47,976 nucleotides of DNA. It comes from a virus. Lineage: Duplodnaviria; Heunggongvirae; Uroviricota; Caudoviricetes. The first letter of the stretch is position 1. The number at the start of each line of letters is the position of its first letter. The notes under the pieces are model-generated. The model searched no databases and was not told the DNA's origin. It saw only the letters and a list, made by a program, of their open reading frames with translations. Below, in pieces: positions 1-47,976 of this stretch. The DNA is taken from the IMG/VR virus record IMGVR_UViG_3300037471_000830; one strand, written 5' to 3'. Position numbers and translations under genes: made by a program.

Positions 1-2
1 CG

Positions 3-458
3 GCCCTCACGCCCGTGTCGCCCTCGCGTGCGCCCAGCGTCATCGGAGAGCTCACTCGCATCGCCATCCAGAACACCATCGACGCGCGCACCGTGCAGGT
101 CAAGGCGCACGCGCGCATGGCCCTGGACGGGGCTGCGGGGCTGCTCGCGGCGCAAAAGGCCCTGGACCCCACCAAGCTCTACGGGGCCAGCGACAGCGCA
201 GGCCGGCGCTGGAATGCCTCGCAGCTCGCGGACTTCCTGCTGCGCGACTTCGCCTACCAAAGCGAGCTGGACGCGGCCCTTGCCAGTGCCCGGGAGCAGG
301 GCTACACGCATGCACGAATCACGCACCCCAACGGCAACGAGCACACCGGCAAGGTCTTGACGCTCGACGAGCTGGAGACCCAGCGCGGCGTGATCTTCCA
401 TCCCAACTCCGCATCTTTCCTGGAGCCCGTCGATGGCCCTGTTCCGACCGAACACTGA
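3..458 (+). CDS. 5'-truncated virion protein, possibly head morphogenesis / minor capsid type
   Basis: Frame is open from position 3 with GC-rich third codon positions. C-terminal IFHPNS resembles the FHPNC motif of minor head proteins. It lies just upstream of the connector genes. Confidence 0.4.
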   Translation, partial: ALTPVSPSRAPSVIGELTRIAIQNTIDARTVQVKAHARMALDGAAGLLAAQKALDPTKLYGASDSAGRRWNASQLADFLLRDFAYQSELDAALASAREQGYTHARITHPNGNEHTGKVLTLDELETQRGVIFHPNSASFLEPVDGPVPTEH

Positions 459-786
459 CTGCGTGATCGTCCTGCCTGGCGAGCGCGATGGCTACGGCCA
501 GATGCAGCCTGGCAGCCGCGTCAAGGAACGCTGCTTCCTGGCGCGCGTGCAGCGCCGCTCTGAAAAATCCACCGTGCGCGCGGACTCGTCCGCTTCGCGC
601 GGCGCGGCCCAGGAAAACCTGATCACGGGCCAGGTGCTGCTGGCAGCCACCACCCGGGCCGTCATCGGCGCCATCGTCGAGGCGCACAACCTCAAGCTCA
701 AGATCGTCGGCATGGGCGAGCGCGCCAACCTTCGGGGTCAACTGGACCACTACGTCGCCGACGTGGCCTGGAGCGCGCAGGAATGA
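433..786 (+). CDS. Putative head-closure / head-tail joining protein
   Basis: 117 aa, overlaps both neighbours, at the usual position before terminator and neck genes. Contains a RADSSASRG segment. Confidence 0.55.
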   Translation: MALFRPNTDCVIVLPGERDGYGQMQPGSRVKERCFLARVQRRSEKSTVRADSSASRGAAQENLITGQVLLAATTRAVIGAIVEAHNLKLKIVGMGERANLRGQLDHYVADVAWSAQE

Positions 787-1160
787 AGCTCGAAATCGTC
801 AAGGACATGATCGAGAAGGCAGGCGTTGCCACCTTCGGCGAAGACCTGTTCATCGGCATGATGCCTCTGGAGGCGCAGACCGGCGTGCTGCTGCGCCACT
901 CCGGCATCCCCATCGACTACGAGCTGCCGGGGTACTTCAAGGGCCAGTTCCGCATCATTGCGCGGGCGCCGGCCTACCTTGACGCCCAGGAGCTGATGCA
1001 GCGCGTGACGCAGGCAATCACGGTGCGCGTCGAAACCCTGGCGTCGGGCGTTTTGGTGCGCTACCTGCGCGCGGTGAGCACGCCCGCACCTTTTCCTATT
1101 TCCGATGGCGACCTGATCGAGTTCAACTGCAACTTCGACATTGCCTACATCGAGGACTGA
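783..1160 (+). CDS. Putative tail terminator (minor capsid / tail completion type)
   Basis: 125 aa with an ATGA overlap. Size, position and the ...FRIIARA...EFNCNFDI pattern fit tail terminators. Confidence 0.6.
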   Translation: MKLEIVKDMIEKAGVATFGEDLFIGMMPLEAQTGVLLRHSGIPIDYELPGYFKGQFRIIARAPAYLDAQELMQRVTQAITVRVETLASGVLVRYLRAVSTPAPFPISDGDLIEFNCNFDIAYIED

Positions 1161-1161
1161 C

Positions 1162-1629
1162 ATGGGCATTCGCGTCGAGGGGCTGGACGACATTCAGAAC
1201 CTGTACCTCCAAATCGAGTCCGAAGGCTCGCGCCGGGTGGTCAAGGAAATGATCGCTGGCGGCAATCTGATCGCCGACGTGGCGCGGGAAATGGCGCCGG
1301 TGGATTACGGCAACCTGGAGCAAGCGATCAAGGTGGCCGTATCGCCGGTTCGCGATGCTCGGGGTCGATTTGCCACGCGAGAAGTCAGTGTCTATATCGA
1401 CATGGACATGCGCGTGCCGCAGTTCAAGAACAAGCGCGTGGGCGATTACGCCTATGAAGTCCACGAGCATGTCACGCCTTACGGACCCAAGCAGCTTGGC
1501 GAACGCTCCATGCTCAAACAGGGCACCACGAACGAGATAGTGGGTGGTGGATTTCTGGAACGAGCCGCAGAAAAGGTTCAGAAGAAGGTTCTGGACAATA
1601 TCGAGCGGGCAGTGGACAGCTTTCTGTAG
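1162..1629 (+). CDS. HK97 gp10-like neck / tail-completion protein
   Basis: ATG at 1162 follows the upstream stop. MGIRVEGLDDI...AREMAPVDYGNLEQAI...GGFLERA pattern. Confidence 0.65.
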   Translation: MGIRVEGLDDIQNLYLQIESEGSRRVVKEMIAGGNLIADVAREMAPVDYGNLEQAIKVAVSPVRDARGRFATREVSVYIDMDMRVPQFKNKRVGDYAYEVHEHVTPYGPKQLGERSMLKQGTTNEIVGGGFLERAAEKVQKKVLDNIERAVDSFL

Positions 1630-1632
1630 CAC

Positions 1633-1661
1633 TGGCAATTTATCGCCACTTGTGCTAGGAT
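1633..1661 (+). promoter_or_regulatory. Putative sigma70 promoter for the tail tube operon
   Basis: TGGCAA-N17-TAGGAT, with TG at the extended -10 position (1653-1654). Confidence 0.45.
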
Positions 1662-1665
1662 AATA

Positions 1666-1679
1666 AGTCAGTCATGACA
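1666..1679. promoter_or_regulatory. Dispersed motif copy (AGTCA-GTCA-TGACA)
   Basis: Intergenic, 4 nt downstream of the putative -10 and upstream of the tail tube gene. Confidence 0.75.
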
Positions 1680-1708
1680 TATTTTTTCCCCTTGCAAGGA
1701 GTTTTCTG

Positions 1709-2590
1709 ATGGCAAGCAGCACCAAGAACGTCAAGCTCGGCGTCTGCCAGGTGTACTTCGACGGCCTGGACCTCGGCTACACGAAGGGCGGCGTGGAAGT
1801 GACCGTGAAGACGGACACGCACAAGGTCAACGTGGACCAGTTCGGCAAGACCGCGATCAACGAATACGTCATGGGTCGTGACGTGAACGCCAAGGTGCCG
1901 CTGGCCGAAACGACCCTGGAAAACATGGTCGCCGTGATGCCGGGCGCCACCCTGACGCAGACGGGTGGTGCAGCCGCCACGGGCACCGTGACCCTGGCGA
2001 CGGCCGTTCCGGTGACGGGTGACAAGGTGACGGTCAACGGCGTGGACTTCACGTTCAAGGCCGCCGCCGCCACGCCCTACGAAGTGACCATCGGCGCCAA
2101 CATCAACGCCTGCGCCGCCAACCTGGCTGCCGTGCTGGCCGCGTCCACCGACCCCAAGGTCGCCATCGCGCAGTACAGCAACACCGCCGCCACCGCCGTG
2201 GTGAACGTGAAGTACGGCTCGGACTTCGTGTACGGCAGCGCCGGCAAGCAAGGCGTGGAAGGCAACGCTTTCACCCTGGCCCGCACCTTCACGACTCCGG
2301 CCAACTGCACCCTGTCGGGCGCCAACCTGACGGGCGGCGTTGATCCCAGCAGCGTGTCCGTGTCTGTGTCCACCGGCATCGGCACCGACCTGCTGTCCGT
2401 GGCGAAGGAGCTGCGCTTCCACCCGCAGAACAAGGCTGCCGGCGACAAGACGGACGACTTCGTGATGCCCCTGGCCGCGACGCCTGGCGCGCTGACCTTC
2501 GCCTACAAGCTGGAGGACGAGCGCGTTTACAACGTCGAGTTCTCGGGCTACCCGGACAGCAACGGCAAGCTGTTCACCGTCGGCGTCTAA
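1709..2590 (+). CDS. Major tail (tube) protein with internal inserted domain
   Basis: SD AAGGAG. N-terminus KNVKLGVCQVYFDGLDLGYTKGGVEV is typical of SSU5-like tail tube proteins. Followed by chaperones and tape measure. Confidence 0.85.
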   Translation: MASSTKNVKLGVCQVYFDGLDLGYTKGGVEVTVKTDTHKVNVDQFGKTAINEYVMGRDVNAKVPLAETTLENMVAVMPGATLTQTGGAAATGTVTLATAVPVTGDKVTVNGVDFTFKAAAATPYEVTIGANINACAANLAAVLAASTDPKVAIAQYSNTAATAVVNVKYGSDFVYGSAGKQGVEGNAFTLARTFTTPANCTLSGANLTGGVDPSSVSVSVSTGIGTDLLSVAKELRFHPQNKAAGDKTDDFVMPLAATPGALTFAYKLEDERVYNVEFSGYPDSNGKLFTVGV

Positions 2591-2593
2591 ATC

Positions 2594-2607
2594 AGTCACG
2601 GCTGACG
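2594..2607. promoter_or_regulatory. Dispersed motif copy (AGTCA-CGGC-TGACG) followed by TACAAT
   Basis: 3 nt after the tube gene stop. A -10-like TACAAT sits at 2608-2613. Confidence 0.75.
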
Positions 2608-2635
2608 TACAATAGGCGTCAGCAACTGGCGCAAC

Positions 2636-2663
2636 AAAACGGCCCGCCTTGCGCGGGCCTTTT
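2636..2663 (+). terminator. Rho-independent terminator-like hairpin after the tail tube gene
   Basis: GGCCCGC-CTTGC-GCGGGCC followed by TTTT. Confidence 0.6.
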
Positions 2664-2678
2664 CCCAAGGAACTGCAA

Positions 2679-3038
2679 ATGGCAAAAGTCCTGAATCTCG
2701 ATGAAATCCATGTCGCCGAACCGCGCGTGCTGGTGATGGGCGGCGCTTCCCACCCGATCGACGAACTGTCGGTGGAGAGCTACATCGAGGTTGAATCCAC
2801 GGCCGATCGACTGAAGGGCGAAACCCGTCAGGGCGTCGTGATGAAGGAAACCGTGCGTCTGATCAAGCGCCAGGTTCCGACCGTGGACGAGTCGGCACTG
2901 CTGAAGCTGTCGCTGGAAAAGCTGTTCGCGGTTTCGGAGTTCGTGCGCGGCGTGGACCCGGAAAAGATCATCGCCCGAGCCAAGGGTGCGGTGGTGAACG
3001 GTGACAAGACCGAGGGCGCCGAGCCGGGAAAAGCGTAA
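2679..3038 (+). CDS. Tail assembly chaperone (lambda gpG analogue)
   Basis: SD AAGGA, ATG at 2679. Lies between tube and tape measure genes and ends at a slippery site. Confidence 0.8.
   Translation: MAKVLNLDEIHVAEPRVLVMGGASHPIDELSVESYIEVESTADRLKGETRQGVVMKETVRLIKRQVPTVDESALLKLSLEKLFAVSEFVRGVDPEKIIARAKGAVVNGDKTEGAEPGKA
3026..3032 (+). other. Programmed -1 frameshift slippery heptamer G GGA AAA
   Basis: In-frame XXXYYYZ two codons before the stop. The -1 frame is open from 3026 to 3373. Confidence 0.85.
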
Positions 3039-3373
3039 GCGGCAGCGGTGAAAAGGGCCGGGATCAGGACATTGATTTCGGCTTCCACTTCTGCCGCGTA
3101 GCTCACCACTACGCGATGTCCTATCGGGAAGTCCTGGCGCTTCCCGCTAGGACTTTTTGGTTTATGGCCGGCTGCATCGTGAGATTGATGGCCGAGAAAG
3201 ACATGCGACTGCTGGCCGTGACGGCTGCGGCGCAAGGCGAGGAGCTGTTCGACAAGACGCTCACGCGACTGGAGATCGAGATGGCGGGTCCGACAGAGCC
3301 GGTGGACCCGCTGAAGGCTGAACTGGACCAGGAAGGTCTGGAGGGGCTGAGGTCACTGGCTGCGTTGATGTGA
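3026..3373 (+). CDS. Frameshifted C-terminal part of the G-T tail chaperone fusion
   Basis: No stop in the -1 frame between the slippery site and the ORF-track ATG at 3116. Reads GKSVSGSGEKGRDQDIDFGFHFCRVAHHYAMSYREVLALP... Confidence 0.8.
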   Translation, partial: GKSVSGSGEKGRDQDIDFGFHFCRVAHHYAMSYREVLALPARTFWFMAGCIVRLMAEKDMRLLAVTAAAQGEELFDKTLTRLEIEMAGPTEPVDPLKAELDQEGLEGLRSLAALM

Positions 3374-3377
3374 GGTA

Positions 3378-6300
3378 GTGGAAATGCTCGGGCGCGAAAT
3401 CAAGATCGTCATGACCCTGGACGACAAGGACGTGTCGATCAAGACGGTAAAGGTCGGTGAGGAGCTGTCGCAGATGCAGCGCCACATCGAGCGCACCGCC
3501 CAAGCCACCACGCGGCTGGAGGAGCGGTTCACGGGCCTGGGCCAGAAGTTCCGCGACATCACGCTCGCCATTTCCGTGGCGCGCTTCGCTTTCCGCGACA
3601 TCCAGGACATCTTCCTGGCCCTGCCCAACGCCGTCATCAAGTCCAGCTCCGAAATCGAGCGCATGACGACGCTCATGGCTGGCTTGAGCAAGGCCATCAC
3701 GCGCGACGCGAAGTTCGAGGACGCCGCCAAGAGCGTCAAGTTCGTCTTCGACATGGCGCAGCGCACGCCCTTTGCGGTGGGCGCGCTGGCCGACTCCTTC
3801 GTCAAGCTGAAGGTCGGCGGCATCGACCCGACCAACGGCTCCTTGCAGGCCCTGGCAGACTCCGTGGCCCGCTTCGGCGGCAACAGCGAATCCCTCAAGC
3901 GCGCCTCCATCGCCATCCAGCAGATGAGCGGCAAGGGCGTGGTCTCGATGGAAGAACTGCGTCAGCAGTTGGGCGAGGCCATCCCCGATGCGATGGAGTC
4001 CATGGCGATCGGTGCCGGCCTGTCCATGCAGGAGCTTGCCAAGCACGTCGCCAAGGGCGAGGTTGCGGCGAGCAAGGCCATCGCCAACATGCTCACGGTC
4101 ATGCGCATGACCAACGCCGGCGCGTCTGCGGAGATGATGCAGACCTGGAGCGGCATGACCGAGCAGCTTTCGACCAAGTGGGAGCTGTTCAAGAAGGACA
4201 TTGGCGACGACGGCTTCTTCAAGCAGGTCAAGGGTCAGTTGCAGCAGCTTCTCGAAGCCTTCGACTCGGGCGCGTCCCGAACCCTCGCGCAAGACCTTGG
4301 CAGCTCCCTGTCGGGCATCACGACCGGCCTGACCGAAGCCGTGCGGCTCGCGATGCAGTTCTCGGACTACATCAAGCTCGCGGCAGCGGCCTACCTGGGC
4401 ATGAAGGGCGTGTCCTGGGCCAAGGGCTTGACGGACTCGATGCAGCAGCGGTTCATGAACCCGCAGGAGCGCGAGACCCGCGCCATGCAGCTTCGTGACT
4501 CGATGATGGAGGGCCGTTTCGGCGTGGGTCGCTTCATGACCGAGGACCGTCGTGGCGAGGCGTCGGCACTGCTCAAGCAGGCGGAGGAGAACGAGCGTCT
4601 GATCGCGCTGGCTCAAAACCGCGCGACCAAGGAGCTGGACATCGAGCGTGACGCCAAGGTCAAGGAGGTCCAGCTCAATCGCCAGTACGCCCTGGAGAAC
4701 CTGCGCACCAAGAACCAGGAGCTCCAGCAGGCTACCGCTGCCGTGACGAAGGCCGAGGCCGACCGCATCGCCGCCATCAAGTCCGCCCGCACCAACAGCG
4801 CCGCCACGCTGGATCAACTGCGTGACAGCGCCAAGTCCGACGCCGAGGACTGGAAGCGCAAGCTGGCCGTGGCCGTGGAGGGCGAACGCACCATCACGGC
4901 GGCCCGAGTGAAGGAGCGTTCGCAGCTCGCAGCTCGCCTGGCCGCGATCGAAAGCTCTGCACCGGACTCCGGTCGTGGCGCGGCTCAGGCGGCTCGCAGC
5001 GCCGCGATCGTTCGCGCCCAGGTGGTCGAGTTGGATCGTCTGATTGCGTCTGAGCGCCAGGGCGTGCAGGTCACGCGCGAAATCGCCGACGCCTACCAGC
5101 GCAAGGCGACCGTGCTGGCTTCGGCCACGACCCAGCAGGAGGCCGCGCGCCTGGCTGCCGAGCACGCCAACGACATCTCCAACAAGGGCATCGCCCTCGC
5201 GCGCCAGCAGGAGCAGGCTGCCAAGACCGCCGCCAACGCCGCGCGTGACCACGCCCGCGACGTGCTGCGCAACAACGCCGCGATCATCGAGAGCATCGGT
5301 GTAGGCAATCAGGCCGCGCAGGCGCACCAGTCCGAAGTGGCCGCGCTCACCAAGAGCAACGAGGCGCTGCGCGACAAGGCGACGCAGCTCGCCCGCGTCA
5401 CGCCGGCGATGCGCATGCTGTCCGGTGCGATTGCCGGTATGCAGACCATGTTCAACGCCTTCGGCGGCTGGGTCACGGTCGCTGCGGCGGCACTGGCGTG
5501 GCTGGGCACGAAGCTGTGGGAGTTCGTCAACCGCTTCAAGGAAGCCGAGGAAATCCGCAAGCGCATCATGAGCGGCGCGGCACCCTCCAACGACGATCTG
5601 GAGAAGGAAGAAGCGGCGATCAAGGGCCTGGAGGAGCGGCTCAATGCCAAGGTGCGCATGCGCAACTCCGGCGTGGGCAACGACGACGCCAAGCGCAATT
5701 TCTCGCCCGAGAAGCTGGCCCAGCTCGACCAGGAAATCAACGAGCTGACTTCGCAGATCAACAAGGCCCGTCAGAGCGTCATCGAAGGCCGCAAGCTCCA
5801 GATCACGCAGGAGGCCAACGACACCATCGGCCAGCTCACCCGCGAGGGCGAGCGCGAAGTGGCGCAGATTCGCGCCAACATGAACAAGCGCCTGGCTGCG
5901 ATCAAGGAGGAGAACGAGCGCGCCAACCGCGAAAACCCCAAGGGTCGCGAGAAGAACGACAAGACCGCCTCCACGCAGCAGCGCGAGGCGATGGTCTCTG
6001 CCGCCACCGCCGAAGCCGCGTATTGGGACCAGGCCACCGCCAAGGCCAAGAACGCCTACGACAAGGCGCTCAATGGCGGCAGCCGCCGCGCGCAGCAGAT
6101 CGCGCGCGACACCTACAACGCGATGGCCGACCGCCAGCGCAACGCCCAGGAGCTGCTGAAGTCGGTGCAGGAGACCGGCTCGTGGGACAAGTTCACGGGC
6201 GGCAAGGACAACGGCCGGATGAACTCGCTCAAGCAGGTCAACCCGCTGGAGCGCGCGTTCAACGAGGCCGAAATCGGCTTTCAGAAGCAGCGCCTGCAAC

Positions 6301-8084
6301 TCAACGTGCTCAAGGAGGACGCCAAGTCCCTGGAGGACTACAAGCGGCAGGCGATGACGGACGTGATCGAGAAGATCATGAACGGCGGCTTCGACTACAC
6401 CACCAAGGGCGAGGACAAGAAGTCCGACGTGCAGCACTACGTTGGCGGCATGGAGCAGCGCAAGAAGCTCATGACCGACTTCCTGGCGTTCATGCAGCAG
6501 GGCAAGGGCACTGTCGATCAGTTCATCGCCTCGCGCAAGGAGCTCACCGACCAGGAGCGCAAGTGGATCGAGACCATCATCCTGCGCAACGCCGAGCAGC
6601 GCACCGACGCCGAGACCAGCAAGGCCCTGTCGGCTGCCAACGCCCAGGCTGCGGCTGCCCAGGCGGACCTCACGTCGGCCATGGACGACTACAACGCCGC
6701 TTCCAACCGCCTCACGGGCGTTGACAAGATGGAAGTGCAGTTCGCCCGCCTGGCTGCCAAGCTCAAGCTCACGGCCGAGCAGATGGCGAATCTGAAGAAG
6801 GAGCAGACCGAGGCCCTGCGCGACACCGCGCTGGCCGGCGTGTTCCGCTACGGCCAGGGCGCCTTCGATCTGGAGGAAAAGAACAAGTTCTCCGCCTCCA
6901 AGCTCAACGGCACGCGCCAGGATGAGTACAAGGCCGAGTTCGACTACCGCATGGCCCTGGTGCAGCGGGAGTACGACGCGCAGATGGCTGCGGCCGACAA
7001 GTACGCCAAGGGCTCCGAGAAGTACGAGGAGGCGGTGACGGCGGCCAAGCGTCGCTACGCGGCCGAGCGCACCCAAGTCGAGCTGGAGTACCAGGACAAG
7101 GCCCGCACGCAGCTCGCACGGCTGGCTCAGGAGTGGGGCGACACCACCGAGCAGATCAACCAGTCCACGGGCAATTGGGCCAACAGCACCCTGGACTACA
7201 TCACCGGGGCGCTTTCTGGCGTCAAGGGCAAGTTCCGCGACTTCGCCGCCTCGATCATGCGCGACATCGGCAAGATCGCGCTCAAGGACTTGATCGGCAA
7301 GCAGATCGTCGGCGCGTTTGACGGCCTGGGCTCCAAGCTGCTGAACACCTTCAGCTCCAGAGGCAATGGTAGCAATGCTGCCGCTCAGGGCGCGGCGCAG
7401 GCAGCTACCGCGACTGCTGCGAACGCAGCCGCCGCCGCGATCACCAGCATGGCGTCGGCCACCAACTCCTACACCACCGGCTCGCTGGGCCAGATGATCG
7501 CGCAGGCCGCAACCTGGCTGGGTATCGACGCCGGGAAGATGACCACCGCGCAACTCGCCGAGATTGCGCAGATGTCGCTGACCATGTGGATCGCCACCAC
7601 GCAGATGACGCTGGAGTTCGCGTTCGTGCCGACGCTGGCGGCAACCGTGGTTGCCCTTCAGGCCCTGGCCGCAGCAGCCGCCACCGCCGCAGCGGCGCAG
7701 TCAGGCAGTGCCGCCAGCTCCTTCTTTGCCAACGGCGGCATCATGACCAGCGCCGGCTCGCTGCCGCTGAAGATGTACGCCAACGGCGGCGTCGCCAACA
7801 CGCCCCAGGTCGCGGTCTTTGGTGAGGGCCGAACGCCCGAAGCCTATGTGCCGCTGCCTGACGGCCGCAGCATTCCCGTGACCATGCGCGGCAACATCGA
7901 GAACAGCGGTCAGGGCGGTCAGAACATCTCCATCAGCATCGTCGTGAACAACGACGGCTCTGAGCAGACTGGCGCGAGCGGTGACGATGAGAGCAAGTGG
8001 AAGCAGATGGCTCAGCGCGTCAAGGGCGTGGTGCGCGAGGAGCTCGCAACGCAAAAGCGTCAGGGCGGGATGCTTTGGAAATAA
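3378..8084 (+). CDS. Tape measure protein (1568 aa)
   Basis: N-terminal tape-measure domain (AQRTPFAVGALADSFVKL...MSGKGVVSMEELRQQLGE), long Ala-rich helical body, lambda-type C-terminus FANGG...GEGRTPEAYVPL. Confidence 0.95.
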   Translation: MEMLGREIKIVMTLDDKDVSIKTVKVGEELSQMQRHIERTAQATTRLEERFTGLGQKFRDITLAISVARFAFRDIQDIFLALPNAVIKSSSEIERMTTLMAGLSKAITRDAKFEDAAKSVKFVFDMAQRTPFAVGALADSFVKLKVGGIDPTNGSLQALADSVARFGGNSESLKRASIAIQQMSGKGVVSMEELRQQLGEAIPDAMESMAIGAGLSMQELAKHVAKGEVAASKAIANMLTVMRMTNAGASAEMMQTWSGMTEQLSTKWELFKKDIGDDGFFKQVKGQLQQLLEAFDSGASRTLAQDLGSSLSGITTGLTEAVRLAMQFSDYIKLAAAAYLGMKGVSWAKGLTDSMQQRFMNPQERETRAMQLRDSMMEGRFGVGRFMTEDRRGEASALLKQAEENERLIALAQNRATKELDIERDAKVKEVQLNRQYALENLRTKNQELQQATAAVTKAEADRIAAIKSARTNSAATLDQLRDSAKSDAEDWKRKLAVAVEGERTITAARVKERSQLAARLAAIESSAPDSGRGAAQAARSAAIVRAQVVELDRLIASERQGVQVTREIADAYQRKATVLASATTQQEAARLAAEHANDISNKGIALARQQEQAAKTAANAARDHARDVLRNNAAIIESIGVGNQAAQAHQSEVAALTKSNEALRDKATQLARVTPAMRMLSGAIAGMQTMFNAFGGWVTVAAAALAWLGTKLWEFVNRFKEAEEIRKRIMSGAAPSNDDLEKEEAAIKGLEERLNAKVRMRNSGVGNDDAKRNFSPEKLAQLDQEINELTSQINKARQSVIEGRKLQITQEANDTIGQLTREGEREVAQIRANMNKRLAAIKEENERANRENPKGREKNDKTASTQQREAMVSAATAEAAYWDQATAKAKNAYDKALNGGSRRAQQIARDTYNAMADRQRNAQELLKSVQETGSWDKFTGGKDNGRMNSLKQVNPLERAFNEAEIGFQKQRLQLNVLKEDAKSLEDYKRQAMTDVIEKIMNGGFDYTTKGEDKKSDVQHYVGGMEQRKKLMTDFLAFMQQGKGTVDQFIASRKELTDQERKWIETIILRNAEQRTDAETSKALSAANAQAAAAQADLTSAMDDYNAASNRLTGVDKMEVQFARLAAKLKLTAEQMANLKKEQTEALRDTALAGVFRYGQGAFDLEEKNKFSASKLNGTRQDEYKAEFDYRMALVQREYDAQMAAADKYAKGSEKYEEAVTAAKRRYAAERTQVELEYQDKARTQLARLAQEWGDTTEQINQSTGNWANSTLDYITGALSGVKGKFRDFAASIMRDIGKIALKDLIGKQIVGAFDGLGSKLLNTFSSRGNGSNAAAQGAAQAATATAANAAAAAITSMASATNSYTTGSLGQMIAQAATWLGIDAGKMTTAQLAEIAQMSLTMWIATTQMTLEFAFVPTLAATVVALQALAAAAATAAAAQSGSAASSFFANGGIMTSAGSLPLKMYANGGVANTPQVAVFGEGRTPEAYVPLPDGRSIPVTMRGNIENSGQGGQNISISIVVNNDGSEQTGASGDDESKWKQMAQRVKGVVREELATQKRQGGMLWK

Positions 8085-8103
8085 GTCAGCAGTGAGCTAC
8101 AAT
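8075..8103 (+). promoter_or_regulatory. Promoter TTGGAA-N17-TACAAT with a motif copy (AGTCA-GCAG-TGAGC, 8084-8097) in the spacer
   Basis: Canonical 17-bp spacing. The motif overlaps the tape measure stop codon. Confidence 0.7.
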
Positions 8104-8111
8104 GCGGCGCC

Positions 8112-8450
8112 ATGCCGCTGCCGACTTTTTCCTGGTCCCCCGATTGGGAATCCTCTGAGGATTCCGAGCCGAAAGTCAAAGTCACCAAATTCGGTGACGG
8201 CTACGAGGCGCGCGTCGCGGAAGGCATGAACAACAACCCAGCTTCCTGGAAGCTGGGGTTTTCCCGCGACGCCACCACGATTGCCGCCATTCGTGCCTTT
8301 CTCAAGGCGCGAAATGCTATTGAGGCTTTCAACTGGACCAACCCGTTCAATGAGGCGGGGGTTTACGTCTGTCGCAAATGGAGCGTGGTTCGCAAGACTG
8401 GCGTACTCGTGCTCCAGGCGGAATTCCAGCAAGTGTTTGAGGCTTCGTGA
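8112..8450 (+). CDS. Minor tail protein M-like (distal tail)
   Basis: TFSWSPDW...KVTKFGDGYEARVAEGMNN...FLKARNAIEAFNWTNP, the lambda gpM pattern. Confidence 0.9.
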   Translation: MPLPTFSWSPDWESSEDSEPKVKVTKFGDGYEARVAEGMNNNPASWKLGFSRDATTIAAIRAFLKARNAIEAFNWTNPFNEAGVYVCRKWSVVRKTGVLVLQAEFQQVFEAS

Positions 8451-9145
8451 TGGCGACACTCACTTCTGAAATCCAGTCACTGTCGCCGAGCGCCAAGATC
8501 GAGCTTTACGAGCTGGACGCGACCGCCCTGGGCGACACCAGCAAGCTGTATTTCCATGCCGGCACCAATCAATTGCGTCAGCCGGTGGTCTGGAAGGGCA
8601 TCAGCTATTTGCCTTTCCCGATCGAGGCGGAGGGCTTCGACATCACCACCAGCGGCTCGCTGCCGCGTCCGAAGCTGCGTGTTGCCAACTTGGGCGGAGA
8701 AATGTCGGCCGAGGTCCGGGCATTTGACGATCTGGTGGGCGCAAAGGTCACGCGCCGGCGCACGTTTGCGCGATTCCTGGATGCCGTGAATTTCACTGGC
8801 GGCGTCAATGCCGAGGCTGACCCGAACCAGGGTTTCCCGGATGACGTGTGGTTTGTGGAGAGAAAGGTCAGCGAGGATCGCTTCGTCATCGAGTGGGAGC
8901 TGGCGAGCGCCTTCGACCTTCAGGGCGTGCTGCTGCCCAACCGCCAGGTGATCCAGAACACGTGCTGGTGGAAGTATCGCGACGCGGACTGCGGCTACAC
9001 CGGCACGGCCTACTTCGACGCCAACGACGCTCCCACGAACCAGGCCGGCGACTACTGCGCCAAACGCCTGTCGTCGTGCAAGGCGAGGTTTGGCACCGGC
9101 ACGATCCGCTTCGGCGGCTACCCCGGGGCGCGCCGCTATGGATGA
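8450..9145 (+). CDS. Minor tail protein L-like
   Basis: IELYELDATALG...FPIEAEGF...RPKLRVAN, with C-terminal Cys residues (CWWKYR..CGY, CAKRLSSCK). Confidence 0.9.
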   Translation: MATLTSEIQSLSPSAKIELYELDATALGDTSKLYFHAGTNQLRQPVVWKGISYLPFPIEAEGFDITTSGSLPRPKLRVANLGGEMSAEVRAFDDLVGAKVTRRRTFARFLDAVNFTGGVNAEADPNQGFPDDVWFVERKVSEDRFVIEWELASAFDLQGVLLPNRQVIQNTCWWKYRDADCGYTGTAYFDANDAPTNQAGDYCAKRLSSCKARFGTGTIRFGGYPGARRYG

Positions 9146-9866
9146 CCGCCTGCTTGACGCCATGAAGGCCGAGGCCGCGCGTCGCTACCCCAATGAAGCG
9201 TGCGGTCTGGTGGTCGAGCAGCGGGGCAGGGCGATCCTGATCCCCTGTGAGAACGCCTCGGAATCGCCCCGTGACCGCTTTCGCATCACGCCGCAGGACT
9301 ACGGTCGCGCCGCCGACCAGGGTGAAGTCCTGGCGATCTGGCACAGCCACTGCGATGAGGAGGTCGCCAAGGCGTCCGAGTGGGACATCGAGTCGTGCAT
9401 GTTGTCCGATCTGCCCTGGTACATCCTGGGAGTCACAGGGCGAGAGGACGGGTTCGACTTCAGCGAAATCCTGGCGGTCGAACCCGAGCCGCTGCCCTAC
9501 CTGGGGCGGCCCTACGTCTTCGGCGTGCATGACTGCTGGACCCTTGCGCGCGACTGGTATCGCCAGGAGCTTGGCATCGAGCTTCGCGACTTCGTGCGCG
9601 CCGACAACTTCTGGATGCAAGGCGACGACCTGTTCGGCCGTGGCATCGAGCTGGCCGGCTTCGCCGAACTCAAGGGCCAGGAGCCACAGCCTGGCGACCT
9701 GTTCCTCTTTCGCACCGAGGGGCGACTGCCCAATCACGTCGCCATCTACCTCGGCGACGACCTGATCCTGCACCACTGCCACGGCCGCCTCTCGCGGCGC
9801 GAAACCTTCAGTGGTTTCTGGCAGCGGCACGTGACGCACCACACCCGCCACATATCCAAATGCTGA
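9138..9866 (+). CDS. Tail tip assembly protein K-like (JAB/Mov34 + NlpC/P60)
   Basis: EACG...HSH JAB motif, then DCWTL and NHVAIY NlpC/P60 motifs. ATG at 9138. Confidence 0.9.
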   Translation: MDDRLLDAMKAEAARRYPNEACGLVVEQRGRAILIPCENASESPRDRFRITPQDYGRAADQGEVLAIWHSHCDEEVAKASEWDIESCMLSDLPWYILGVTGREDGFDFSEILAVEPEPLPYLGRPYVFGVHDCWTLARDWYRQELGIELRDFVRADNFWMQGDDLFGRGIELAGFAELKGQEPQPGDLFLFRTEGRLPNHVAIYLGDDLILHHCHGRLSRRETFSGFWQRHVTHHTRHISKC

Positions 9867-10438
9867 GCACGGTAATTCTCGAAGGCCCGCTGGGCAAACA
9901 GTTCGGCCGCAAGTGGAAGCTCGCAGCCAGCACCCCTGGCGAGGCGCTGCGTCTGATCGAGGCGAACAAGCCAGGGCTTTTCACCTGGATTCGGGACAAC
10001 CTCAAGAAGTACAGCCGCTATCGCGTCCTGTGTGAATACGAGAACGGGCGCAGGGTCGAGTTTGATACCGACACGTTCAAGGCGGCAAATTCTGACGGCG
10101 CCAGAATCATTCGCTTCGTCCCTTTGATCGAAGGCGCAAGTGGCGCGGTCAAATTCGTGGTGGGGGCGATCCTGGTCGCGATCTCCTATTTCTTTCCCGT
10201 CACCGCGCCTTATCTGCTCAAACCTGGCCTGGCATTGATGGCGATGGGTGCGGCAGAAATGCTGATGGGTGGCAAGAAAGTCAAGTCCAACGAATCTAAG
10301 GACACGAGTTCCAATTACTTTGACGGCCCTGGCAATACTGACGCGCAGGGCGCTCCGGTGCCGCTGATTTACGGGCGCTGCCTTGTGGGTTCGCAGTGCA
10401 TTTCCATGCGAATCACGGTCGATCAAGTCGCTGTCTGA
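9860..10438 (+). CDS. Tail assembly protein I-like
   Basis: LEGPLGKQFGR...EALR...; C-terminal QGAPVPLIYG. Confidence 0.9.
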   Translation: MLSTVILEGPLGKQFGRKWKLAASTPGEALRLIEANKPGLFTWIRDNLKKYSRYRVLCEYENGRRVEFDTDTFKAANSDGARIIRFVPLIEGASGAVKFVVGAILVAISYFFPVTAPYLLKPGLALMAMGAAEMLMGGKKVKSNESKDTSSNYFDGPGNTDAQGAPVPLIYGRCLVGSQCISMRITVDQVAV

Positions 10439-10447
10439 CGAATTTCC

Positions 10448-13400
10448 ATGAACGAATCTCCAGATACCCTGCGGTCAAAGGCGATCATGTCGCTGGTCGA
10501 TTTGATCGGCGAAGGAAAGATCGGCGGTCTCGTCAACGGCTGTCAGTCCGTGTTCTTGAACGACACGCCGCTGCAAAACCCGGACGGCTCTTTCAACTTC
10601 AACAGCGTGACGGTTGATGCGTCCTGTGTGGGTACGCCCACCCAGGCGCCGTTGCAAAGCATGTCGGACATTGAAACGCCCAGCTCCTTCGGTGGCTCGG
10701 CGGTGAAGGTGCGCAAGGACACGCCCAAGACCTTCACCATCACGAACGCCGACGCGGATCAGGTGCGGATCGTGATGTACGTCCCGGCCTTGATGACCAC
10801 GAACTCGGACAACGGGGATGTGTACGGCTCCAAGGTCCAGTACAAGTTCCAGATCGCCTCCAAGGTCAATGGCTCGTATGGGGCCTACCAGGACATCAAT
10901 GCCGATCTGACCTATGGCGGGGACAACAGCGGCACCAGCGGGATGGAGGGCGGGTATCTGACCGCCTACGCGCCAGGTGGTGCCCTGGGTCTGTCGGCGC
11001 TCGTGGTGGCGCGTGGCCCTGTTGCGGACTACGAAGCCGGTGGCACGACGGGGCACATCACCGCGCAAGCGCAATACTGGAACGGCAGCGCCTGGGTCAA
11101 CTTGGGGGCGACCTTTGACCTGATTCCGACAACGCTGACGCTGCGACAGGTCAATCGCGGTCTCGGCACCTCTGGTGCTTTCGGGGCCAGGGTCGAGTTT
11201 CCCTGGCGTGAGGCATATGCGTCCAAGATTCGGTTTGTCGTCGCGGCCAAGGTCCAGACGACGGACTACAGCGGCAGCCCGGTGGGCGACATCACGCTGG
11301 AGTGCCTGAACATCAAGTCGATCGTTGCCACGCCCGTCGTGACGATGGAAGGCAAGGTCAAGGGCAAGTACCAGCGTCAGCACCTGCTGACCCTGCCCAA
11401 GCCCGCGAGCGAGTGGACGATCAGGATCAACCGGCTCACGGACGACGATCCGCCCGTAACGGTCCAGAACGAGCTCTACGCCGAGTCCTATACCGAAATC
11501 ACCAACCTCAAGCTGAACTACCCCAACTCGGCGGTGTTCGCGGTGTCGGTGGACTCCTCCACGCTCAGCTCCATCCCGCGCCGCTCCTATCTGGTGGACG
11601 GGCTGCTCATCAGCGTGCCGAGCAACCGCGTGGTCAACGCCGATGGCAGCGTGACCTACAGCGGCGTGTGGGACGGCACGTTCAAGGCGAACAAGGAGGT
11701 CTGTGACAACCCGGCGTGGGTGCTCTACGACCTCCTGACGAATTCGCGCTACGGGCTGGGCCAGTTCGTCACGCCCGGTCTGGTGGACAAGGCCAAGCTC
11801 TACGAAATCGGCAAGTATTGCGACGGCCTGGTATCCAATGGCGTCGGCGGCTGGGAGCGTCGCTTCACCGTCAACACCGTCATCAACGAGGCCAAGGAAG
11901 CCTACGAGCTGATCGTGGAGCTGTGCGCGGTCTTTCGCGGCATGGCTTTCTGGAACGGCGGCATGGTCTGCTTCACGCAGGACGCACCGCGCGACGCCGG
12001 CATGGTGTACGGCAACGCCAACGTCATCGACGGTCTGTTCACCTACAGCGGCACCGCGCGCAAGGATCGCCACACGGTCGCGCTCATCACCTGGAACGAT
12101 CCGAACCAGAACTACCGGCAGGCAGTCGAGTACGTCGAGGAGTCCACGCTCGTTGCCAAGTACGGCATTCGCAAGCTGGAGATGAATGCCTTCGGCTGCA
12201 CCAGCCGCGCGATGGCGGTCCGCATCGGCCGCTGGGCGCTCTACACGGAGCGCGACGAATCGGACGTGATCAGCTTCAAGGTCGGTCTGGACAGCGCCCT
12301 GGTCCTGCCCGGCGAAGTGATCAGCATCAACGACCAATACCGCGCCGGCAAGCGCATGGCGGGCCGCGTCGTGTCGGCCACCACGACCTCGGCAACGCTG
12401 GATGCGCCCGTGACGCTGAGCGCAGCCAATGCATCGGTATCCATGCGGCTGCCGGACGGCACCTTCGCCACCCGCACCGTGACCAATGGCGCTGGTACTT
12501 TCACGACGCTGAACTGGAGCAGCGCGCTTGCAGCTACGCCGCTGCCCAACGCCATGTTCATCGTCGCCGAGGCTGCGGGTGGTCTCCAGCCTCTGATGGC
12601 TCGCGTGATCGGCATTGGGCAGGACGAGGAGAACAGCAGCAATCTCGTGATCTCCGCCCTGGAGCACAACCCGGGCAAGTTCGACGCCATCGAGAATGGC
12701 TTGGCGCTGCAAGTGCCCGAAACGTCCGTCATCGATTCGACGGCAGTCATGGCGCCGATCGAGTTCGCAGCCACGCAGTCCACCTACCAGGCCGCAAACG
12801 GCGTGGCCGGAATCCGCGTCACGCTGACTTGGCAGGGCAACTGTTCGTCGTATGAGGTCCAGTGGCGTCGCGCGGGCTCGTCCGACAACTGGAACGTCAT
12901 CACCACGTCCTCCCTGAGCGTGGACATCGACGGCGTGAGCGCGGACCAGTACGAGTTCAGGATCACGGGCGTCAGCGCGCTGGGCCGGCGCTCCGTCACG
13001 TCCACGCTGGCGTACACCGTAGTTGGTTCGGGCCTGGCGCCGGCCGATGTGACGGGCTTGGCTGTTGCGGTGCAAGACGCAGGCATTCGCATCACCTGGA
13101 ACGCCTGCACCAGTCCTTCCTTCGTGCAAACGCGCCTGCGGGTGGGCGCCTCCTGGAGCGCGGGCGAGCCCATCTACGGCGGGCGCGAGACCGCCTGCCT
13201 GTGGCCGTTTCAGCAAGTGGGTTCGTACACCGTGCGCGCGAAGCACGAAGCCCTGGGCAGCGTGCTCAGCGTGAACGAAGCGACCGCCAGCGTCACGATT
13301 CTTGCCCCGGGATCGGTGACTCCCACTGGCGTTGTGCAAACCCCGGGCATCGCGACGCTGAGCTGGACGGGTACAGGCAAGACGACGCAGCCCATCAGCT

Positions 13401-14917
13401 ACTACGAGGTTCGCCTCGGTGCGTCTGGTTCGTCGGCCGGTAGCGCCGCTGACGCAGGTCGCGCGTCGGCCGGATCAACCTCCTGGCCCATCAACATCGC
13501 CAGCAACGGCGCCAAGCGCATCTTCATTCGTCCGGTGGACGCAGCGGGCAATGTCGGCACCTGGGCGCAGTACGACTTCACGGCCACGACCGGCCTGACG
13601 GCAGACACCACGCCGGCTGCCGCGCTGGCGTCCTTCACGGCCACGACCGGCTTCGCCTCGGTGTGGCTGACCTGGACGGAGCCCAACTACACCAACGGCG
13701 GCGGTCACGGCGCGGTTAACGTGTACCGGGCCGACTGGAGTTCCGGCCCCACGCAGCCCGCCTGGTCCAGTGCGGTGCGCGTGGGCACGGTGCAGCGCGG
13801 CACCAACAACTTCATCGACCCCATCGGCGTCAGCAAGAAGGCGGTGTACTGGCTCAAGAACGAGACCATCAACGGCGTTGAGCAGACCAACCCGACCGGC
13901 ACGACGGTTGCGGCCAATGCGGCCGGTGTGCTCGTACAGACCACGACCATCGGCAACACCGACCTCGGGCCGCTGGTGGTGGAGGCGAGCAACCTCGCCA
14001 ACGGCGCGGTCGGAGCTACGCAGCTTGCCGCCCAGGCAATTGATGCGACCAAGTTCGCCAACTCCATTGATCCTGTTGGCGTGGTCAGCGCGCTGCCGAC
14101 TGCCATCTTCACGCGCGCCAGTACCGCAACCTATGTGGACGCCGGCCTGGTCAAGACCGCCGCCGCCAACGAGCCGCGCTGGCAGGGTGGGGTGCTGCTG
14201 CTCGAAGCGGCCAAAACCAACCTGCTGCTGCGCAGCTCAACTTTCAACACTGGCTGGGGTACGTTCGGCACGCTGACGGTGGCGCCCGATGCCACGGTCG
14301 CACCGGACGGCACCCTTACTGCCGACAAGCTCACTTCGGGCTCGGCGGACGCCGGCATTTTCCAGGGGGTGTCTGGACTCACTGCCGGCTCTACTTACAC
14401 CGGCTCCGTGTGGCTGCGCGCGGACACGCCCTGTCAGATCGGCATTTTCATCACCGAGACAACTGGAGGCAGCGGGAACACGCAAGTGGTGGTGAACGTA
14501 ACGACGCAGTGGCAGCGGTTTAGCGTGACTCGCGTGCTGGGCGCCAGCGTGACCGGGGCTTCGTTCCAGATCGGCGGCGCAAGCTCGTTCACTACGGGCG
14601 AGGCGGTGTATGCCTGGGGCGCACAGCTCGAACTTGGCAGTCTCTCCAGTCTCATCCCGACGACTACCGCGCAAGTCACCCGCGCTGCGGACGTGGACGG
14701 CTACAAGACGCCGCGCACGGTACTGCTGACCACGGATGGCAAGCTCTATCGGCTCAACTACGCGACGGCATCCTTCGTGTCCAACATCGAGGCAGGCGAC
14801 CTCAGCGGCCAGATAGGCAACTCGCAGATCGGGCCTGGTGCCGTCAACGATGCCTCGCTGGCGGCCGGCGCCGTCAAGGCCGAGAAGCTTGCCATTCGCA
14901 AACACGTCATTTCGTAG
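10448..14917 (+). CDS. Central tail fibre / host specificity protein J-like (1489 aa)
   Basis: DLIGEGKIGGL...LNDTPL, NPAWVLYDLLTNSRYGLG, FN3 repeats, and a C-terminal carbohydrate-binding-like insert. Confidence 0.92.
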   Translation: MNESPDTLRSKAIMSLVDLIGEGKIGGLVNGCQSVFLNDTPLQNPDGSFNFNSVTVDASCVGTPTQAPLQSMSDIETPSSFGGSAVKVRKDTPKTFTITNADADQVRIVMYVPALMTTNSDNGDVYGSKVQYKFQIASKVNGSYGAYQDINADLTYGGDNSGTSGMEGGYLTAYAPGGALGLSALVVARGPVADYEAGGTTGHITAQAQYWNGSAWVNLGATFDLIPTTLTLRQVNRGLGTSGAFGARVEFPWREAYASKIRFVVAAKVQTTDYSGSPVGDITLECLNIKSIVATPVVTMEGKVKGKYQRQHLLTLPKPASEWTIRINRLTDDDPPVTVQNELYAESYTEITNLKLNYPNSAVFAVSVDSSTLSSIPRRSYLVDGLLISVPSNRVVNADGSVTYSGVWDGTFKANKEVCDNPAWVLYDLLTNSRYGLGQFVTPGLVDKAKLYEIGKYCDGLVSNGVGGWERRFTVNTVINEAKEAYELIVELCAVFRGMAFWNGGMVCFTQDAPRDAGMVYGNANVIDGLFTYSGTARKDRHTVALITWNDPNQNYRQAVEYVEESTLVAKYGIRKLEMNAFGCTSRAMAVRIGRWALYTERDESDVISFKVGLDSALVLPGEVISINDQYRAGKRMAGRVVSATTTSATLDAPVTLSAANASVSMRLPDGTFATRTVTNGAGTFTTLNWSSALAATPLPNAMFIVAEAAGGLQPLMARVIGIGQDEENSSNLVISALEHNPGKFDAIENGLALQVPETSVIDSTAVMAPIEFAATQSTYQAANGVAGIRVTLTWQGNCSSYEVQWRRAGSSDNWNVITTSSLSVDIDGVSADQYEFRITGVSALGRRSVTSTLAYTVVGSGLAPADVTGLAVAVQDAGIRITWNACTSPSFVQTRLRVGASWSAGEPIYGGRETACLWPFQQVGSYTVRAKHEALGSVLSVNEATASVTILAPGSVTPTGVVQTPGIATLSWTGTGKTTQPISYYEVRLGASGSSAGSAADAGRASAGSTSWPINIASNGAKRIFIRPVDAAGNVGTWAQYDFTATTGLTADTTPAAALASFTATTGFASVWLTWTEPNYTNGGGHGAVNVYRADWSSGPTQPAWSSAVRVGTVQRGTNNFIDPIGVSKKAVYWLKNETINGVEQTNPTGTTVAANAAGVLVQTTTIGNTDLGPLVVEASNLANGAVGATQLAAQAIDATKFANSIDPVGVVSALPTAIFTRASTATYVDAGLVKTAAANEPRWQGGVLLLEAAKTNLLLRSSTFNTGWGTFGTLTVAPDATVAPDGTLTADKLTSGSADAGIFQGVSGLTAGSTYTGSVWLRADTPCQIGIFITETTGGSGNTQVVVNVTTQWQRFSVTRVLGASVTGASFQIGGASSFTTGEAVYAWGAQLELGSLSSLIPTTTAQVTRAADVDGYKTPRTVLLTTDGKLYRLNYATASFVSNIEAGDLSGQIGNSQIGPGAVNDASLAAGAVKAEKLAIRKHVIS

Positions 14918-14924
14918 GATAATC

Positions 14925-14938
14925 AGTCATCAGTGAAT
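14925..14938. promoter_or_regulatory. Dispersed motif copy (AGTCA-TCAG-TGAAT)
   Basis: In the J-fibre intergenic gap, preceded by TAGGATAATC as at 1666. Confidence 0.75.
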
Positions 14939-14965
14939 GATTAAGCGCGAGATGGCGCGTCCGCA

Positions 14966-17900
14966 ATGAGCTACACGGTTTCAAACAACAGCCCCTCGGC
15001 CGGCTACATCGCATGGGCTGGTGTTCACATCACGTTCGATGGCGTGACCTACACCGTCAACAACGCCAACACGAACAAGAAGTACGCCTATTGGGTCAAG
15101 GCGGACTTCGCGACGAACGCTACGGGCTCGCTGCGGACTTCGGACACCTACCCGACGCTGGGCGCGGACGACTGCGTGGTATTCGTGAACAAGAACGGCG
15201 TCTGCACGTCCGCTCTTGATTCGGCCGCTGTGGACGGCTCCCTGGTGGTGCCCGGCACGATCATGGCCGAGGCCATTGCGGCAAACCAGATCGGTGCCAC
15301 GCACATCCTCGCTGGATCAATCACCACTGACAAACTTCTGGTCACGGCACGCGGCTCCGCGCTCAATGCGGACCCGTACATGCTGGACCTGTCGGCGTGG
15401 ATCGGTCCGGCGTCGCTGACTGTGGCGAGCGGCCTGATGACGACGGCGGCCGGCATCAAGTCGGACGTTTACACCCGGGCGCCCATCCTCCCGCTTGACG
15501 CGACCAAGAACCACCGCCTCGAAATCACGTTGAGACAGGAGGGCGCGACCGCTGGCACTGCCTACATTGGCGTCATCTGGCTTGACGCCAATGGCAACGC
15601 TCTGCCGTCCAACGCGGCGCCCATCGCCGGCACAACGACCGGCTGGAACAACGGCACGTATTCGTATTACGGACTGCTCGGCACCGTCGTGCCGGCAACG
15701 GACACGACCTACAGCGTCAACTTCGGCCCGGACGAAGCCTTCAACATTCCCGCCGCCGCGAAGGGCGTGAAGCCCATCCTGCTGCTCAACTACAACACCA
15801 CGGCCGGCGCCGTGATGAAGGTGAGCAAGGTCCACTTGTCGCAGCGCGTGGACGCCAACCTTATCGTTGACGGTTCAATCAAGGCAGGAAAGCTCGATGT
15901 AAACGCTGTGACTTCCGGCACCGTGGCGGCAGGTGCGATTTCCGCCCGGGAGCTTGCCGTGGGTGCTGTCACGGCTGACCGCGTGCTCATCACGGGCAGG
16001 GGGCGTGCGCTCAACGACGACCCCAATTGCCAGGATGCCTCCGCGTGGAGTGACTTGTCGGGCTCTGGCACCTTTGTGCCCGCATCCGTCGCCGATGGCA
16101 ACGTGGGCAGCTCGATCCTGCGCATCACCGGGCAGAAGGCGGTTGCTTCTCGCGCCGTGGGCGTGGTGGATGGCGGACGCTACAAGGTCACTGCGCTGCT
16201 GCGCAAGTCCGTGGCAGGCACGGGCACGACCTACTTGCGCTTCGAGTGCCGTGATGCGGCAGGAGCTTTCACGAGCTATATGGCGACCGCTTTGGCGCCC
16301 GTCACCACGGGCACGCTGGAAGGTCGCAGCCTCACAAGCTCGACCTGGGAGCGTTGGACCGGGTATGTCACCGCCGCAGCCGGCAGCGTCACCGGGCGGT
16401 TGTGCCTGTATGCCAACTGGCTGGCCGGCAGCACGGGTGTTACCGAAGTTCAAGACCTGCGGGTCGAGGAATACATCGGCGCTGACCTGATCGTGCCTGG
16501 CGCGATCCAAGCGGGACACCTGGGAGCAGGCTCTATCGCGGTAGGCACCGCAGCAGTCGAAGCTGCAGCGATCACGTCCGCGATGATCGGCAGCGTCAAC
16601 GCCGACACCATCAACGCGGGCACCTTGAATGCCGCGCGCATTGGTGCAGGCACCCTCGATGCGTCGAAGATCGACAGCCGTGGCCTGTCCATCAAGGACG
16701 CTGCCGGCAACGTGATCCTGGCTGCCGGCACGGGGCTGTCCGGCAGCAGCACGACCGTAGTGGGCTCGGAGTTCCAGGCGACGCGCGCTTGGAACTTTTC
16801 GGGCACCGCTGACGGCTGGGCGGTGGTGAGCGGCTGCACGCTGACTGCAAACACCAACTCAATCACGGTCAGCTCGTCCGGCGCCGATCCGATCATTGCC
16901 GCCACGAGCCTGAGCATCGCCGGGTCGCTCAACACCAAGGTTCGCGCCCGCGTGCGTCGAATCGCCGGCGCGGGTTGGGACGGCACGCTGTTCTATTCGA
17001 CGGCAGGGCACGGCTGGAGCTCCAGCTACATGAAGAACATCGGCGCCCCCGCTGGCTCGGGCTGGGTGGTGCTGGAGTGGGATATGGCGTCCCTGACCGC
17101 TGGCGGCACGGACTGGATCAGCAACACCGTCACCGGATTGCGCCTTGACCTGGGCAGTACCGCAGCAGATCAGTTCGAGATTGACTGGATCGCGGTGGGC
17201 GGCACGTCGCCCGCGTCCTACGGCGCAGCGTGGGGCGATGTGTCCTCGCGCCCCGTGTCCTATCGCGCAGTGTCGCGCGGACTTAGCAGCACTACCCACC
17301 CGACAGGGCCGGGACTCTATGACGCAGAAACCAACAGCCTGATTTTCAGCCCTATTACCAGCGGCTATGCGGTGTACCGAATCACTCGGCCCACAGGTCA
17401 ATGGGCCAATGCTGCTGCGATTTTCAACATTTACGCATCTTCCTCTGACCTGACGGACATGGTGACGTACCTGAATGCCATCGGCAGTTCGGAAATCGTC
17501 ATCATCACGACCTACGACGAACCAAAAGCAAACCGGCTGGACCCGGCGCTCGCCGCTGCGATGTATCGTCATGGCGCCAGCCGAGCAGTGTTCGGAAGCC
17601 CCTCGTTCAAGTCACGCGCCGCCTATGTCCTGGTGGGCATCGGTGCGTGCGGCGAGGGCAATGGTTTTGAGGCGTACCAGGGCAGCGTGGACAACGACAC
17701 GAATGCCTGGTGTGACGCGGCATTCCAGGTCCAAAACGGCAACCTGATCGTCAGCGGCACGTCCGCGACCCCGCGCACGCTGGCGGACTACAGCTACACG
17801 GGCGACCTCAACGCCAGCTCCGACATCCTGTTGACCGCCTCCAGTGGCATCGCGCTGACTGGCAATGCAGCTAAAAAGACCGGTGGCAGTGGCGCTGCTT

Positions 17901-20900
17901 GGGATCAGCAGGTTTACAGCCGTGATAGCTACACCGGAGGCGCCTACGTCAGCGCAGTTCCGTCGCAAAACAACCTGGCGCTGATGTTCGGGTTGAACTC
18001 GGACCCGGCTACGGACGCCAGCTTCACCAGCATCGACTACGCGATGTATGCCGGTGCTGATGGCAGCCTGTATGCGTATGAGTCGAACGTGTCGAAGGGC
18101 GTGATTGGCTCATACGTTGCGGGCGATGTGCTGGCTGTCACCTATGACGGCTCAAACGTCCGGTACATGAAGGGCGGCACCATCCTGCGCACGGTCAGCG
18201 CAACGATCGCCGCGCCGCTGTTCTTCGACAGCTCGTTTTACAGCCTCAACGCGCAATTGACCTCCCTGCGTTTCGGGCCGATGACGAGCAACGCCTGGAG
18301 CAGCGTTGGTGGCGCAGGCAAGCCCGAAGACAACGCGACTGTAGGCGCTCCTGCCGGCACGTTCGTCAACGGGGTGCCTGTGGCGACCATCACGCAGGCG
18401 GTGACGGACTTCAACAGCTCGAATAACCGCAACTCCAAGCCGGTCGGGGCACCCACTATCGTGACCACTGGCGCGTCTGTGGACCACACGATCCAGACCA
18501 ACGGCTCTGCCGATGTGTCGTTTGAGTGGGCGTGGTCCACCGCTGGCGTTGTTACGGGCAGCATTTCCGGCACGACCCTGACCGTTGCCGCCGTCACGTC
18601 CGGTTCGCTGTGCGTTGGAATGGCGCTCACCGGAACTGGCGTCACCGCAGGCACCTACATTACCGCGCTGGGCACGGGCACGGGCGGCACCGGCACCTAC
18701 ACCGTCAGCACGTCGCAAACCGTCGCCAGCACGACGATTACCGGCACGGGCTCGGAGGGTGATATTGATGGCTTCCTCGTGTACGTCTATCAGACGACGC
18801 TGGGCACCGCGACTTTCAACGCCACCGCCACCGGCGTCGATGTGGCGAACAACGTCATCACGACGACTGCCGCACACGGATTTGTGACGGGGCAACCGCT
18901 GGTGTACTCCAACGCCGGGGGTACGACCGTGGGAGGGCTGACGCAGGGTGGCACCTACTACGCCATCAACGCCAGCGCCACAACCCTGAAGTTGGCGACC
19001 AGCGAGCCCAACGCCATCGCAGGCACGGCCATAGACCTGACGGCAGCAGGCACCGGCACGCAAAATTTCTCGGGCGGCAAGGCGTACACGCTGGGCACGC
19101 TGCCGGCAAGCGAAACCGTCTATCAGGTTCCGGCGAGCAAGCGAGCCTTCATCCTGTTCGGCACGGCGGCTGACCGCTGCTACACCTTTGGCGTGCGGGC
19201 CTATCGTGCGGTGGACAAGGCCGTCAACAGTGCCGGTCTGATCCAGAGCACGCTGGTCAAGCCCGGACTCGGCAGTGAGAACCCTTACACGCCTTCGCGC
19301 ATCGTCGCGTTTGCAGGCAACGTCACGGGCACTGTCAACGGCATCTCCGCGACAAACGTCAACGTGTGGTCCGCGATCTCTGGCGCGGGCAGGCCCGAGG
19401 ACGGCGCGACGGTGGGTGCGAACTGGAGCACCAATCTCACCGGCATCCCGTACCAACAAATCCTCAACAACGAGGACAGCGCCGCGCTGGGGTTTTACCC
19501 CAACTTCAACGACTGGACCGGCGCGGCTCCCGCGACCTGGACGCAGTACGCCTCGGCGGTGCCGACCAAGAGCACGCTGACTGGACGCACGACGCCTGCG
19601 GCACGCTTTGTCGTTGGATCGGGCGGACAGGGCGGACTCTACAAGCAATACAACTTCGCCAACCCGCTGCCTGCCGGCACGTTCTTGTCGGGCTCTCTGG
19701 ACGTGTACTTGGAGGCATACACCAGCGGCAAGCCAGGCATCCTGGTGGACCTCATCACGTCTGCGGACGGCGTTTCGTATGACCGCACGCCTACCGTGGT
19801 GCCGTCCACGACAACGGGTAGCTGGCAGCGACTGCTCTGGACCGCGCGTGCGGGTGCGGGCAAGTCGATTTACGGCATCCGCATTTACCTGATGGCGTCG
19901 TACACCGGATTCGCCACGGGCGGCTTCGTCGGGACCGTGCTGTTCGATGCCCTGCGCTTTGCCCTGTTCGACAGCTCCGTGGACAACAAGGCGGTGACCA
20001 TCGGCAGCGACGGGACGCTGACGGGCGCGGGCGGGGGCCAGGTCACGATCACGGGCCTGGGGTACACGGGCGACCTCAATGCGTCGTCCGAGCTGACCTT
20101 TGTCGCCAGCGGCGGCGTCACTGTTGCGGGTAACAAGCTGACCCGCACTGCGGCTGGTTCGTCCTGGGACCAAGGCGCCTATTCGCGCGAACACTATACG
20201 GGTGGCTGCTTCGCCTCGGCGCGCGCTGTGAACGCCACAACGAGCCTGATGTTCGGACTCAATTCGGACCCTTCGACCGATAACGGCTACGCCGGCATTG
20301 ACTACGCGATCTATCTGAACTCGGGCACGCTGCGCATATATCAGGGCGGCACGCAGATTGGTAACGGGTACGGCACTTACGCTGCTGGCGACGTGCTGAC
20401 CGTCGCTTATGACGGCTCCTTTGTGCGGTACTACAAGAACGGCGTTGCATTCGGAACCCCGGTCTCCGTGATCATCACTGCGCCGCTGTACTTCGACAGC
20501 AGCTTTGTTGCGCCGAACGCCAGCATCGAAGCAGTGCGCTTTGGTCCTTACGGCAACCCGTCCGCAATCCAGCCCAGCAACCCGATTACGCCGACCAATG
20601 CAGCGGTATACATCTCGGACCTCGCCGTAGATACCCTGCAAATTGCAAATAACGCCATTACGGTTCCGGCATCCCAGATGATTCCTGCGCAGCTTTATGG
20701 GCAGGTTGGGTATATGTCCTCAATGGCGGCTTCTGTGGACATGGGGTCCAGCGTCGGCAACATATTTGTCAGCGTCACGCTCAATACCTACAACCCCAAC
20801 AAAACAACAAACACCATCACCATAAGCAAGAACGGAACCGCCCTCATCAGCTACACAGGGTTGACGTACCCATCATCGGGGAGTAATGCCAATTGCACAC

Positions 20901-21019
20901 TGACTTATGTGATAACCAACGCTACGGGGGTTAACTCAATTACCGTGACGATGGATGGGCAAAACTCGACCAACTACATAATCCAAGGCACTCTGTTTGC
21001 GATAGGTACAAAGAGATGA
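14966..21019 (+). CDS. Giant multidomain tail fibre / adhesin (2017 aa)
   Basis: GTITADK-like shaft repeats, galactose-binding-like modules, an ILEI/PANDER-like domain, two SPRY/ConA-like repeats, an FN3-like domain with inserts, and an AT-rich tip. Confidence 0.85.
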
Positions 21020-21627
21020 GCAGCGTCAACTATTTCATAACGGATGGCGATGACCTTGTGCGCACCTACGGCTCGTGCCAAGAATCAGTGCTGCACCTGA
21101 TTCCGATTCCTGACGGGTGTTCGATCAAGGTGAATAACGACCTTTCATTGGGTCAGTCGCCTACACCTTGGCATCGCTGGAGCATGACCGAAATGGCGTG
21201 GGTCAACACTCAGACCCTTGATGGCGCTAAGGCTGCGAAGTGGGAGCTGGTCAAGCAGTGGCGAGCTGAGGCTATCGTGGCGCCAACGATAACGACGCCA
21301 TTTGGCGTAATGCACGCCGACGCGCAAGGCGTGTCCGACGTGAAGGACGCGCTGCTGGGCCGGCGCGAGGCCGAGTCCCTGGGGATCGCGCTTGCGCCGA
21401 TCAAGTGGACCCTCGTGGACAACTCGGTGGCGGAGCTCACGACCAGCCAGCTCGGCCTGGTGGCCGTGATGCTGCTGAGTCGCGGCGACACCTATCACCA
21501 GCGCGCCCGCGCCTTGCGCAAGCAGATCGACGACGCCACGACGCCCGCTGAACTGGACGCCATCACGCGGGGCAGCCTGGAAATCCCGCTCCCCGAAGAA
21601 TCTGTCACTACTGAGGAAACTGCATGA
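21016..21627 (+). CDS. Tail fibre-associated protein, DUF4376-like
   Basis: [13 protein letters not shown]...KWTLVDNS...[23 protein letters not shown]; coupled to the fibre gene by an ATGA overlap. Confidence 0.75.
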
Positions 21628-21947
21628 ACCCGATCACTCAATCCTTTTTCAAGCGCGAGCTGTTCACCATCCTGATCCTGGTGGTCGGTTGGCTGCTGAT
21701 GAAGTGGGCGCCGGACATCGCCCAACTGACGCAATCGCCCGACGCAAGCCCGGTCCTGTTCAAGCTGGGCATGGGCGCAATGGTGGTGTCGGTGTGGCGC
21801 TGGGTGCTGCGGCTGCTGATGCCCTGGTTTCGTGCTCATCGCGCCTTCGAGGAGGCCGTCCTGCGCGGCAATGTGGCTGCCTCCATCGCGCTGCTGAGCT
21901 ACGTGCTGCTGCTCATGGCGTCCTGGTGGCTGGCGAGCATCCAGTGA
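21624..21947 (+). CDS. Putative holin
   Basis: 107 aa with three hydrophobic segments, directly upstream of the endolysin. Confidence 0.6.
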   Translation: MNPITQSFFKRELFTILILVVGWLLMKWAPDIAQLTQSPDASPVLFKLGMGAMVVSVWRWVLRLLMPWFRAHRAFEEAVLRGNVAASIALLSYVLLLMASWWLASIQ

Positions 21948-22624
21948 TGGACGCGCTGCCGCCCAACGCCGGCCTGTACCTGCCCGCCCTGGTTGAGCAG
22001 GCCCGCGCGGTGCTGCCCCAGGTGCCCACGGTCCTGTTCGCGGGCCAGGTGGAGCAGGAGAGCTGCATCAGCCTCAAGCACTCGCGTTGCTGGAACCCCA
22101 AGGTGGAGCTCAAGACCGCCAGGGAGTACGGCTTCGGTCTGGGTCAGCTCACGGTGGCCTACAACGCGGACGGCAGCGAGCGGTTCAACGCCTGGAGGGA
22201 AGTGCGTCAGCTCGACAGCCGGCTCGCCAACTGGACCTGGGAAAACCGCTACGACGCCGGGATGCAACTGCGCGCCATCGTCGTGAAGGACCGCCAGGCG
22301 CTCAGGCTCGGCACGGCCGGCGTGACCGACCCGAAGGAGGCCAGGGCGATGATGTTCGCGGCCTACAACGGCGGCATCGGCGGGCTGCTGTCCGACCGCA
22401 AGCTCTGCCAGGCCACGCCCAAGTGCGACTGGACGCGCTGGTGGGCCAACGTGGAGCTGCACAGCAAAAAGAGCCGCACGCCCTGGCACGGCTACGGCAA
22501 GTCGGCCTTCGACATCAATCGCGAGTATCCGAGGCTGATCGAGCAGCGGGCGCCGAAATATGCGCCGGCCGTCCAAAACTTGACAGAGCGCCAGGCCGTC
22601 GCGGACAATATCAGTCACCACTGA
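21947..22624 (+). CDS. Endolysin, SLT-type lytic transglycosylase
   Basis: Start at a TGATG overlap. Catalytic QVEQES motif, GFGLGQLT and AAYNGG motifs. Confidence 0.85.
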   Translation: MDALPPNAGLYLPALVEQARAVLPQVPTVLFAGQVEQESCISLKHSRCWNPKVELKTAREYGFGLGQLTVAYNADGSERFNAWREVRQLDSRLANWTWENRYDAGMQLRAIVVKDRQALRLGTAGVTDPKEARAMMFAAYNGGIGGLLSDRKLCQATPKCDWTRWWANVELHSKKSRTPWHGYGKSAFDINREYPRLIEQRAPKYAPAVQNLTERQAVADNISHH

Positions 22625-22626
22625 TT
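22580..22626 (+). promoter_or_regulatory. Promoter TTGACA-N18-GACAAT plus motif copy (AGTCA-CCAC-TGATT, 22613-22626)
   Basis: Perfect -35 inside the endolysin 3' end. The TGA of the motif is the endolysin stop codon. Confidence 0.7.
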
Positions 22627-22630
22627 TATT

Positions 22631-22987
22631 ATGAACCCAGGCAAGCAGAACATTACCTTCCGACCTGGCGCCGACTTCAAGTGGCCGCTGGTGTGGAAGG
22701 ACGAAAAGGGCAAGCCGGTGAACCTCACCGGCTTTTCTGCGCTCATGCAGTTCCGCGAGAGCGCGGATTCGCCTTTGGTGATTGCCGAGTTCTCCACCGC
22801 CAACGGCCGCATCGTCCTGGGCGGCGCCACTGGTTCGATCACGATCGACATGGACGCGGCCAACACCGGACTCGTCACGCATCGCGGCGCGCTGGTGTAC
22901 GACCTCATCCTCGTGGCGCCTGGTGGTGACGACTACCCGCTGCTTGAAGGCAAGGTCACGATCCGTCCGGTGGTGAGCAAGCAATGA
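22631..22987 (+). CDS. Small beta-sandwich virion-associated protein (BppU-N-like)
   Basis: NITFRPGADF...PVNLTG...YDL...LLEGKVTIRP pattern, common in phage structural cassettes. Confidence 0.55.
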   Translation: MNPGKQNITFRPGADFKWPLVWKDEKGKPVNLTGFSALMQFRESADSPLVIAEFSTANGRIVLGGATGSITIDMDAANTGLVTHRGALVYDLILVAPGGDDYPLLEGKVTIRPVVSKQ

Positions 22988-23466
22988 CCACTGTCGTTGT
23001 GATCGAGGCGACCAACGCCGTCGCCTCCACCGAGACCGTCACGCACGTCATCACCGAGGGTCGGCAGGGTCCGCGAGGCATCCAAGGCATCCCTGGTCCG
23101 GCTGGCTCGGGCGGCGGCATCTCGCTGACCGCCGACACCGCCTTGGGCGGCCACAAGCTCGTGGCCTGCATCGACGCGGAGCTGATCTACGCGGACAACC
23201 GCCAGCTCTCGCACGCCAGCCAGTTCGTTGGCATGACCACCCATGCGGCCGATGCGGGGTCGCCGATCCAGATCATCAATTTTGGCGAGTTTGAGGAGCC
23301 CACCTGGAACTGGACGCTGGGCCAGCCGATTTATCTCGGCATCAACGGCCAGCTCACCCAGGTCGAGCCTCAGCCCTCCACCGCCGCCTTCGCTCTTGTC
23401 GTCGGGTTTCCGCTTTCGCCGACGCGAGTTCTTTTCAAGGCCCGCGAGCCTATCGCACTCACGTAA
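22984..23466 (+). CDS. Protein with short collagen-like segment and cement / beta-tulip-like domain
   Basis: GRQGPRGIQGIPGPAG, then ADTALGGHK...GQPIYLGINGQLT. Confidence 0.5.
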   Translation: MTTVVVIEATNAVASTETVTHVITEGRQGPRGIQGIPGPAGSGGGISLTADTALGGHKLVACIDAELIYADNRQLSHASQFVGMTTHAADAGSPIQIINFGEFEEPTWNWTLGQPIYLGINGQLTQVEPQPSTAAFALVVGFPLSPTRVLFKAREPIALT

Positions 23467-23475
23467 GGAATCCAC

Positions 23476-24081
23476 ATGGGAACCGCCTCGACCAAGAAGT
23501 TCATCAAGAACAATGCCGGCACGCTGGCCGAAGAAGCCGCGTTGACCACCAGCGCCGGCGCTGGTGACGCCAACAAAATCCCGGCCCTCAACGGCTCGGG
23601 CGTGCTGGACCTGACCATCACCAATGGCAAGAACGCGAGCGCCGGCGCAGGCGACGCAGGCAAGCTCGTGGCTCTGGACTCCACCGGCCGCATCGACAGC
23701 TCCATGATGCCTGTGGGCATCGGCGCGGACACCAAGTCGATCGTCGCCTCGGAAGCTCTTGCTGCTGGCGACCTGATCAACGTCTGGAACAACGCCGGCA
23801 CCGCCAACGCGCGCAAGGCCGATGGCAGCACGACCGGCAAGGAAGCGCATGGCTTCGTGCTGGCCGGCGTCGCCCAGGGTGCATCGGCCACCGTGTACTT
23901 CGAGGGCGCCAACACGCAATGCACGGGCCTGACGCCTGGCCCGCAGTTCCTTTCCGTCACCGCTGGCAAGACCTCGGCCGCCGCACCCAGCGCAGCGGGT
24001 CAGACCGTGCAGCGCGTGGGTTTCGCCGTGAGCGCGACGGAAATGAACTTCGACGCGGCCGACGCCATTCAGCTCGCCTGA
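23476..24081 (+). CDS. Putative decoration / cement-like virion protein with tandem SAGAGDA repeats
   Basis: Two SAGAGDAxKxxALxxxG repeats, then ASEALAAGDLINV...AHGFV. Confidence 0.5.
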   Translation: MGTASTKKFIKNNAGTLAEEAALTTSAGAGDANKIPALNGSGVLDLTITNGKNASAGAGDAGKLVALDSTGRIDSSMMPVGIGADTKSIVASEALAAGDLINVWNNAGTANARKADGSTTGKEAHGFVLAGVAQGASATVYFEGANTQCTGLTPGPQFLSVTAGKTSAAAPSAAGQTVQRVGFAVSATEMNFDAADAIQLA

Positions 24082-24093
24082 TAGGACACCGAC

Positions 24094-24573
24094 ATGGCGC
24101 AGAAGGACTTCAAGCTGCCCAGCAGCGATCGGCCGCACCTGATTTCTCTGTACGTGCGCAATCCCGTGGCCTGGATCGCCAGGCCGGGCAGCTTCCTTAT
24201 CAGGCGGCTGGGCGTGGACCCCTTCTCCCATGTCGGGGTGCTGTGCCCGGACGGTATGGTCTATGAGGCCACGCTGGATCGTGGCGTTGTCGCGACCCCG
24301 CTGCGGACCTTCCTGGGCAACTACCGCTTCGTCCAGGGCAAGTTGCGGCACTGTCCAAATCCTGTGTACGGGATGGACTTCGCCAGGAGCATGGTGGGCC
24401 ACGACTACGACCTCAAGGGCGTGCTCGGCGCCGCCTTTGGCATCGCTTGCGACACACCTGGCTTCTACCACTGCTCGGAGTTTGAGCTCGCCACGCTGGC
24501 CGCTGCTGGTCTGCCGGCGCTGGATCGTCCTGGCATCAAGGTCAGCCCCAGCCTGTCTTACTGGAGCCGGTGA
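24094..24573 (+). CDS. Permuted papain-like amidase (YaeF/YiiX-like)
   Basis: His motif FSHVGV precedes Cys motif YHCSEF, with YD between them. Confidence 0.75.
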   Translation: MAQKDFKLPSSDRPHLISLYVRNPVAWIARPGSFLIRRLGVDPFSHVGVLCPDGMVYEATLDRGVVATPLRTFLGNYRFVQGKLRHCPNPVYGMDFARSMVGHDYDLKGVLGAAFGIACDTPGFYHCSEFELATLAAAGLPALDRPGIKVSPSLSYWSR

Positions 24574-25058
24574 TGATCGTCGAGTCCTCATGCGTCGTCG
24601 GCGCTCAGCAGCCCGATGGCCGCTACCAGATCAAGGCCAGCCTGCTTGACGACGAGGGGCTGCCTTACTCGCATGAGTGGCTGGGCGACCCGGATTTCGC
24701 GGACGCGGTGCTGACCGAGGTAGCGGCTCGCTTCACCCGCCTCATTGCGGAGCGGCGTGAGGCGGCTCGCGTTGCGGCCGACGTGAAACTGCCGCTGACG
24801 AAGTTCCAGTTCCGCAGCCTGCTGGAGCAGCAGGGGGTGCTCGAAGGCATCGACGAGTTCAACGACAACTACAAGTCGCTTGGCCTGTCCAACGCTCAGG
24901 TGCGAACCATCCGTACCGGCCTGAAGCACTTCGACGCCATGCTCAACGTGGCCCGGCCCTTCGACGCCCGCGTGAAGGCCATGCTCACCCTTTACAAGAA
25001 CGCCGGCCTGATGACTCAAGCGAACCTGGACGCCGTTCTGGAGGCCGGCAATGGCTGA
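24573..25058 (+). CDS. Hypothetical phage protein
   Basis: Coupled overlaps at both ends and GC-rich third codon positions. Confidence 0.6.
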   Translation: MIVESSCVVGAQQPDGRYQIKASLLDDEGLPYSHEWLGDPDFADAVLTEVAARFTRLIAERREAARVAADVKLPLTKFQFRSLLEQQGVLEGIDEFNDNYKSLGLSNAQVRTIRTGLKHFDAMLNVARPFDARVKAMLTLYKNAGLMTQANLDAVLEAGNG

Positions 25059-26382
25059 CCGTTACGTCAAGAGTGGCGGCAGCGGCACGGGAGCGGACTG
25101 GACGACGGCCTATGCGACGCTGACGGCCGCTGAAGCCGCCGACACCGCAGGCGACAACATCTACGTTTCCAGCTCGCATGCCGAATCCTCGGCGTCGGCG
25201 GTCAACCTGCCCTCGGCCGGCACGCTGGCCTTGCCCACCAAGATCGTGAGCGTGTCGGATGGTGCGGCTCCGCCGACCTCGGTGTCGGTCGGCGCGTCAG
25301 TCACCACGACTGGAGCCAACGCGATCAGCGTGGCTGGCAACGCCTACCTCTACGGGCTCAAGTTCTTCATCGGCACCGGAGCTTCAACGGGAGCGCAGTT
25401 CAATGCGGCGTCCGTGGCTGCCGCTGCGATCCAGACCTACGAGAAGGTCTCGTTCGACCACGTATCGCCGATGACGGCGAACCAGTGGCGCGTCGGGCTT
25501 GCCGGTGCCACGAACGTAGGCTCTCGCGTGCAGTGCATTGACTGCACCTGGAAGTTCTACGCAGCGGGCCAGGGCATCCGGCTGGAGAACGGGGAGCTGG
25601 AGATTGTCGGCGGCTCCATCACCAAGGATTCGGCCGTGTCGCTCACGGCGCTGTTTGTCCAGACCAACTCCTACAAGGGGTCGCTGAAGGTCAATGGCCT
25701 CGACTTGTCCGGTCTGAACGCTGGCGTCAACATCTTCAGCGCCCCAGGTGGCGCGTTCAAGGGAATCATCCGCAACAGCAAACTGCCTTCCGGCTGGAGC
25801 GGCAAGCTCAGCGGTACGGACCCGACGCCAGGCTGTCGCGTGGAGATGCACAACTGCGACGATGGCAACACCAACTACCGCATGTGGGTCCAGGAGTACG
25901 CAGGCAGTATCAAGAGCGAAACCGTCGTGACTCGCACGGGCGGGGCGATGGACGGCACGACGGCGCTGGCTTGGAAGATGGAAACGAGCGCCGACGCGGA
26001 GTTTCCGACCCTCGTTCTTGCTTCTCCTGAGCTCGCCATCTGGAACGACACCACGGGCGTCGCCAAGACGGTGACGCTCCATGTCCTGACGGACGGGGTG
26101 ACGCTGAAGGATGACGAGGCTTGGCTGGAAGTCACCTACCTCGGAACGTCCGGTGCTCCGTTGGGCAGCGTTGTCACTGACCGCAAGGCAGGCTTGCTGA
26201 CGGCCGCCCAGGTTCAGGACGCCAGCTCCGCGGCCTGGACGACCACAGGCATCGCGAGTCCGGTCATGCAAAAGCTGTCGGTCACGGTCACGCCTCAGAA
26301 GAAGGGCTACATGATTCTGCGCGCGATGTTCGTCAAGCCAGGCTCGACGATGTACGTCTGCTACAGCCCGGAGATTTCCTGA
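25051..26382 (+). CDS. Putative beta-rich virion / fibre-like protein (443 aa)
   Basis: MADRYVKSGGSGTGADWTTAY-type N-terminus and beta-helix-like Gly/Ser/Thr/Asn composition. Confidence 0.55.
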   Translation: MADRYVKSGGSGTGADWTTAYATLTAAEAADTAGDNIYVSSSHAESSASAVNLPSAGTLALPTKIVSVSDGAAPPTSVSVGASVTTTGANAISVAGNAYLYGLKFFIGTGASTGAQFNAASVAAAAIQTYEKVSFDHVSPMTANQWRVGLAGATNVGSRVQCIDCTWKFYAAGQGIRLENGELEIVGGSITKDSAVSLTALFVQTNSYKGSLKVNGLDLSGLNAGVNIFSAPGGAFKGIIRNSKLPSGWSGKLSGTDPTPGCRVEMHNCDDGNTNYRMWVQEYAGSIKSETVVTRTGGAMDGTTALAWKMETSADAEFPTLVLASPELAIWNDTTGVAKTVTLHVLTDGVTLKDDEAWLEVTYLGTSGAPLGSVVTDRKAGLLTAAQVQDASSAAWTTTGIASPVMQKLSVTVTPQKKGYMILRAMFVKPGSTMYVCYSPEIS

Positions 26383-26383
26383 C

Positions 26384-27193
26384 GTGGCAATCGTTCGCCT
26401 GATACCGGGCGGCCCGTTCGTTGTCGAAACAGGCCAGGCTCAGCGCCTCATTCCTGGCGGCCCGGCCATCGGGGAAACCTTCGACATCAATGCCGTTTAC
26501 TCGGCGTGGTCGAAGTCCAGCGAAACCCCGGTGACGACCAACGCCAACGAGCAACAGGCCGTCAACCTGGGCGTGCGTTTTCGGGTGTCGCAGTCAGGCT
26601 ACATCAAGGGCATCCGCTTCTGGAAGGCGGCCGACACCACGGGCTACTTCAGCGGGCACCTGTGGAACGCGCAGACGGGCGCCTGGATCGCCTCGACGGC
26701 CAACGTCTACCCGGCTGGGTCCGGCTGGGTTCAGATCGACTTCGCATCGTCTGTGGCGGTCACGGCCGGAACGATCTACGCCGCGTCCATATTCACGGAG
26801 AAGGGCGAGTATGCGTTCACCAGCGCCTACTTCTCCACTGCCGGCAAGGACGATGGTCCGCTGCACCTGCTTTTGAGCGGCGAGGGCGGCTACTCCAACG
26901 GCGTGTTTGCCTATGGCGCCGTGCAGAACCCGACCAGCACGTACAGCAGCGGCAACTATTGGGTGGATGTCGCGTTCACCTTCGCGCCGCCCTCCGTCAT
27001 TCCTCGCCGTGCGCTGACCGTGGTGGCCGGCGTGATTCGTCAGGTGCTGGGTTCCGAATTGGGCTTGGGCATGAAGCCCCTGGTGCTTGTCGATGGCGTG
27101 AAGAAATTGCGCGCAGGTAGCGAAGGTGTGCCCCTGGTGCTCTCCGGTGGTCAATTGCGCACGCTCGCTTCCGGCGAAACCCTGGAAATATGA
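26384..27193 (+). CDS. DUF4082-like domain protein
   Basis: VNLGVRFR...IKGIRFWK...SGWVQIDF...DDGPLH...NGVFAYG...NYWVDVAF matches the DUF4082 pattern. Confidence 0.8.
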   Translation: MAIVRLIPGGPFVVETGQAQRLIPGGPAIGETFDINAVYSAWSKSSETPVTTNANEQQAVNLGVRFRVSQSGYIKGIRFWKAADTTGYFSGHLWNAQTGAWIASTANVYPAGSGWVQIDFASSVAVTAGTIYAASIFTEKGEYAFTSAYFSTAGKDDGPLHLLLSGEGGYSNGVFAYGAVQNPTSTYSSGNYWVDVAFTFAPPSVIPRRALTVVAGVIRQVLGSELGLGMKPLVLVDGVKKLRAGSEGVPLVLSGGQLRTLASGETLEI

Positions 27194-27203
27194 TGCGGAA
27201 TAT

Positions 27204-27219
27204 CAGTCATCAGTGACTG
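27204..27219. promoter_or_regulatory. Perfect motif copy CAGTCA-TCAG-TGACTG
   Basis: Intergenic, at the downstream end of the accessory cassette. Confidence 0.85.
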
Positions 27220-27272
27220 GATTTATTTTCGCGATTCCGGTAAAGTCCGGCTTTCTCCATAAATAGATTGTC

Positions 27273-27656
27273 ATGCCTCAGTCTGCTCAAAGCCCGGACC
27301 TCTCCATCCAGATCATCGAGGCGCTGCGAGCGGTCAATGGTCATGTTTCCAGCACCAAGGAAGAACTCGCCGCCATTCGCGGCAGCATGAGCCAGATGGC
27401 CGAGGCGATCACGCGCTTGGCTGTGCTGGAGGAAAAGCACCAGGGCATCGCGGCCGACATGCGTCGTGCCGAGGAAAAGATCGAGGGCCTGGATGACGCC
27501 ATCACGCAGATGAAGCTGGAGAACGCCAGCTTGCGAGGCCAGGCACAAGGCGCCAGCGTGGTGGTCAAGGCCATGTGGACGGTGGCTGGCACGGGCGTCA
27601 TCGCCATCGCGGCAGCGCTGATGAAGATCGCCTTCGGTTCTGGCCTTGTAGGCTAA
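27273..27656 (+). CDS. Coiled-coil protein with C-terminal TM helix (holin / antiholin-like)
   Basis: Heptad-rich body, single hydrophobic C-terminal segment, directly upstream of the spanins. Confidence 0.5.
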   Translation: MPQSAQSPDLSIQIIEALRAVNGHVSSTKEELAAIRGSMSQMAEAITRLAVLEEKHQGIAADMRRAEEKIEGLDDAITQMKLENASLRGQAQGASVVVKAMWTVAGTGVIAIAAALMKIAFGSGLVG

Positions 27657-27661
27657 AGATA

Positions 27662-27675
27662 AGTCATCGGTGACT
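27662..27675. promoter_or_regulatory. Perfect motif copy AGTCA-TCGG-TGACT, overlapping TAAAAT
   Basis: Fills the gap before the i-spanin gene. Confidence 0.85.
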
Positions 27676-27686
27676 AAAATAAGCCA

Positions 27687-28214
27687 ATGAACACCACGAT
27701 CGGCGGAATTCTTGTGACAGCGGCCTGCGCTCTTGGCGTCGGGTATGCGGCAGGGCGCTACGAAGGCGCCGTGGACCTTCGACGCATCGAGCTCCATGCC
27801 GCCAGGCAGATTGCCGCCGAGGCCAGCAAGCAAGCCGCCGAATCCACCCAGCGCAGCATCCAGTTGGACGCGCGCATCGACTCCTCCAACACCCGCAGCG
27901 GCCAGATCAAGGCCCAGGTGCGGGAGCGCCTTTCTCAACCCGTCCAAGCCTCCCATGACGCGACGTGTGACCTTTCTGATGCTCGCCTCGATCGTGGCAC
28001 TGTCGGCCTGCTCAACGCAGCCCGTGCTGACTTGCCCGCCGCTGCTGCCTCCGGCGTCAGCGATGAAGAAGGCGCTGCCGCTTCCTCAACTTCAGTAGCG
28101 GACCTCATCGACAACGACCTCGATGTCGTCCGCCTGTATCACGAGCTGGCCCAGCGCCACAACGAACTGGTGGACTTCATCTCCGACGAAATGAAGAAAC
28201 GGGCCAGCCCCTAG
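27687..28214 (+). CDS. i-spanin (Rz-like)
   Basis: N-terminal TM helix, coiled periplasmic domain, embedded lipoprotein gene. Confidence 0.8.
   Translation: MNTTIGGILVTAACALGVGYAAGRYEGAVDLRRIELHAARQIAAEASKQAAESTQRSIQLDARIDSSNTRSGQIKAQVRERLSQPVQASHDATCDLSDARLDRGTVGLLNAARADLPAAAASGVSDEEGAAASSTSVADLIDNDLDVVRLYHELAQRHNELVDFISDEMKKRASP
27955..28098 (+). CDS. o-spanin (Rz1-like), fully embedded lipoprotein
   Basis: MTRRVTFLMLASIVALSAC lipobox signal, then Pro-rich STQPVLTCPPLLPP. In the +1 frame inside the i-spanin gene. Confidence 0.8.
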   Translation: MTRRVTFLMLASIVALSACSTQPVLTCPPLLPPASAMKKALPLPQLQ

Positions 28215-28226
28215 GCCCATCCACCC

Positions 28227-29576
28227 ATGACCGACGACGCCAGCCTCCCGCACTTCCTCTCCGTCTATAACGACCTCGACAAGTACCCCACGGTTGGCGA
28301 CGTAGCAGCCGCCCTTGGATGCAGCGTCAAGACGATCCGCAACAAGGTCGGGCTGTGCCGCTCGCTCGCGAAGACCGACGCCACGTACAAGGTCGTGGAG
28401 CGCGGCGTCTTCAATCCGGTGCCAAGCACGGAGAAGGTCGAACGCTTCGATGCGCAGTTCACGGCCGAGGACTGCCTGGCCGAGATTCGTCGCGTGGCCG
28501 CCCTGGACCCCGATCGAGTCCTCACGCGCAACCACTTCCGTATCCACTCCAAGATTTCGGATGCGGTCTGGAGCCAATTCTTCGGCTCGTTCTCGGAGTA
28601 CCGGCGTCAGGCTGGATTGGAGCTCTCCAGGCAGCAGCATGCGATGGAGCGCGCGGTCGCCAAGCACGTCTCCGTGGACCACTACCGCCACCTGGCCGCC
28701 GAGCGCGCGGAGTGGGGTGACAAGTACGTCCGCACGGCGCCTGGCCGCTTCAAGACCCTGGCGGTGTGCAGCGACCTCCACGACGAGGAAATCGACCCCT
28801 TCTTCCTGCGCGTGTGGCTGGACACGGTGCGCCGCGCTCAACCGGACAACATCGTCTTCGACGGCGACGTGTACGACCTGCCGGAGTTTGGCAAGTACAC
28901 GGTGGACCCACGCGAGTGGAACGTGGTCAAGCGCATCAAGTTCGCCAACGAGCGCATCTTCGGCGCCACCCGCAAGGCCGCCCCGGACGCCACCATCGAC
29001 CTGATCGAAGGCAACCACGAAGCCCGCCTGCTGCGCCAGCTCGCGGACGCCACGCCGGCGATGCGCGCGGTGCTGGCTGACCTGCACGGCTGGACGCTCT
29101 CGAAGCTGTTCGGGCTCGAAGCCTACGAGGTCAACTACGTCGCCAAGGCGAACCTGGCGGCATGGACCCAGCGCGACCACAAGAAGGAGCTGGGCAACAA
29201 CTACAAGGTCTATTACGACGCCTTCCTGGCCCACCACTTCCCGCACGCCAGGAACATGGGGCTGCCGGGCGTCAACGGCCACCACCACCGCCATCAGGTG
29301 TGGCCCATGTTCTCGGCCGTCTATGGCGCCTACGAGTGGCACCAGCTCGGCTGCGGGCACCTGCGCAGCGCCTCCTACTGCGAGGGCGAGGCGTGGCACA
29401 CCGGCTTTGCTCTGGTCCACATCGACACGCACACCAAGGCGGTCAACATCGAGTACGTGCCCGTCACGGACCACGCTGTCGTCGGCGGCAAGTGGTACGT
29501 GCGGGAGGACGCCGAGCGCGTCATTCCCGACTCCAGGATCAAGCTGGCATCTGCTTCTTCGCAAGTCGTGGAATAA
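28227..29576 (+). CDS. Calcineurin-like metallophosphoesterase with N-terminal HTH-like and helical-repeat region
   Basis: SDLHD, DGDVYD, GNHE and GHHH motifs. N-terminal VGDVAAALGCSVKTIRNK is HTH-like. Confidence 0.85.
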   Translation: MTDDASLPHFLSVYNDLDKYPTVGDVAAALGCSVKTIRNKVGLCRSLAKTDATYKVVERGVFNPVPSTEKVERFDAQFTAEDCLAEIRRVAALDPDRVLTRNHFRIHSKISDAVWSQFFGSFSEYRRQAGLELSRQQHAMERAVAKHVSVDHYRHLAAERAEWGDKYVRTAPGRFKTLAVCSDLHDEEIDPFFLRVWLDTVRRAQPDNIVFDGDVYDLPEFGKYTVDPREWNVVKRIKFANERIFGATRKAAPDATIDLIEGNHEARLLRQLADATPAMRAVLADLHGWTLSKLFGLEAYEVNYVAKANLAAWTQRDHKKELGNNYKVYYDAFLAHHFPHARNMGLPGVNGHHHRHQVWPMFSAVYGAYEWHQLGCGHLRSASYCEGEAWHTGFALVHIDTHTKAVNIEYVPVTDHAVVGGKWYVREDAERVIPDSRIKLASASSQVVE

Positions 29577-29578
29577 TC

Positions 29579-29592
29579 AGTCACGACTGAGT
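29579..29592. promoter_or_regulatory. Dispersed motif copy (AGTCA-CGAC-TGAGT)
   Basis: 2 nt after the phosphoesterase stop, upstream of phoH. Confidence 0.8.
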
Positions 29593-29619
29593 TTTGTCCC
29601 CAAGCCGCCAAGGACCACA

Positions 29620-30348
29620 ATGGCTCGCAAACCCACCCGCCGACAAGCCGCCCTCGAATCCAAGAGGGCAGGGCGCTACGCGCCTGACGAGGACTTCACC
29701 GTGCCCGCCAAGGAGCGTCGCGAGACTGGTCCAGTCGAAGCCAAGACCGCCAACCAGAGCAAGTACCTCAAAGCGATCCGCAACAAGACCATCGTCTTCT
29801 CCATCGGCCCAGCCGGCACCGGCAAGAGCTATGTCGTGGCCGCTGAGGCTGCGGAACAGCTCAAGGCCGGCGAAGTCGAGCAGATCATCCTCACGCGCCC
29901 TGCGGTGGAGACCGGCCCCTCGATGGGCTTCCTGCCTGGCACCCTGGAGGAGAAGTACGCGCCCTTCCTGGACCCCTTCAAGGACACCCTCCAGCGCCGC
30001 CTGGGCAAGAGCGCCTACGACGCCCACCTGAAGAACGAAAAGATCGCGCCTCGGCCGCTGTCGCACATGCGTGGTGCCACGTTCAAGAATGCGGTGGCGA
30101 TCCTGGATGAAGCACAGAACATCACGCCGCACGAGATGCTGATGTTCCTCACGCGCATCGGCGAGGGCTCCACAGTGGTCATCAACGGCGACCTGGAGCA
30201 GCAGGACATCCCGGGCCTGTCGGGTCTGCGTGACGCCATCGAGCGCCTGGAGGGCCATCCCGACGTTGCTGTGATTGAGTTCACGGTGGACGATATTGTC
30301 CGTCACGGTCTTGTGAAAGACATATTGCTGGCTTATCGGCGCCGGTAA
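29620..30348 (+). CDS. phoH: PhoH-like ATPase
   Basis: SD AAGGA, ATG at 29620. GPAGTGKS, LTRPAV, MRGATF, LDEAQN, NGDLEQQD motifs. Confidence 0.92.
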   Translation: MARKPTRRQAALESKRAGRYAPDEDFTVPAKERRETGPVEAKTANQSKYLKAIRNKTIVFSIGPAGTGKSYVVAAEAAEQLKAGEVEQIILTRPAVETGPSMGFLPGTLEEKYAPFLDPFKDTLQRRLGKSAYDAHLKNEKIAPRPLSHMRGATFKNAVAILDEAQNITPHEMLMFLTRIGEGSTVVINGDLEQQDIPGLSGLRDAIERLEGHPDVAVIEFTVDDIVRHGLVKDILLAYRRR

Positions 30349-30421
30349 TTTCTGGCAGACGAGCCGGAAATAGACTTGGGGTCCACACCCCTCAGCGTAA
30401 AGATATATCTATAACTAAAGC

Positions 30422-31180
30422 ATGAAAGCTGAAAACATTACGCTGAGCGTAGGCGGTCCCCAAGTCACCCAAGCCGACCTGTTTGGCTCCTTCATAGGTG
30501 CGGATCGGGACTTCGACGCCTACGAAAGCGTCGCCTTCAAACTGATCCCCAAGAAGTTGCGGGAGAAAGAGGCGGCCCTGTTTGGCAGCAAGTGGTTCGA
30601 TTACCGTCAAATGCACGCGATCCAGGCTACATACCTGTTTGTGCATTTTTATAATGTCGCTTACGGGAGTTTTCTGGCGCAGACCAGCGACGTAAAGCTG
30701 CGCTACGCCAAAGCGATCAAGGGCGGCGACGTATTCCTTCAGAACGAGGGTAAGGGCCACCGCGACCGGCTCGCCTTCTGGCGGCTGCGCCAGCGTGCTG
30801 ACGAGTACGGTATCCGCTACGACTTCTTCGTCCGTGCCGCCTTCGCCTGCTTCGTCGAGGACGGCTGGGTCAACGCGCCGCGTCCGCAGCACGTGGACAA
30901 CGACGAGATCACCCTGCGCGTCCTGGATGCCTGGCACCGCGACTGCCGCGACCGCATCCAGTGGGCCAGGAACCCGTTCTTCACCGTCAAGGACTGGAGC
31001 GGCCATCCTGACCAGGCCGCCTACGAGAGCAGCATCGTCGAGGCGATCAAGCGCAAGCCGACGAAGCGGTTTGCCATCCATGGCGCCATCTACGAGCGCG
31101 ACGCGCTGCGCATCGAACGCGCCATTGTCGAGTTCAGCGAGGACGATGTTGCGGAAGCCATCGCCCTTGCCGAGAAATAG
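30422..31180 (+). CDS. Hypothetical phage protein (252 aa)
   Basis: Clean ORF with coding-like codon usage. No recognised motif. Confidence 0.7.
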   Translation: MKAENITLSVGGPQVTQADLFGSFIGADRDFDAYESVAFKLIPKKLREKEAALFGSKWFDYRQMHAIQATYLFVHFYNVAYGSFLAQTSDVKLRYAKAIKGGDVFLQNEGKGHRDRLAFWRLRQRADEYGIRYDFFVRAAFACFVEDGWVNAPRPQHVDNDEITLRVLDAWHRDCRDRIQWARNPFFTVKDWSGHPDQAAYESSIVEAIKRKPTKRFAIHGAIYERDALRIERAIVEFSEDDVAEAIALAEK

Positions 31181-31182
31181 TC

Positions 31183-31202
31183 AGTCAACACTGAGCTATA
31201 GT
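31183..31202 (+). promoter_or_regulatory. Motif copy (AGTCA-ACAC-TGAGC) directly followed by -10-like TATAGT
   Basis: Heads the hfq-like / helicase / primase unit. An 8-bp hairpin TGCGCTGA-GGTT-TCAGCGCA follows at 31211-31230. Confidence 0.75.
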
Positions 31203-31246
31203 GGTTGTCATGCGCTGAGGTTTCAGCGCACCACCGGAGAGTTTTC

Positions 31247-31651
31247 ATGTCCACCCACAACACCTACCCGTTCCCCCGTGCCCGCGTCAGCGAGGCCGTC
31301 ACCACCGAGCGCGACCGCCAGATCATCGAAGCCCGTCGCATGGAGGGCGGCGCCGCCGTGCGTCCGACCATTCGTCCCAAGACCTCCGCCAAGCCTGGAC
31401 CCAAGGGTCACGAGGCGCTGCTCAAGGGCCTGGAGGCCAGCGGGGCACAGGTCGAGGTGATGCTGCGGGACGTGGATGTGCCCAAGCGAGGCATCGTCAA
31501 GCGCAGTGACTCCTACACGATTTCGCTGGAGACCACGCTGCCCAATGGCAGCACGGTGACGGACGTGCTGTTCAAGCACGCCATGATCGGGTTCCGCGTC
31601 ACGACGCCGCGCCCGCTGAAGGAAGAAGGCACCGACGCGCTGGGGGCTTGA
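31247..31651 (+). CDS. Hfq / Sm-like RNA-binding protein with N-terminal extension
   Basis: GIVKRSDSYTISL aligns by eye with the Hfq Sm1 motif and VLFKHAM with Sm2 (MVYKHAI). SD GGAGA. Confidence 0.7.
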   Translation: MSTHNTYPFPRARVSEAVTTERDRQIIEARRMEGGAAVRPTIRPKTSAKPGPKGHEALLKGLEASGAQVEVMLRDVDVPKRGIVKRSDSYTISLETTLPNGSTVTDVLFKHAMIGFRVTTPRPLKEEGTDALGA

Positions 31652-31654
31652 TTC

Positions 31655-33019
31655 ATGTCGGAGGAAACCAAAGAGGCGCTGCCCTCTGCGGAGCCGGCTG
31701 AGGAGCCCGTCACTTTCGACTTCGACGCCGAGTTCCAGACCAAGGTCGCGGCGCTGGCGTTCCGCAGCGGCACGTTCATGCGTCAGGTCTCGCACCTGAT
31801 CAAGCCGGAGTATTTCGAGAACGCTGCGGAAGCCTGCCTGGTCAACGTGGCGCTCAAGCACTACGAGAAGTACCGCGAGGCGATTTCGGACCTGAAGCTC
31901 TGCAAGGGCGTCCTGGCCGAAGCGATTCGCACCAAGCTCATCCGAGCTGAGGAGAAGACGGAAGTCGTCGGCAAGGTCCGTGAACTGTTCGAGGCGGACA
32001 TTGCCTCGATGGGCTTCGTGGTGGATCAGGTCGCCAACTTTGCCCGCACGCAGGCTGTAGGCAACGCGATCCTGTCGGCGGTGGACCTGCTGAAGAAAGG
32101 CGACTACGAGAAGATCGAGCGCCTCATGAAGCAGGCCCTGGGCACCGGGGTGCGCAAGGAGGAGGCCGAGTACGACTTCTTCGCTGAAGCCGAGAAGCGC
32201 GCGGAAGCCCGCCTTGAGCTGGCTGCCGGCACGGTCGGCCCTCGCGGCATTACCACGGGCCAGCGCCAGATCGACGACACGCTCTATCACAAGGGTTGGG
32301 GTCGCAAGGAGCTGAGCCTGCTGCTGGGCGGCGCGAAGGCGGGCAAGACCACGGCACTGATCAACTTCGGCCTGGCTGCGGCGCAGGTTGGCTACAACGT
32401 GTGCTACTTCACGCTGGAAGTCGGCCACACCATCATCAGCGACCGAAGCGACGCCTCCATCAGCGGCACGCCGATGAAGTCAATCATGTCCAACATTCAT
32501 GCCATCAAGGATTCGATCCTGGGCATGAGGACGGGCGTGGGCAAGTTCATCATCCAGGAGTTCCCCACGGGCACGATGCGTCCTGCCGACGTGGAAGCGT
32601 TCCTGGAGCGGTGGGAGTCCACCAAGGGCGTCAAGTTCGACTTGGTGATCGTGGACTACGCGGACCTGATGGCGCCGAACTTCCGCTACAACGAGCCGAT
32701 CGAGAACTCCAAGAGCGTCTATACGGACCTGCGTGCCTGCGCACACAAGTTCGATGTGGCGGTCTTGACCGCGACGCAGACCAACCGCGAGGGCTTCAAG
32801 TCAACGGTGGCGAAGGCCGAGCACGTTGCGGAGGACTTCAACAAGATTCGGATCGCCGACATCGTGATTTCCATATCAGTCACTGATGAGGAACGAGCGT
32901 TGGGCGAGGCGCGTCTGTACTTCGCGGCCAGCCGCAACACCGAGGGCGGCTTCTGCCTGCGCATCAAGCAGGACATCGCCCGAATGCGGTTCATCGAGAA
33001 AGTCCTGGGGAGAGAGTGA
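31655..33019 (+). CDS. DnaB-like replicative helicase
   Basis: Walker A GGAKAGKT, FTLEV, VIVDYAD, TATQTNREG motifs. Confidence 0.92.
   Translation: MSEETKEALPSAEPAEEPVTFDFDAEFQTKVAALAFRSGTFMRQVSHLIKPEYFENAAEACLVNVALKHYEKYREAISDLKLCKGVLAEAIRTKLIRAEEKTEVVGKVRELFEADIASMGFVVDQVANFARTQAVGNAILSAVDLLKKGDYEKIERLMKQALGTGVRKEEAEYDFFAEAEKRAEARLELAAGTVGPRGITTGQRQIDDTLYHKGWGRKELSLLLGGAKAGKTTALINFGLAAAQVGYNVCYFTLEVGHTIISDRSDASISGTPMKSIMSNIHAIKDSILGMRTGVGKFIIQEFPTGTMRPADVEAFLERWESTKGVKFDLVIVDYADLMAPNFRYNEPIENSKSVYTDLRACAHKFDVAVLTATQTNREGFKSTVAKAEHVAEDFNKIRIADIVISISVTDEERALGEARLYFAASRNTEGGFCLRIKQDIARMRFIEKVLGRE
32878..32891. promoter_or_regulatory. Intragenic motif copy (AGTCA-CTGA-TGAGG) in the helicase 3' end
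   Basis: Encoded with codons ATA TCA GTC ACT GAT, which are unusual for this GC-rich gene. Confidence 0.6.
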
Positions 33020-33114
33020 TGCTGACAAGGTTCTTTGGTTTGGCGACCTGCGTCGCCTACGACGCCCCGTGGTGGGTGTTCGTGATCGGCTTTCTCTGCC
33101 TGCTGATGGATTGA
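33019..33114 (+). CDS. 31-aa hydrophobic peptide MLTRFFGLATCVAYDAPWWVFVIGFLCLLMD
   Basis: TGATG coupling to the helicase; stop 3 nt before the primase ATG. Below the ORF-track cutoff. Confidence 0.65.
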   Translation: MLTRFFGLATCVAYDAPWWVFVIGFLCLLMD

Positions 33115-33117
33115 GCC

Positions 33118-34203
33118 ATGTCCAACCGCAACGACGACTTGAAAGAGGCGCTGGAGCGGCTGGACTTGCAAGCCTGGCTGGACCGCGAGGGTGTGGACTA
33201 CCGCACCACGCGCGGCTCCAGGGGCGTGCAACTCAACGTCCGAGAGTGCCCCTGCTGTGGCGGCAACACCTGGAAGGTGTACCTGGGCGCGGAGAGTGGC
33301 CTGGGCAACTGCTTCTCAGGCAGTTGCCAAGTCAAGTTCAACCGCTGGAGCTTCATCCGGCACACCCTGGGCCACCTATCCACCAAGGAGGTCATCGAGC
33401 ACATCAAGGACTTCGCGAAGGAGCTGGGCTGGCGTCCGGTGCGTCGCGAGAGCCTGGCCGTTAACCTGGACACGGAACTCAAGCTTCCCAAGTCCTATGA
33501 ACTGCCCATCGGCGGCAAGAACCTGAAGTACCTCATCAACCGTGGCATCGGCGCGGACATGGCGGGCTACTTCCGGCTGCGCTTTTGCAAGGAGGGCTTC
33601 TTCGCCTACGAGCACGAAGGCAAGCGCCTCAAGCAGTTCTACAACAACCGCATCCTCATCCCGATCTTCGACCTGGAGGGCGACTTGGTGTCCTTCCAGG
33701 GCCGGGACATCACCGGCGACGCGGACAAGAAGTACCTGTTCCCGCCTGGCTTCGCCTCGACGGGCAAGTACCTCTACAACGGCCACAACGCCTGGGGTGC
33801 GGAGCACATCGCGATCGGCGAGGGCGCCTTCGACGTGTACGGACTCAAGCTGGCCCTGGATTCGCAGCCCGACACGCGCGCCGTGGTGCCCGTGGGCAGC
33901 TTCGGCAAGCACCTGTCGCATGGCGACGATGAGTCTCAATTGGGGCAGCTCCTGAAGCTCAAGGAGCGCGGGCTGCGCATCGCCACATTCATGTGGGACG
34001 GCGAGCGCCAAGCGTTCGAGGATGCCATCGAGGCTGCCTTGATCGTGCGCAAGCACGGGATCACCGCCAGGGTCGCCACGCTGCCCCAGGGCAAAGACCC
34101 CAACGAGGCGACGCAGGAGGAAGTGCTGCGGTCCTTCTGGACGGCGACCTCCATCGACACCGCCACCGCCGTGAAGCTCAAGATGGGTCGGCAATACCTC
34201 TAG
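33118..34203 (+). CDS. DNA primase (Zn-binding domain + TOPRIM)
   Basis: CPCC...CFSGSC Zn cluster, GEGAFD, WDGE, KDPNE motifs. Confidence 0.9.
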   Translation: MSNRNDDLKEALERLDLQAWLDREGVDYRTTRGSRGVQLNVRECPCCGGNTWKVYLGAESGLGNCFSGSCQVKFNRWSFIRHTLGHLSTKEVIEHIKDFAKELGWRPVRRESLAVNLDTELKLPKSYELPIGGKNLKYLINRGIGADMAGYFRLRFCKEGFFAYEHEGKRLKQFYNNRILIPIFDLEGDLVSFQGRDITGDADKKYLFPPGFASTGKYLYNGHNAWGAEHIAIGEGAFDVYGLKLALDSQPDTRAVVPVGSFGKHLSHGDDESQLGQLLKLKERGLRIATFMWDGERQAFEDAIEAALIVRKHGITARVATLPQGKDPNEATQEEVLRSFWTATSIDTATAVKLKMGRQYL

Positions 34204-34207
34204 GCTC

Positions 34208-34221
34208 ATTCACAAGTGACT
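34208..34221. promoter_or_regulatory. Dispersed motif copy (ATTCA-CAAG-TGACT)
   Basis: 4 nt after the primase stop. Confidence 0.7.
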
Positions 34222-34284
34222 GCTTCTCCTGGGCGCAGTCACTACAGTCAAGTTGATCGCGCAGCGTTGCGCAAGGAGAGAACC

Positions 34285-34782
34285 ATGAAAGCAGGCATGT
34301 GGAGTGCGCTGCACACCAGCGGCACCAAGTTCTACGAAATCGTAGTCCTGCCGGCCACAGCAGACCCGGATGGCGAAACCCTGGAGATTCGGCGCTGGGG
34401 CAAGGCGGAATACCAGCACAAGAGCGGCGGCCAGATCGAGGTCCACAAATGGCCGAGCTGGGCGCAGGCCGCGACTTCCTACAGCACCTACCTTCGCAAG
34501 AAGTCCAAGGGCGGCTACAGCACGGACGATGCAGTGGAGATGCGGAAGTTCACGGACGACATGCTGTCGCTGCCGGCGATGTCTGCGACCGAGGCGCTCG
34601 TGCGCGCCAAGCCGGTTGCCAGCAAGTACAACACTGCCCACCGCGCCAAGATCACGGACGCGGTTCTCGATGTGGCGGTCGGCGATCTGCCCTCCAAGAT
34701 CGACATCGAGGACGACGGCACGGTCGTGGAAGTCGAGAAGACGCCGGAGCCTGACCGTGGCGAATCCTGGGGAAGTTGGTGA
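34285..34782 (+). CDS. WGR-domain protein ending in WGSW
   Basis: SD AAGGAG. KFYEI...RRWGK...GQ...A...KKSKGGY fits the WGR consensus. Confidence 0.7.
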   Translation: MKAGMWSALHTSGTKFYEIVVLPATADPDGETLEIRRWGKAEYQHKSGGQIEVHKWPSWAQAATSYSTYLRKKSKGGYSTDDAVEMRKFTDDMLSLPAMSATEALVRAKPVASKYNTAHRAKITDAVLDVAVGDLPSKIDIEDDGTVVEVEKTPEPDRGESWGSW

Positions 34783-35261
34783 TGAGCCCGAAGGAAATGA
34801 CGGACCTGATGGGCGAACTGGATCGCCTGCTGGACAGCGAGCCGACCACGCCCAGCGAACGAGCGGCCGCAAAGGCGGTTGTGGGCAGCCTCTTGACGGA
34901 GCCAGAGCCGCGCTACTTTGGCGGCAGTCCGATCAGCGGCGTCATCGACGCCAGCACGCTTGTTGGCGGGCTGACCGCGACAAAGATCGAAGCTGGCGTC
35001 ATCCGGCCTAGCTACGACAGCGCCTACAGCCGTGCCAAGTCCGAGGGCGCCGAAGCCCTCCTGGAAGCCATGTCGCCCGCCGTGCGCCGCCTGGTTCGTC
35101 AGGACGCTGGGTTTCGCCTCGCGTCGGTCCTGCAAGGTCTCCAGCAGCAGAAGCACGCAAAGCTCGTCGGCTGCGCTAAACTTCAGTCAGTGCTGAGTCA
35201 AATCAGCACACAGAAGCAATCAGTCGCCGATCCATACGACGGTGATTTCGGATCGTGGTGA
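34782..35261 (+). CDS. Hypothetical protein ending in FGSW
   Basis: TGATG coupling to the upstream gene. C-terminus DPYDGDFGSW. Confidence 0.7.
   Translation: MSPKEMTDLMGELDRLLDSEPTTPSERAAAKAVVGSLLTEPEPRYFGGSPISGVIDASTLVGGLTATKIEAGVIRPSYDSAYSRAKSEGAEALLEAMSPAVRRLVRQDAGFRLASVLQGLQQQKHAKLVGCAKLQSVLSQISTQKQSVADPYDGDFGSW
35185..35198. promoter_or_regulatory. Intragenic motif copy (AGTCA-GTGC-TGAGT)
   Basis: About 90 nt upstream of the next start codon. Confidence 0.7.
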
Positions 35262-35284
35262 TCCAGCAAAAGGAGCCAGCTCAA

Positions 35285-35875
35285 ATGGAAGTCATTGCTG
35301 ACTATCCGGCCGCTGCAAGTGCAAGCGGCAAGAACGCCTACTACCTGGGCAACTGCGAGTGCGTCGGGCATCGACCGTCCTACGCCGCGTGCCTCAACAA
35401 GATCGAACTGCGCAAGGCGGGCCGGCTGTCGTCCTCGCTGGCCGAGTGCAGCGCGGCCATCAACCGCCGCGAGTGCCCTGCGCAGCGCCTGCGTGATGAG
35501 GAGCTGTCGGCCGGCAAGGCGATTTACTTCATCGACCGCGCGGTCCTGACCGCTTCCAACGACGAGCGCACGGCTCTGGAGAGCGACCGCATCACGCGCC
35601 TGATGGCTGGTGAGCGTCCCGAGCCGGCGCGTCGTCCGGCTCGCAAGACCACCGAAGCCGCTCCCGCAGCGCCTGCCATGCCCACCTACGCGGATGCGAT
35701 CAACGCCGCGCTCAAGGAGGCCCGCAGCGCACCCACGGCGGCCCCGAAACCCATTCCAAAGCCCGCGCCCGCCCCGGCGTCGGCACCTGTCATGAAGCTC
35801 GCCGTGCTGCCCATGCTGCCTGGCGAGTCGATGGCCGATTACGCGCGCCGCGTGATGGCTGCCCGCGCATCCTGA
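35285..35875 (+). CDS. Hypothetical protein with N-terminal Cys cluster and Pro/Ala-rich tail
   Basis: SD AAGGAG, ATG at 35285. CxC...C...C...C residues. Confidence 0.7.
   Translation: MEVIADYPAAASASGKNAYYLGNCECVGHRPSYAACLNKIELRKAGRLSSSLAECSAAINRRECPAQRLRDEELSAGKAIYFIDRAVLTASNDERTALESDRITRLMAGERPEPARRPARKTTEAAPAAPAMPTYADAINAALKEARSAPTAAPKPIPKPAPAPASAPVMKLAVLPMLPGESMADYARRVMAARAS
35290..35303. promoter_or_regulatory. Perfect motif copy AGTCA-TTGC-TGACT over codons 2-7
   Basis: ATG GAA GTC ATT GCT GAC TAT. Confidence 0.8.
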
Positions 35876-35884
35876 GAGGACTCC

Positions 35885-37321
35885 ATGAACAACAGCAAAG
35901 AAATCTTCCACTACATCGAAACGATCGCCACCACGTCGTCCAAGACCGGCAAGGAGGCGCTGGTCAAGGCCGGTGTGGAAAACAGCCCCGAGTTCCTGCG
36001 CGTGTGCGAGTACGCCTACGACCCGTTCAAGGTGTTCGGCGTCGGACGCAAGACCATCGAGGAGGCGGCAACGGTCGCGGAGGCGAGGTATCTGCACACC
36101 GGGCCAATGCGCGACTTCACGCCGGACACGTGGATGTTGCTGGACCAGCTTGCCAAGCGCGAAATCTCCGGCGACGTGGTGATCAACCGCCTGGCCTACG
36201 AGTTCGGTCATCTCAACGCTGAATCCGTCCAGTTGCTGTCGCGCATCCTGCTCAAAGACCTGCGCGCGGGCTTCTCGGAGAGCACGCTGAACAAGGCGCA
36301 GCCCGGGTTGATCCAGGACTTCCCCTACATGCGCTGCTCGCTGCCGGCCAAGAGCAACATGCCCAAGTGGAAGTGGGAGGAGGGCGTCTTCAGCCAGGAG
36401 AAGGCTGACGGCATGTTCTCTAACTGCGACCACGACCACGCCGGCGTGGTGAGCTTCCGCACGCGCCAGGGCACGCCGTTCCCGATGGGCGTGATGCCCG
36501 AGCTGGAGGCGTGCGTGAGTCGCCTGATCGTGCGTGGCTCGCAGACGCACGGCGAACTGCTGGTGTATCGCAAAGACTCGCTGAGGATCGAAGGACACAC
36601 CTACGGCTACACGCCAGTGCTGCTGCCCCGAGAGGAGGGCAACGGCATCCTGAACTCGCTGCTCAAGGGCGGCACCCTGCCGGACGACCACTTCGTCGTG
36701 TTCCAGGTGTGGGACCAGATCGCCATCGAGGCTGTCAAGACCAAGGGCAAATTCCCCGTCACCTACGCCAAGCGATTCCGCTCGCTGTTGGAGCAAGTGC
36801 GCCGGCGCAACGCGGGCGAAATCGACCGCATCCACATCACGCCCACCAAGATCGTGCGCTCCAAAGCGGAGGCGATGGCGCATTACCGCGAGCTCCTGAA
36901 GGCCGGCAAGGAGGGCACGATCCTGAAGTCGCCCGACGCCATTTGGGAGGACAAGACCAGCAAGGACCAAGTGAAGCTCAAGCTGGAGGTTCCGGTGGAG
37001 CTCAAGGTCGTGGGCTTCAACGAAGGCACCGGCAAGTACCAGGGCACCTTGGGCTCGCTGCTGTGCCAGAGCGCCTGCGGCGTGCTGGAGGTCAACGTCA
37101 ACGGCCGCACCGACACCATGCGCGACGAGTGGTGGAGTGCGCGCGAGATGCGCCGGGGCTCCATCGTCACCGTCAAGGCCAACGGCATCATCGAATCCGA
37201 GAGTAAGCCGGGCATGAAATCCCTGTTCCTGCCGGTATTCGTGGAGGAGCGCACGGACAAGATGGTCGCGGACACCCTGGAGCAAATCCAGGAACAGTTC
37301 GAGGCGGCAGTGGAGGGCTGA
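35885..37321 (+). CDS. ATP-dependent DNA ligase
   Basis: KxDG motif EKADG, EGTILK, and an OB-fold part with GTGKYQGTLGSL...SLFLPVF. Confidence 0.9.
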   Translation: MNNSKEIFHYIETIATTSSKTGKEALVKAGVENSPEFLRVCEYAYDPFKVFGVGRKTIEEAATVAEARYLHTGPMRDFTPDTWMLLDQLAKREISGDVVINRLAYEFGHLNAESVQLLSRILLKDLRAGFSESTLNKAQPGLIQDFPYMRCSLPAKSNMPKWKWEEGVFSQEKADGMFSNCDHDHAGVVSFRTRQGTPFPMGVMPELEACVSRLIVRGSQTHGELLVYRKDSLRIEGHTYGYTPVLLPREEGNGILNSLLKGGTLPDDHFVVFQVWDQIAIEAVKTKGKFPVTYAKRFRSLLEQVRRRNAGEIDRIHITPTKIVRSKAEAMAHYRELLKAGKEGTILKSPDAIWEDKTSKDQVKLKLEVPVELKVVGFNEGTGKYQGTLGSLLCQSACGVLEVNVNGRTDTMRDEWWSAREMRRGSIVTVKANGIIESESKPGMKSLFLPVFVEERTDKMVADTLEQIQEQFEAAVEG

Positions 37322-37322
37322 C

Positions 37323-37595
37323 ATGAAACCCAGCGCCAAAAACTCGGGCGTGATTTACACCGGGCGAGTGGGTGCCAAGCTCAAGCCGCCCTCTGCAAAA
37401 CCGAAGCAGGGCACCGCCACGAAGGGGCACCCCGTAGAACTCAAGGGCGGGCCGCTGGCGGGTGAATTTGTCACGCTGACGCACGGTTCGCATACCTTGG
37501 ACTTGGCCCCGATGAAAGGTTGGGGCGCAGGGCGTTATGTGGGGCGCGAATGGGTTACGGCCGAGAGTCAGTCACCACTGAAGGAGGCCGCATGA
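37323..37595 (+). CDS. Hypothetical protein
   Basis: Coupled ORF containing ELKGGPLAG. Confidence 0.6.
   Translation: MKPSAKNSGVIYTGRVGAKLKPPSAKPKQGTATKGHPVELKGGPLAGEFVTLTHGSHTLDLAPMKGWGAGRYVGREWVTAESQSPLKEAA
37570..37583. promoter_or_regulatory. Motif copy (AGTCA-CCAC-TGAAG) abutting the SD of the next gene
   Basis: Directly followed by GAGG and the ATG at 37592. Confidence 0.65.
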
Positions 37596-37900
37596 TTCGA
37601 GGAACATCCTTCGCTGCTGAGCGCGCCATCAAGCCAAAAGCCAGGCAGCTTCGCGCCAAGGTGTTCCTGTTCATTCTCAGCCGTGGTGCTCTTGGTGCCA
37701 CGCTGGAGGAAATAGAACAGGGCCTGAAGCTCCCGGGAAATACCGTGCGCCCGCGCCGTGTCGAGTTGGAGGAAAAGGGTTTCGTCAAAGGCAGTGGCAA
37801 AACACGCCCCACCGCCAGCGGGCGCAGTGCAATTGTCTGGATCGTGCCCGAGGAAGTTGCCTCGAAGGCCCGCATGAAGCTCGCGAGCAAGGGCGCATGA
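37592..37900 (+). CDS. Winged helix-turn-helix protein
   Basis: GATLEEIEQGLKLPGNTVRPRRVELEEKGFV...TASGRSAIVW. Confidence 0.75.
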   Translation: MIRGTSFAAERAIKPKARQLRAKVFLFILSRGALGATLEEIEQGLKLPGNTVRPRRVELEEKGFVKGSGKTRPTASGRSAIVWIVPEEVASKARMKLASKGA

Positions 37901-38055
37901 CGGGGCTCATTTACTGGACCCTGCTGGCCGCTTGGTTGACGCACATCGTCGCCAGCGCCAGCGCGGGCCACATTTTCACCATGTTGCTGGGCGCCTTGAT
38001 ATTCCCGGGTGGAATTATCCACGGGGTATGTCTTTGGCTCAGCGTTTTCTCTTGA
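37897..38055 (+). CDS. 52-aa membrane protein
   Basis: MTGLIYWTLLAAWLTHIV...LGALIFPGGIIHGVCLWLSVFS, with an ATGA overlap. Missed by the ORF track. Confidence 0.7.
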   Translation: MTGLIYWTLLAAWLTHIVASASAGHIFTMLLGALIFPGGIIHGVCLWLSVFS

Positions 38056-38068
38056 ATTGGAAATTGAA

Positions 38069-38236
38069 ATGTTTTGGTTTGACGTGTGGATGGCGAGCTT
38101 CGTGGCCCTTACAGGCAAGAACCTGAAAACGCACCGCGAATGGCTGTCCCAAGTGGACGAGCAGTGGCTTGGTGTGACGAAGGCTAGACCATGTGGTTTC
38201 GCTGTACGCGAAGCCTCATCGAGCAACGCCGGCTGA
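38069..38236 (+). CDS. Small hypothetical protein
   Basis: 55-aa ORF filling the gap; lower GC. Start is uncertain. Confidence 0.4.
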   Translation: MFWFDVWMASFVALTGKNLKTHREWLSQVDEQWLGVTKARPCGFAVREASSSNAG

Positions 38237-38291
38237 CTTAGCAAGAGTTTTTGCTAAGGAAGATTACGCAACATTATCTGGAGTAGAGGAC

Positions 38292-38699
38292 ATGACAAAC
38301 ATCACCACGTTGGCAGCACAAGACGTGCTGGCCGAGCGGCAACGACAGGTCAATGCCGAGGGTTACGAGCCTGAGCACGACGACGAGCACGTCAACGGCG
38401 AGATTGGCGCCATGGCCGCCTTCTATGCCATGCCGGACGGTGCCAGGGACTGGCCGGCGACAGAAACCGGGTACGGCGAAACCTTCGGTGAAGCCATCAA
38501 GCCGGAAGGCTGGGAAGGCAAGACCGGCGACCGCCGCCGCGAACTTGTCAAAGCGGGCGCGCTGATCCTGGCTGAGATTGAGCGACTGGACCGTGCCGCC
38601 ACCAGCGACCCCAATCGTCCGGTGTGCGCGAGCACCTGCATGGATGCCAAGTTTCACGACAAGCCCTGCGCGTGCTACCCGTTCCGCACGGCTCCGTAA
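38292..38699 (+). CDS. Conserved phage accessory helical protein
   Basis: AAQDVLAERQRQ...EHDD...RRRELVKAGALILAEIERLDR is a widespread phage motif. SD GAGGA. Confidence 0.75.
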   Translation: MTNITTLAAQDVLAERQRQVNAEGYEPEHDDEHVNGEIGAMAAFYAMPDGARDWPATETGYGETFGEAIKPEGWEGKTGDRRRELVKAGALILAEIERLDRAATSDPNRPVCASTCMDAKFHDKPCACYPFRTAP

Positions 38700-38738
38700 A
38701 GCGCCATCAGATAAGCCCACTTATCTGCATTAGGAGGG

Positions 38739-39170
38739 ATGAACATGACCCCAAAAGAGCTTCACCAACAGGCCATGAAGAACGTGGCAGAGAGCTTCGG
38801 CTACCAAATCGAGCACCTGAAGCCCGACAGCGACTTCGTGGCCCGAGAGTTCATGTGGCTGGCCCTGGCTGGCGTCACGGCGGCACAGCCCTGGGCGGTG
38901 GACGAACCCCGTCTCGGGCAACTCTGGCATGAGATGGGCGAGCCGCTGGAGTGGCCGCAGTTCCTGGCGCTCGCGCAGCACCTGGCCGGCGCAACGGCAG
39001 CGCAGCCGCAATCACGCTGGCCGATAAAGCCGCTGGACCTCGTGCAAGTCGTCATGCCCGACGGCACGCACGCCATGCTCAAACCGTGCTTTGCCTACTT
39101 TGACGCTCATGCCATGCAGGAGCTGGAAAACAGCCTCAAGACCGCGCGACAGAAAGGCGGTGCATCGTGA
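38739..39170 (+). CDS. Hypothetical protein
   Basis: SD GGAGG; coding-like codon usage. Confidence 0.65.
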   Translation: MNMTPKELHQQAMKNVAESFGYQIEHLKPDSDFVAREFMWLALAGVTAAQPWAVDEPRLGQLWHEMGEPLEWPQFLALAQHLAGATAAQPQSRWPIKPLDLVQVVMPDGTHAMLKPCFAYFDAHAMQELENSLKTARQKGGAS

Positions 39171-39508
39171 GCGACAAGCCAGTTCGAGAGTTCCCGGCAG
39201 GCTGCTTCATCGGCGGCATCCATCAGCGCCGGGGCAACACCTACGCGCGCCTGCACTGTCCCGATGGCGAGCTGCTGGTTGCGGCCACGCTGGGCTACAT
39301 CAGCCGTCAGATGGAGACCGGTCATGTGGAGTCGGCCGTGCCGGCGCCTGCTCAGATGTCCGACATGGGCGCGGTGGTCCAGGAGTGTCTGAGGCTGCTT
39401 CAGACGCCCTGCACGACGATCGCCGACACGGTTGCGTGGACACGGTGGTCCGAACAGCTTCAGGCCCGCCTGCGCGCGTTCCTGACCCTCAATGGAGTGC
39501 CGGCGTGA
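39167..39508 (+). CDS. Hypothetical protein
   Basis: GTGA overlap with the upstream gene. Confidence 0.6.
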   Translation: MSDKPVREFPAGCFIGGIHQRRGNTYARLHCPDGELLVAATLGYISRQMETGHVESAVPAPAQMSDMGAVVQECLRLLQTPCTTIADTVAWTRWSEQLQARLRAFLTLNGVPA

Positions 39509-39870
39509 AGTTCTTCAACCTCTTTGGCCGCAACGGCGGCTCCGCGAGCGTGACGGTCAACGGTCGCACCTTTCGGGGCAGGAACGTGTCCATTGACGGC
39601 GCCGGCCAAGTGGTCGTGGATGGCGTCGTGCAGCAGACCCTGACCGGCAACATCCAGATCACGGTCAACGGCCCGTGCGACAGGGTGGAGACAGGCTCTG
39701 GCGACGTGACCGTTCACGGGGCGGTCGGCACCGTCCAGACAGGTTCTGGCGATGTGACATGCGGAGATGTTGGCGGCAGTGTGCGCACCAGCTCTGGTGA
39801 CGTGACCTGCGGTGCCATTACCGGCGACGCGCACACCGTCTCAGGTGACATCCACTGCTGCAACCGCTGA
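39505..39870 (+). CDS. Small beta-solenoid protein (DUF4097-like GSGDV repeats)
   Basis: GTG start with SD GGAG. Repeats TGSGDV, TGSGDV, TSSGDV, TVSGDI. Confidence 0.7.
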   Translation: MKFFNLFGRNGGSASVTVNGRTFRGRNVSIDGAGQVVVDGVVQQTLTGNIQITVNGPCDRVETGSGDVTVHGAVGTVQTGSGDVTCGDVGGSVRTSSGDVTCGAITGDAHTVSGDIHCCNR

Positions 39871-39885
39871 GCGCGTACACATCTC

Positions 39886-39921
39886 AAGCAAGGCGGCCCC
39901 ATGTGGGCCGCCTTTGCTTTT
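39886..39921 (+). terminator. Rho-independent terminator
   Basis: AAGCAAGGCGGCCC / GGGCCGCCTTTGCTT stem followed by T residues. Confidence 0.8.
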
Positions 39922-39928
39922 GGAGGCC

Positions 39929-40194
39929 CGCTACCGCTGAACTGGTAGCAAAACTGGTAGCAGGCTGCTAAGTTCTTGATCTGTAAGGCGTTTGACTGCG
40001 ATGCGATCGCTCAAACGTAACGCCAGTTGCAAGATAATTCCTTCGCAAATTCCAATGAAATCAATAGGTTACGTGAAATGCGCAACGTGAATTGTTAGTC
40101 CGCAGGGGCCAAAACTGGCATCATTTGGGCAGCCTGCTACCAGCTTTTGGTAGCAGTGCTACCAGTGCATCCAAGCCGCTACCAAGCATCCAAT
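39929..40194. mobile_element. Putative intact attP site
   Basis: Arm-type repeats ACTGGTAGCA at 39941 and 39953; inverted or direct copies at 40135, 40148, 40157 and 40178. IHF-consensus sites at 40059-40071 (AATCAA-TAGG-TTA) and 39969-39981 (minus strand, 1 mismatch). Directly upstream of the integrase. Confidence 0.75.
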
Positions 40195-40198
40195 CCCG

Positions 40199-41380
40199 AT
40201 GGCAGTCAGTGTTCAAAAGCGTGGCGAGAGCAAGTTTCAGCTCCGCGTCACGGACAAGCTCCTACCAAAACCATTCATCCACACCTTCGAGGATGAGTCC
40301 AGCGCGCGCAACTACGGCGAGCAGCTTCGCACGCTTCTCAAGCGTGGCGTGGTGCCTCGCGAGCTGCTGGAGGGTCCGACTGAGACCAAGGACGACCTTC
40401 TGTTCGATCAGGTCATTCGTGGGTATTTGGCGAATAACGCTATTGCTAGGACGACCGAAGACACCGTGGCGGTGATTCGCACCGAGGTGGCGGGCGTGCG
40501 TCTGTCGCAGATTACCTACGAGTGGGTGGAAGGCTATGTGGCGGGCTTGAAGCAGCGAAAGCACAAGAACCTCACGCCAGGCTCCATTCGCAAGCGCGTC
40601 GGCGTGCTGGCGACGATCATGAACTGGCACATCGCGCGCTCCACGTCCAAAGGCCAAGCGCCCATGGCAAATGTCTTCAAGCTGCTGCCAACTGGCTACA
40701 GCCTCTATAGCCGTACCGACGCGCAGCTTCTACAAGCGCGCGGTCAGAAGCCGAAGCGCGACACCCAACGGGACAAGCGCCTGCATCCAGGCGACGAGGA
40801 AAAAATCCTGAGCGTGTTCGAGAAGGCGAACGGTCAGTTCCAGCATGGCCTTCAGCGCCAGGTGTACTTAGACCCGGCGTTCAGGCTGCTTTACCTGACG
40901 GTCGTGGACACCGGAATGCGGCTGTTAGAGGCATACAGGTTGCGGATCGAGGCCCTGGACTTTGACAAGCGACTGATTCGCGTCGAAGGCTCCAAAGGCT
41001 GGCACGGCAACATCAAGCCACGGACGGTGCCGATGAAGCGACGCATCCATGACGAGCTCAAGGCGTTTTGCGCAGGGAGGACGGAGGGGTTCGTGTTTCC
41101 CTATTGGGATGGAAGCGAGGAGTCAAGGCACAACCTCACAGCAAAGCTGTCCGCGCGCTTCACCAGTCTGTTTCACTACGCTGGACTGCCGGACCTGCGG
41201 GAGCATGATCTGCGGCATGAGGCGACCTGCCGTTGGCTTGAACTTCGCGATCCTCGTGGCGGCTGGCTTTTCAGCGACGTGGAAATTTGCCGCATCATGG
41301 GTTGGACGAATACCAGGATGATGCTGCGATATGCCTCGTTGCGAGGCGAAGACCTGGCCGACAGGCTCAAGCAGATTTGA
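40199..41380 (+). CDS. int: Tyrosine recombinase / integrase
   Basis: TGMRLLE (R), HDLRHE (HxxR), IMGW and MLRY (catalytic Tyr). Confidence 0.95.
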   Translation: MAVSVQKRGESKFQLRVTDKLLPKPFIHTFEDESSARNYGEQLRTLLKRGVVPRELLEGPTETKDDLLFDQVIRGYLANNAIARTTEDTVAVIRTEVAGVRLSQITYEWVEGYVAGLKQRKHKNLTPGSIRKRVGVLATIMNWHIARSTSKGQAPMANVFKLLPTGYSLYSRTDAQLLQARGQKPKRDTQRDKRLHPGDEEKILSVFEKANGQFQHGLQRQVYLDPAFRLLYLTVVDTGMRLLEAYRLRIEALDFDKRLIRVEGSKGWHGNIKPRTVPMKRRIHDELKAFCAGRTEGFVFPYWDGSEESRHNLTAKLSARFTSLFHYAGLPDLREHDLRHEATCRWLELRDPRGGWLFSDVEICRIMGWTNTRMMLRYASLRGEDLADRLKQI

Positions 41381-41642
41381 GGTCCGGCAGGACGGGCAGG
41401 GCGCGCTTATTGGCCCTGCCAGGCACCGGATTGATTACGGCAGCGGGTTTGGCCGGCTGACGCCGTTTTTGGCTTTCTTCCAGCGCCAGCTCGTTCAGGC
41501 GTTTCGCCAGCGCCTCGGTCGGGAACACCCACCCGCCATCGCCGAAGTGCAAACCGGGCAGGTCGCCAGATTTGGCGCGCTCGATCACCGTGTACGCGGA
41601 GCAGCGCAGCAGCGCCGCCACATTCTCCGTATCCAGAACCAT
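41367..41642 (-). CDS. Excisionase-like HTH protein
   Basis: LDTENVAALLRCSAYTVIERAKSGDLPGLHFGDGGWVF, an HTH_17/Xis pattern. Convergent with and overlapping int; ATG at 41642. Confidence 0.75.
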   Translation of the reverse strand: MVLDTENVAALLRCSAYTVIERAKSGDLPGLHFGDGGWVFPTEALAKRLNELALEESQKRRQPAKPAAVINPVPGRANKRALPVLPDLKSA

Positions 41643-41687
41643 CCCAGCCACCCGGGCACCTGCCCGCAATCAATTGCAATGGCGCGG

Positions 41688-41716
41688 ACTGTATCAGTCA
41701 GCACTGACTATTGCAA
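41688..41716 (-). promoter_or_regulatory. xis promoter TTGCAA-N17-TACAGT with a perfect motif (41696-41709) in the spacer
   Basis: Minus strand reads TTGCAA TAGTCAGTGCTGACTGA TACAGT. Confidence 0.8.
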
Positions 41717-41928
41717 CGGCCTGGGCGTGAACTTCACACAAGGATCGGCGTCTAGCACATGCGCTATTAGGTCGTCATGGCAACAACCTGTAGCGGAAGT
41801 CAGATTCGGCAGCATTTCGCCTAAAGCGTGAATACAGCACGCGCCTTTTTGGAGCGCGCCCGCACAATACCACTGGCAATGCTGACAGTCCTGTCAGAGA
41901 CAGCCTGATGCGGCTCTGTCAGGGCAAC

Positions 41929-41958
41929 AAAAAAGGCGCCTTCAGGCGCCTTTCTTTT
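41929..41958. terminator. Bidirectional intrinsic terminator
   Basis: AAAAAA-GGCGCC-TTCA-GGCGCC-TTTCTTTT. Confidence 0.85.
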
Positions 41959-41980
41959 CAGTCAAAAAGTCAGCGAGCCG

Positions 41981-42388
41981 TCACAGGCTCTTGAAAAATT
42001 CCATGATCTTCTCTTTATTGTTTTCTGTCACTTTGAAGTCCTCGCCTGGACGAGCCTCTCGTATGACTTCCAGCAATTCATATTGGTTGTTGGAAACTGC
42101 CGGACGGCCGACAAGAGATTTGATGACTGTCCAAGTTTCAGGATCATATTCGCGCATTGCCATGTCGAGCAGGAAAACCGGATCGACTTCCAATGCTTTA
42201 GCCATCTTAGGAATTCGCGCAATTGGCAACTTGGTCTTGCCAGAACGAATCATCGAAAGAATATTAGGCTTAGGAAAGCCGACTTCTTCAGCTATCTGAA
42301 CGGCAGTCTTGTCAACCCAATCTATTTGATTATCAATATATGCAGCTATCGTTTTGGCTTCTGTTGATCTTTGCTTTCGTTCTTTCAT
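41981..42388 (-). CDS. XRE-family HTH regulator, candidate immunity repressor
   Basis: QIAEEVGFPKPNILSMIRSGKTKLPIARIPKMAKALEVDP. AT-rich, divergent from the early genes, next to int/xis. Confidence 0.8.
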   Translation of the reverse strand: MKERKQRSTEAKTIAAYIDNQIDWVDKTAVQIAEEVGFPKPNILSMIRSGKTKLPIARIPKMAKALEVDPVFLLDMAMREYDPETWTVIKSLVGRPAVSNNQYELLEVIREARPGEDFKVTENNKEKIMEFFKSL

Positions 42389-42630
42389 TTGTTTCTCCTG
42401 TTGTCGTGTCGCGCCTCACTTGAGACTAAGAGTTGTGGCGGTACGTCTTCATCGAAGTCCGCGCAGTTGTTCTCGACCAAAGTATAGAGCAGGAACACAC
42501 TTTCTATAGCTAAGTAGTGACGTACAAAAGTGGCGTTACTCGCCAAAAGTTCACTACCTTGATCACTAACAGGTGAACTAGAATCACCACATTGCTGCTT
42601 GTTGCAGCGTCACGCAGTTGGAGAAGTTGA

Positions 42631-42801
42631 GTGCAATTCGAACAGATCACCGAGGACCAGTACATCGAGCTGATGGAGGCTTCCTGCAGTGTTGAGCATC
42701 TGGACCTTGGAACGACCGTGATGTCCAAAATTCTTTGTGATGACAGGGAGATAGTCGTTGTCTCCAACGCCAGCGGGAAGTATGCCAAGGTCTTCCACTG
42801 A
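42631..42801 (+). CDS. 56-aa protein divergent from the repressor
   Basis: SD GGAGA, GTG start, (M)QFEQITEDQYIELMEASCSVEHLDLGTTVMSKILCDDREIVVVSNASGKYAKVFH. Followed by its own terminator. Missed by the ORF track. Confidence 0.65.
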   Translation: MQFEQITEDQYIELMEASCSVEHLDLGTTVMSKILCDDREIVVVSNASGKYAKVFH

Positions 42802-42819
42802 GCGCGATCCACTTCAAGC

Positions 42820-42846
42820 AAGCGAGCTTGAAGCTCGCTTTCTTTT
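42820..42846 (+). terminator. Rho-independent terminator
   Basis: AAGCGAGCTT-G-AAGCTCGCTT followed by TCTTTT. Confidence 0.8.
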
Positions 42847-42870
42847 CCTTAGGCGAGTTAACAGAAGTGC

Positions 42871-42928
42871 TTGCTGCGCCTGAGACCTGCTTTTACATTA
42901 ACACTTGTCGATTCAGTCATCACTGAGC
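42871..42928 (+). promoter_or_regulatory. Promoter TTGCTG-N17-TACATT plus motif copy (AGTCA-TCAC-TGAGC, 42915-42928)
   Basis: Upstream of the CobT-like gene; the motif abuts SD GGAGA. Confidence 0.7.
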
Positions 42929-42940
42929 AATGGAGAAAGC

Positions 42941-45004
42941 ATGAAAAGTGATCGTGTCTTTGTGTTTCGTCAGTCAGTAGGTAAGTTGGTGGAGATGCTC
43001 ACGGACAAGAAGATCACCGTGACACAACGCGGAACGGATGCCTATGTTCAAGCCGATCCAAAGACCGGCTGCCCCAATCTCGTCAACATTCCGCATGTCC
43101 CTGACGAGGCGCCGGATGATCTGCTGGAAGCGATCAACGGCTTCCTCGACCACGAAGTCGCCCACGTCCTGTTTACCGAGTTCAACGTGGTCAAGAAGGC
43201 GCGCACGCCTCAGATCGCCGGGATGCTGAACATCCTCGAAGACATTCGCATTGAGAAGGCGATGTCCGAACGCTTTCGAGGCAGCGCCTACAACATTGGT
43301 ACGCTGGGCAAGTTCTTTCTGGAGCGCATGACGGCTCCGATGCTGAAGGAAGCTCTGCGAAAGGGTGACAAGGACCAGATCACCAGCGTCCTTATCCCGC
43401 CGATGCTGCGCGCCCTGGGCGGCCAGCGCGTGTTCGAGGAGTTCATGACGCCGGACATGATTGCGCATGTGGCTCCGTTCTACGCCAAGGTCAAAGACTT
43501 GGCCGCCGAAATCAAGGCGCTCGACAGCACGGAAGCCGCGCTGGTCCTCGCTGAAAAGATCGACGGCCGGATGCGCGTCCACAGCAGCGCGCCGCGCGAT
43601 ACCCGGTTCGGCAAGGAGGGCGCCAAGAGCGAGTCCGAGGGCGGCAAGGCCGGCAAGGACAAGACTCGCAAGCCCCCGAAGGAGAAGAAAAAGAGCGAGA
43701 AGGACACGTCCAAGGTCATGGACGAGAAGGCGGAGGAGCTGGAGGCCGAGAAGCCCGAAGACCTGGAGTCGGCACGCCGCGAAAAGCCCGAGGCCGCCGA
43801 TGAGCGCGTCGAGGACGAGGAAGCCGACGAAGGCGAGGAGCTGGAGGAAGCCGAACGCGAGTCCGAGAGCGCCAGCGAGGAAGAAGCCACCGACTTCTCC
43901 GAGAAGGCCGAGCACAAGATTCCCGAGGCGAGCGAGGAGCCCGAGCGTGACTTCTCCGACCCGGAGGAGGGCGGCGAGGGCTCCACGACCGAGGAAGATG
44001 ATTTCGGTGAGGAGGAAGAAGGCGGGATGAGCGGCGAGGAGTTCGACCGCGCCATGAGTGGCGTGTCCGACTTCGACTCGTCCGTGGGTCGCTCCATCAG
44101 CGACACCGCCTCGAAGGTCAGCGAGAAGGCGGACTACCTTGTTTACACGACGGACCTGGACACGATCGAAATCCTGCCGGTGCCCGAGAGCCTGGCCTCC
44201 GATGCTGTGGGCCGACTGGAAGACGAAGTGAACCACTTGGTCGCGCCGATGCAGAAAGACCTGGAGCGCATCATCGCGGCGCGCTCGCTGGCAACGTGGT
44301 CCAGCGGCCACCGCAGCGGCAAGCTCCATGCAGCCAACCTGTCTCGCGTGCTCATGAACGACCCGCGCGTGTTCCGCCGACGCCACGAGACCACCACGAA
44401 GGACTCGGCGGTGGAGCTGGTGATCGACGCTTCCGGCTCCATGAGCGGGGAGAAGATCATCGTCGCCACCCAGGCTGCGTTCGCGCTGTCGCAGGTGCTG
44501 GAGCGCATCGGCATCAAGCACGAAGTCATCGCCTTCACCACGCACCACAATACACGGACGCTGCCCTCCGAAGCGCACGACCTGGACAAGTACGTGCGCT
44601 ACGAGCCGCTTTACATGCCCATCCTCAAAGGCTACGACGAGCGCCTGAACACGGAGGTCAAGCGTCGATTCGCCGCGCTGCCCCGCCATGTCCGGCTTGC
44701 CAACAACGTCGATGGCGAGTGTGTGGAAATCGCCGCGCGCCGCCTGATGACGCGCAAGGAGAAGGGCAAAACCATGATCGTCCTGTCTGACGGATTCCCG
44801 CAGGCCCGTGCCGATTGCCGCAAGCTGGCGAGCCACCTGAAGCAAGTGGTGAATCAGGTCGAGGCGTCGGGCGTGCGCGTGGTGGGCCTGGGCATCCAGT
44901 CTGAAGCGGTGGAGAAGTTCTACAAGCGCCGCGTGGTCCTCAATGACCTCAAGGAGCTGCCGACCACGGTCATGAAGGAGCTCAAGACTGCGCTTGCGCA
45001 GTGA
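42941..45004 (+). CDS. CobT-like protein: HExxH N-domain, acidic linker, vWA domain
   Basis: DHEVAH, Glu/Asp-rich linker, MIDAS motif DASGSM, NVDGE, LSDG. ATG at 42941. Confidence 0.85.
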   Translation: MKSDRVFVFRQSVGKLVEMLTDKKITVTQRGTDAYVQADPKTGCPNLVNIPHVPDEAPDDLLEAINGFLDHEVAHVLFTEFNVVKKARTPQIAGMLNILEDIRIEKAMSERFRGSAYNIGTLGKFFLERMTAPMLKEALRKGDKDQITSVLIPPMLRALGGQRVFEEFMTPDMIAHVAPFYAKVKDLAAEIKALDSTEAALVLAEKIDGRMRVHSSAPRDTRFGKEGAKSESEGGKAGKDKTRKPPKEKKKSEKDTSKVMDEKAEELEAEKPEDLESARREKPEAADERVEDEEADEGEELEEAERESESASEEEATDFSEKAEHKIPEASEEPERDFSDPEEGGEGSTTEEDDFGEEEEGGMSGEEFDRAMSGVSDFDSSVGRSISDTASKVSEKADYLVYTTDLDTIEILPVPESLASDAVGRLEDEVNHLVAPMQKDLERIIAARSLATWSSGHRSGKLHAANLSRVLMNDPRVFRRRHETTTKDSAVELVIDASGSMSGEKIIVATQAAFALSQVLERIGIKHEVIAFTTHHNTRTLPSEAHDLDKYVRYEPLYMPILKGYDERLNTEVKRRFAALPRHVRLANNVDGECVEIAARRLMTRKEKGKTMIVLSDGFPQARADCRKLASHLKQVVNQVEASGVRVVGLGIQSEAVEKFYKRRVVLNDLKELPTTVMKELKTALAQ

Positions 45005-45022
45005 CAGGCGACCCGTCAGAAT

Positions 45023-45038
45023 AAGTCACAAGTGACTT
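45023..45038. promoter_or_regulatory. Perfect motif copy AAGTCA-CAAG-TGACTT
   Basis: In the CobT-CobS intergenic region. Confidence 0.85.
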
Positions 45039-45104
45039 GTGCATCCTGACGATCATCGTCACAATTCATTTTGTCGGGGGAGCAATGGTTGCTCCCTCAG
45101 ATTC

Positions 45105-45118
45105 AGTCAGTATTGACA
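45105..45118. promoter_or_regulatory. Motif copy (AGTCA-GTAT-TGACA)
   Basis: Directly upstream of SD AGGAG of the CobS-like gene. Confidence 0.8.
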
Positions 45119-45133
45119 CAGGAGAAAGATTCC

Positions 45134-46318
45134 ATGAGCAAGATCAAGTGCGAAATCTGCGGTGCTGAAGTCCACGCCATCCAGCGTCACCTGGAGACCG
45201 ACCACCCGGACGTGTCGCTTGACGCCTACAAGACTCGCTTCCCGGCCGCTCCGCTGCTGTCCGAGTTGATGAAGGCGAAGCTCGCCGAGCGCAAGGCCCA
45301 AGCCGCCACGCCCACCGCTTCCACCCCCGCCGCCACGCCCACCGTGAACCTGACCGCAACCGCCGAGGGCGCCACCGCGCCGACCGATGTGCTGACCAAG
45401 AAGCCGCTCCACGAGACCTTTGCCCTGGGCGCCGTGAAGGCGGCACTGAGCGCCAAGGGCGGCCCGATTCCGATCACGACCTTCGTGAACCCCTCCAATC
45501 CCGAACTGGTGCCGAAGGTCTCGGACGGCTACGTGTACGACGTGGACGAGCTCAAGAACGTGATCCTCGCGCTGGAGCTCAACATCCCCACCTACGTTTG
45601 GGGCCACAAGGGCGCGGGCAAGACGGAGCTTTTCGAGCAAGTTTGCGCCCGCACCGGACGCGCCCTGTGGCGCAACCAGCACACCGTCAACACCGAGGAG
45701 TCGCACATCGTCGGACAGTGGGTGGTGCGCGCCGGCGAGACCCGCTTCGAGCTTGGCCCCCTGGCGATGTGCATGAAGCATGGCTGGGTCTACATGGCCG
45801 ACGAGTACGACTTCGCGCTGCCGAGCGTGCTGGCCGTGTACCAGGCCGTCCTCGAAGGCAAGCCGCTGGTCATCAAGGAGGCTGATGCCGAGAACCGCAT
45901 CATCCGGCCGCATCCGAACTTCCGCTTCGTCGCCACGGGCAACACCAACGGCGCCGGCGATGAGACTGGCTTGTACCAGGGCACCAGCATCCAAAACAGT
46001 GCGAACTACGACCGCTTCGGCATGGTGATCCACAAGCAGTACATGGCGAAGGCCGCCGAGTCGCTGATCCTTCAGAACCGCGTCGGTCTGGTGAAGGAGG
46101 ACGCCGACAAGCTCGTTGACTTCGCCAACAAGGTGCGCGAGGCATACGGCGCCTCCAAGATCAGCGACACGATCTCTCCGCGTACCCTGATCTACGCGGC
46201 GCAGATCGGCGTCAAGCGCGGCTCCTTCCGCCAGGGTCTCACGCTCTCCTTCATCAACAAGCTGTCCACGGTGGATCGCGAAGTGGTGGACGGCGTGGCT
46301 TCGCGCGTCTTCGGATAA
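45134..46318 (+). CDS. CobS-like MoxR-family AAA+ ATPase with N-terminal C2H2 Zn finger
   Basis: CEICG...HLETDH, Walker A GHKGAGKT, Walker B MADEYD, HPNFRFVATGN, DRF. Confidence 0.88.
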   Translation: MSKIKCEICGAEVHAIQRHLETDHPDVSLDAYKTRFPAAPLLSELMKAKLAERKAQAATPTASTPAATPTVNLTATAEGATAPTDVLTKKPLHETFALGAVKAALSAKGGPIPITTFVNPSNPELVPKVSDGYVYDVDELKNVILALELNIPTYVWGHKGAGKTELFEQVCARTGRALWRNQHTVNTEESHIVGQWVVRAGETRFELGPLAMCMKHGWVYMADEYDFALPSVLAVYQAVLEGKPLVIKEADAENRIIRPHPNFRFVATGNTNGAGDETGLYQGTSIQNSANYDRFGMVIHKQYMAKAAESLILQNRVGLVKEDADKLVDFANKVREAYGASKISDTISPRTLIYAAQIGVKRGSFRQGLTLSFINKLSTVDREVVDGVASRVFG

Positions 46319-46320
46319 TC

Positions 46321-46334
46321 AGTCAGGGGTGAGG
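46321..46334. promoter_or_regulatory. Motif copy (AGTCA-GGGG-TGAGG) whose right half contains the SD
   Basis: 2 nt after the CobS stop; ATG at 46341. Confidence 0.75.
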
Positions 46335-46340
46335 AATCAA

Positions 46341-46988
46341 ATGGACAAGACCACACCCCGTTTCGAGGACCACGTGGGACTGACGCACAAGCTCGCCAAG
46401 CGAATGTTCGCTTGGGCGCAGTCCTTCCAGGTCTCGATGGATTACGAGGACGCATTCCAGGAGGTCAGCGTCGCATTCGTGAAGGCAGCCGAGGGCTACA
46501 AGCCGGAGACCGGCAACGCCTTCTCCACCTACTACACGTTCTGCGCCAAGACGCACTTCAAGAAGTTCATGGAGAAGGAGATGGGTCGCACCAACCGTCA
46601 CCTGGATCGCGCCACGGGCCAGATCAGCGGCGCGGGCATGGTCTCGGTGGACGACATGCGCTTCGAGGACGACACCGACCCCTACGAGGTCTTGGATGCG
46701 GGCGTTCACCACTCGCCCGAGGCCGCGATGGAGCTCAAGCAGGAGCTGGCCGAACGCTACGCCAAGCTCAAGCCGGTGGCGCGAACCATGTTCGATTGGA
46801 TGACGCAGCCCCCGCAGGAGCTGATCGACGAACTCGGCCGCATCCGCGCCCACCACAACGAGAAGCCTGGAGCTCTGGAGCTGCCGACGATCCGTGAAAT
46901 CGGTGACTTCATGGTCCTGGGCGGCCTGTCTGCCGGTCAGGTCAGCGACGCCGCTCGCCAACTCAAGAACATCGCCAACGCACTCTGA
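46341..46988 (+). CDS. Sigma-70 region-2-like protein
   Basis: HVGLTHKLAKR...DYEDAFQEVSVAFVKAAEGYKPETGNAFSTY resembles sigma region 2 (DLxQEG...LxxAxxxFDPxxGxxFSTY). Confidence 0.7.
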   Translation: MDKTTPRFEDHVGLTHKLAKRMFAWAQSFQVSMDYEDAFQEVSVAFVKAAEGYKPETGNAFSTYYTFCAKTHFKKFMEKEMGRTNRHLDRATGQISGAGMVSVDDMRFEDDTDPYEVLDAGVHHSPEAAMELKQELAERYAKLKPVARTMFDWMTQPPQELIDELGRIRAHHNEKPGALELPTIREIGDFMVLGGLSAGQVSDAARQLKNIANAL

Positions 46989-46997
46989 GGATGTGAC

Positions 46998-47366
46998 ATG
47001 AAGAACCCGATTCAACCCGTTGAAAAGGACGCTCATGGCGTTCTTCGCTTCAAGGCTAACGCGCTGGTTCTGTTCCTGCTGGAAAACGGCGGCATCGACA
47101 TGAATCGCCTGGCGTCGGTGGAAGCGTCGGTCGATGACCGTCAGCAATTTGCGCAGCTCATCGGCTACAGCGTTAGCGGTTACGGCTCGCTCAGCTACGC
47201 CAACAACTACGTCTATGGCGTGGCTCATGCAATGGCTGATGGCAAGAACGAGTCGGCGGCTCGGATAGAAGTCCTGGAGGGTCAACTCTCGACACTGCGT
47301 CAGGCGCTGCGCGAGCCGATGGCCGAGCTTTTCGAGGTCGATCCGAGTGACTTGAAGGGCGATTGA
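46998..47366 (+). CDS. Conserved phage hypothetical protein
   Basis: PIQP...GVLRFKAN...QQFAQLIGYSVSGY. Confidence 0.7.
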   Translation: MKNPIQPVEKDAHGVLRFKANALVLFLLENGGIDMNRLASVEASVDDRQQFAQLIGYSVSGYGSLSYANNYVYGVAHAMADGKNESAARIEVLEGQLSTLRQALREPMAELFEVDPSDLKGD

Positions 47367-47976
47367 TGGAAGCCGTCATCCACAAGCCCGGGTGCTTCGC
47401 CAGCGCAAGCATCTACAGCAGTGATTCCAAGGTCTGTCAGGCGTGCCCCGCTGCCGCCCTGTGCGCCGACGCTGCGCTCGAAACGCTCAAGCGCATAAGG
47501 GCCACGGTCAACGTTGACGCCCTGATAGCAAAGCATCGCGTGGCACGCCCTGCGAGCCCTCTGGTGCAGCCCAAACCGCAGGCACAAACGCCCGCACAAA
47601 CACAGCAAATGCTGCTGGACCGCGTGCTGCTGACGCTGGGCGCGGAAGACCAGGCCGCTATCAAGCGCATGAGCAATGCAAAGGCGCAGCAGATCGCCGT
47701 GACGCTGCTTGCCAATGGTGAGCTGGCCCAGGCGAAGCGCCGGCTCGCGCAGGGCCAACACCCGATGACCACTGGCCGCCCCAAGTGGCTCGCCGAGCAC
47801 TTCTCGGCGCTCATCGAAGCCAACGGCCAGGTGGAGCGCAGCACGTTGCGTCAAGCGATAAAGCAGCGCATGCAGTGGAACAAGCAGACCGCCGACCCGC
47901 ACACCTCCATGTTCGTGGCGATCGGGGTGGGCCTTCGGCTGGTGGACTTCGACGGCGCAACGATAACGATCCGAAA
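47366..47976 (+). CDS. 3'-truncated hypothetical protein with N-terminal 4-Cys cluster
   Basis: TGATG coupling. MEAVIHKPGCF...CQAC...LC; frame is open to the window end, so it is absent from the ORF track. Confidence 0.7.
   Translation, partial: MEAVIHKPGCFASASIYSSDSKVCQACPAAALCADAALETLKRIRATVNVDALIAKHRVARPASPLVQPKPQAQTPAQTQQMLLDRVLLTLGAEDQAAIKRMSNAKAQQIAVTLLANGELAQAKRRLAQGQHPMTTGRPKWLAEHFSALIEANGQVERSTLRQAIKQRMQWNKQTADPHTSMFVAIGVGLRLVDFDGATITIR

Follow-up and report, generated by a model that had tools for sequence, protein, structure and literature searches.

The window analysed here, the whole 47,976-nucleotide stretch of a tailed phage, runs from tail and endolysin-like genes through PhoH-like, DnaB-like and primase genes to an integrase gene, a gene for a small XRE protein and a CobT-CobS-sigma block (Table 1). 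A short inverted repeat, here called the box, recurs throughout: the exact word AGTCA-N4-TGA is present at 19 sites. These give 24 strand hits, whereas 100 dinucleotide shuffles yielded 1.13 ± 1.06 and never more than 4; five of the sites are perfect AGTCA-N4-TGACT palindromes where 0.03 are expected. The original prediction had listed these 19 positions and five palindromes, and all hold up; 18 are on the plus strand, which is the gene strand, and the copy at 34208, described as an ATTCA variant, is exact on the minus strand only. The accompanying hand estimate of about 0.3 chance copies per strand was of the right order of magnitude. The weaker copies also proposed were a mixed set: those at 15319 and 21603 have one mismatch and keep the conserved ATC flank, whereas that at 32799 reads TGG where TGA is expected and that at 42509 has a poor left half and was not counted. 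One-mismatch copies number 36 in the window vs 17.7 ± 5.2 in shuffles, an excess that is mostly the second strand of exact sites.

The consensus in the window, nAnAAT[C/A]-AGTCA-nn[A/G]n-TGA-[C/G]T, is longer than the word first noted; T stands at position -2 in 18 of 19 sites, and the conserved word spans 20 bp, with no conserved position beyond -7 or +16. By our own gene calls only 5.5% of the window is non-coding, and 13 of the 19 boxes lie entirely within that share; another four (8084, 22613, 34208 and 37570) meet the end or the start of a gene, leaving two that are truly gene-internal (32878 and 35290). Genes preceded by a box include those for PhoH, helicase/primase, CobT, CobS and the sigma-like protein. 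A literature search found no published description of the AGTCA-N4-TGACT box, in keeping with the original prediction, which knew of none.

Table 1. Boxes and associated features along the window.
Feature	Position	Strand	Context
Box	1666-1679	+	Class 1, TATTTT from +14; upstream of major tail/Ig-domain gene (1709)
Box	2594-2607	+	Class 1, TACAAT 2608-2613; 4 nt past stop at 2590
Box	8084-8097	+	Class 1, TACAAT 8098-8103; first A is last base of tape-measure stop codon; minor tail gene next, start 8112
Box	14925-14938	+	J-like tail gene stop 14917, then box, then 2017-aa tail gene 14966; GATAAT immediately upstream, no downstream hexamer
Box	22613-22626	+	TGA of box is stop codon of endolysin-like ORF; then TATTAT overlapping ATG 22631
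Box, perfect palindrome	27205-27218	+	Class 2-like, TAAAGT at +36; next gene 27273
Box, perfect palindrome	27662-27675	+	Class 1, T of TGACT is base 1 of TAAAAT; ATG 27687
Box	29579-29592	+	Metallophosphoesterase stop 29576, box, PhoH-like gene 29620
Box	31183-31196	+	Class 1, TATAGT 31197-31202; head of small ORF/DnaB helicase/primase block
Box, exact copy	32878-32891	+	Inside DnaB-like gene (31655-33019); doubtful function
Box, exact copy	34208-34221	-	Plus strand reads ATTCA...TGACT; primase stop 34203, WGR-domain gene 34216
Box	35185-35198	+	5 nt past TAA; 97 nt ahead of gene starting 35282
Box, perfect palindrome	35290-35303	+	Codons 3-7 of gene starting 35282
Box	37570-37583	+	Abuts GGAGG ribosome site of gene starting 37598
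Box, perfect palindrome	41696-41709	+	Integrase (40199-41380) on one side, 3' end of XRE gene on the other
One-mismatch copy (TGTCA)	21603-21616	+	ATC flank conserved; right half TGAGG is ribosome site for ATG 21624
XRE/434-CI-like HTH protein, 135 aa	41981-42388	-	Best candidate reader of box
One-mismatch copy (AGTCT)	42416-42429	-	28 nt upstream of XRE start codon; possibly a weak autoregulatory site of XRE
Sigma70-type promoter, CobT-CobS-sigma early block	42871-42899	+	TTGCTG, 17-nt spacer, TACATT; orthologous promoters in 12 relatives
Box	42915-42928	+	Class 3, ~+9 to +22 behind the 42871-42899 promoter; CobT start 26 nt on
Box, perfect palindrome	45024-45037	+	Class 2, centre ~-41.5; T of TGACT is base 1 of -35 TTGTGC; CACAAT 17 nt further (45060-45065)
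Box	45105-45118	+	Leader position, 29 nt ahead of CobS-like gene (45134)
Box	46321-46334	+	CobS stop 46318, sigma-like gene 46347; right half TGAGG doubles as ribosome site
Phage sigma-like protein, sigma2 + sigma4 fold	46347-46988	+	Rejected as reader of box

Phage specificity and conservation

In the 8-Mb Paraburkholderia assembly G010, 35 of 39 perfect 14-mers fall within one 101-kb prophage (C3:309-411 kb), a relative of the window phage whose CobS is 69% identical, and the host part of ~7.9 Mb holds only four, not above chance; because the perfect copies are confined in this way the box is phage-specific rather than host-wide, and the chance level in the host part argues against a host regulon. 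A conserved host protein as the reader would account for an identical box across hosts of 40-65% GC, but it must face both that host count and the fact that the box differs between closely related phages (AGTCA, AGTAA and TAAGT types), and we consider it the most improbable of the readings weighed here.

The box was present in 19 of the first 19 relatives and is retained in 40 dereplicated lineages, and in more than 40 overall, of ~105-114-kb siphophages whose hosts span that same GC range. Five complete genomes of 105-114 kb give 52-80 strand hits each vs 8-24 for the reversed control, and relatives carry about 45 copies per genome; the gap between XRE and CobT is their densest cluster, with up to five boxes in 550 bp (L002). 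The G010 prophage has 46 sites, nearly all sense-oriented, and the box centre is directional, reading AAAC in the sense of the genes in about 34 of the 46 (family-wide 55 vs 32, p = 0.018). Equal frequency in host DNA or in coding regions, or a lack of conservation in relatives, had been named beforehand as observations that would count against a network; the box is instead rare in G010 host DNA, concentrated in non-coding sequence and kept across lineages, and the proposed cis-regulatory network ahead of structural, lysis and replication genes is genuine and phage-specific. The label of phage-plasmid is doubtful, since an integrase is encoded in the window and a close relative is found inserted in a chromosome contig of Paraburkholderia. 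To our knowledge, no bench work has been done on this family of ~110-kb temperate siphophages, whose hosts are Beta- and other Proteobacteria.

Register of the box with promoters

Across the family the box takes four positions on sigma70-type promoters: joined to TATAAT where there is no -35, joined to a -35, overlapping the start site, or lying just downstream of that site. TAnnnT hexamers concentrate only at +13/+14/+15 (52 of 122 sites) and +36 (24 of 122) from the box; in a larger set the counts at +13, +14, +15 and +36 are 53, 46, 24 and 58, where about 2.4 per position are expected, and the T of the box's own TGACT doubles as the opening base of TATAAT or of the -35 TTGnnn. Class-1 sites, with a -10, no -35 and the inverted repeat just upstream, make up 38 of the 122, and 26 of these 38 match TA[TCA]A[AT]T. 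The CobT promoter in 12 relatives is a full TTGnnn-17-TAnnnT with the box just downstream. Nearly all perfect palindromes fall in one of the four hexamer registers; 158 of 255 imperfect sites fall in none. The dyad symmetry of the box and the many copies in exact -10/-35 register make it more probably an operator on promoters than an elongation block, and the analogy with L5 stoperators drawn in the original prediction is a poor fit. Class-1 promoters, lacking a -35, would be expected to be weak alone, which points to activation rather than repression.

The sites could also be read at the RNA level, as an AGUCA-NNNN-UGACU hairpin of 5 bp with a tetraloop, recognised by a phage RNA-binding protein acting as antiterminator, processing factor or translational regulator. 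Sites run in the direction of the genes, many follow a stop codon and precede the next ribosome site, some of them sharing bases with it, and the loop is directional (AAAC) in G010, all of which such a reading would explain; but position 12 is G in 7 of the 19 window sites, which abolishes pairing with G1 and shortens the stem to 3 bp, compensatory changes are absent, so that the halves are fixed as sequence and not as pairs, and the sharing of bases with TATAAT and the -35 is a DNA-level constraint, a class-1 box being untranscribed from its own promoter. We judge an RNA element improbable.

The XRE protein as candidate reader

In a fold search the N-terminal 60 residues of XRE superpose on 434 Cro/repressor, P22 c2, SinR and C.AhdI (2cro, 2or1, 3jxb, 1y7y, 3zkc; rmsd 1.4-1.9 A over 60-63 residues, TM by target 0.72-0.82, Foldseek E about 0.02); the Pfam HTH_3 match (E = 0.0056) is below threshold, and no LexA-like peptidase domain was detected in the protein. 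A homodimer model scores 0.34, against 0.00 for the best of three controls, passing a mark that is reached by 21 of 30 proteins solved as one-chain pairs and by 0 of 23 with single-chain structures; at least 85% of contacts recur between runs, pLDDT is at least 78, and the modelled interface (residues 85-135) leaves the HTH free. We take the model as supporting, rather than establishing, binding between the two chains; since HTH_3 dimers have already been solved, the pass may reflect likeness to them.

The recognition helix of XRE tracks the box. It matches [PAGS][NT][IVML][ILV][STV]M in 40 of 40 AGTCA lineages with a full XRE, reaching distant ones too (CobS 44-47% identical), and it is altered in every full-length XRE from variant-box lineages (four lineages): ..TL.. 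in L125 with AGTAA-N4-TTACT, ..SF.. in the L107 group and PNYFSM in L144, both with AGTAA, and SQVRLTR in Oxalobacter L030, which has TAAGT-AAGA-ACTTA at the orthologous CobT and CobS promoters. When lineages are compared as phylogenetically independent pairs, 4-6 pairs are available and the link between helix and box falls short of significance (median p = 0.5): the helix agrees with the box in 2.5 pairs and runs contrary to it in 0.2. Six lineages have the canonical helix and 0-1 strict boxes in 11-21 kb. No other DNA-binding protein was found among the ~55 window proteins scanned. With its 434/CI-type fold, predicted dimer, place beside the densest cluster and box-tracking helix, XRE stands as the best candidate, as the original prediction proposed.

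The same prediction had included the sigma-like protein among possible regulators, and one could suppose that RNA polymerase with this protein reads the box directly as a promoter. It is a true sigma (sigma2 + sigma4; Sigma70_r2 match E = 4e-8) whose model matches sigma chains of initiation complexes along its whole length, its gene is syntenic after CobS in all box-bearing relatives, and it is absent from nickie and SSU5, both without the AGTCA box. Its C-terminal domain, 22-35% identical overall with indels among genomes with an identical box, is nevertheless far too variable to read an invariant word, which makes it a poor candidate, and we rejected it. A sigma2-sigma4 protein moreover reads two elements ~17 bp apart and not a 14-bp dyad, a protein of the same kind is encoded by G006, which has an AGTAA box, and no promoter geometry fits boxes downstream of start sites or against ribosome sites. 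This reading is very improbable.

Our preferred reading, which we hold with about even confidence, is that the box is an operator bound by a phage dimeric HTH regulator, most likely XRE, that silences nearly all transcription units. The bound element would be T[A/C]-AGTCA-nnRn-TGACT (14-16 bp), built into or set beside almost every transcription unit, and an XRE dimer, encoded divergently from the putative early CobT-CobS-sigma operon, would set a recognition helix (KPNILSM) against each of the AGTCA/TGACT half-sites. At ~-41.5, -18.5, the start site or +9 to +22 the box would lie within the RNA polymerase footprint, so that occupation of any of these would shut the promoter; boxes between a stop codon and the next ribosome site may block read-through. 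In the prophage, a single protein could in this way silence about 45 promoters per genome.

A plain repressor fits poorly in two respects. The integrase-XRE cassette between ligase and CobT is absent from four lineages (the L006 group, L013, L093 and L126), with no XRE homologue in 29-73 kb of contig (28-68% complete, so that an XRE may lie elsewhere in these genomes), and these keep AGTCA boxes at normal density in all registers; a symmetric dimer, in turn, leaves the directional box centre unexplained. Of the original claim that one protein controls nearly every operon, the network across operons stands, and the four cassette-less lineages tell in part against the single controller.

Comparison with known phage systems

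The regulatory layout resembles that of P1 C1, in which one repressor serves many operators across a ~100-kb temperate phage, over sigma70-type promoters at varying registers; the P1 record places Op sites over the -35 of PpmgT, Plpa, Pc1 and P1coi, and dispersed operator-like boxes over the sigma70 promoters of separate operons are a P1-type feature seen here too. P1 operators, by contrast, are 17-bp and asymmetric and C1 is a 283-aa protein, with no homologue matched by tblastn at E <= 1 in the window, the relatives' loci or the 99-kb G006; and P1 late genes are targets of Lpa and not of C1, whereas here the same box, at ~45 copies per genome, precedes early, replication, tail and lysis genes alike.

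P1 has 11 late promoters (Lpa, '-22 region'; PMC10695390). Like our class-1 sites, these combine a -10 hexamer with a short inverted repeat a few bases before it and lack a -35, and the P1 (NC_005856) boxes AAGTTACTT and ATGTGACTT have the outer AAGT/ACTT in common with AAGTCA...TGACTT here. The box described here differs in being 14 bp (5-4-5) with its centre at ~-18.5 and one base common to the -10, in being found at -41.5 as well as across and beyond the start site, and in not being confined to late (morphogenesis, lysis) operons.

Because boxes outlast the cassette and their centre is directional, a second, core reader resembling the P1 Lpa activator is a serious rival, though one that we hold less likely than the XRE reading. 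The box would then be a positive promoter element through which a core phage factor recruits host RNA polymerase to -35-less box + TATAAT promoters, the same factor shutting off those early promoters whose box covers or follows the start site, and XRE either mimicking this factor to silence the prophage or having no relation to the box. About one third of family sites consist of a box fused to TATAAT, their -10 being close to consensus and a -35 lacking, class-1 promoters in G006 (AGTAA box) keep TTGAC-TATAAT though the palindromic right half is TTACT, and the shared anatomy and outer half-site of the P1 late promoters point the same way. Against this, no Lpa homologue is matched by tblastn (E <= 1) in the window, ~140 relatives' loci or G006, the scan of window proteins gave no further DNA-binding candidate, one or two registers would be expected where four are seen, boxes stand ahead of early and replication genes besides late ones, and the co-variation of XRE helix and box goes unexplained unless XRE binds the box too. 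A single 14-bp word might also serve as both on and off switch of a whole 100-kb phage, with a core factor non-homologous to P1 Lpa using the box in place of a -35 to fire ~45 promoters and XRE having evolved to read the same word and silence them all. This reading, rather unlikely in our estimate, would explain both the survival of boxes after repressor loss and the tracking of box by helix.

Cluster A stoperators of L5/Bxb1 are 13-bp, without dyad symmetry, monomer-bound and mostly not promoter-associated (PMC6550527). They share with the present box a number of 20-30 or more sites per genome, orientation with transcription, placement in short intergenic gaps and co-variation of site sequence with the repressor between lineages (PMC6550527); here, in contrast, the box is a 5-4-5 dyad with a predicted dimer as candidate reader, many copies are in exact promoter register, and conservation across relatives is far higher. 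The lambdoid CI/Cro systems of 434 and P22 c2 offer a parallel for the candidate reader, with a five-helix HTH_3 domain and a (predicted) C-terminal dimerisation region, a 14-bp dyad as the presumed operator, and a gene that points away from the early lytic operon, the intervening gap holding such sites. They differ in that sites here are genome-wide (19 over 45 kb of window) rather than confined to the immunity region, and in the four lineages that keep boxes without the repressor.

Implications

If boxes act positively too, they would add a second, independent case to the poorly understood class of -35-less promoters known from P1 Lpa, with natural 'repressor-less' variants available for comparison; and if the word is both an on and an off switch, a change from AGTCA to AGTAA or TAAGT would force both readers to follow. 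If one small repressor reads all sites, immunity groups (AGTCA, AGTAA and TAAGT types) would become predictable from sequence, promoters and operon boundaries could be found in uncultured phages, and orthogonal switches could be built. With ~45 near-identical sites per genome, the boxes mark out a phage regulon that is both very large and very clean, carried by a widespread family of ~110-kb temperate siphophages.

Abundance, conservation and phage specificity of the box

The dispersed dyad word AGTCA-N4-TGA(CT), called the box here (14 bp in a 5-4-5 layout), is a real, family-wide promoter-operator box. Counting both strands, the window holds 24 matches to AGTCA-N4-TGA, spread over 19 places, compared with 1.13 ± 1.06 expected from dinucleotide shuffles, and perfect AGTCA-N4-TGACT palindromes stand at 5 places compared with 0.03 expected; this exact pattern count confirms every box coordinate of the original prediction. 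When the sites are aligned, the conserved word extends to nAnAAT[C/A]-AGTCA-nn[A/G]n-TGA-[C/G]T, and 18 of the 19 window sites have T at -2. Our gene calls leave 5.5% of the window non-coding; 13 of the 19 boxes fall wholly in this fraction, and 4 more touch a gene boundary. No published description of the box was found in the literature on SSU5-type phages, phage-plasmids, or phage sigma, promoter and repressor systems, in keeping with the original prediction, whose author knew of none.

The same box is present in 19 of 19 IMG/VR relatives (CobS 61-70% identical, GC 51-61%), and five complete genomes of 105-114 kb carry 52-80 strand hits each versus 8-24 for a reversed control pattern. The CobT-like protein ties the window to Rhizobium phage RHEph10, Pseudomonas phage nickie and the SSU5 group; RHEph10 has about 15 box copies, extended to AGTCAGTCAATATTGACT, and nickie and SSU5 are without the box and have other palindromes at their promoters instead. 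At nickie (L021) promoters at 3560-3632, 8079-8170 and 13402-13475, GC-rich inverted repeats GCGCGCT...AGCGCGC surround a TACAAT hexamer. Megablast with both halves of the window found no near match among phage and plasmid records, and the stretch is present in soil and rhizosphere DNA sequencing runs only, with no RNA run listed.

In an 8-Mb Paraburkholderia assembly (G010), 35 of the 39 perfect 14-mers lie inside C3:309-411 kb, an integrated relative, and the remaining 7.9 Mb holds 4, roughly the chance level. The original prediction was to be given up if the motif were equally frequent in host DNA or in coding regions, or not conserved in relatives; since the box is rare in host DNA, enriched in non-coding DNA and conserved, it withstands all three. 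The Paraburkholderia relative (G010:C3:309000-412300; 69% identical by CobS) sits inside a 450-kb chromosome contig, and because the window itself encodes a tyrosine integrase, its branch behaves as an integrating prophage of Burkholderiales and is not obviously a phage-plasmid. Simple box counts are inflated by a copy, AGTCACTG[AG]TGAT, that recurs inside the CobS coding sequence of several relatives (L009:10722, L013:10698, L016:10737 and L030:10680) and is a conserved, non-regulatory codon run; the 5 AGTCA copies that exact-pattern counting returns for the Oxalobacter element L030 were discounted, all being coding and one lying in this run.

Window features, box sites and cassette-loss loci
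Feature	Position	Strand or remark
Siphophage tail module		
Endolysin-like gene		
PhoH		
DnaB helicase, primase, ligase		
DUF4082 protein	26384-27193	E = 7e-36; after the tail/lysis block
WGR-domain protein	34216-34782	after primase, as in RHEph10 gp034
Integrase (tyrosine)	40199-41380	
XRE gene	41981-42388	-; divergent
Early block: CobT-like, CobS-like, sigma-like genes		
Sigma-like protein	46347-46988	
Class 1 boxes	1666, 2594, 8084, 22613, 27662, 31183	
Class 2 boxes	45024; probably 27205	
Class 3 box	42915	behind TTGCTG-17-TACATT at 42871-42899
Cassette loss, L006	L006:7123-7794	
Cassette loss, L013	L013:6880-7753	
Cassette loss, L093	L093:5836-7730	
Cassette loss, L126	L126:6177-7855	

Position of the box relative to promoters

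At 122 unique family sites, TAnnnT hexamers cluster at +13/+14/+15 (52 sites) and +36 (24 sites), counted from the first A of the box, and are nearly absent elsewhere. A larger set, 614 strand contexts, repeats these peaks, with 53, 46, 24 and 58 hits at +13, +14, +15 and +36, versus about 2.4 expected per position. Class 1 boxes run into a near-consensus TATAAT, whose first T is either the final T of TGACT or the base after it; no -35 is visible, and the box is centred at about -18.5. In class 2, the final T of TGACT instead opens a -35 TTGnnn, and TAnnAT comes after a 17-bp spacer, which puts the centre at -41.5. Class 3 boxes come after a complete TTGnnn-17-TAnnnT promoter, a few bases past its start site, as at the CobT promoter in 12 relatives, and in class 4 the hexamer stops two or three bases short of the box, which thus lies over the start site (e.g. 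L006:16449). The upstream nAnAAT was rejected as a general -10, being strong in the window and weak family-wide, and is treated as a flank preference plus the minority class 4, which may include the GATAAT flanks seen at several window sites. Sites outside the four classes lie in the gap from a stop codon to the following ribosome site, and some share bases with the latter (46321, 37570, 21603). The downstream half-site is the degenerate one and the one overlapping other signals, and the apparent strand bias of the box is largely due to this promoter and ribosome-site layout.

Other elements accompany these promoters. The CobT and CobS promoter spacers contain a conserved CCTGA (window 45012-45056 and 42871-42899; same places in relatives), and an outer inverted repeat, CGTCAG ... 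CTGACG, that encloses box and -35 at the CobS promoter is a possible second operator or terminator-like hairpin. Outside the window's extent, the relative L002 has a class-1 promoter (17694-17800), lying about 6.5-8 kb downstream of CobS, that precedes a strongly conserved leader, GCTGAAACGA..., which contains a hairpin; the arrangement recurs at orthologous sites in 13 other relatives. The leader has no Rfam match and is a possible small RNA or regulatory 5' UTR.

Candidate readers of the box

Window genes lie nearly all on the + strand, and the gene for XRE, a 135-aa 434/CI-like helix-turn-helix protein, is always divergent from the CobT promoter; in relatives the gap between the two holds the densest box cluster. 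The N-terminal 60 residues of XRE superpose on 434 Cro/repressor, P22 c2, SinR and C.AhdI at 1.4-1.9 Å. The homodimer model scores 0.34 (best of 3 controls, 0.00), with an interface in residues 85-135, contacts agreeing to at least 85% between runs and pLDDT of at least 78; the mark set for this score was attained by 21 of 30 proteins whose solved structures are pairs of one chain, and by 0 of 23 whose solved structures are single chains. The model supports homodimerisation, short of demonstrating it, and may reflect likeness to similar dimers already solved.

The recognition helix pattern [PAGS][NT][IVML][ILV][STV]M is kept across 40 dereplicated AGTCA lineages (GC 40-65%, CobS down to 44% identity) and altered in lineages that combine a full-length XRE homologue with a different box: TL with AGTAA-N4-TTACT in L125, SF with AGTAA in the L107 group, YFSM with AGTAA in L144, and SQVRLTR in L030, where TAAGT-AAGA-ACTTA stands at the orthologous CobT and CobS promoters. 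The type of box has switched about six times on the CobS tree, and since an independent-pairs test of box against helix has only 4-6 pairs and is not significant, the co-variation is suggestive. The 5-4-5 geometry with other half-sites (AGTAA...TTACT; TAAGT...ACTTA) recurs at orthologous promoters in G006 (L023-L027), L107, L124, L125, L144 and L030, and L148 has AGTC...GACT with the spacing 2 bp closer.

The sigma-like protein is a genuine sigma: region 2 is present, and its model aligns along whole sigma chains of initiation complexes. It is compact (sigma2-linker-sigma4, with a disordered 30-residue linker) and always the third gene of a CobT-CobS-sigma block. As a reader it was rejected, since sigma2-sigma4 takes two elements about 17 bp apart and the box is a 14-bp dyad, its C-terminal domain varies strongly between genomes that share an identical box, and it is also present in G006, where the box differs; XRE fits the role much better. 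An RNA hairpin was rejected on pairing and on the promoter registers, and RNA element, sigma promoter and host factor are improbable even when taken together. Pfam found no DNA-binding domain in ten further uncharacterised window proteins, and an ORF (31205-31651) previously called Hfq-like has only a sub-threshold Pfam Hfq match (E = 0.033; 14 bits, cut-off 27).

Boxes in lineages without the XRE cassette

The integrase-XRE cassette between ligase and CobT has been lost in four lineages, the L006 group, L013, L093 and L126; the loss in L093 is recent, with an integrase remnant and a guanylate-kinase-like gene kept, and the other three are old. No XRE homologue was found in the 29-73 kb of (incomplete) contig of these lineages, and their boxes occur at normal density in all registers. 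The box centre, moreover, is directional, reading AAAC in the sense of the genes at about 34 of the 46 sites in the Paraburkholderia prophage, with a family-wide split of 55 versus 32 (p = 0.018). The persistence of boxes in cassette-less lineages, the -35-less class-1 promoters and the directional centre argue, short of proof since the contigs are incomplete, that the box is needed by something besides XRE as well. G006 has AGTAA boxes and no XRE homologue in 99 kb; its class-1 promoters retain TTGAC-TATAAT although the palindromic right half there is TTACT. That the box serves in the first place as a positive promoter element for some core factor other than XRE is a real but minority possibility. 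The original prediction, that one protein, best XRE, controls nearly every operon, is thus backed as to the protein by XRE fold, dimer model, gene position and helix-box co-variation, and opposed as to its sole rule by the boxes of the four cassette-less lineages; we give XRE as box reader and global repressor about an even chance.

Relation to known systems and implications

Among known systems, dispersed operators on promoters are best matched in function by the P1 C1 operators, which unlike the box are asymmetric; no P1 C1 homologue was found. P1 late promoters share the class-1 anatomy, even to the outer AAGT/ACTT of the box, but the box is not limited to late genes, and no P1 Lpa homologue was found. 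L5 stoperators resemble the box in number, dispersion and orientation, and unlike it are non-dyad; they are monomer-bound and lie mostly away from promoters. Within the family, lineages without the lysogeny cassette may be naturally virulent derivatives, and the variant half-sites of sister lineages might represent a natural series of immunity or specificity types.

Follow-up and report, generated by a model that had tools for sequence, protein, structure and literature searches.

Does a phage gene that lies immediately before a replicative helicase gene encode a true Hfq and, if it does, what would such a protein do at that position? Hfq, a hexameric sRNA chaperone, is among the best-studied bacterial RNA regulators. 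A literature search found no study of a phage-encoded Hfq; what is already known is the fold, the family and one cultured orthologue labelled hfq in GenBank (Nican01). We addressed this question in the DNA of an uncultured soil phage of the class Caudoviricetes (IMG/VR virus record IMGVR_UViG_3300037471_000830). The window is the whole stretch of 47,976 nucleotides that was analysed, with a G+C content of about 63%; its sequence is present in DNA runs from soil and rhizosphere metagenomes, with no RNA run among those listed.

Identity of the Hfq-like protein

The span first pointed out (31197-31651) contains a promoter-like element, a leader and a single gene; this gene, the parts of its product and its ribosome-binding site are as follows.

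31247..31651, plus strand: Hfq-like gene encoding P0001, 134 aa (family profile, AF2 model, Foldseek)
31247..31405, plus strand: N-terminal extension, residues 1-53 (helix 19-33 in the AF2 model, then a basic, Pro-rich linker)
31406..31600, plus strand: Sm/Hfq core, residues 54-118, including the FKHAM Sm2 motif at residues 109-113 (AF2 model, Foldseek, HMM alignment)
31236..31241, plus strand: Shine-Dalgarno sequence GGAGAG, read from the sequence, with the ATG 5 nt further on

GGAGA-type sites also precede the start of the Hfq-like gene in most of the related loci. A longer form beginning at a TTG codon at position 31205 is unlikely, since the homologues conserve the N-terminus from residue ~19; this conservation argues that the 134-aa form is real and that its start was not mis-called.

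Compared on its own with the Pfam Hfq profile, P0001 gave a match with E = 0.027 and 14.5 bits, under the 27-bit cut-off, and this weak match spans the right region of the protein (residues 58-113 on profile positions 5-54). A phmmer search of the PDB with P0001 alone yielded chance-level matches only. The exhaustive phmmer search over 1.84 billion representatives retrieved 104 proteins at E <= 1e-3, representing clusters at 50% identity. One of them, P0067 (538 aa, six matched stretches), turned out to be an Ig-like repeat protein, that is, a false positive and not a fused Hfq hexamer, and it was left out; the remaining 103 homologues constitute alignment A1. The Hfq profile PF17209 is matched by 98 of these 103 proteins (best E-value 6.2e-12), and TIGR02383 by 90. 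When the A1 family profile was compared with solved chains, 37 distinct Hfq sequences were matched (best E = 2.4e-11), and the best scores among them corresponded to 1kq1, 3ahu and 4nl2, which are of the Gram-positive type.

The AF2 model obtained with A1 has a pLDDT of 84.9 overall and of 92-98 over the core, where it shows the Sm topology: a helix (residues 55-65) followed by five strands (68-73, 80-87, 91-97, 103-109 and 113-118). Foldseek, which the original prediction had named as a check against Hfq/LSm structures, agreed with the predicted Sm fold, given that the best 50 PDB matches are all Hfq, with a TM-score by target of up to 0.90 and an rmsd of 1-3 Å. Identity of the core to cellular Hfq is about 20-25%. 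The alignment with Hfq that had been made by eye is identical to the HMMER alignment of E. coli Hfq on the family profile, which pairs F11 with L58, D40 with D88, and Y55-K56-H57 with F109-K110-H111. By its family profile and its predicted fold, P0001 thus truly belongs, as a diverged member, to the Hfq branch within the Sm superfamily, as had been proposed from the single sequence. It would most likely assemble into a hexameric ring like that of Hfq, judging from homology, the predicted fold and the conserved motif at the beta4-beta5 interface. PHROGs places this family in two groups of unknown function, phrog_19781 and phrog_5258.

The phage family shares with bacterial Hfq (PF17209, TIGR02383; 1kq1, 3ahu, 4nl2, 6gwk) the Sm fold with its helix and five strands, the [FY]-K-H-x-I sequence of the Sm2 motif, and the pocket residues D40, F/Y42, K56 and H57. 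It differs from it in being phage-encoded, with the gene coupled to a helicase gene, in having a longer and variable beta3-beta4 loop, and in that P0001 falls below the Pfam cut-off (14.5 vs 27 bits). We also considered the Hfq-related PF21979 (Hfq_1)/NF047718 cyanobacterial type, which comprises diverged Hfq-like rings: these two profiles are matched by 8/103 and 7/103 members, respectively, the solved chain 3hfn of this type is matched by the family profile at E = 0.0012, and the nearest ESM Atlas clusters carry either PF21979 or PF17209. However, canonical Hfq fits the family far better than Hfq_1 (98 members vs 8) and, in contrast to the Hfq_1 type, the phage family retains K-H in its Sm2 motif. 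BFVD also contains models of other Sm or Hfq-like proteins from phages.

Among the relatives by helicase similarity, orthologues are found in the Nickievirus phages of Pseudomonas syringae (hairong, nickie, phiK7B1, ZY21 and Nican01), where they occupy the same slot as in the window, between the 250-aa protein and the helicase. By hhalign they belong to the same family as A1 (probability 97.6, E = 2.7e-12) and, unlike P0001, hairong_042 lies above the Pfam Hfq cut-off, with 31.4 bits. The Nickievirus proteins are shorter (88 aa), carrying the basic linker only, without the N-terminal helix motif. The product is annotated as 'hfq: RNA-binding protein Hfq' in Nican01 and as 'hypothetical protein' in 5 of the 6 Nickievirus records. 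Of the family members used as tblastn queries, only P0003, from the Nickievirus group, retrieved cultured relatives; P0001 and P0022 gave no match in 50,697 phage records.

Predicted RNA-binding surfaces and the N-terminal arm

To compare the RNA-binding surfaces, residues were counted by column in the 103 family sequences, using as reference the E. coli hfq product from NC_000913 aligned to the family profile. By E. coli position, the counts are the following.

Proximal pocket, D40: D in 103/103
Proximal pocket, K56: K in 103/103
Proximal pocket, H57: H in 101/103
Proximal pocket, F42: Y or F in 100/103
Proximal pocket, Y55: F or Y in 103/103
Proximal pocket, Q8: His in 103/103, with an invariant Gly just before it
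Proximal pocket, Q41: Lys in 85/103; Ser89 in P0001
Rim, R16: E in 81/103; E63 in P0001
Rim, R17: mostly T or A; A64 in P0001
Rim, R19: G in 68/103; G66 in P0001
Rim, K47: basic in only 49/103; Glu in P0001
Distal face, Y25: E in 41/103, otherwise variable, with no aromatic residue among the seven commonest; M72 in P0001
Distal face, I30 and K31: not conserved

At the level of these aligned columns, most residues of the proximal pocket are kept in the Hfq-like family, and the arginine rim and the distal A-rich (ARN) site are lost. The Sm2 motif of P0001 (F109-K110-H111-A112-M113) is located at the beta4-beta5 turn. Two positions of the pocket set the family apart from E. coli Hfq or vary within it; the invariant His in place of Q8, together with Ser89 at the position of Q41, means that several specificities are possible for the predicted pocket of P0001. 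Other differences from E. coli Hfq are the replacement of R16, R17 and R19 by E, T/A and G, the non-aromatic residue at the Y25 position, and the C-terminal tail, which is short in the phage family (median 15 aa) and long and disordered in E. coli Hfq. The absence of the rim is shared with the Gram-positive type. Gram-positive Hfqs also lack the arginine patch, which serves RNA annealing in proteobacterial Hfq, so this patch marks a functional subclass and not the Hfq family as such.

The N-terminal extension, with its basic linker and extra helix, is a further feature that E. coli Hfq does not have. The original prediction of a basic, Pro-rich extension of about 55 aa was close to what we measured in P0001, 53 aa with 6 Pro, 11 Lys/Arg and 5 Asp/Glu. 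Helix 19-33 bears the motif R22-x2-Q25-x3-G/A29-R30-R31-M32, and the same arrangement (R-x2-Q-x3-G/A-R-R-M) is present in most family members. Across the family the extension has a median length of 47 aa, and the net charge of the 25 residues just before the core lies between +3 and +7 (median +5) in 103/103 members, with +5 in the arm of P0001. The family represents a natural experiment, an Hfq with a predicted proximal surface only and a new basic arm.

This pattern of surfaces bears on two of the roles that were initially put forward. If P0001 were a classical general RNA chaperone, it would stabilise phage or host sRNAs and pair them with their mRNA targets. Its membership in the Hfq family, with the proximal pocket and the Sm2 motif, is in line with such a role, and the basic N-terminal arm could replace the lost arginine rim. 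However, the rim and distal surfaces that E. coli-type Hfq needs for matching are not conserved, which indicates that P0001 is probably not a general sRNA-mRNA matchmaker; besides, an Rfam scan of the window revealed no known RNA family, and the solved chains with the best profile scores (1kq1, 3ahu and 4nl2) are of the Gram-positive type, for which sRNA-matching roles are weak or unclear. We consider a classical chaperone unlikely.

The second role is that of an anti-host factor, which would sequester host sRNAs by their U-rich 3' ends or assemble with host Hfq into defective rings, thereby shutting down sRNA regulation in the infected host. A ring that has only the proximal surface, and that grips sRNA 3' ends without presenting mRNAs, would be a natural sponge. 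In contrast, the core identity to cellular Hfq, of only about one residue in four or five, and the long beta3-beta4 loop, which varies between 6 and 23 residues across the family, make mixed rings doubtful, and the formation of mixed hexamers with host Hfq is unlikely on these sequence grounds. The location of the gene, described below, also bears on this possibility.

Promoter-like motif, gene order and inheritance

The elements that lie upstream of the Hfq-like gene, and the genes that surround it, are listed next.

31184..31202, plus strand: promoter-like motif GTCA-N4-TGAG-CTATAGT (repeat count in the window and related loci)
31211..31230, plus strand: 5'-leader hairpin with a perfect 8-bp stem and a loop of 4 nt (RNAfold)
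29623-30345, plus strand: PhoH
30422..31180, plus strand: 252-aa all-helical protein (phrog_2500), directly upstream of the Hfq-like gene (synteny, AF2)
31655..33019, plus strand: DnaB-like replicative helicase (Pfam DnaB_C, phrog_19)
33019..33114, plus strand: hydrophobic small ORF, 31 aa, an open frame between helicase and primase
33118..34203, plus strand: DnaG-type primase (Pfam DNAG_N)
2595-2613, 8085-8103, 22614-22632 and 31184-31202, plus strand: copies of the promoter-like motif (motif scan of the window)
1660-1678, 27199-27217, 27656-27674, 41690-41708, 42503-42521 and 45018-45036, minus strand: copies of the promoter-like motif (motif scan of the window)

A motif plus TATAGT had been noticed before the gene. 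We found the -10-like hexamer TATAGT at 31197-31202, with GTCA-N4-TGAG before it, and the complete 19-nt motif occurs 10 times in the window at <=2 mismatches, against 0.07 copies expected. The consensus of these copies is GTCA-N4-TGA(C/G)-(C/T)TATA(A/T)T, and, of 60 distinct related loci, 55 have the motif ahead of their Hfq-like gene. A scan for sigma-70 -35/-10 promoters gave no fit to it, and a normal -35 element is absent; hence, another factor may recognise the GTCA/TGAC half-sites. Their inverted arrangement suggests a phage-specific factor or an operator. A further GTCA or GTCG is seen about 6-8 nt past the -10 hexamer in many related loci.

The perfect 8-bp hairpin that the original prediction placed in the 5' leader does exist, as part of a structure of -18.4 kcal/mol (RNAfold, z = -1.76), but it is not conserved beyond chance, given that stems of at least 6 bp are present in 23 of 55 related leaders and in 36% of shuffled leaders. 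Elsewhere in the window, several further copies of the motif are also followed by similar stems. For these reasons, we treated the hairpin as a generic 5' stem and not as a specific feature of the Hfq-like gene.

The ATG of the helicase gene (31655) is 3 nt past the stop codon of the Hfq-like gene. The primase, which had also been described as coupled, starts at 33118, separated from the helicase stop by 98 nt, and is thus co-oriented with the helicase but not itself coupled. The claim of coupling thus stands for the helicase, while the primase is only on the same strand. Beyond the primase, and on this strand too, are genes for a WGR-domain protein and an ATP-dependent DNA ligase.

A pattern scan of IMG/VR with A1 yielded 75 viral loci, many of them on contigs of 105-114 kb. 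The order PhoH, ~250-aa protein, Hfq-like protein, DnaB and DnaG was observed in 75/75 loci, often with WGR and ligase genes next, which backs the view that the Hfq-like gene heads the helicase-primase genes. Over 73 loci, the helicase start nearly always lies between -10 and +5 nt from the Hfq-like stop, and about 22 loci show an ATGA overlap. The Hfq-like protein and the helicase are correlated in their pairwise distances (Mantel r = 0.74, p = 0.001), as are the 250-aa protein and the helicase (Mantel r 0.83), and the Hfq-like protein evolves faster than the helicase (mean p-distance 0.57 vs 0.41). As judged from these distances, the correlation shows stable co-inheritance with the module and not interaction, since shared ancestry alone yields it. 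The family is large (75 viral loci, and 104 clusters when grouped at 50% identity) and old, and it is fixed before the replicative helicase throughout a lineage of phages of roughly 110 kb.

This fixed position is relevant to the anti-host role. Expression from the putative phage promoter would suit such a factor; however, a gene of this kind would not be expected to be locked before the helicase across the divergence observed here. Anti-host genes are usually located in early, variable regions. Considering also the surfaces discussed above, an anti-host function seems improbable, although if the protein did sponge host sRNAs it would represent a new kind of phage counter-regulation.

The gene is not universal in phages with this helicase. 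The helicase-related Rhizobium phages B1VFA, V1VFA-S and RHEph10, and Salmonella SSU5, have the same helicase-primase module with no Hfq-like gene; these sister phages indicate that the gene is accessory, neither essential to nor a core part of this type of replisome. Its dispensability in sister lineages would also be expected of a passenger gene that has no role of its own and is retained by linkage alone. Against this, the frame is intact and residues G54, H55, G82, D88 and K110 are invariant over 103 representatives that are 30-57% identical, which together indicate purifying selection. That the gene is a mere passenger is, in our opinion, very improbable.

Regarding the possible hosts, the orthologues in cultured P. 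syringae phages make the function open to a direct test. A search of 185,579 species genomes with one strict peptide pattern, too insensitive to show absence from bacteria, returned one locus, on contig NZ_JBJCIU010000006.1 (L080) of Massilia sp. TN1-12. This contig has 112,962 bp, and ~113 kb is the size of a whole phage of the clade; its family member scores 113 bits against the A1 profile. The locus may mean that some members of the clade have betaproteobacterial hosts. At least part of the clade is temperate, as indicated by five related IMG/VR records with provirus status, all of which have ParB-like genes and, at one end, a tyrosine integrase. In Stenotrophomonas phage BUCTxx99, the same slot is occupied by a 69-aa ORF (L082:1281-1490) whose stop overlaps the helicase start. 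This ORF was rejected as an Sm member because its resemblance to Sm1 is by eye only, with no support from Pfam, hmmsearch or hhalign.

A possible role in the replication module

From the strict position, the coupling and the proximal-only pattern of residues, we favour, at about an even chance, the idea that the protein is an RNA binder with a single binding surface, the proximal face, serving the replication module, over a classical matchmaker or a poison of host Hfq. The gene would open the helicase-primase operon, with transcription from its own copy of the repeated phage promoter, and would be translationally coupled to the DnaB-like helicase, so that both proteins would be made together. 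The proximal pocket, which in Hfq accommodates U-rich single-stranded RNA and 3'-OH ends, would bind RNA and possibly also ssDNA. One option is that the protein acts on the mRNA of its own operon, setting the dosage of helicase and primase; another is an action at the fork or the origin, where its target would be primer or transcript RNA.

A replication role fits the position and coupling that are invariant in 75/75 loci. Nevertheless, phage genes whose products do not interact commonly show such gene order and tight coupling as well. A complex prediction for the Hfq-like protein and the DnaB-like helicase (alignments A1 and A2), run without controls, gave a score of 0.00, which speaks neither for nor against binding.

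The same location could be explained by an accessory that acts on the DNA side of the replisome and has no RNA role, namely an ssDNA-binding ring that would help to load or stabilise the DnaB-like helicase, in the slot where other phages have small helicase loaders. The gene is always directly upstream of the helicase gene and coupled to it, and the solved complex of E. coli Hfq with dsDNA (5uk7) is among the fold matches. An SSB of the PF00436 type was not found in three complete related genomes. However, it was not found either in the relatives that have the same helicase and manage without the Hfq-like gene; SSB is therefore absent with and without this gene, and the observation does not discriminate. 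Moreover, it is the pocket for RNA uridines whose residues are conserved. Archaeal plasmids, for their part, do pair Hfq-like with helicase genes (PMC3543421). Weighing both sides, we assign a low probability to a function restricted to DNA.

The archaeal case is an independent parallel for the proposed link with replication. Krupovic et al. 2013 described Zn-finger/Hfq-like genes in Thermococcus and Methanocaldococcus plasmids, directly downstream of helicase genes and apparently in one transcription unit with them, and only speculated on a link to replication (PMC3543421). The likeness, which is by description, consists of a mobile-element Sm domain adjoining a replicative helicase gene; in the archaeal plasmids, the gene lies downstream of a different helicase and its product has an N-terminal C2H2 zinc finger, whereas in the phages it lies upstream and its product has a basic arm. 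By analogy, Sm/Hfq rings might be a recurrent, unrecognised accessory of mobile-element replisomes, with a direct role at the fork or origin and no link to sRNA regulation. In that case, the ring would, for example, grip the 3' ends of RNA primers or of origin transcripts, or help to load the hexameric helicase, and the same explanation would cover both the phage genes upstream of DnaB and the archaeal plasmid genes downstream of helicases. We put forward this broader proposal tentatively, and regard it as rather doubtful. If the phage protein does act on replication RNA or on the helicase, Sm rings would be tied to mobile-element DNA replication in both bacteria and archaea.

The 252-aa protein encoded directly upstream (phrog_2500) is present at that place in all related phages, whether or not they have the Hfq-like gene. 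AF2 predicts for it, with confidence (pLDDT 93), an all-helical structure. As a candidate initiator or loader, it gave no PDB match by sequence and no PDB match with Foldseek; VIA-align returned Z <=5.9, which is noise for helical proteins, and its AFDB neighbours are all uncharacterised.

Two minor elements of the window are also worth describing. ARAGORN called a tRNA-Val(GAC) at 16540-16625 on the minus strand, inside a 2017-aa ORF (14966-21019); this is probably a false call, as no Rfam tRNA is found there at the gathering score. The 31-aa ORF at 33019-33114 on the plus strand is strongly hydrophobic, its ATG overlaps the TGA of the helicase gene and its stop is located 3 nt before the ATG of the primase gene; it may encode a small membrane peptide or may be merely an open frame.
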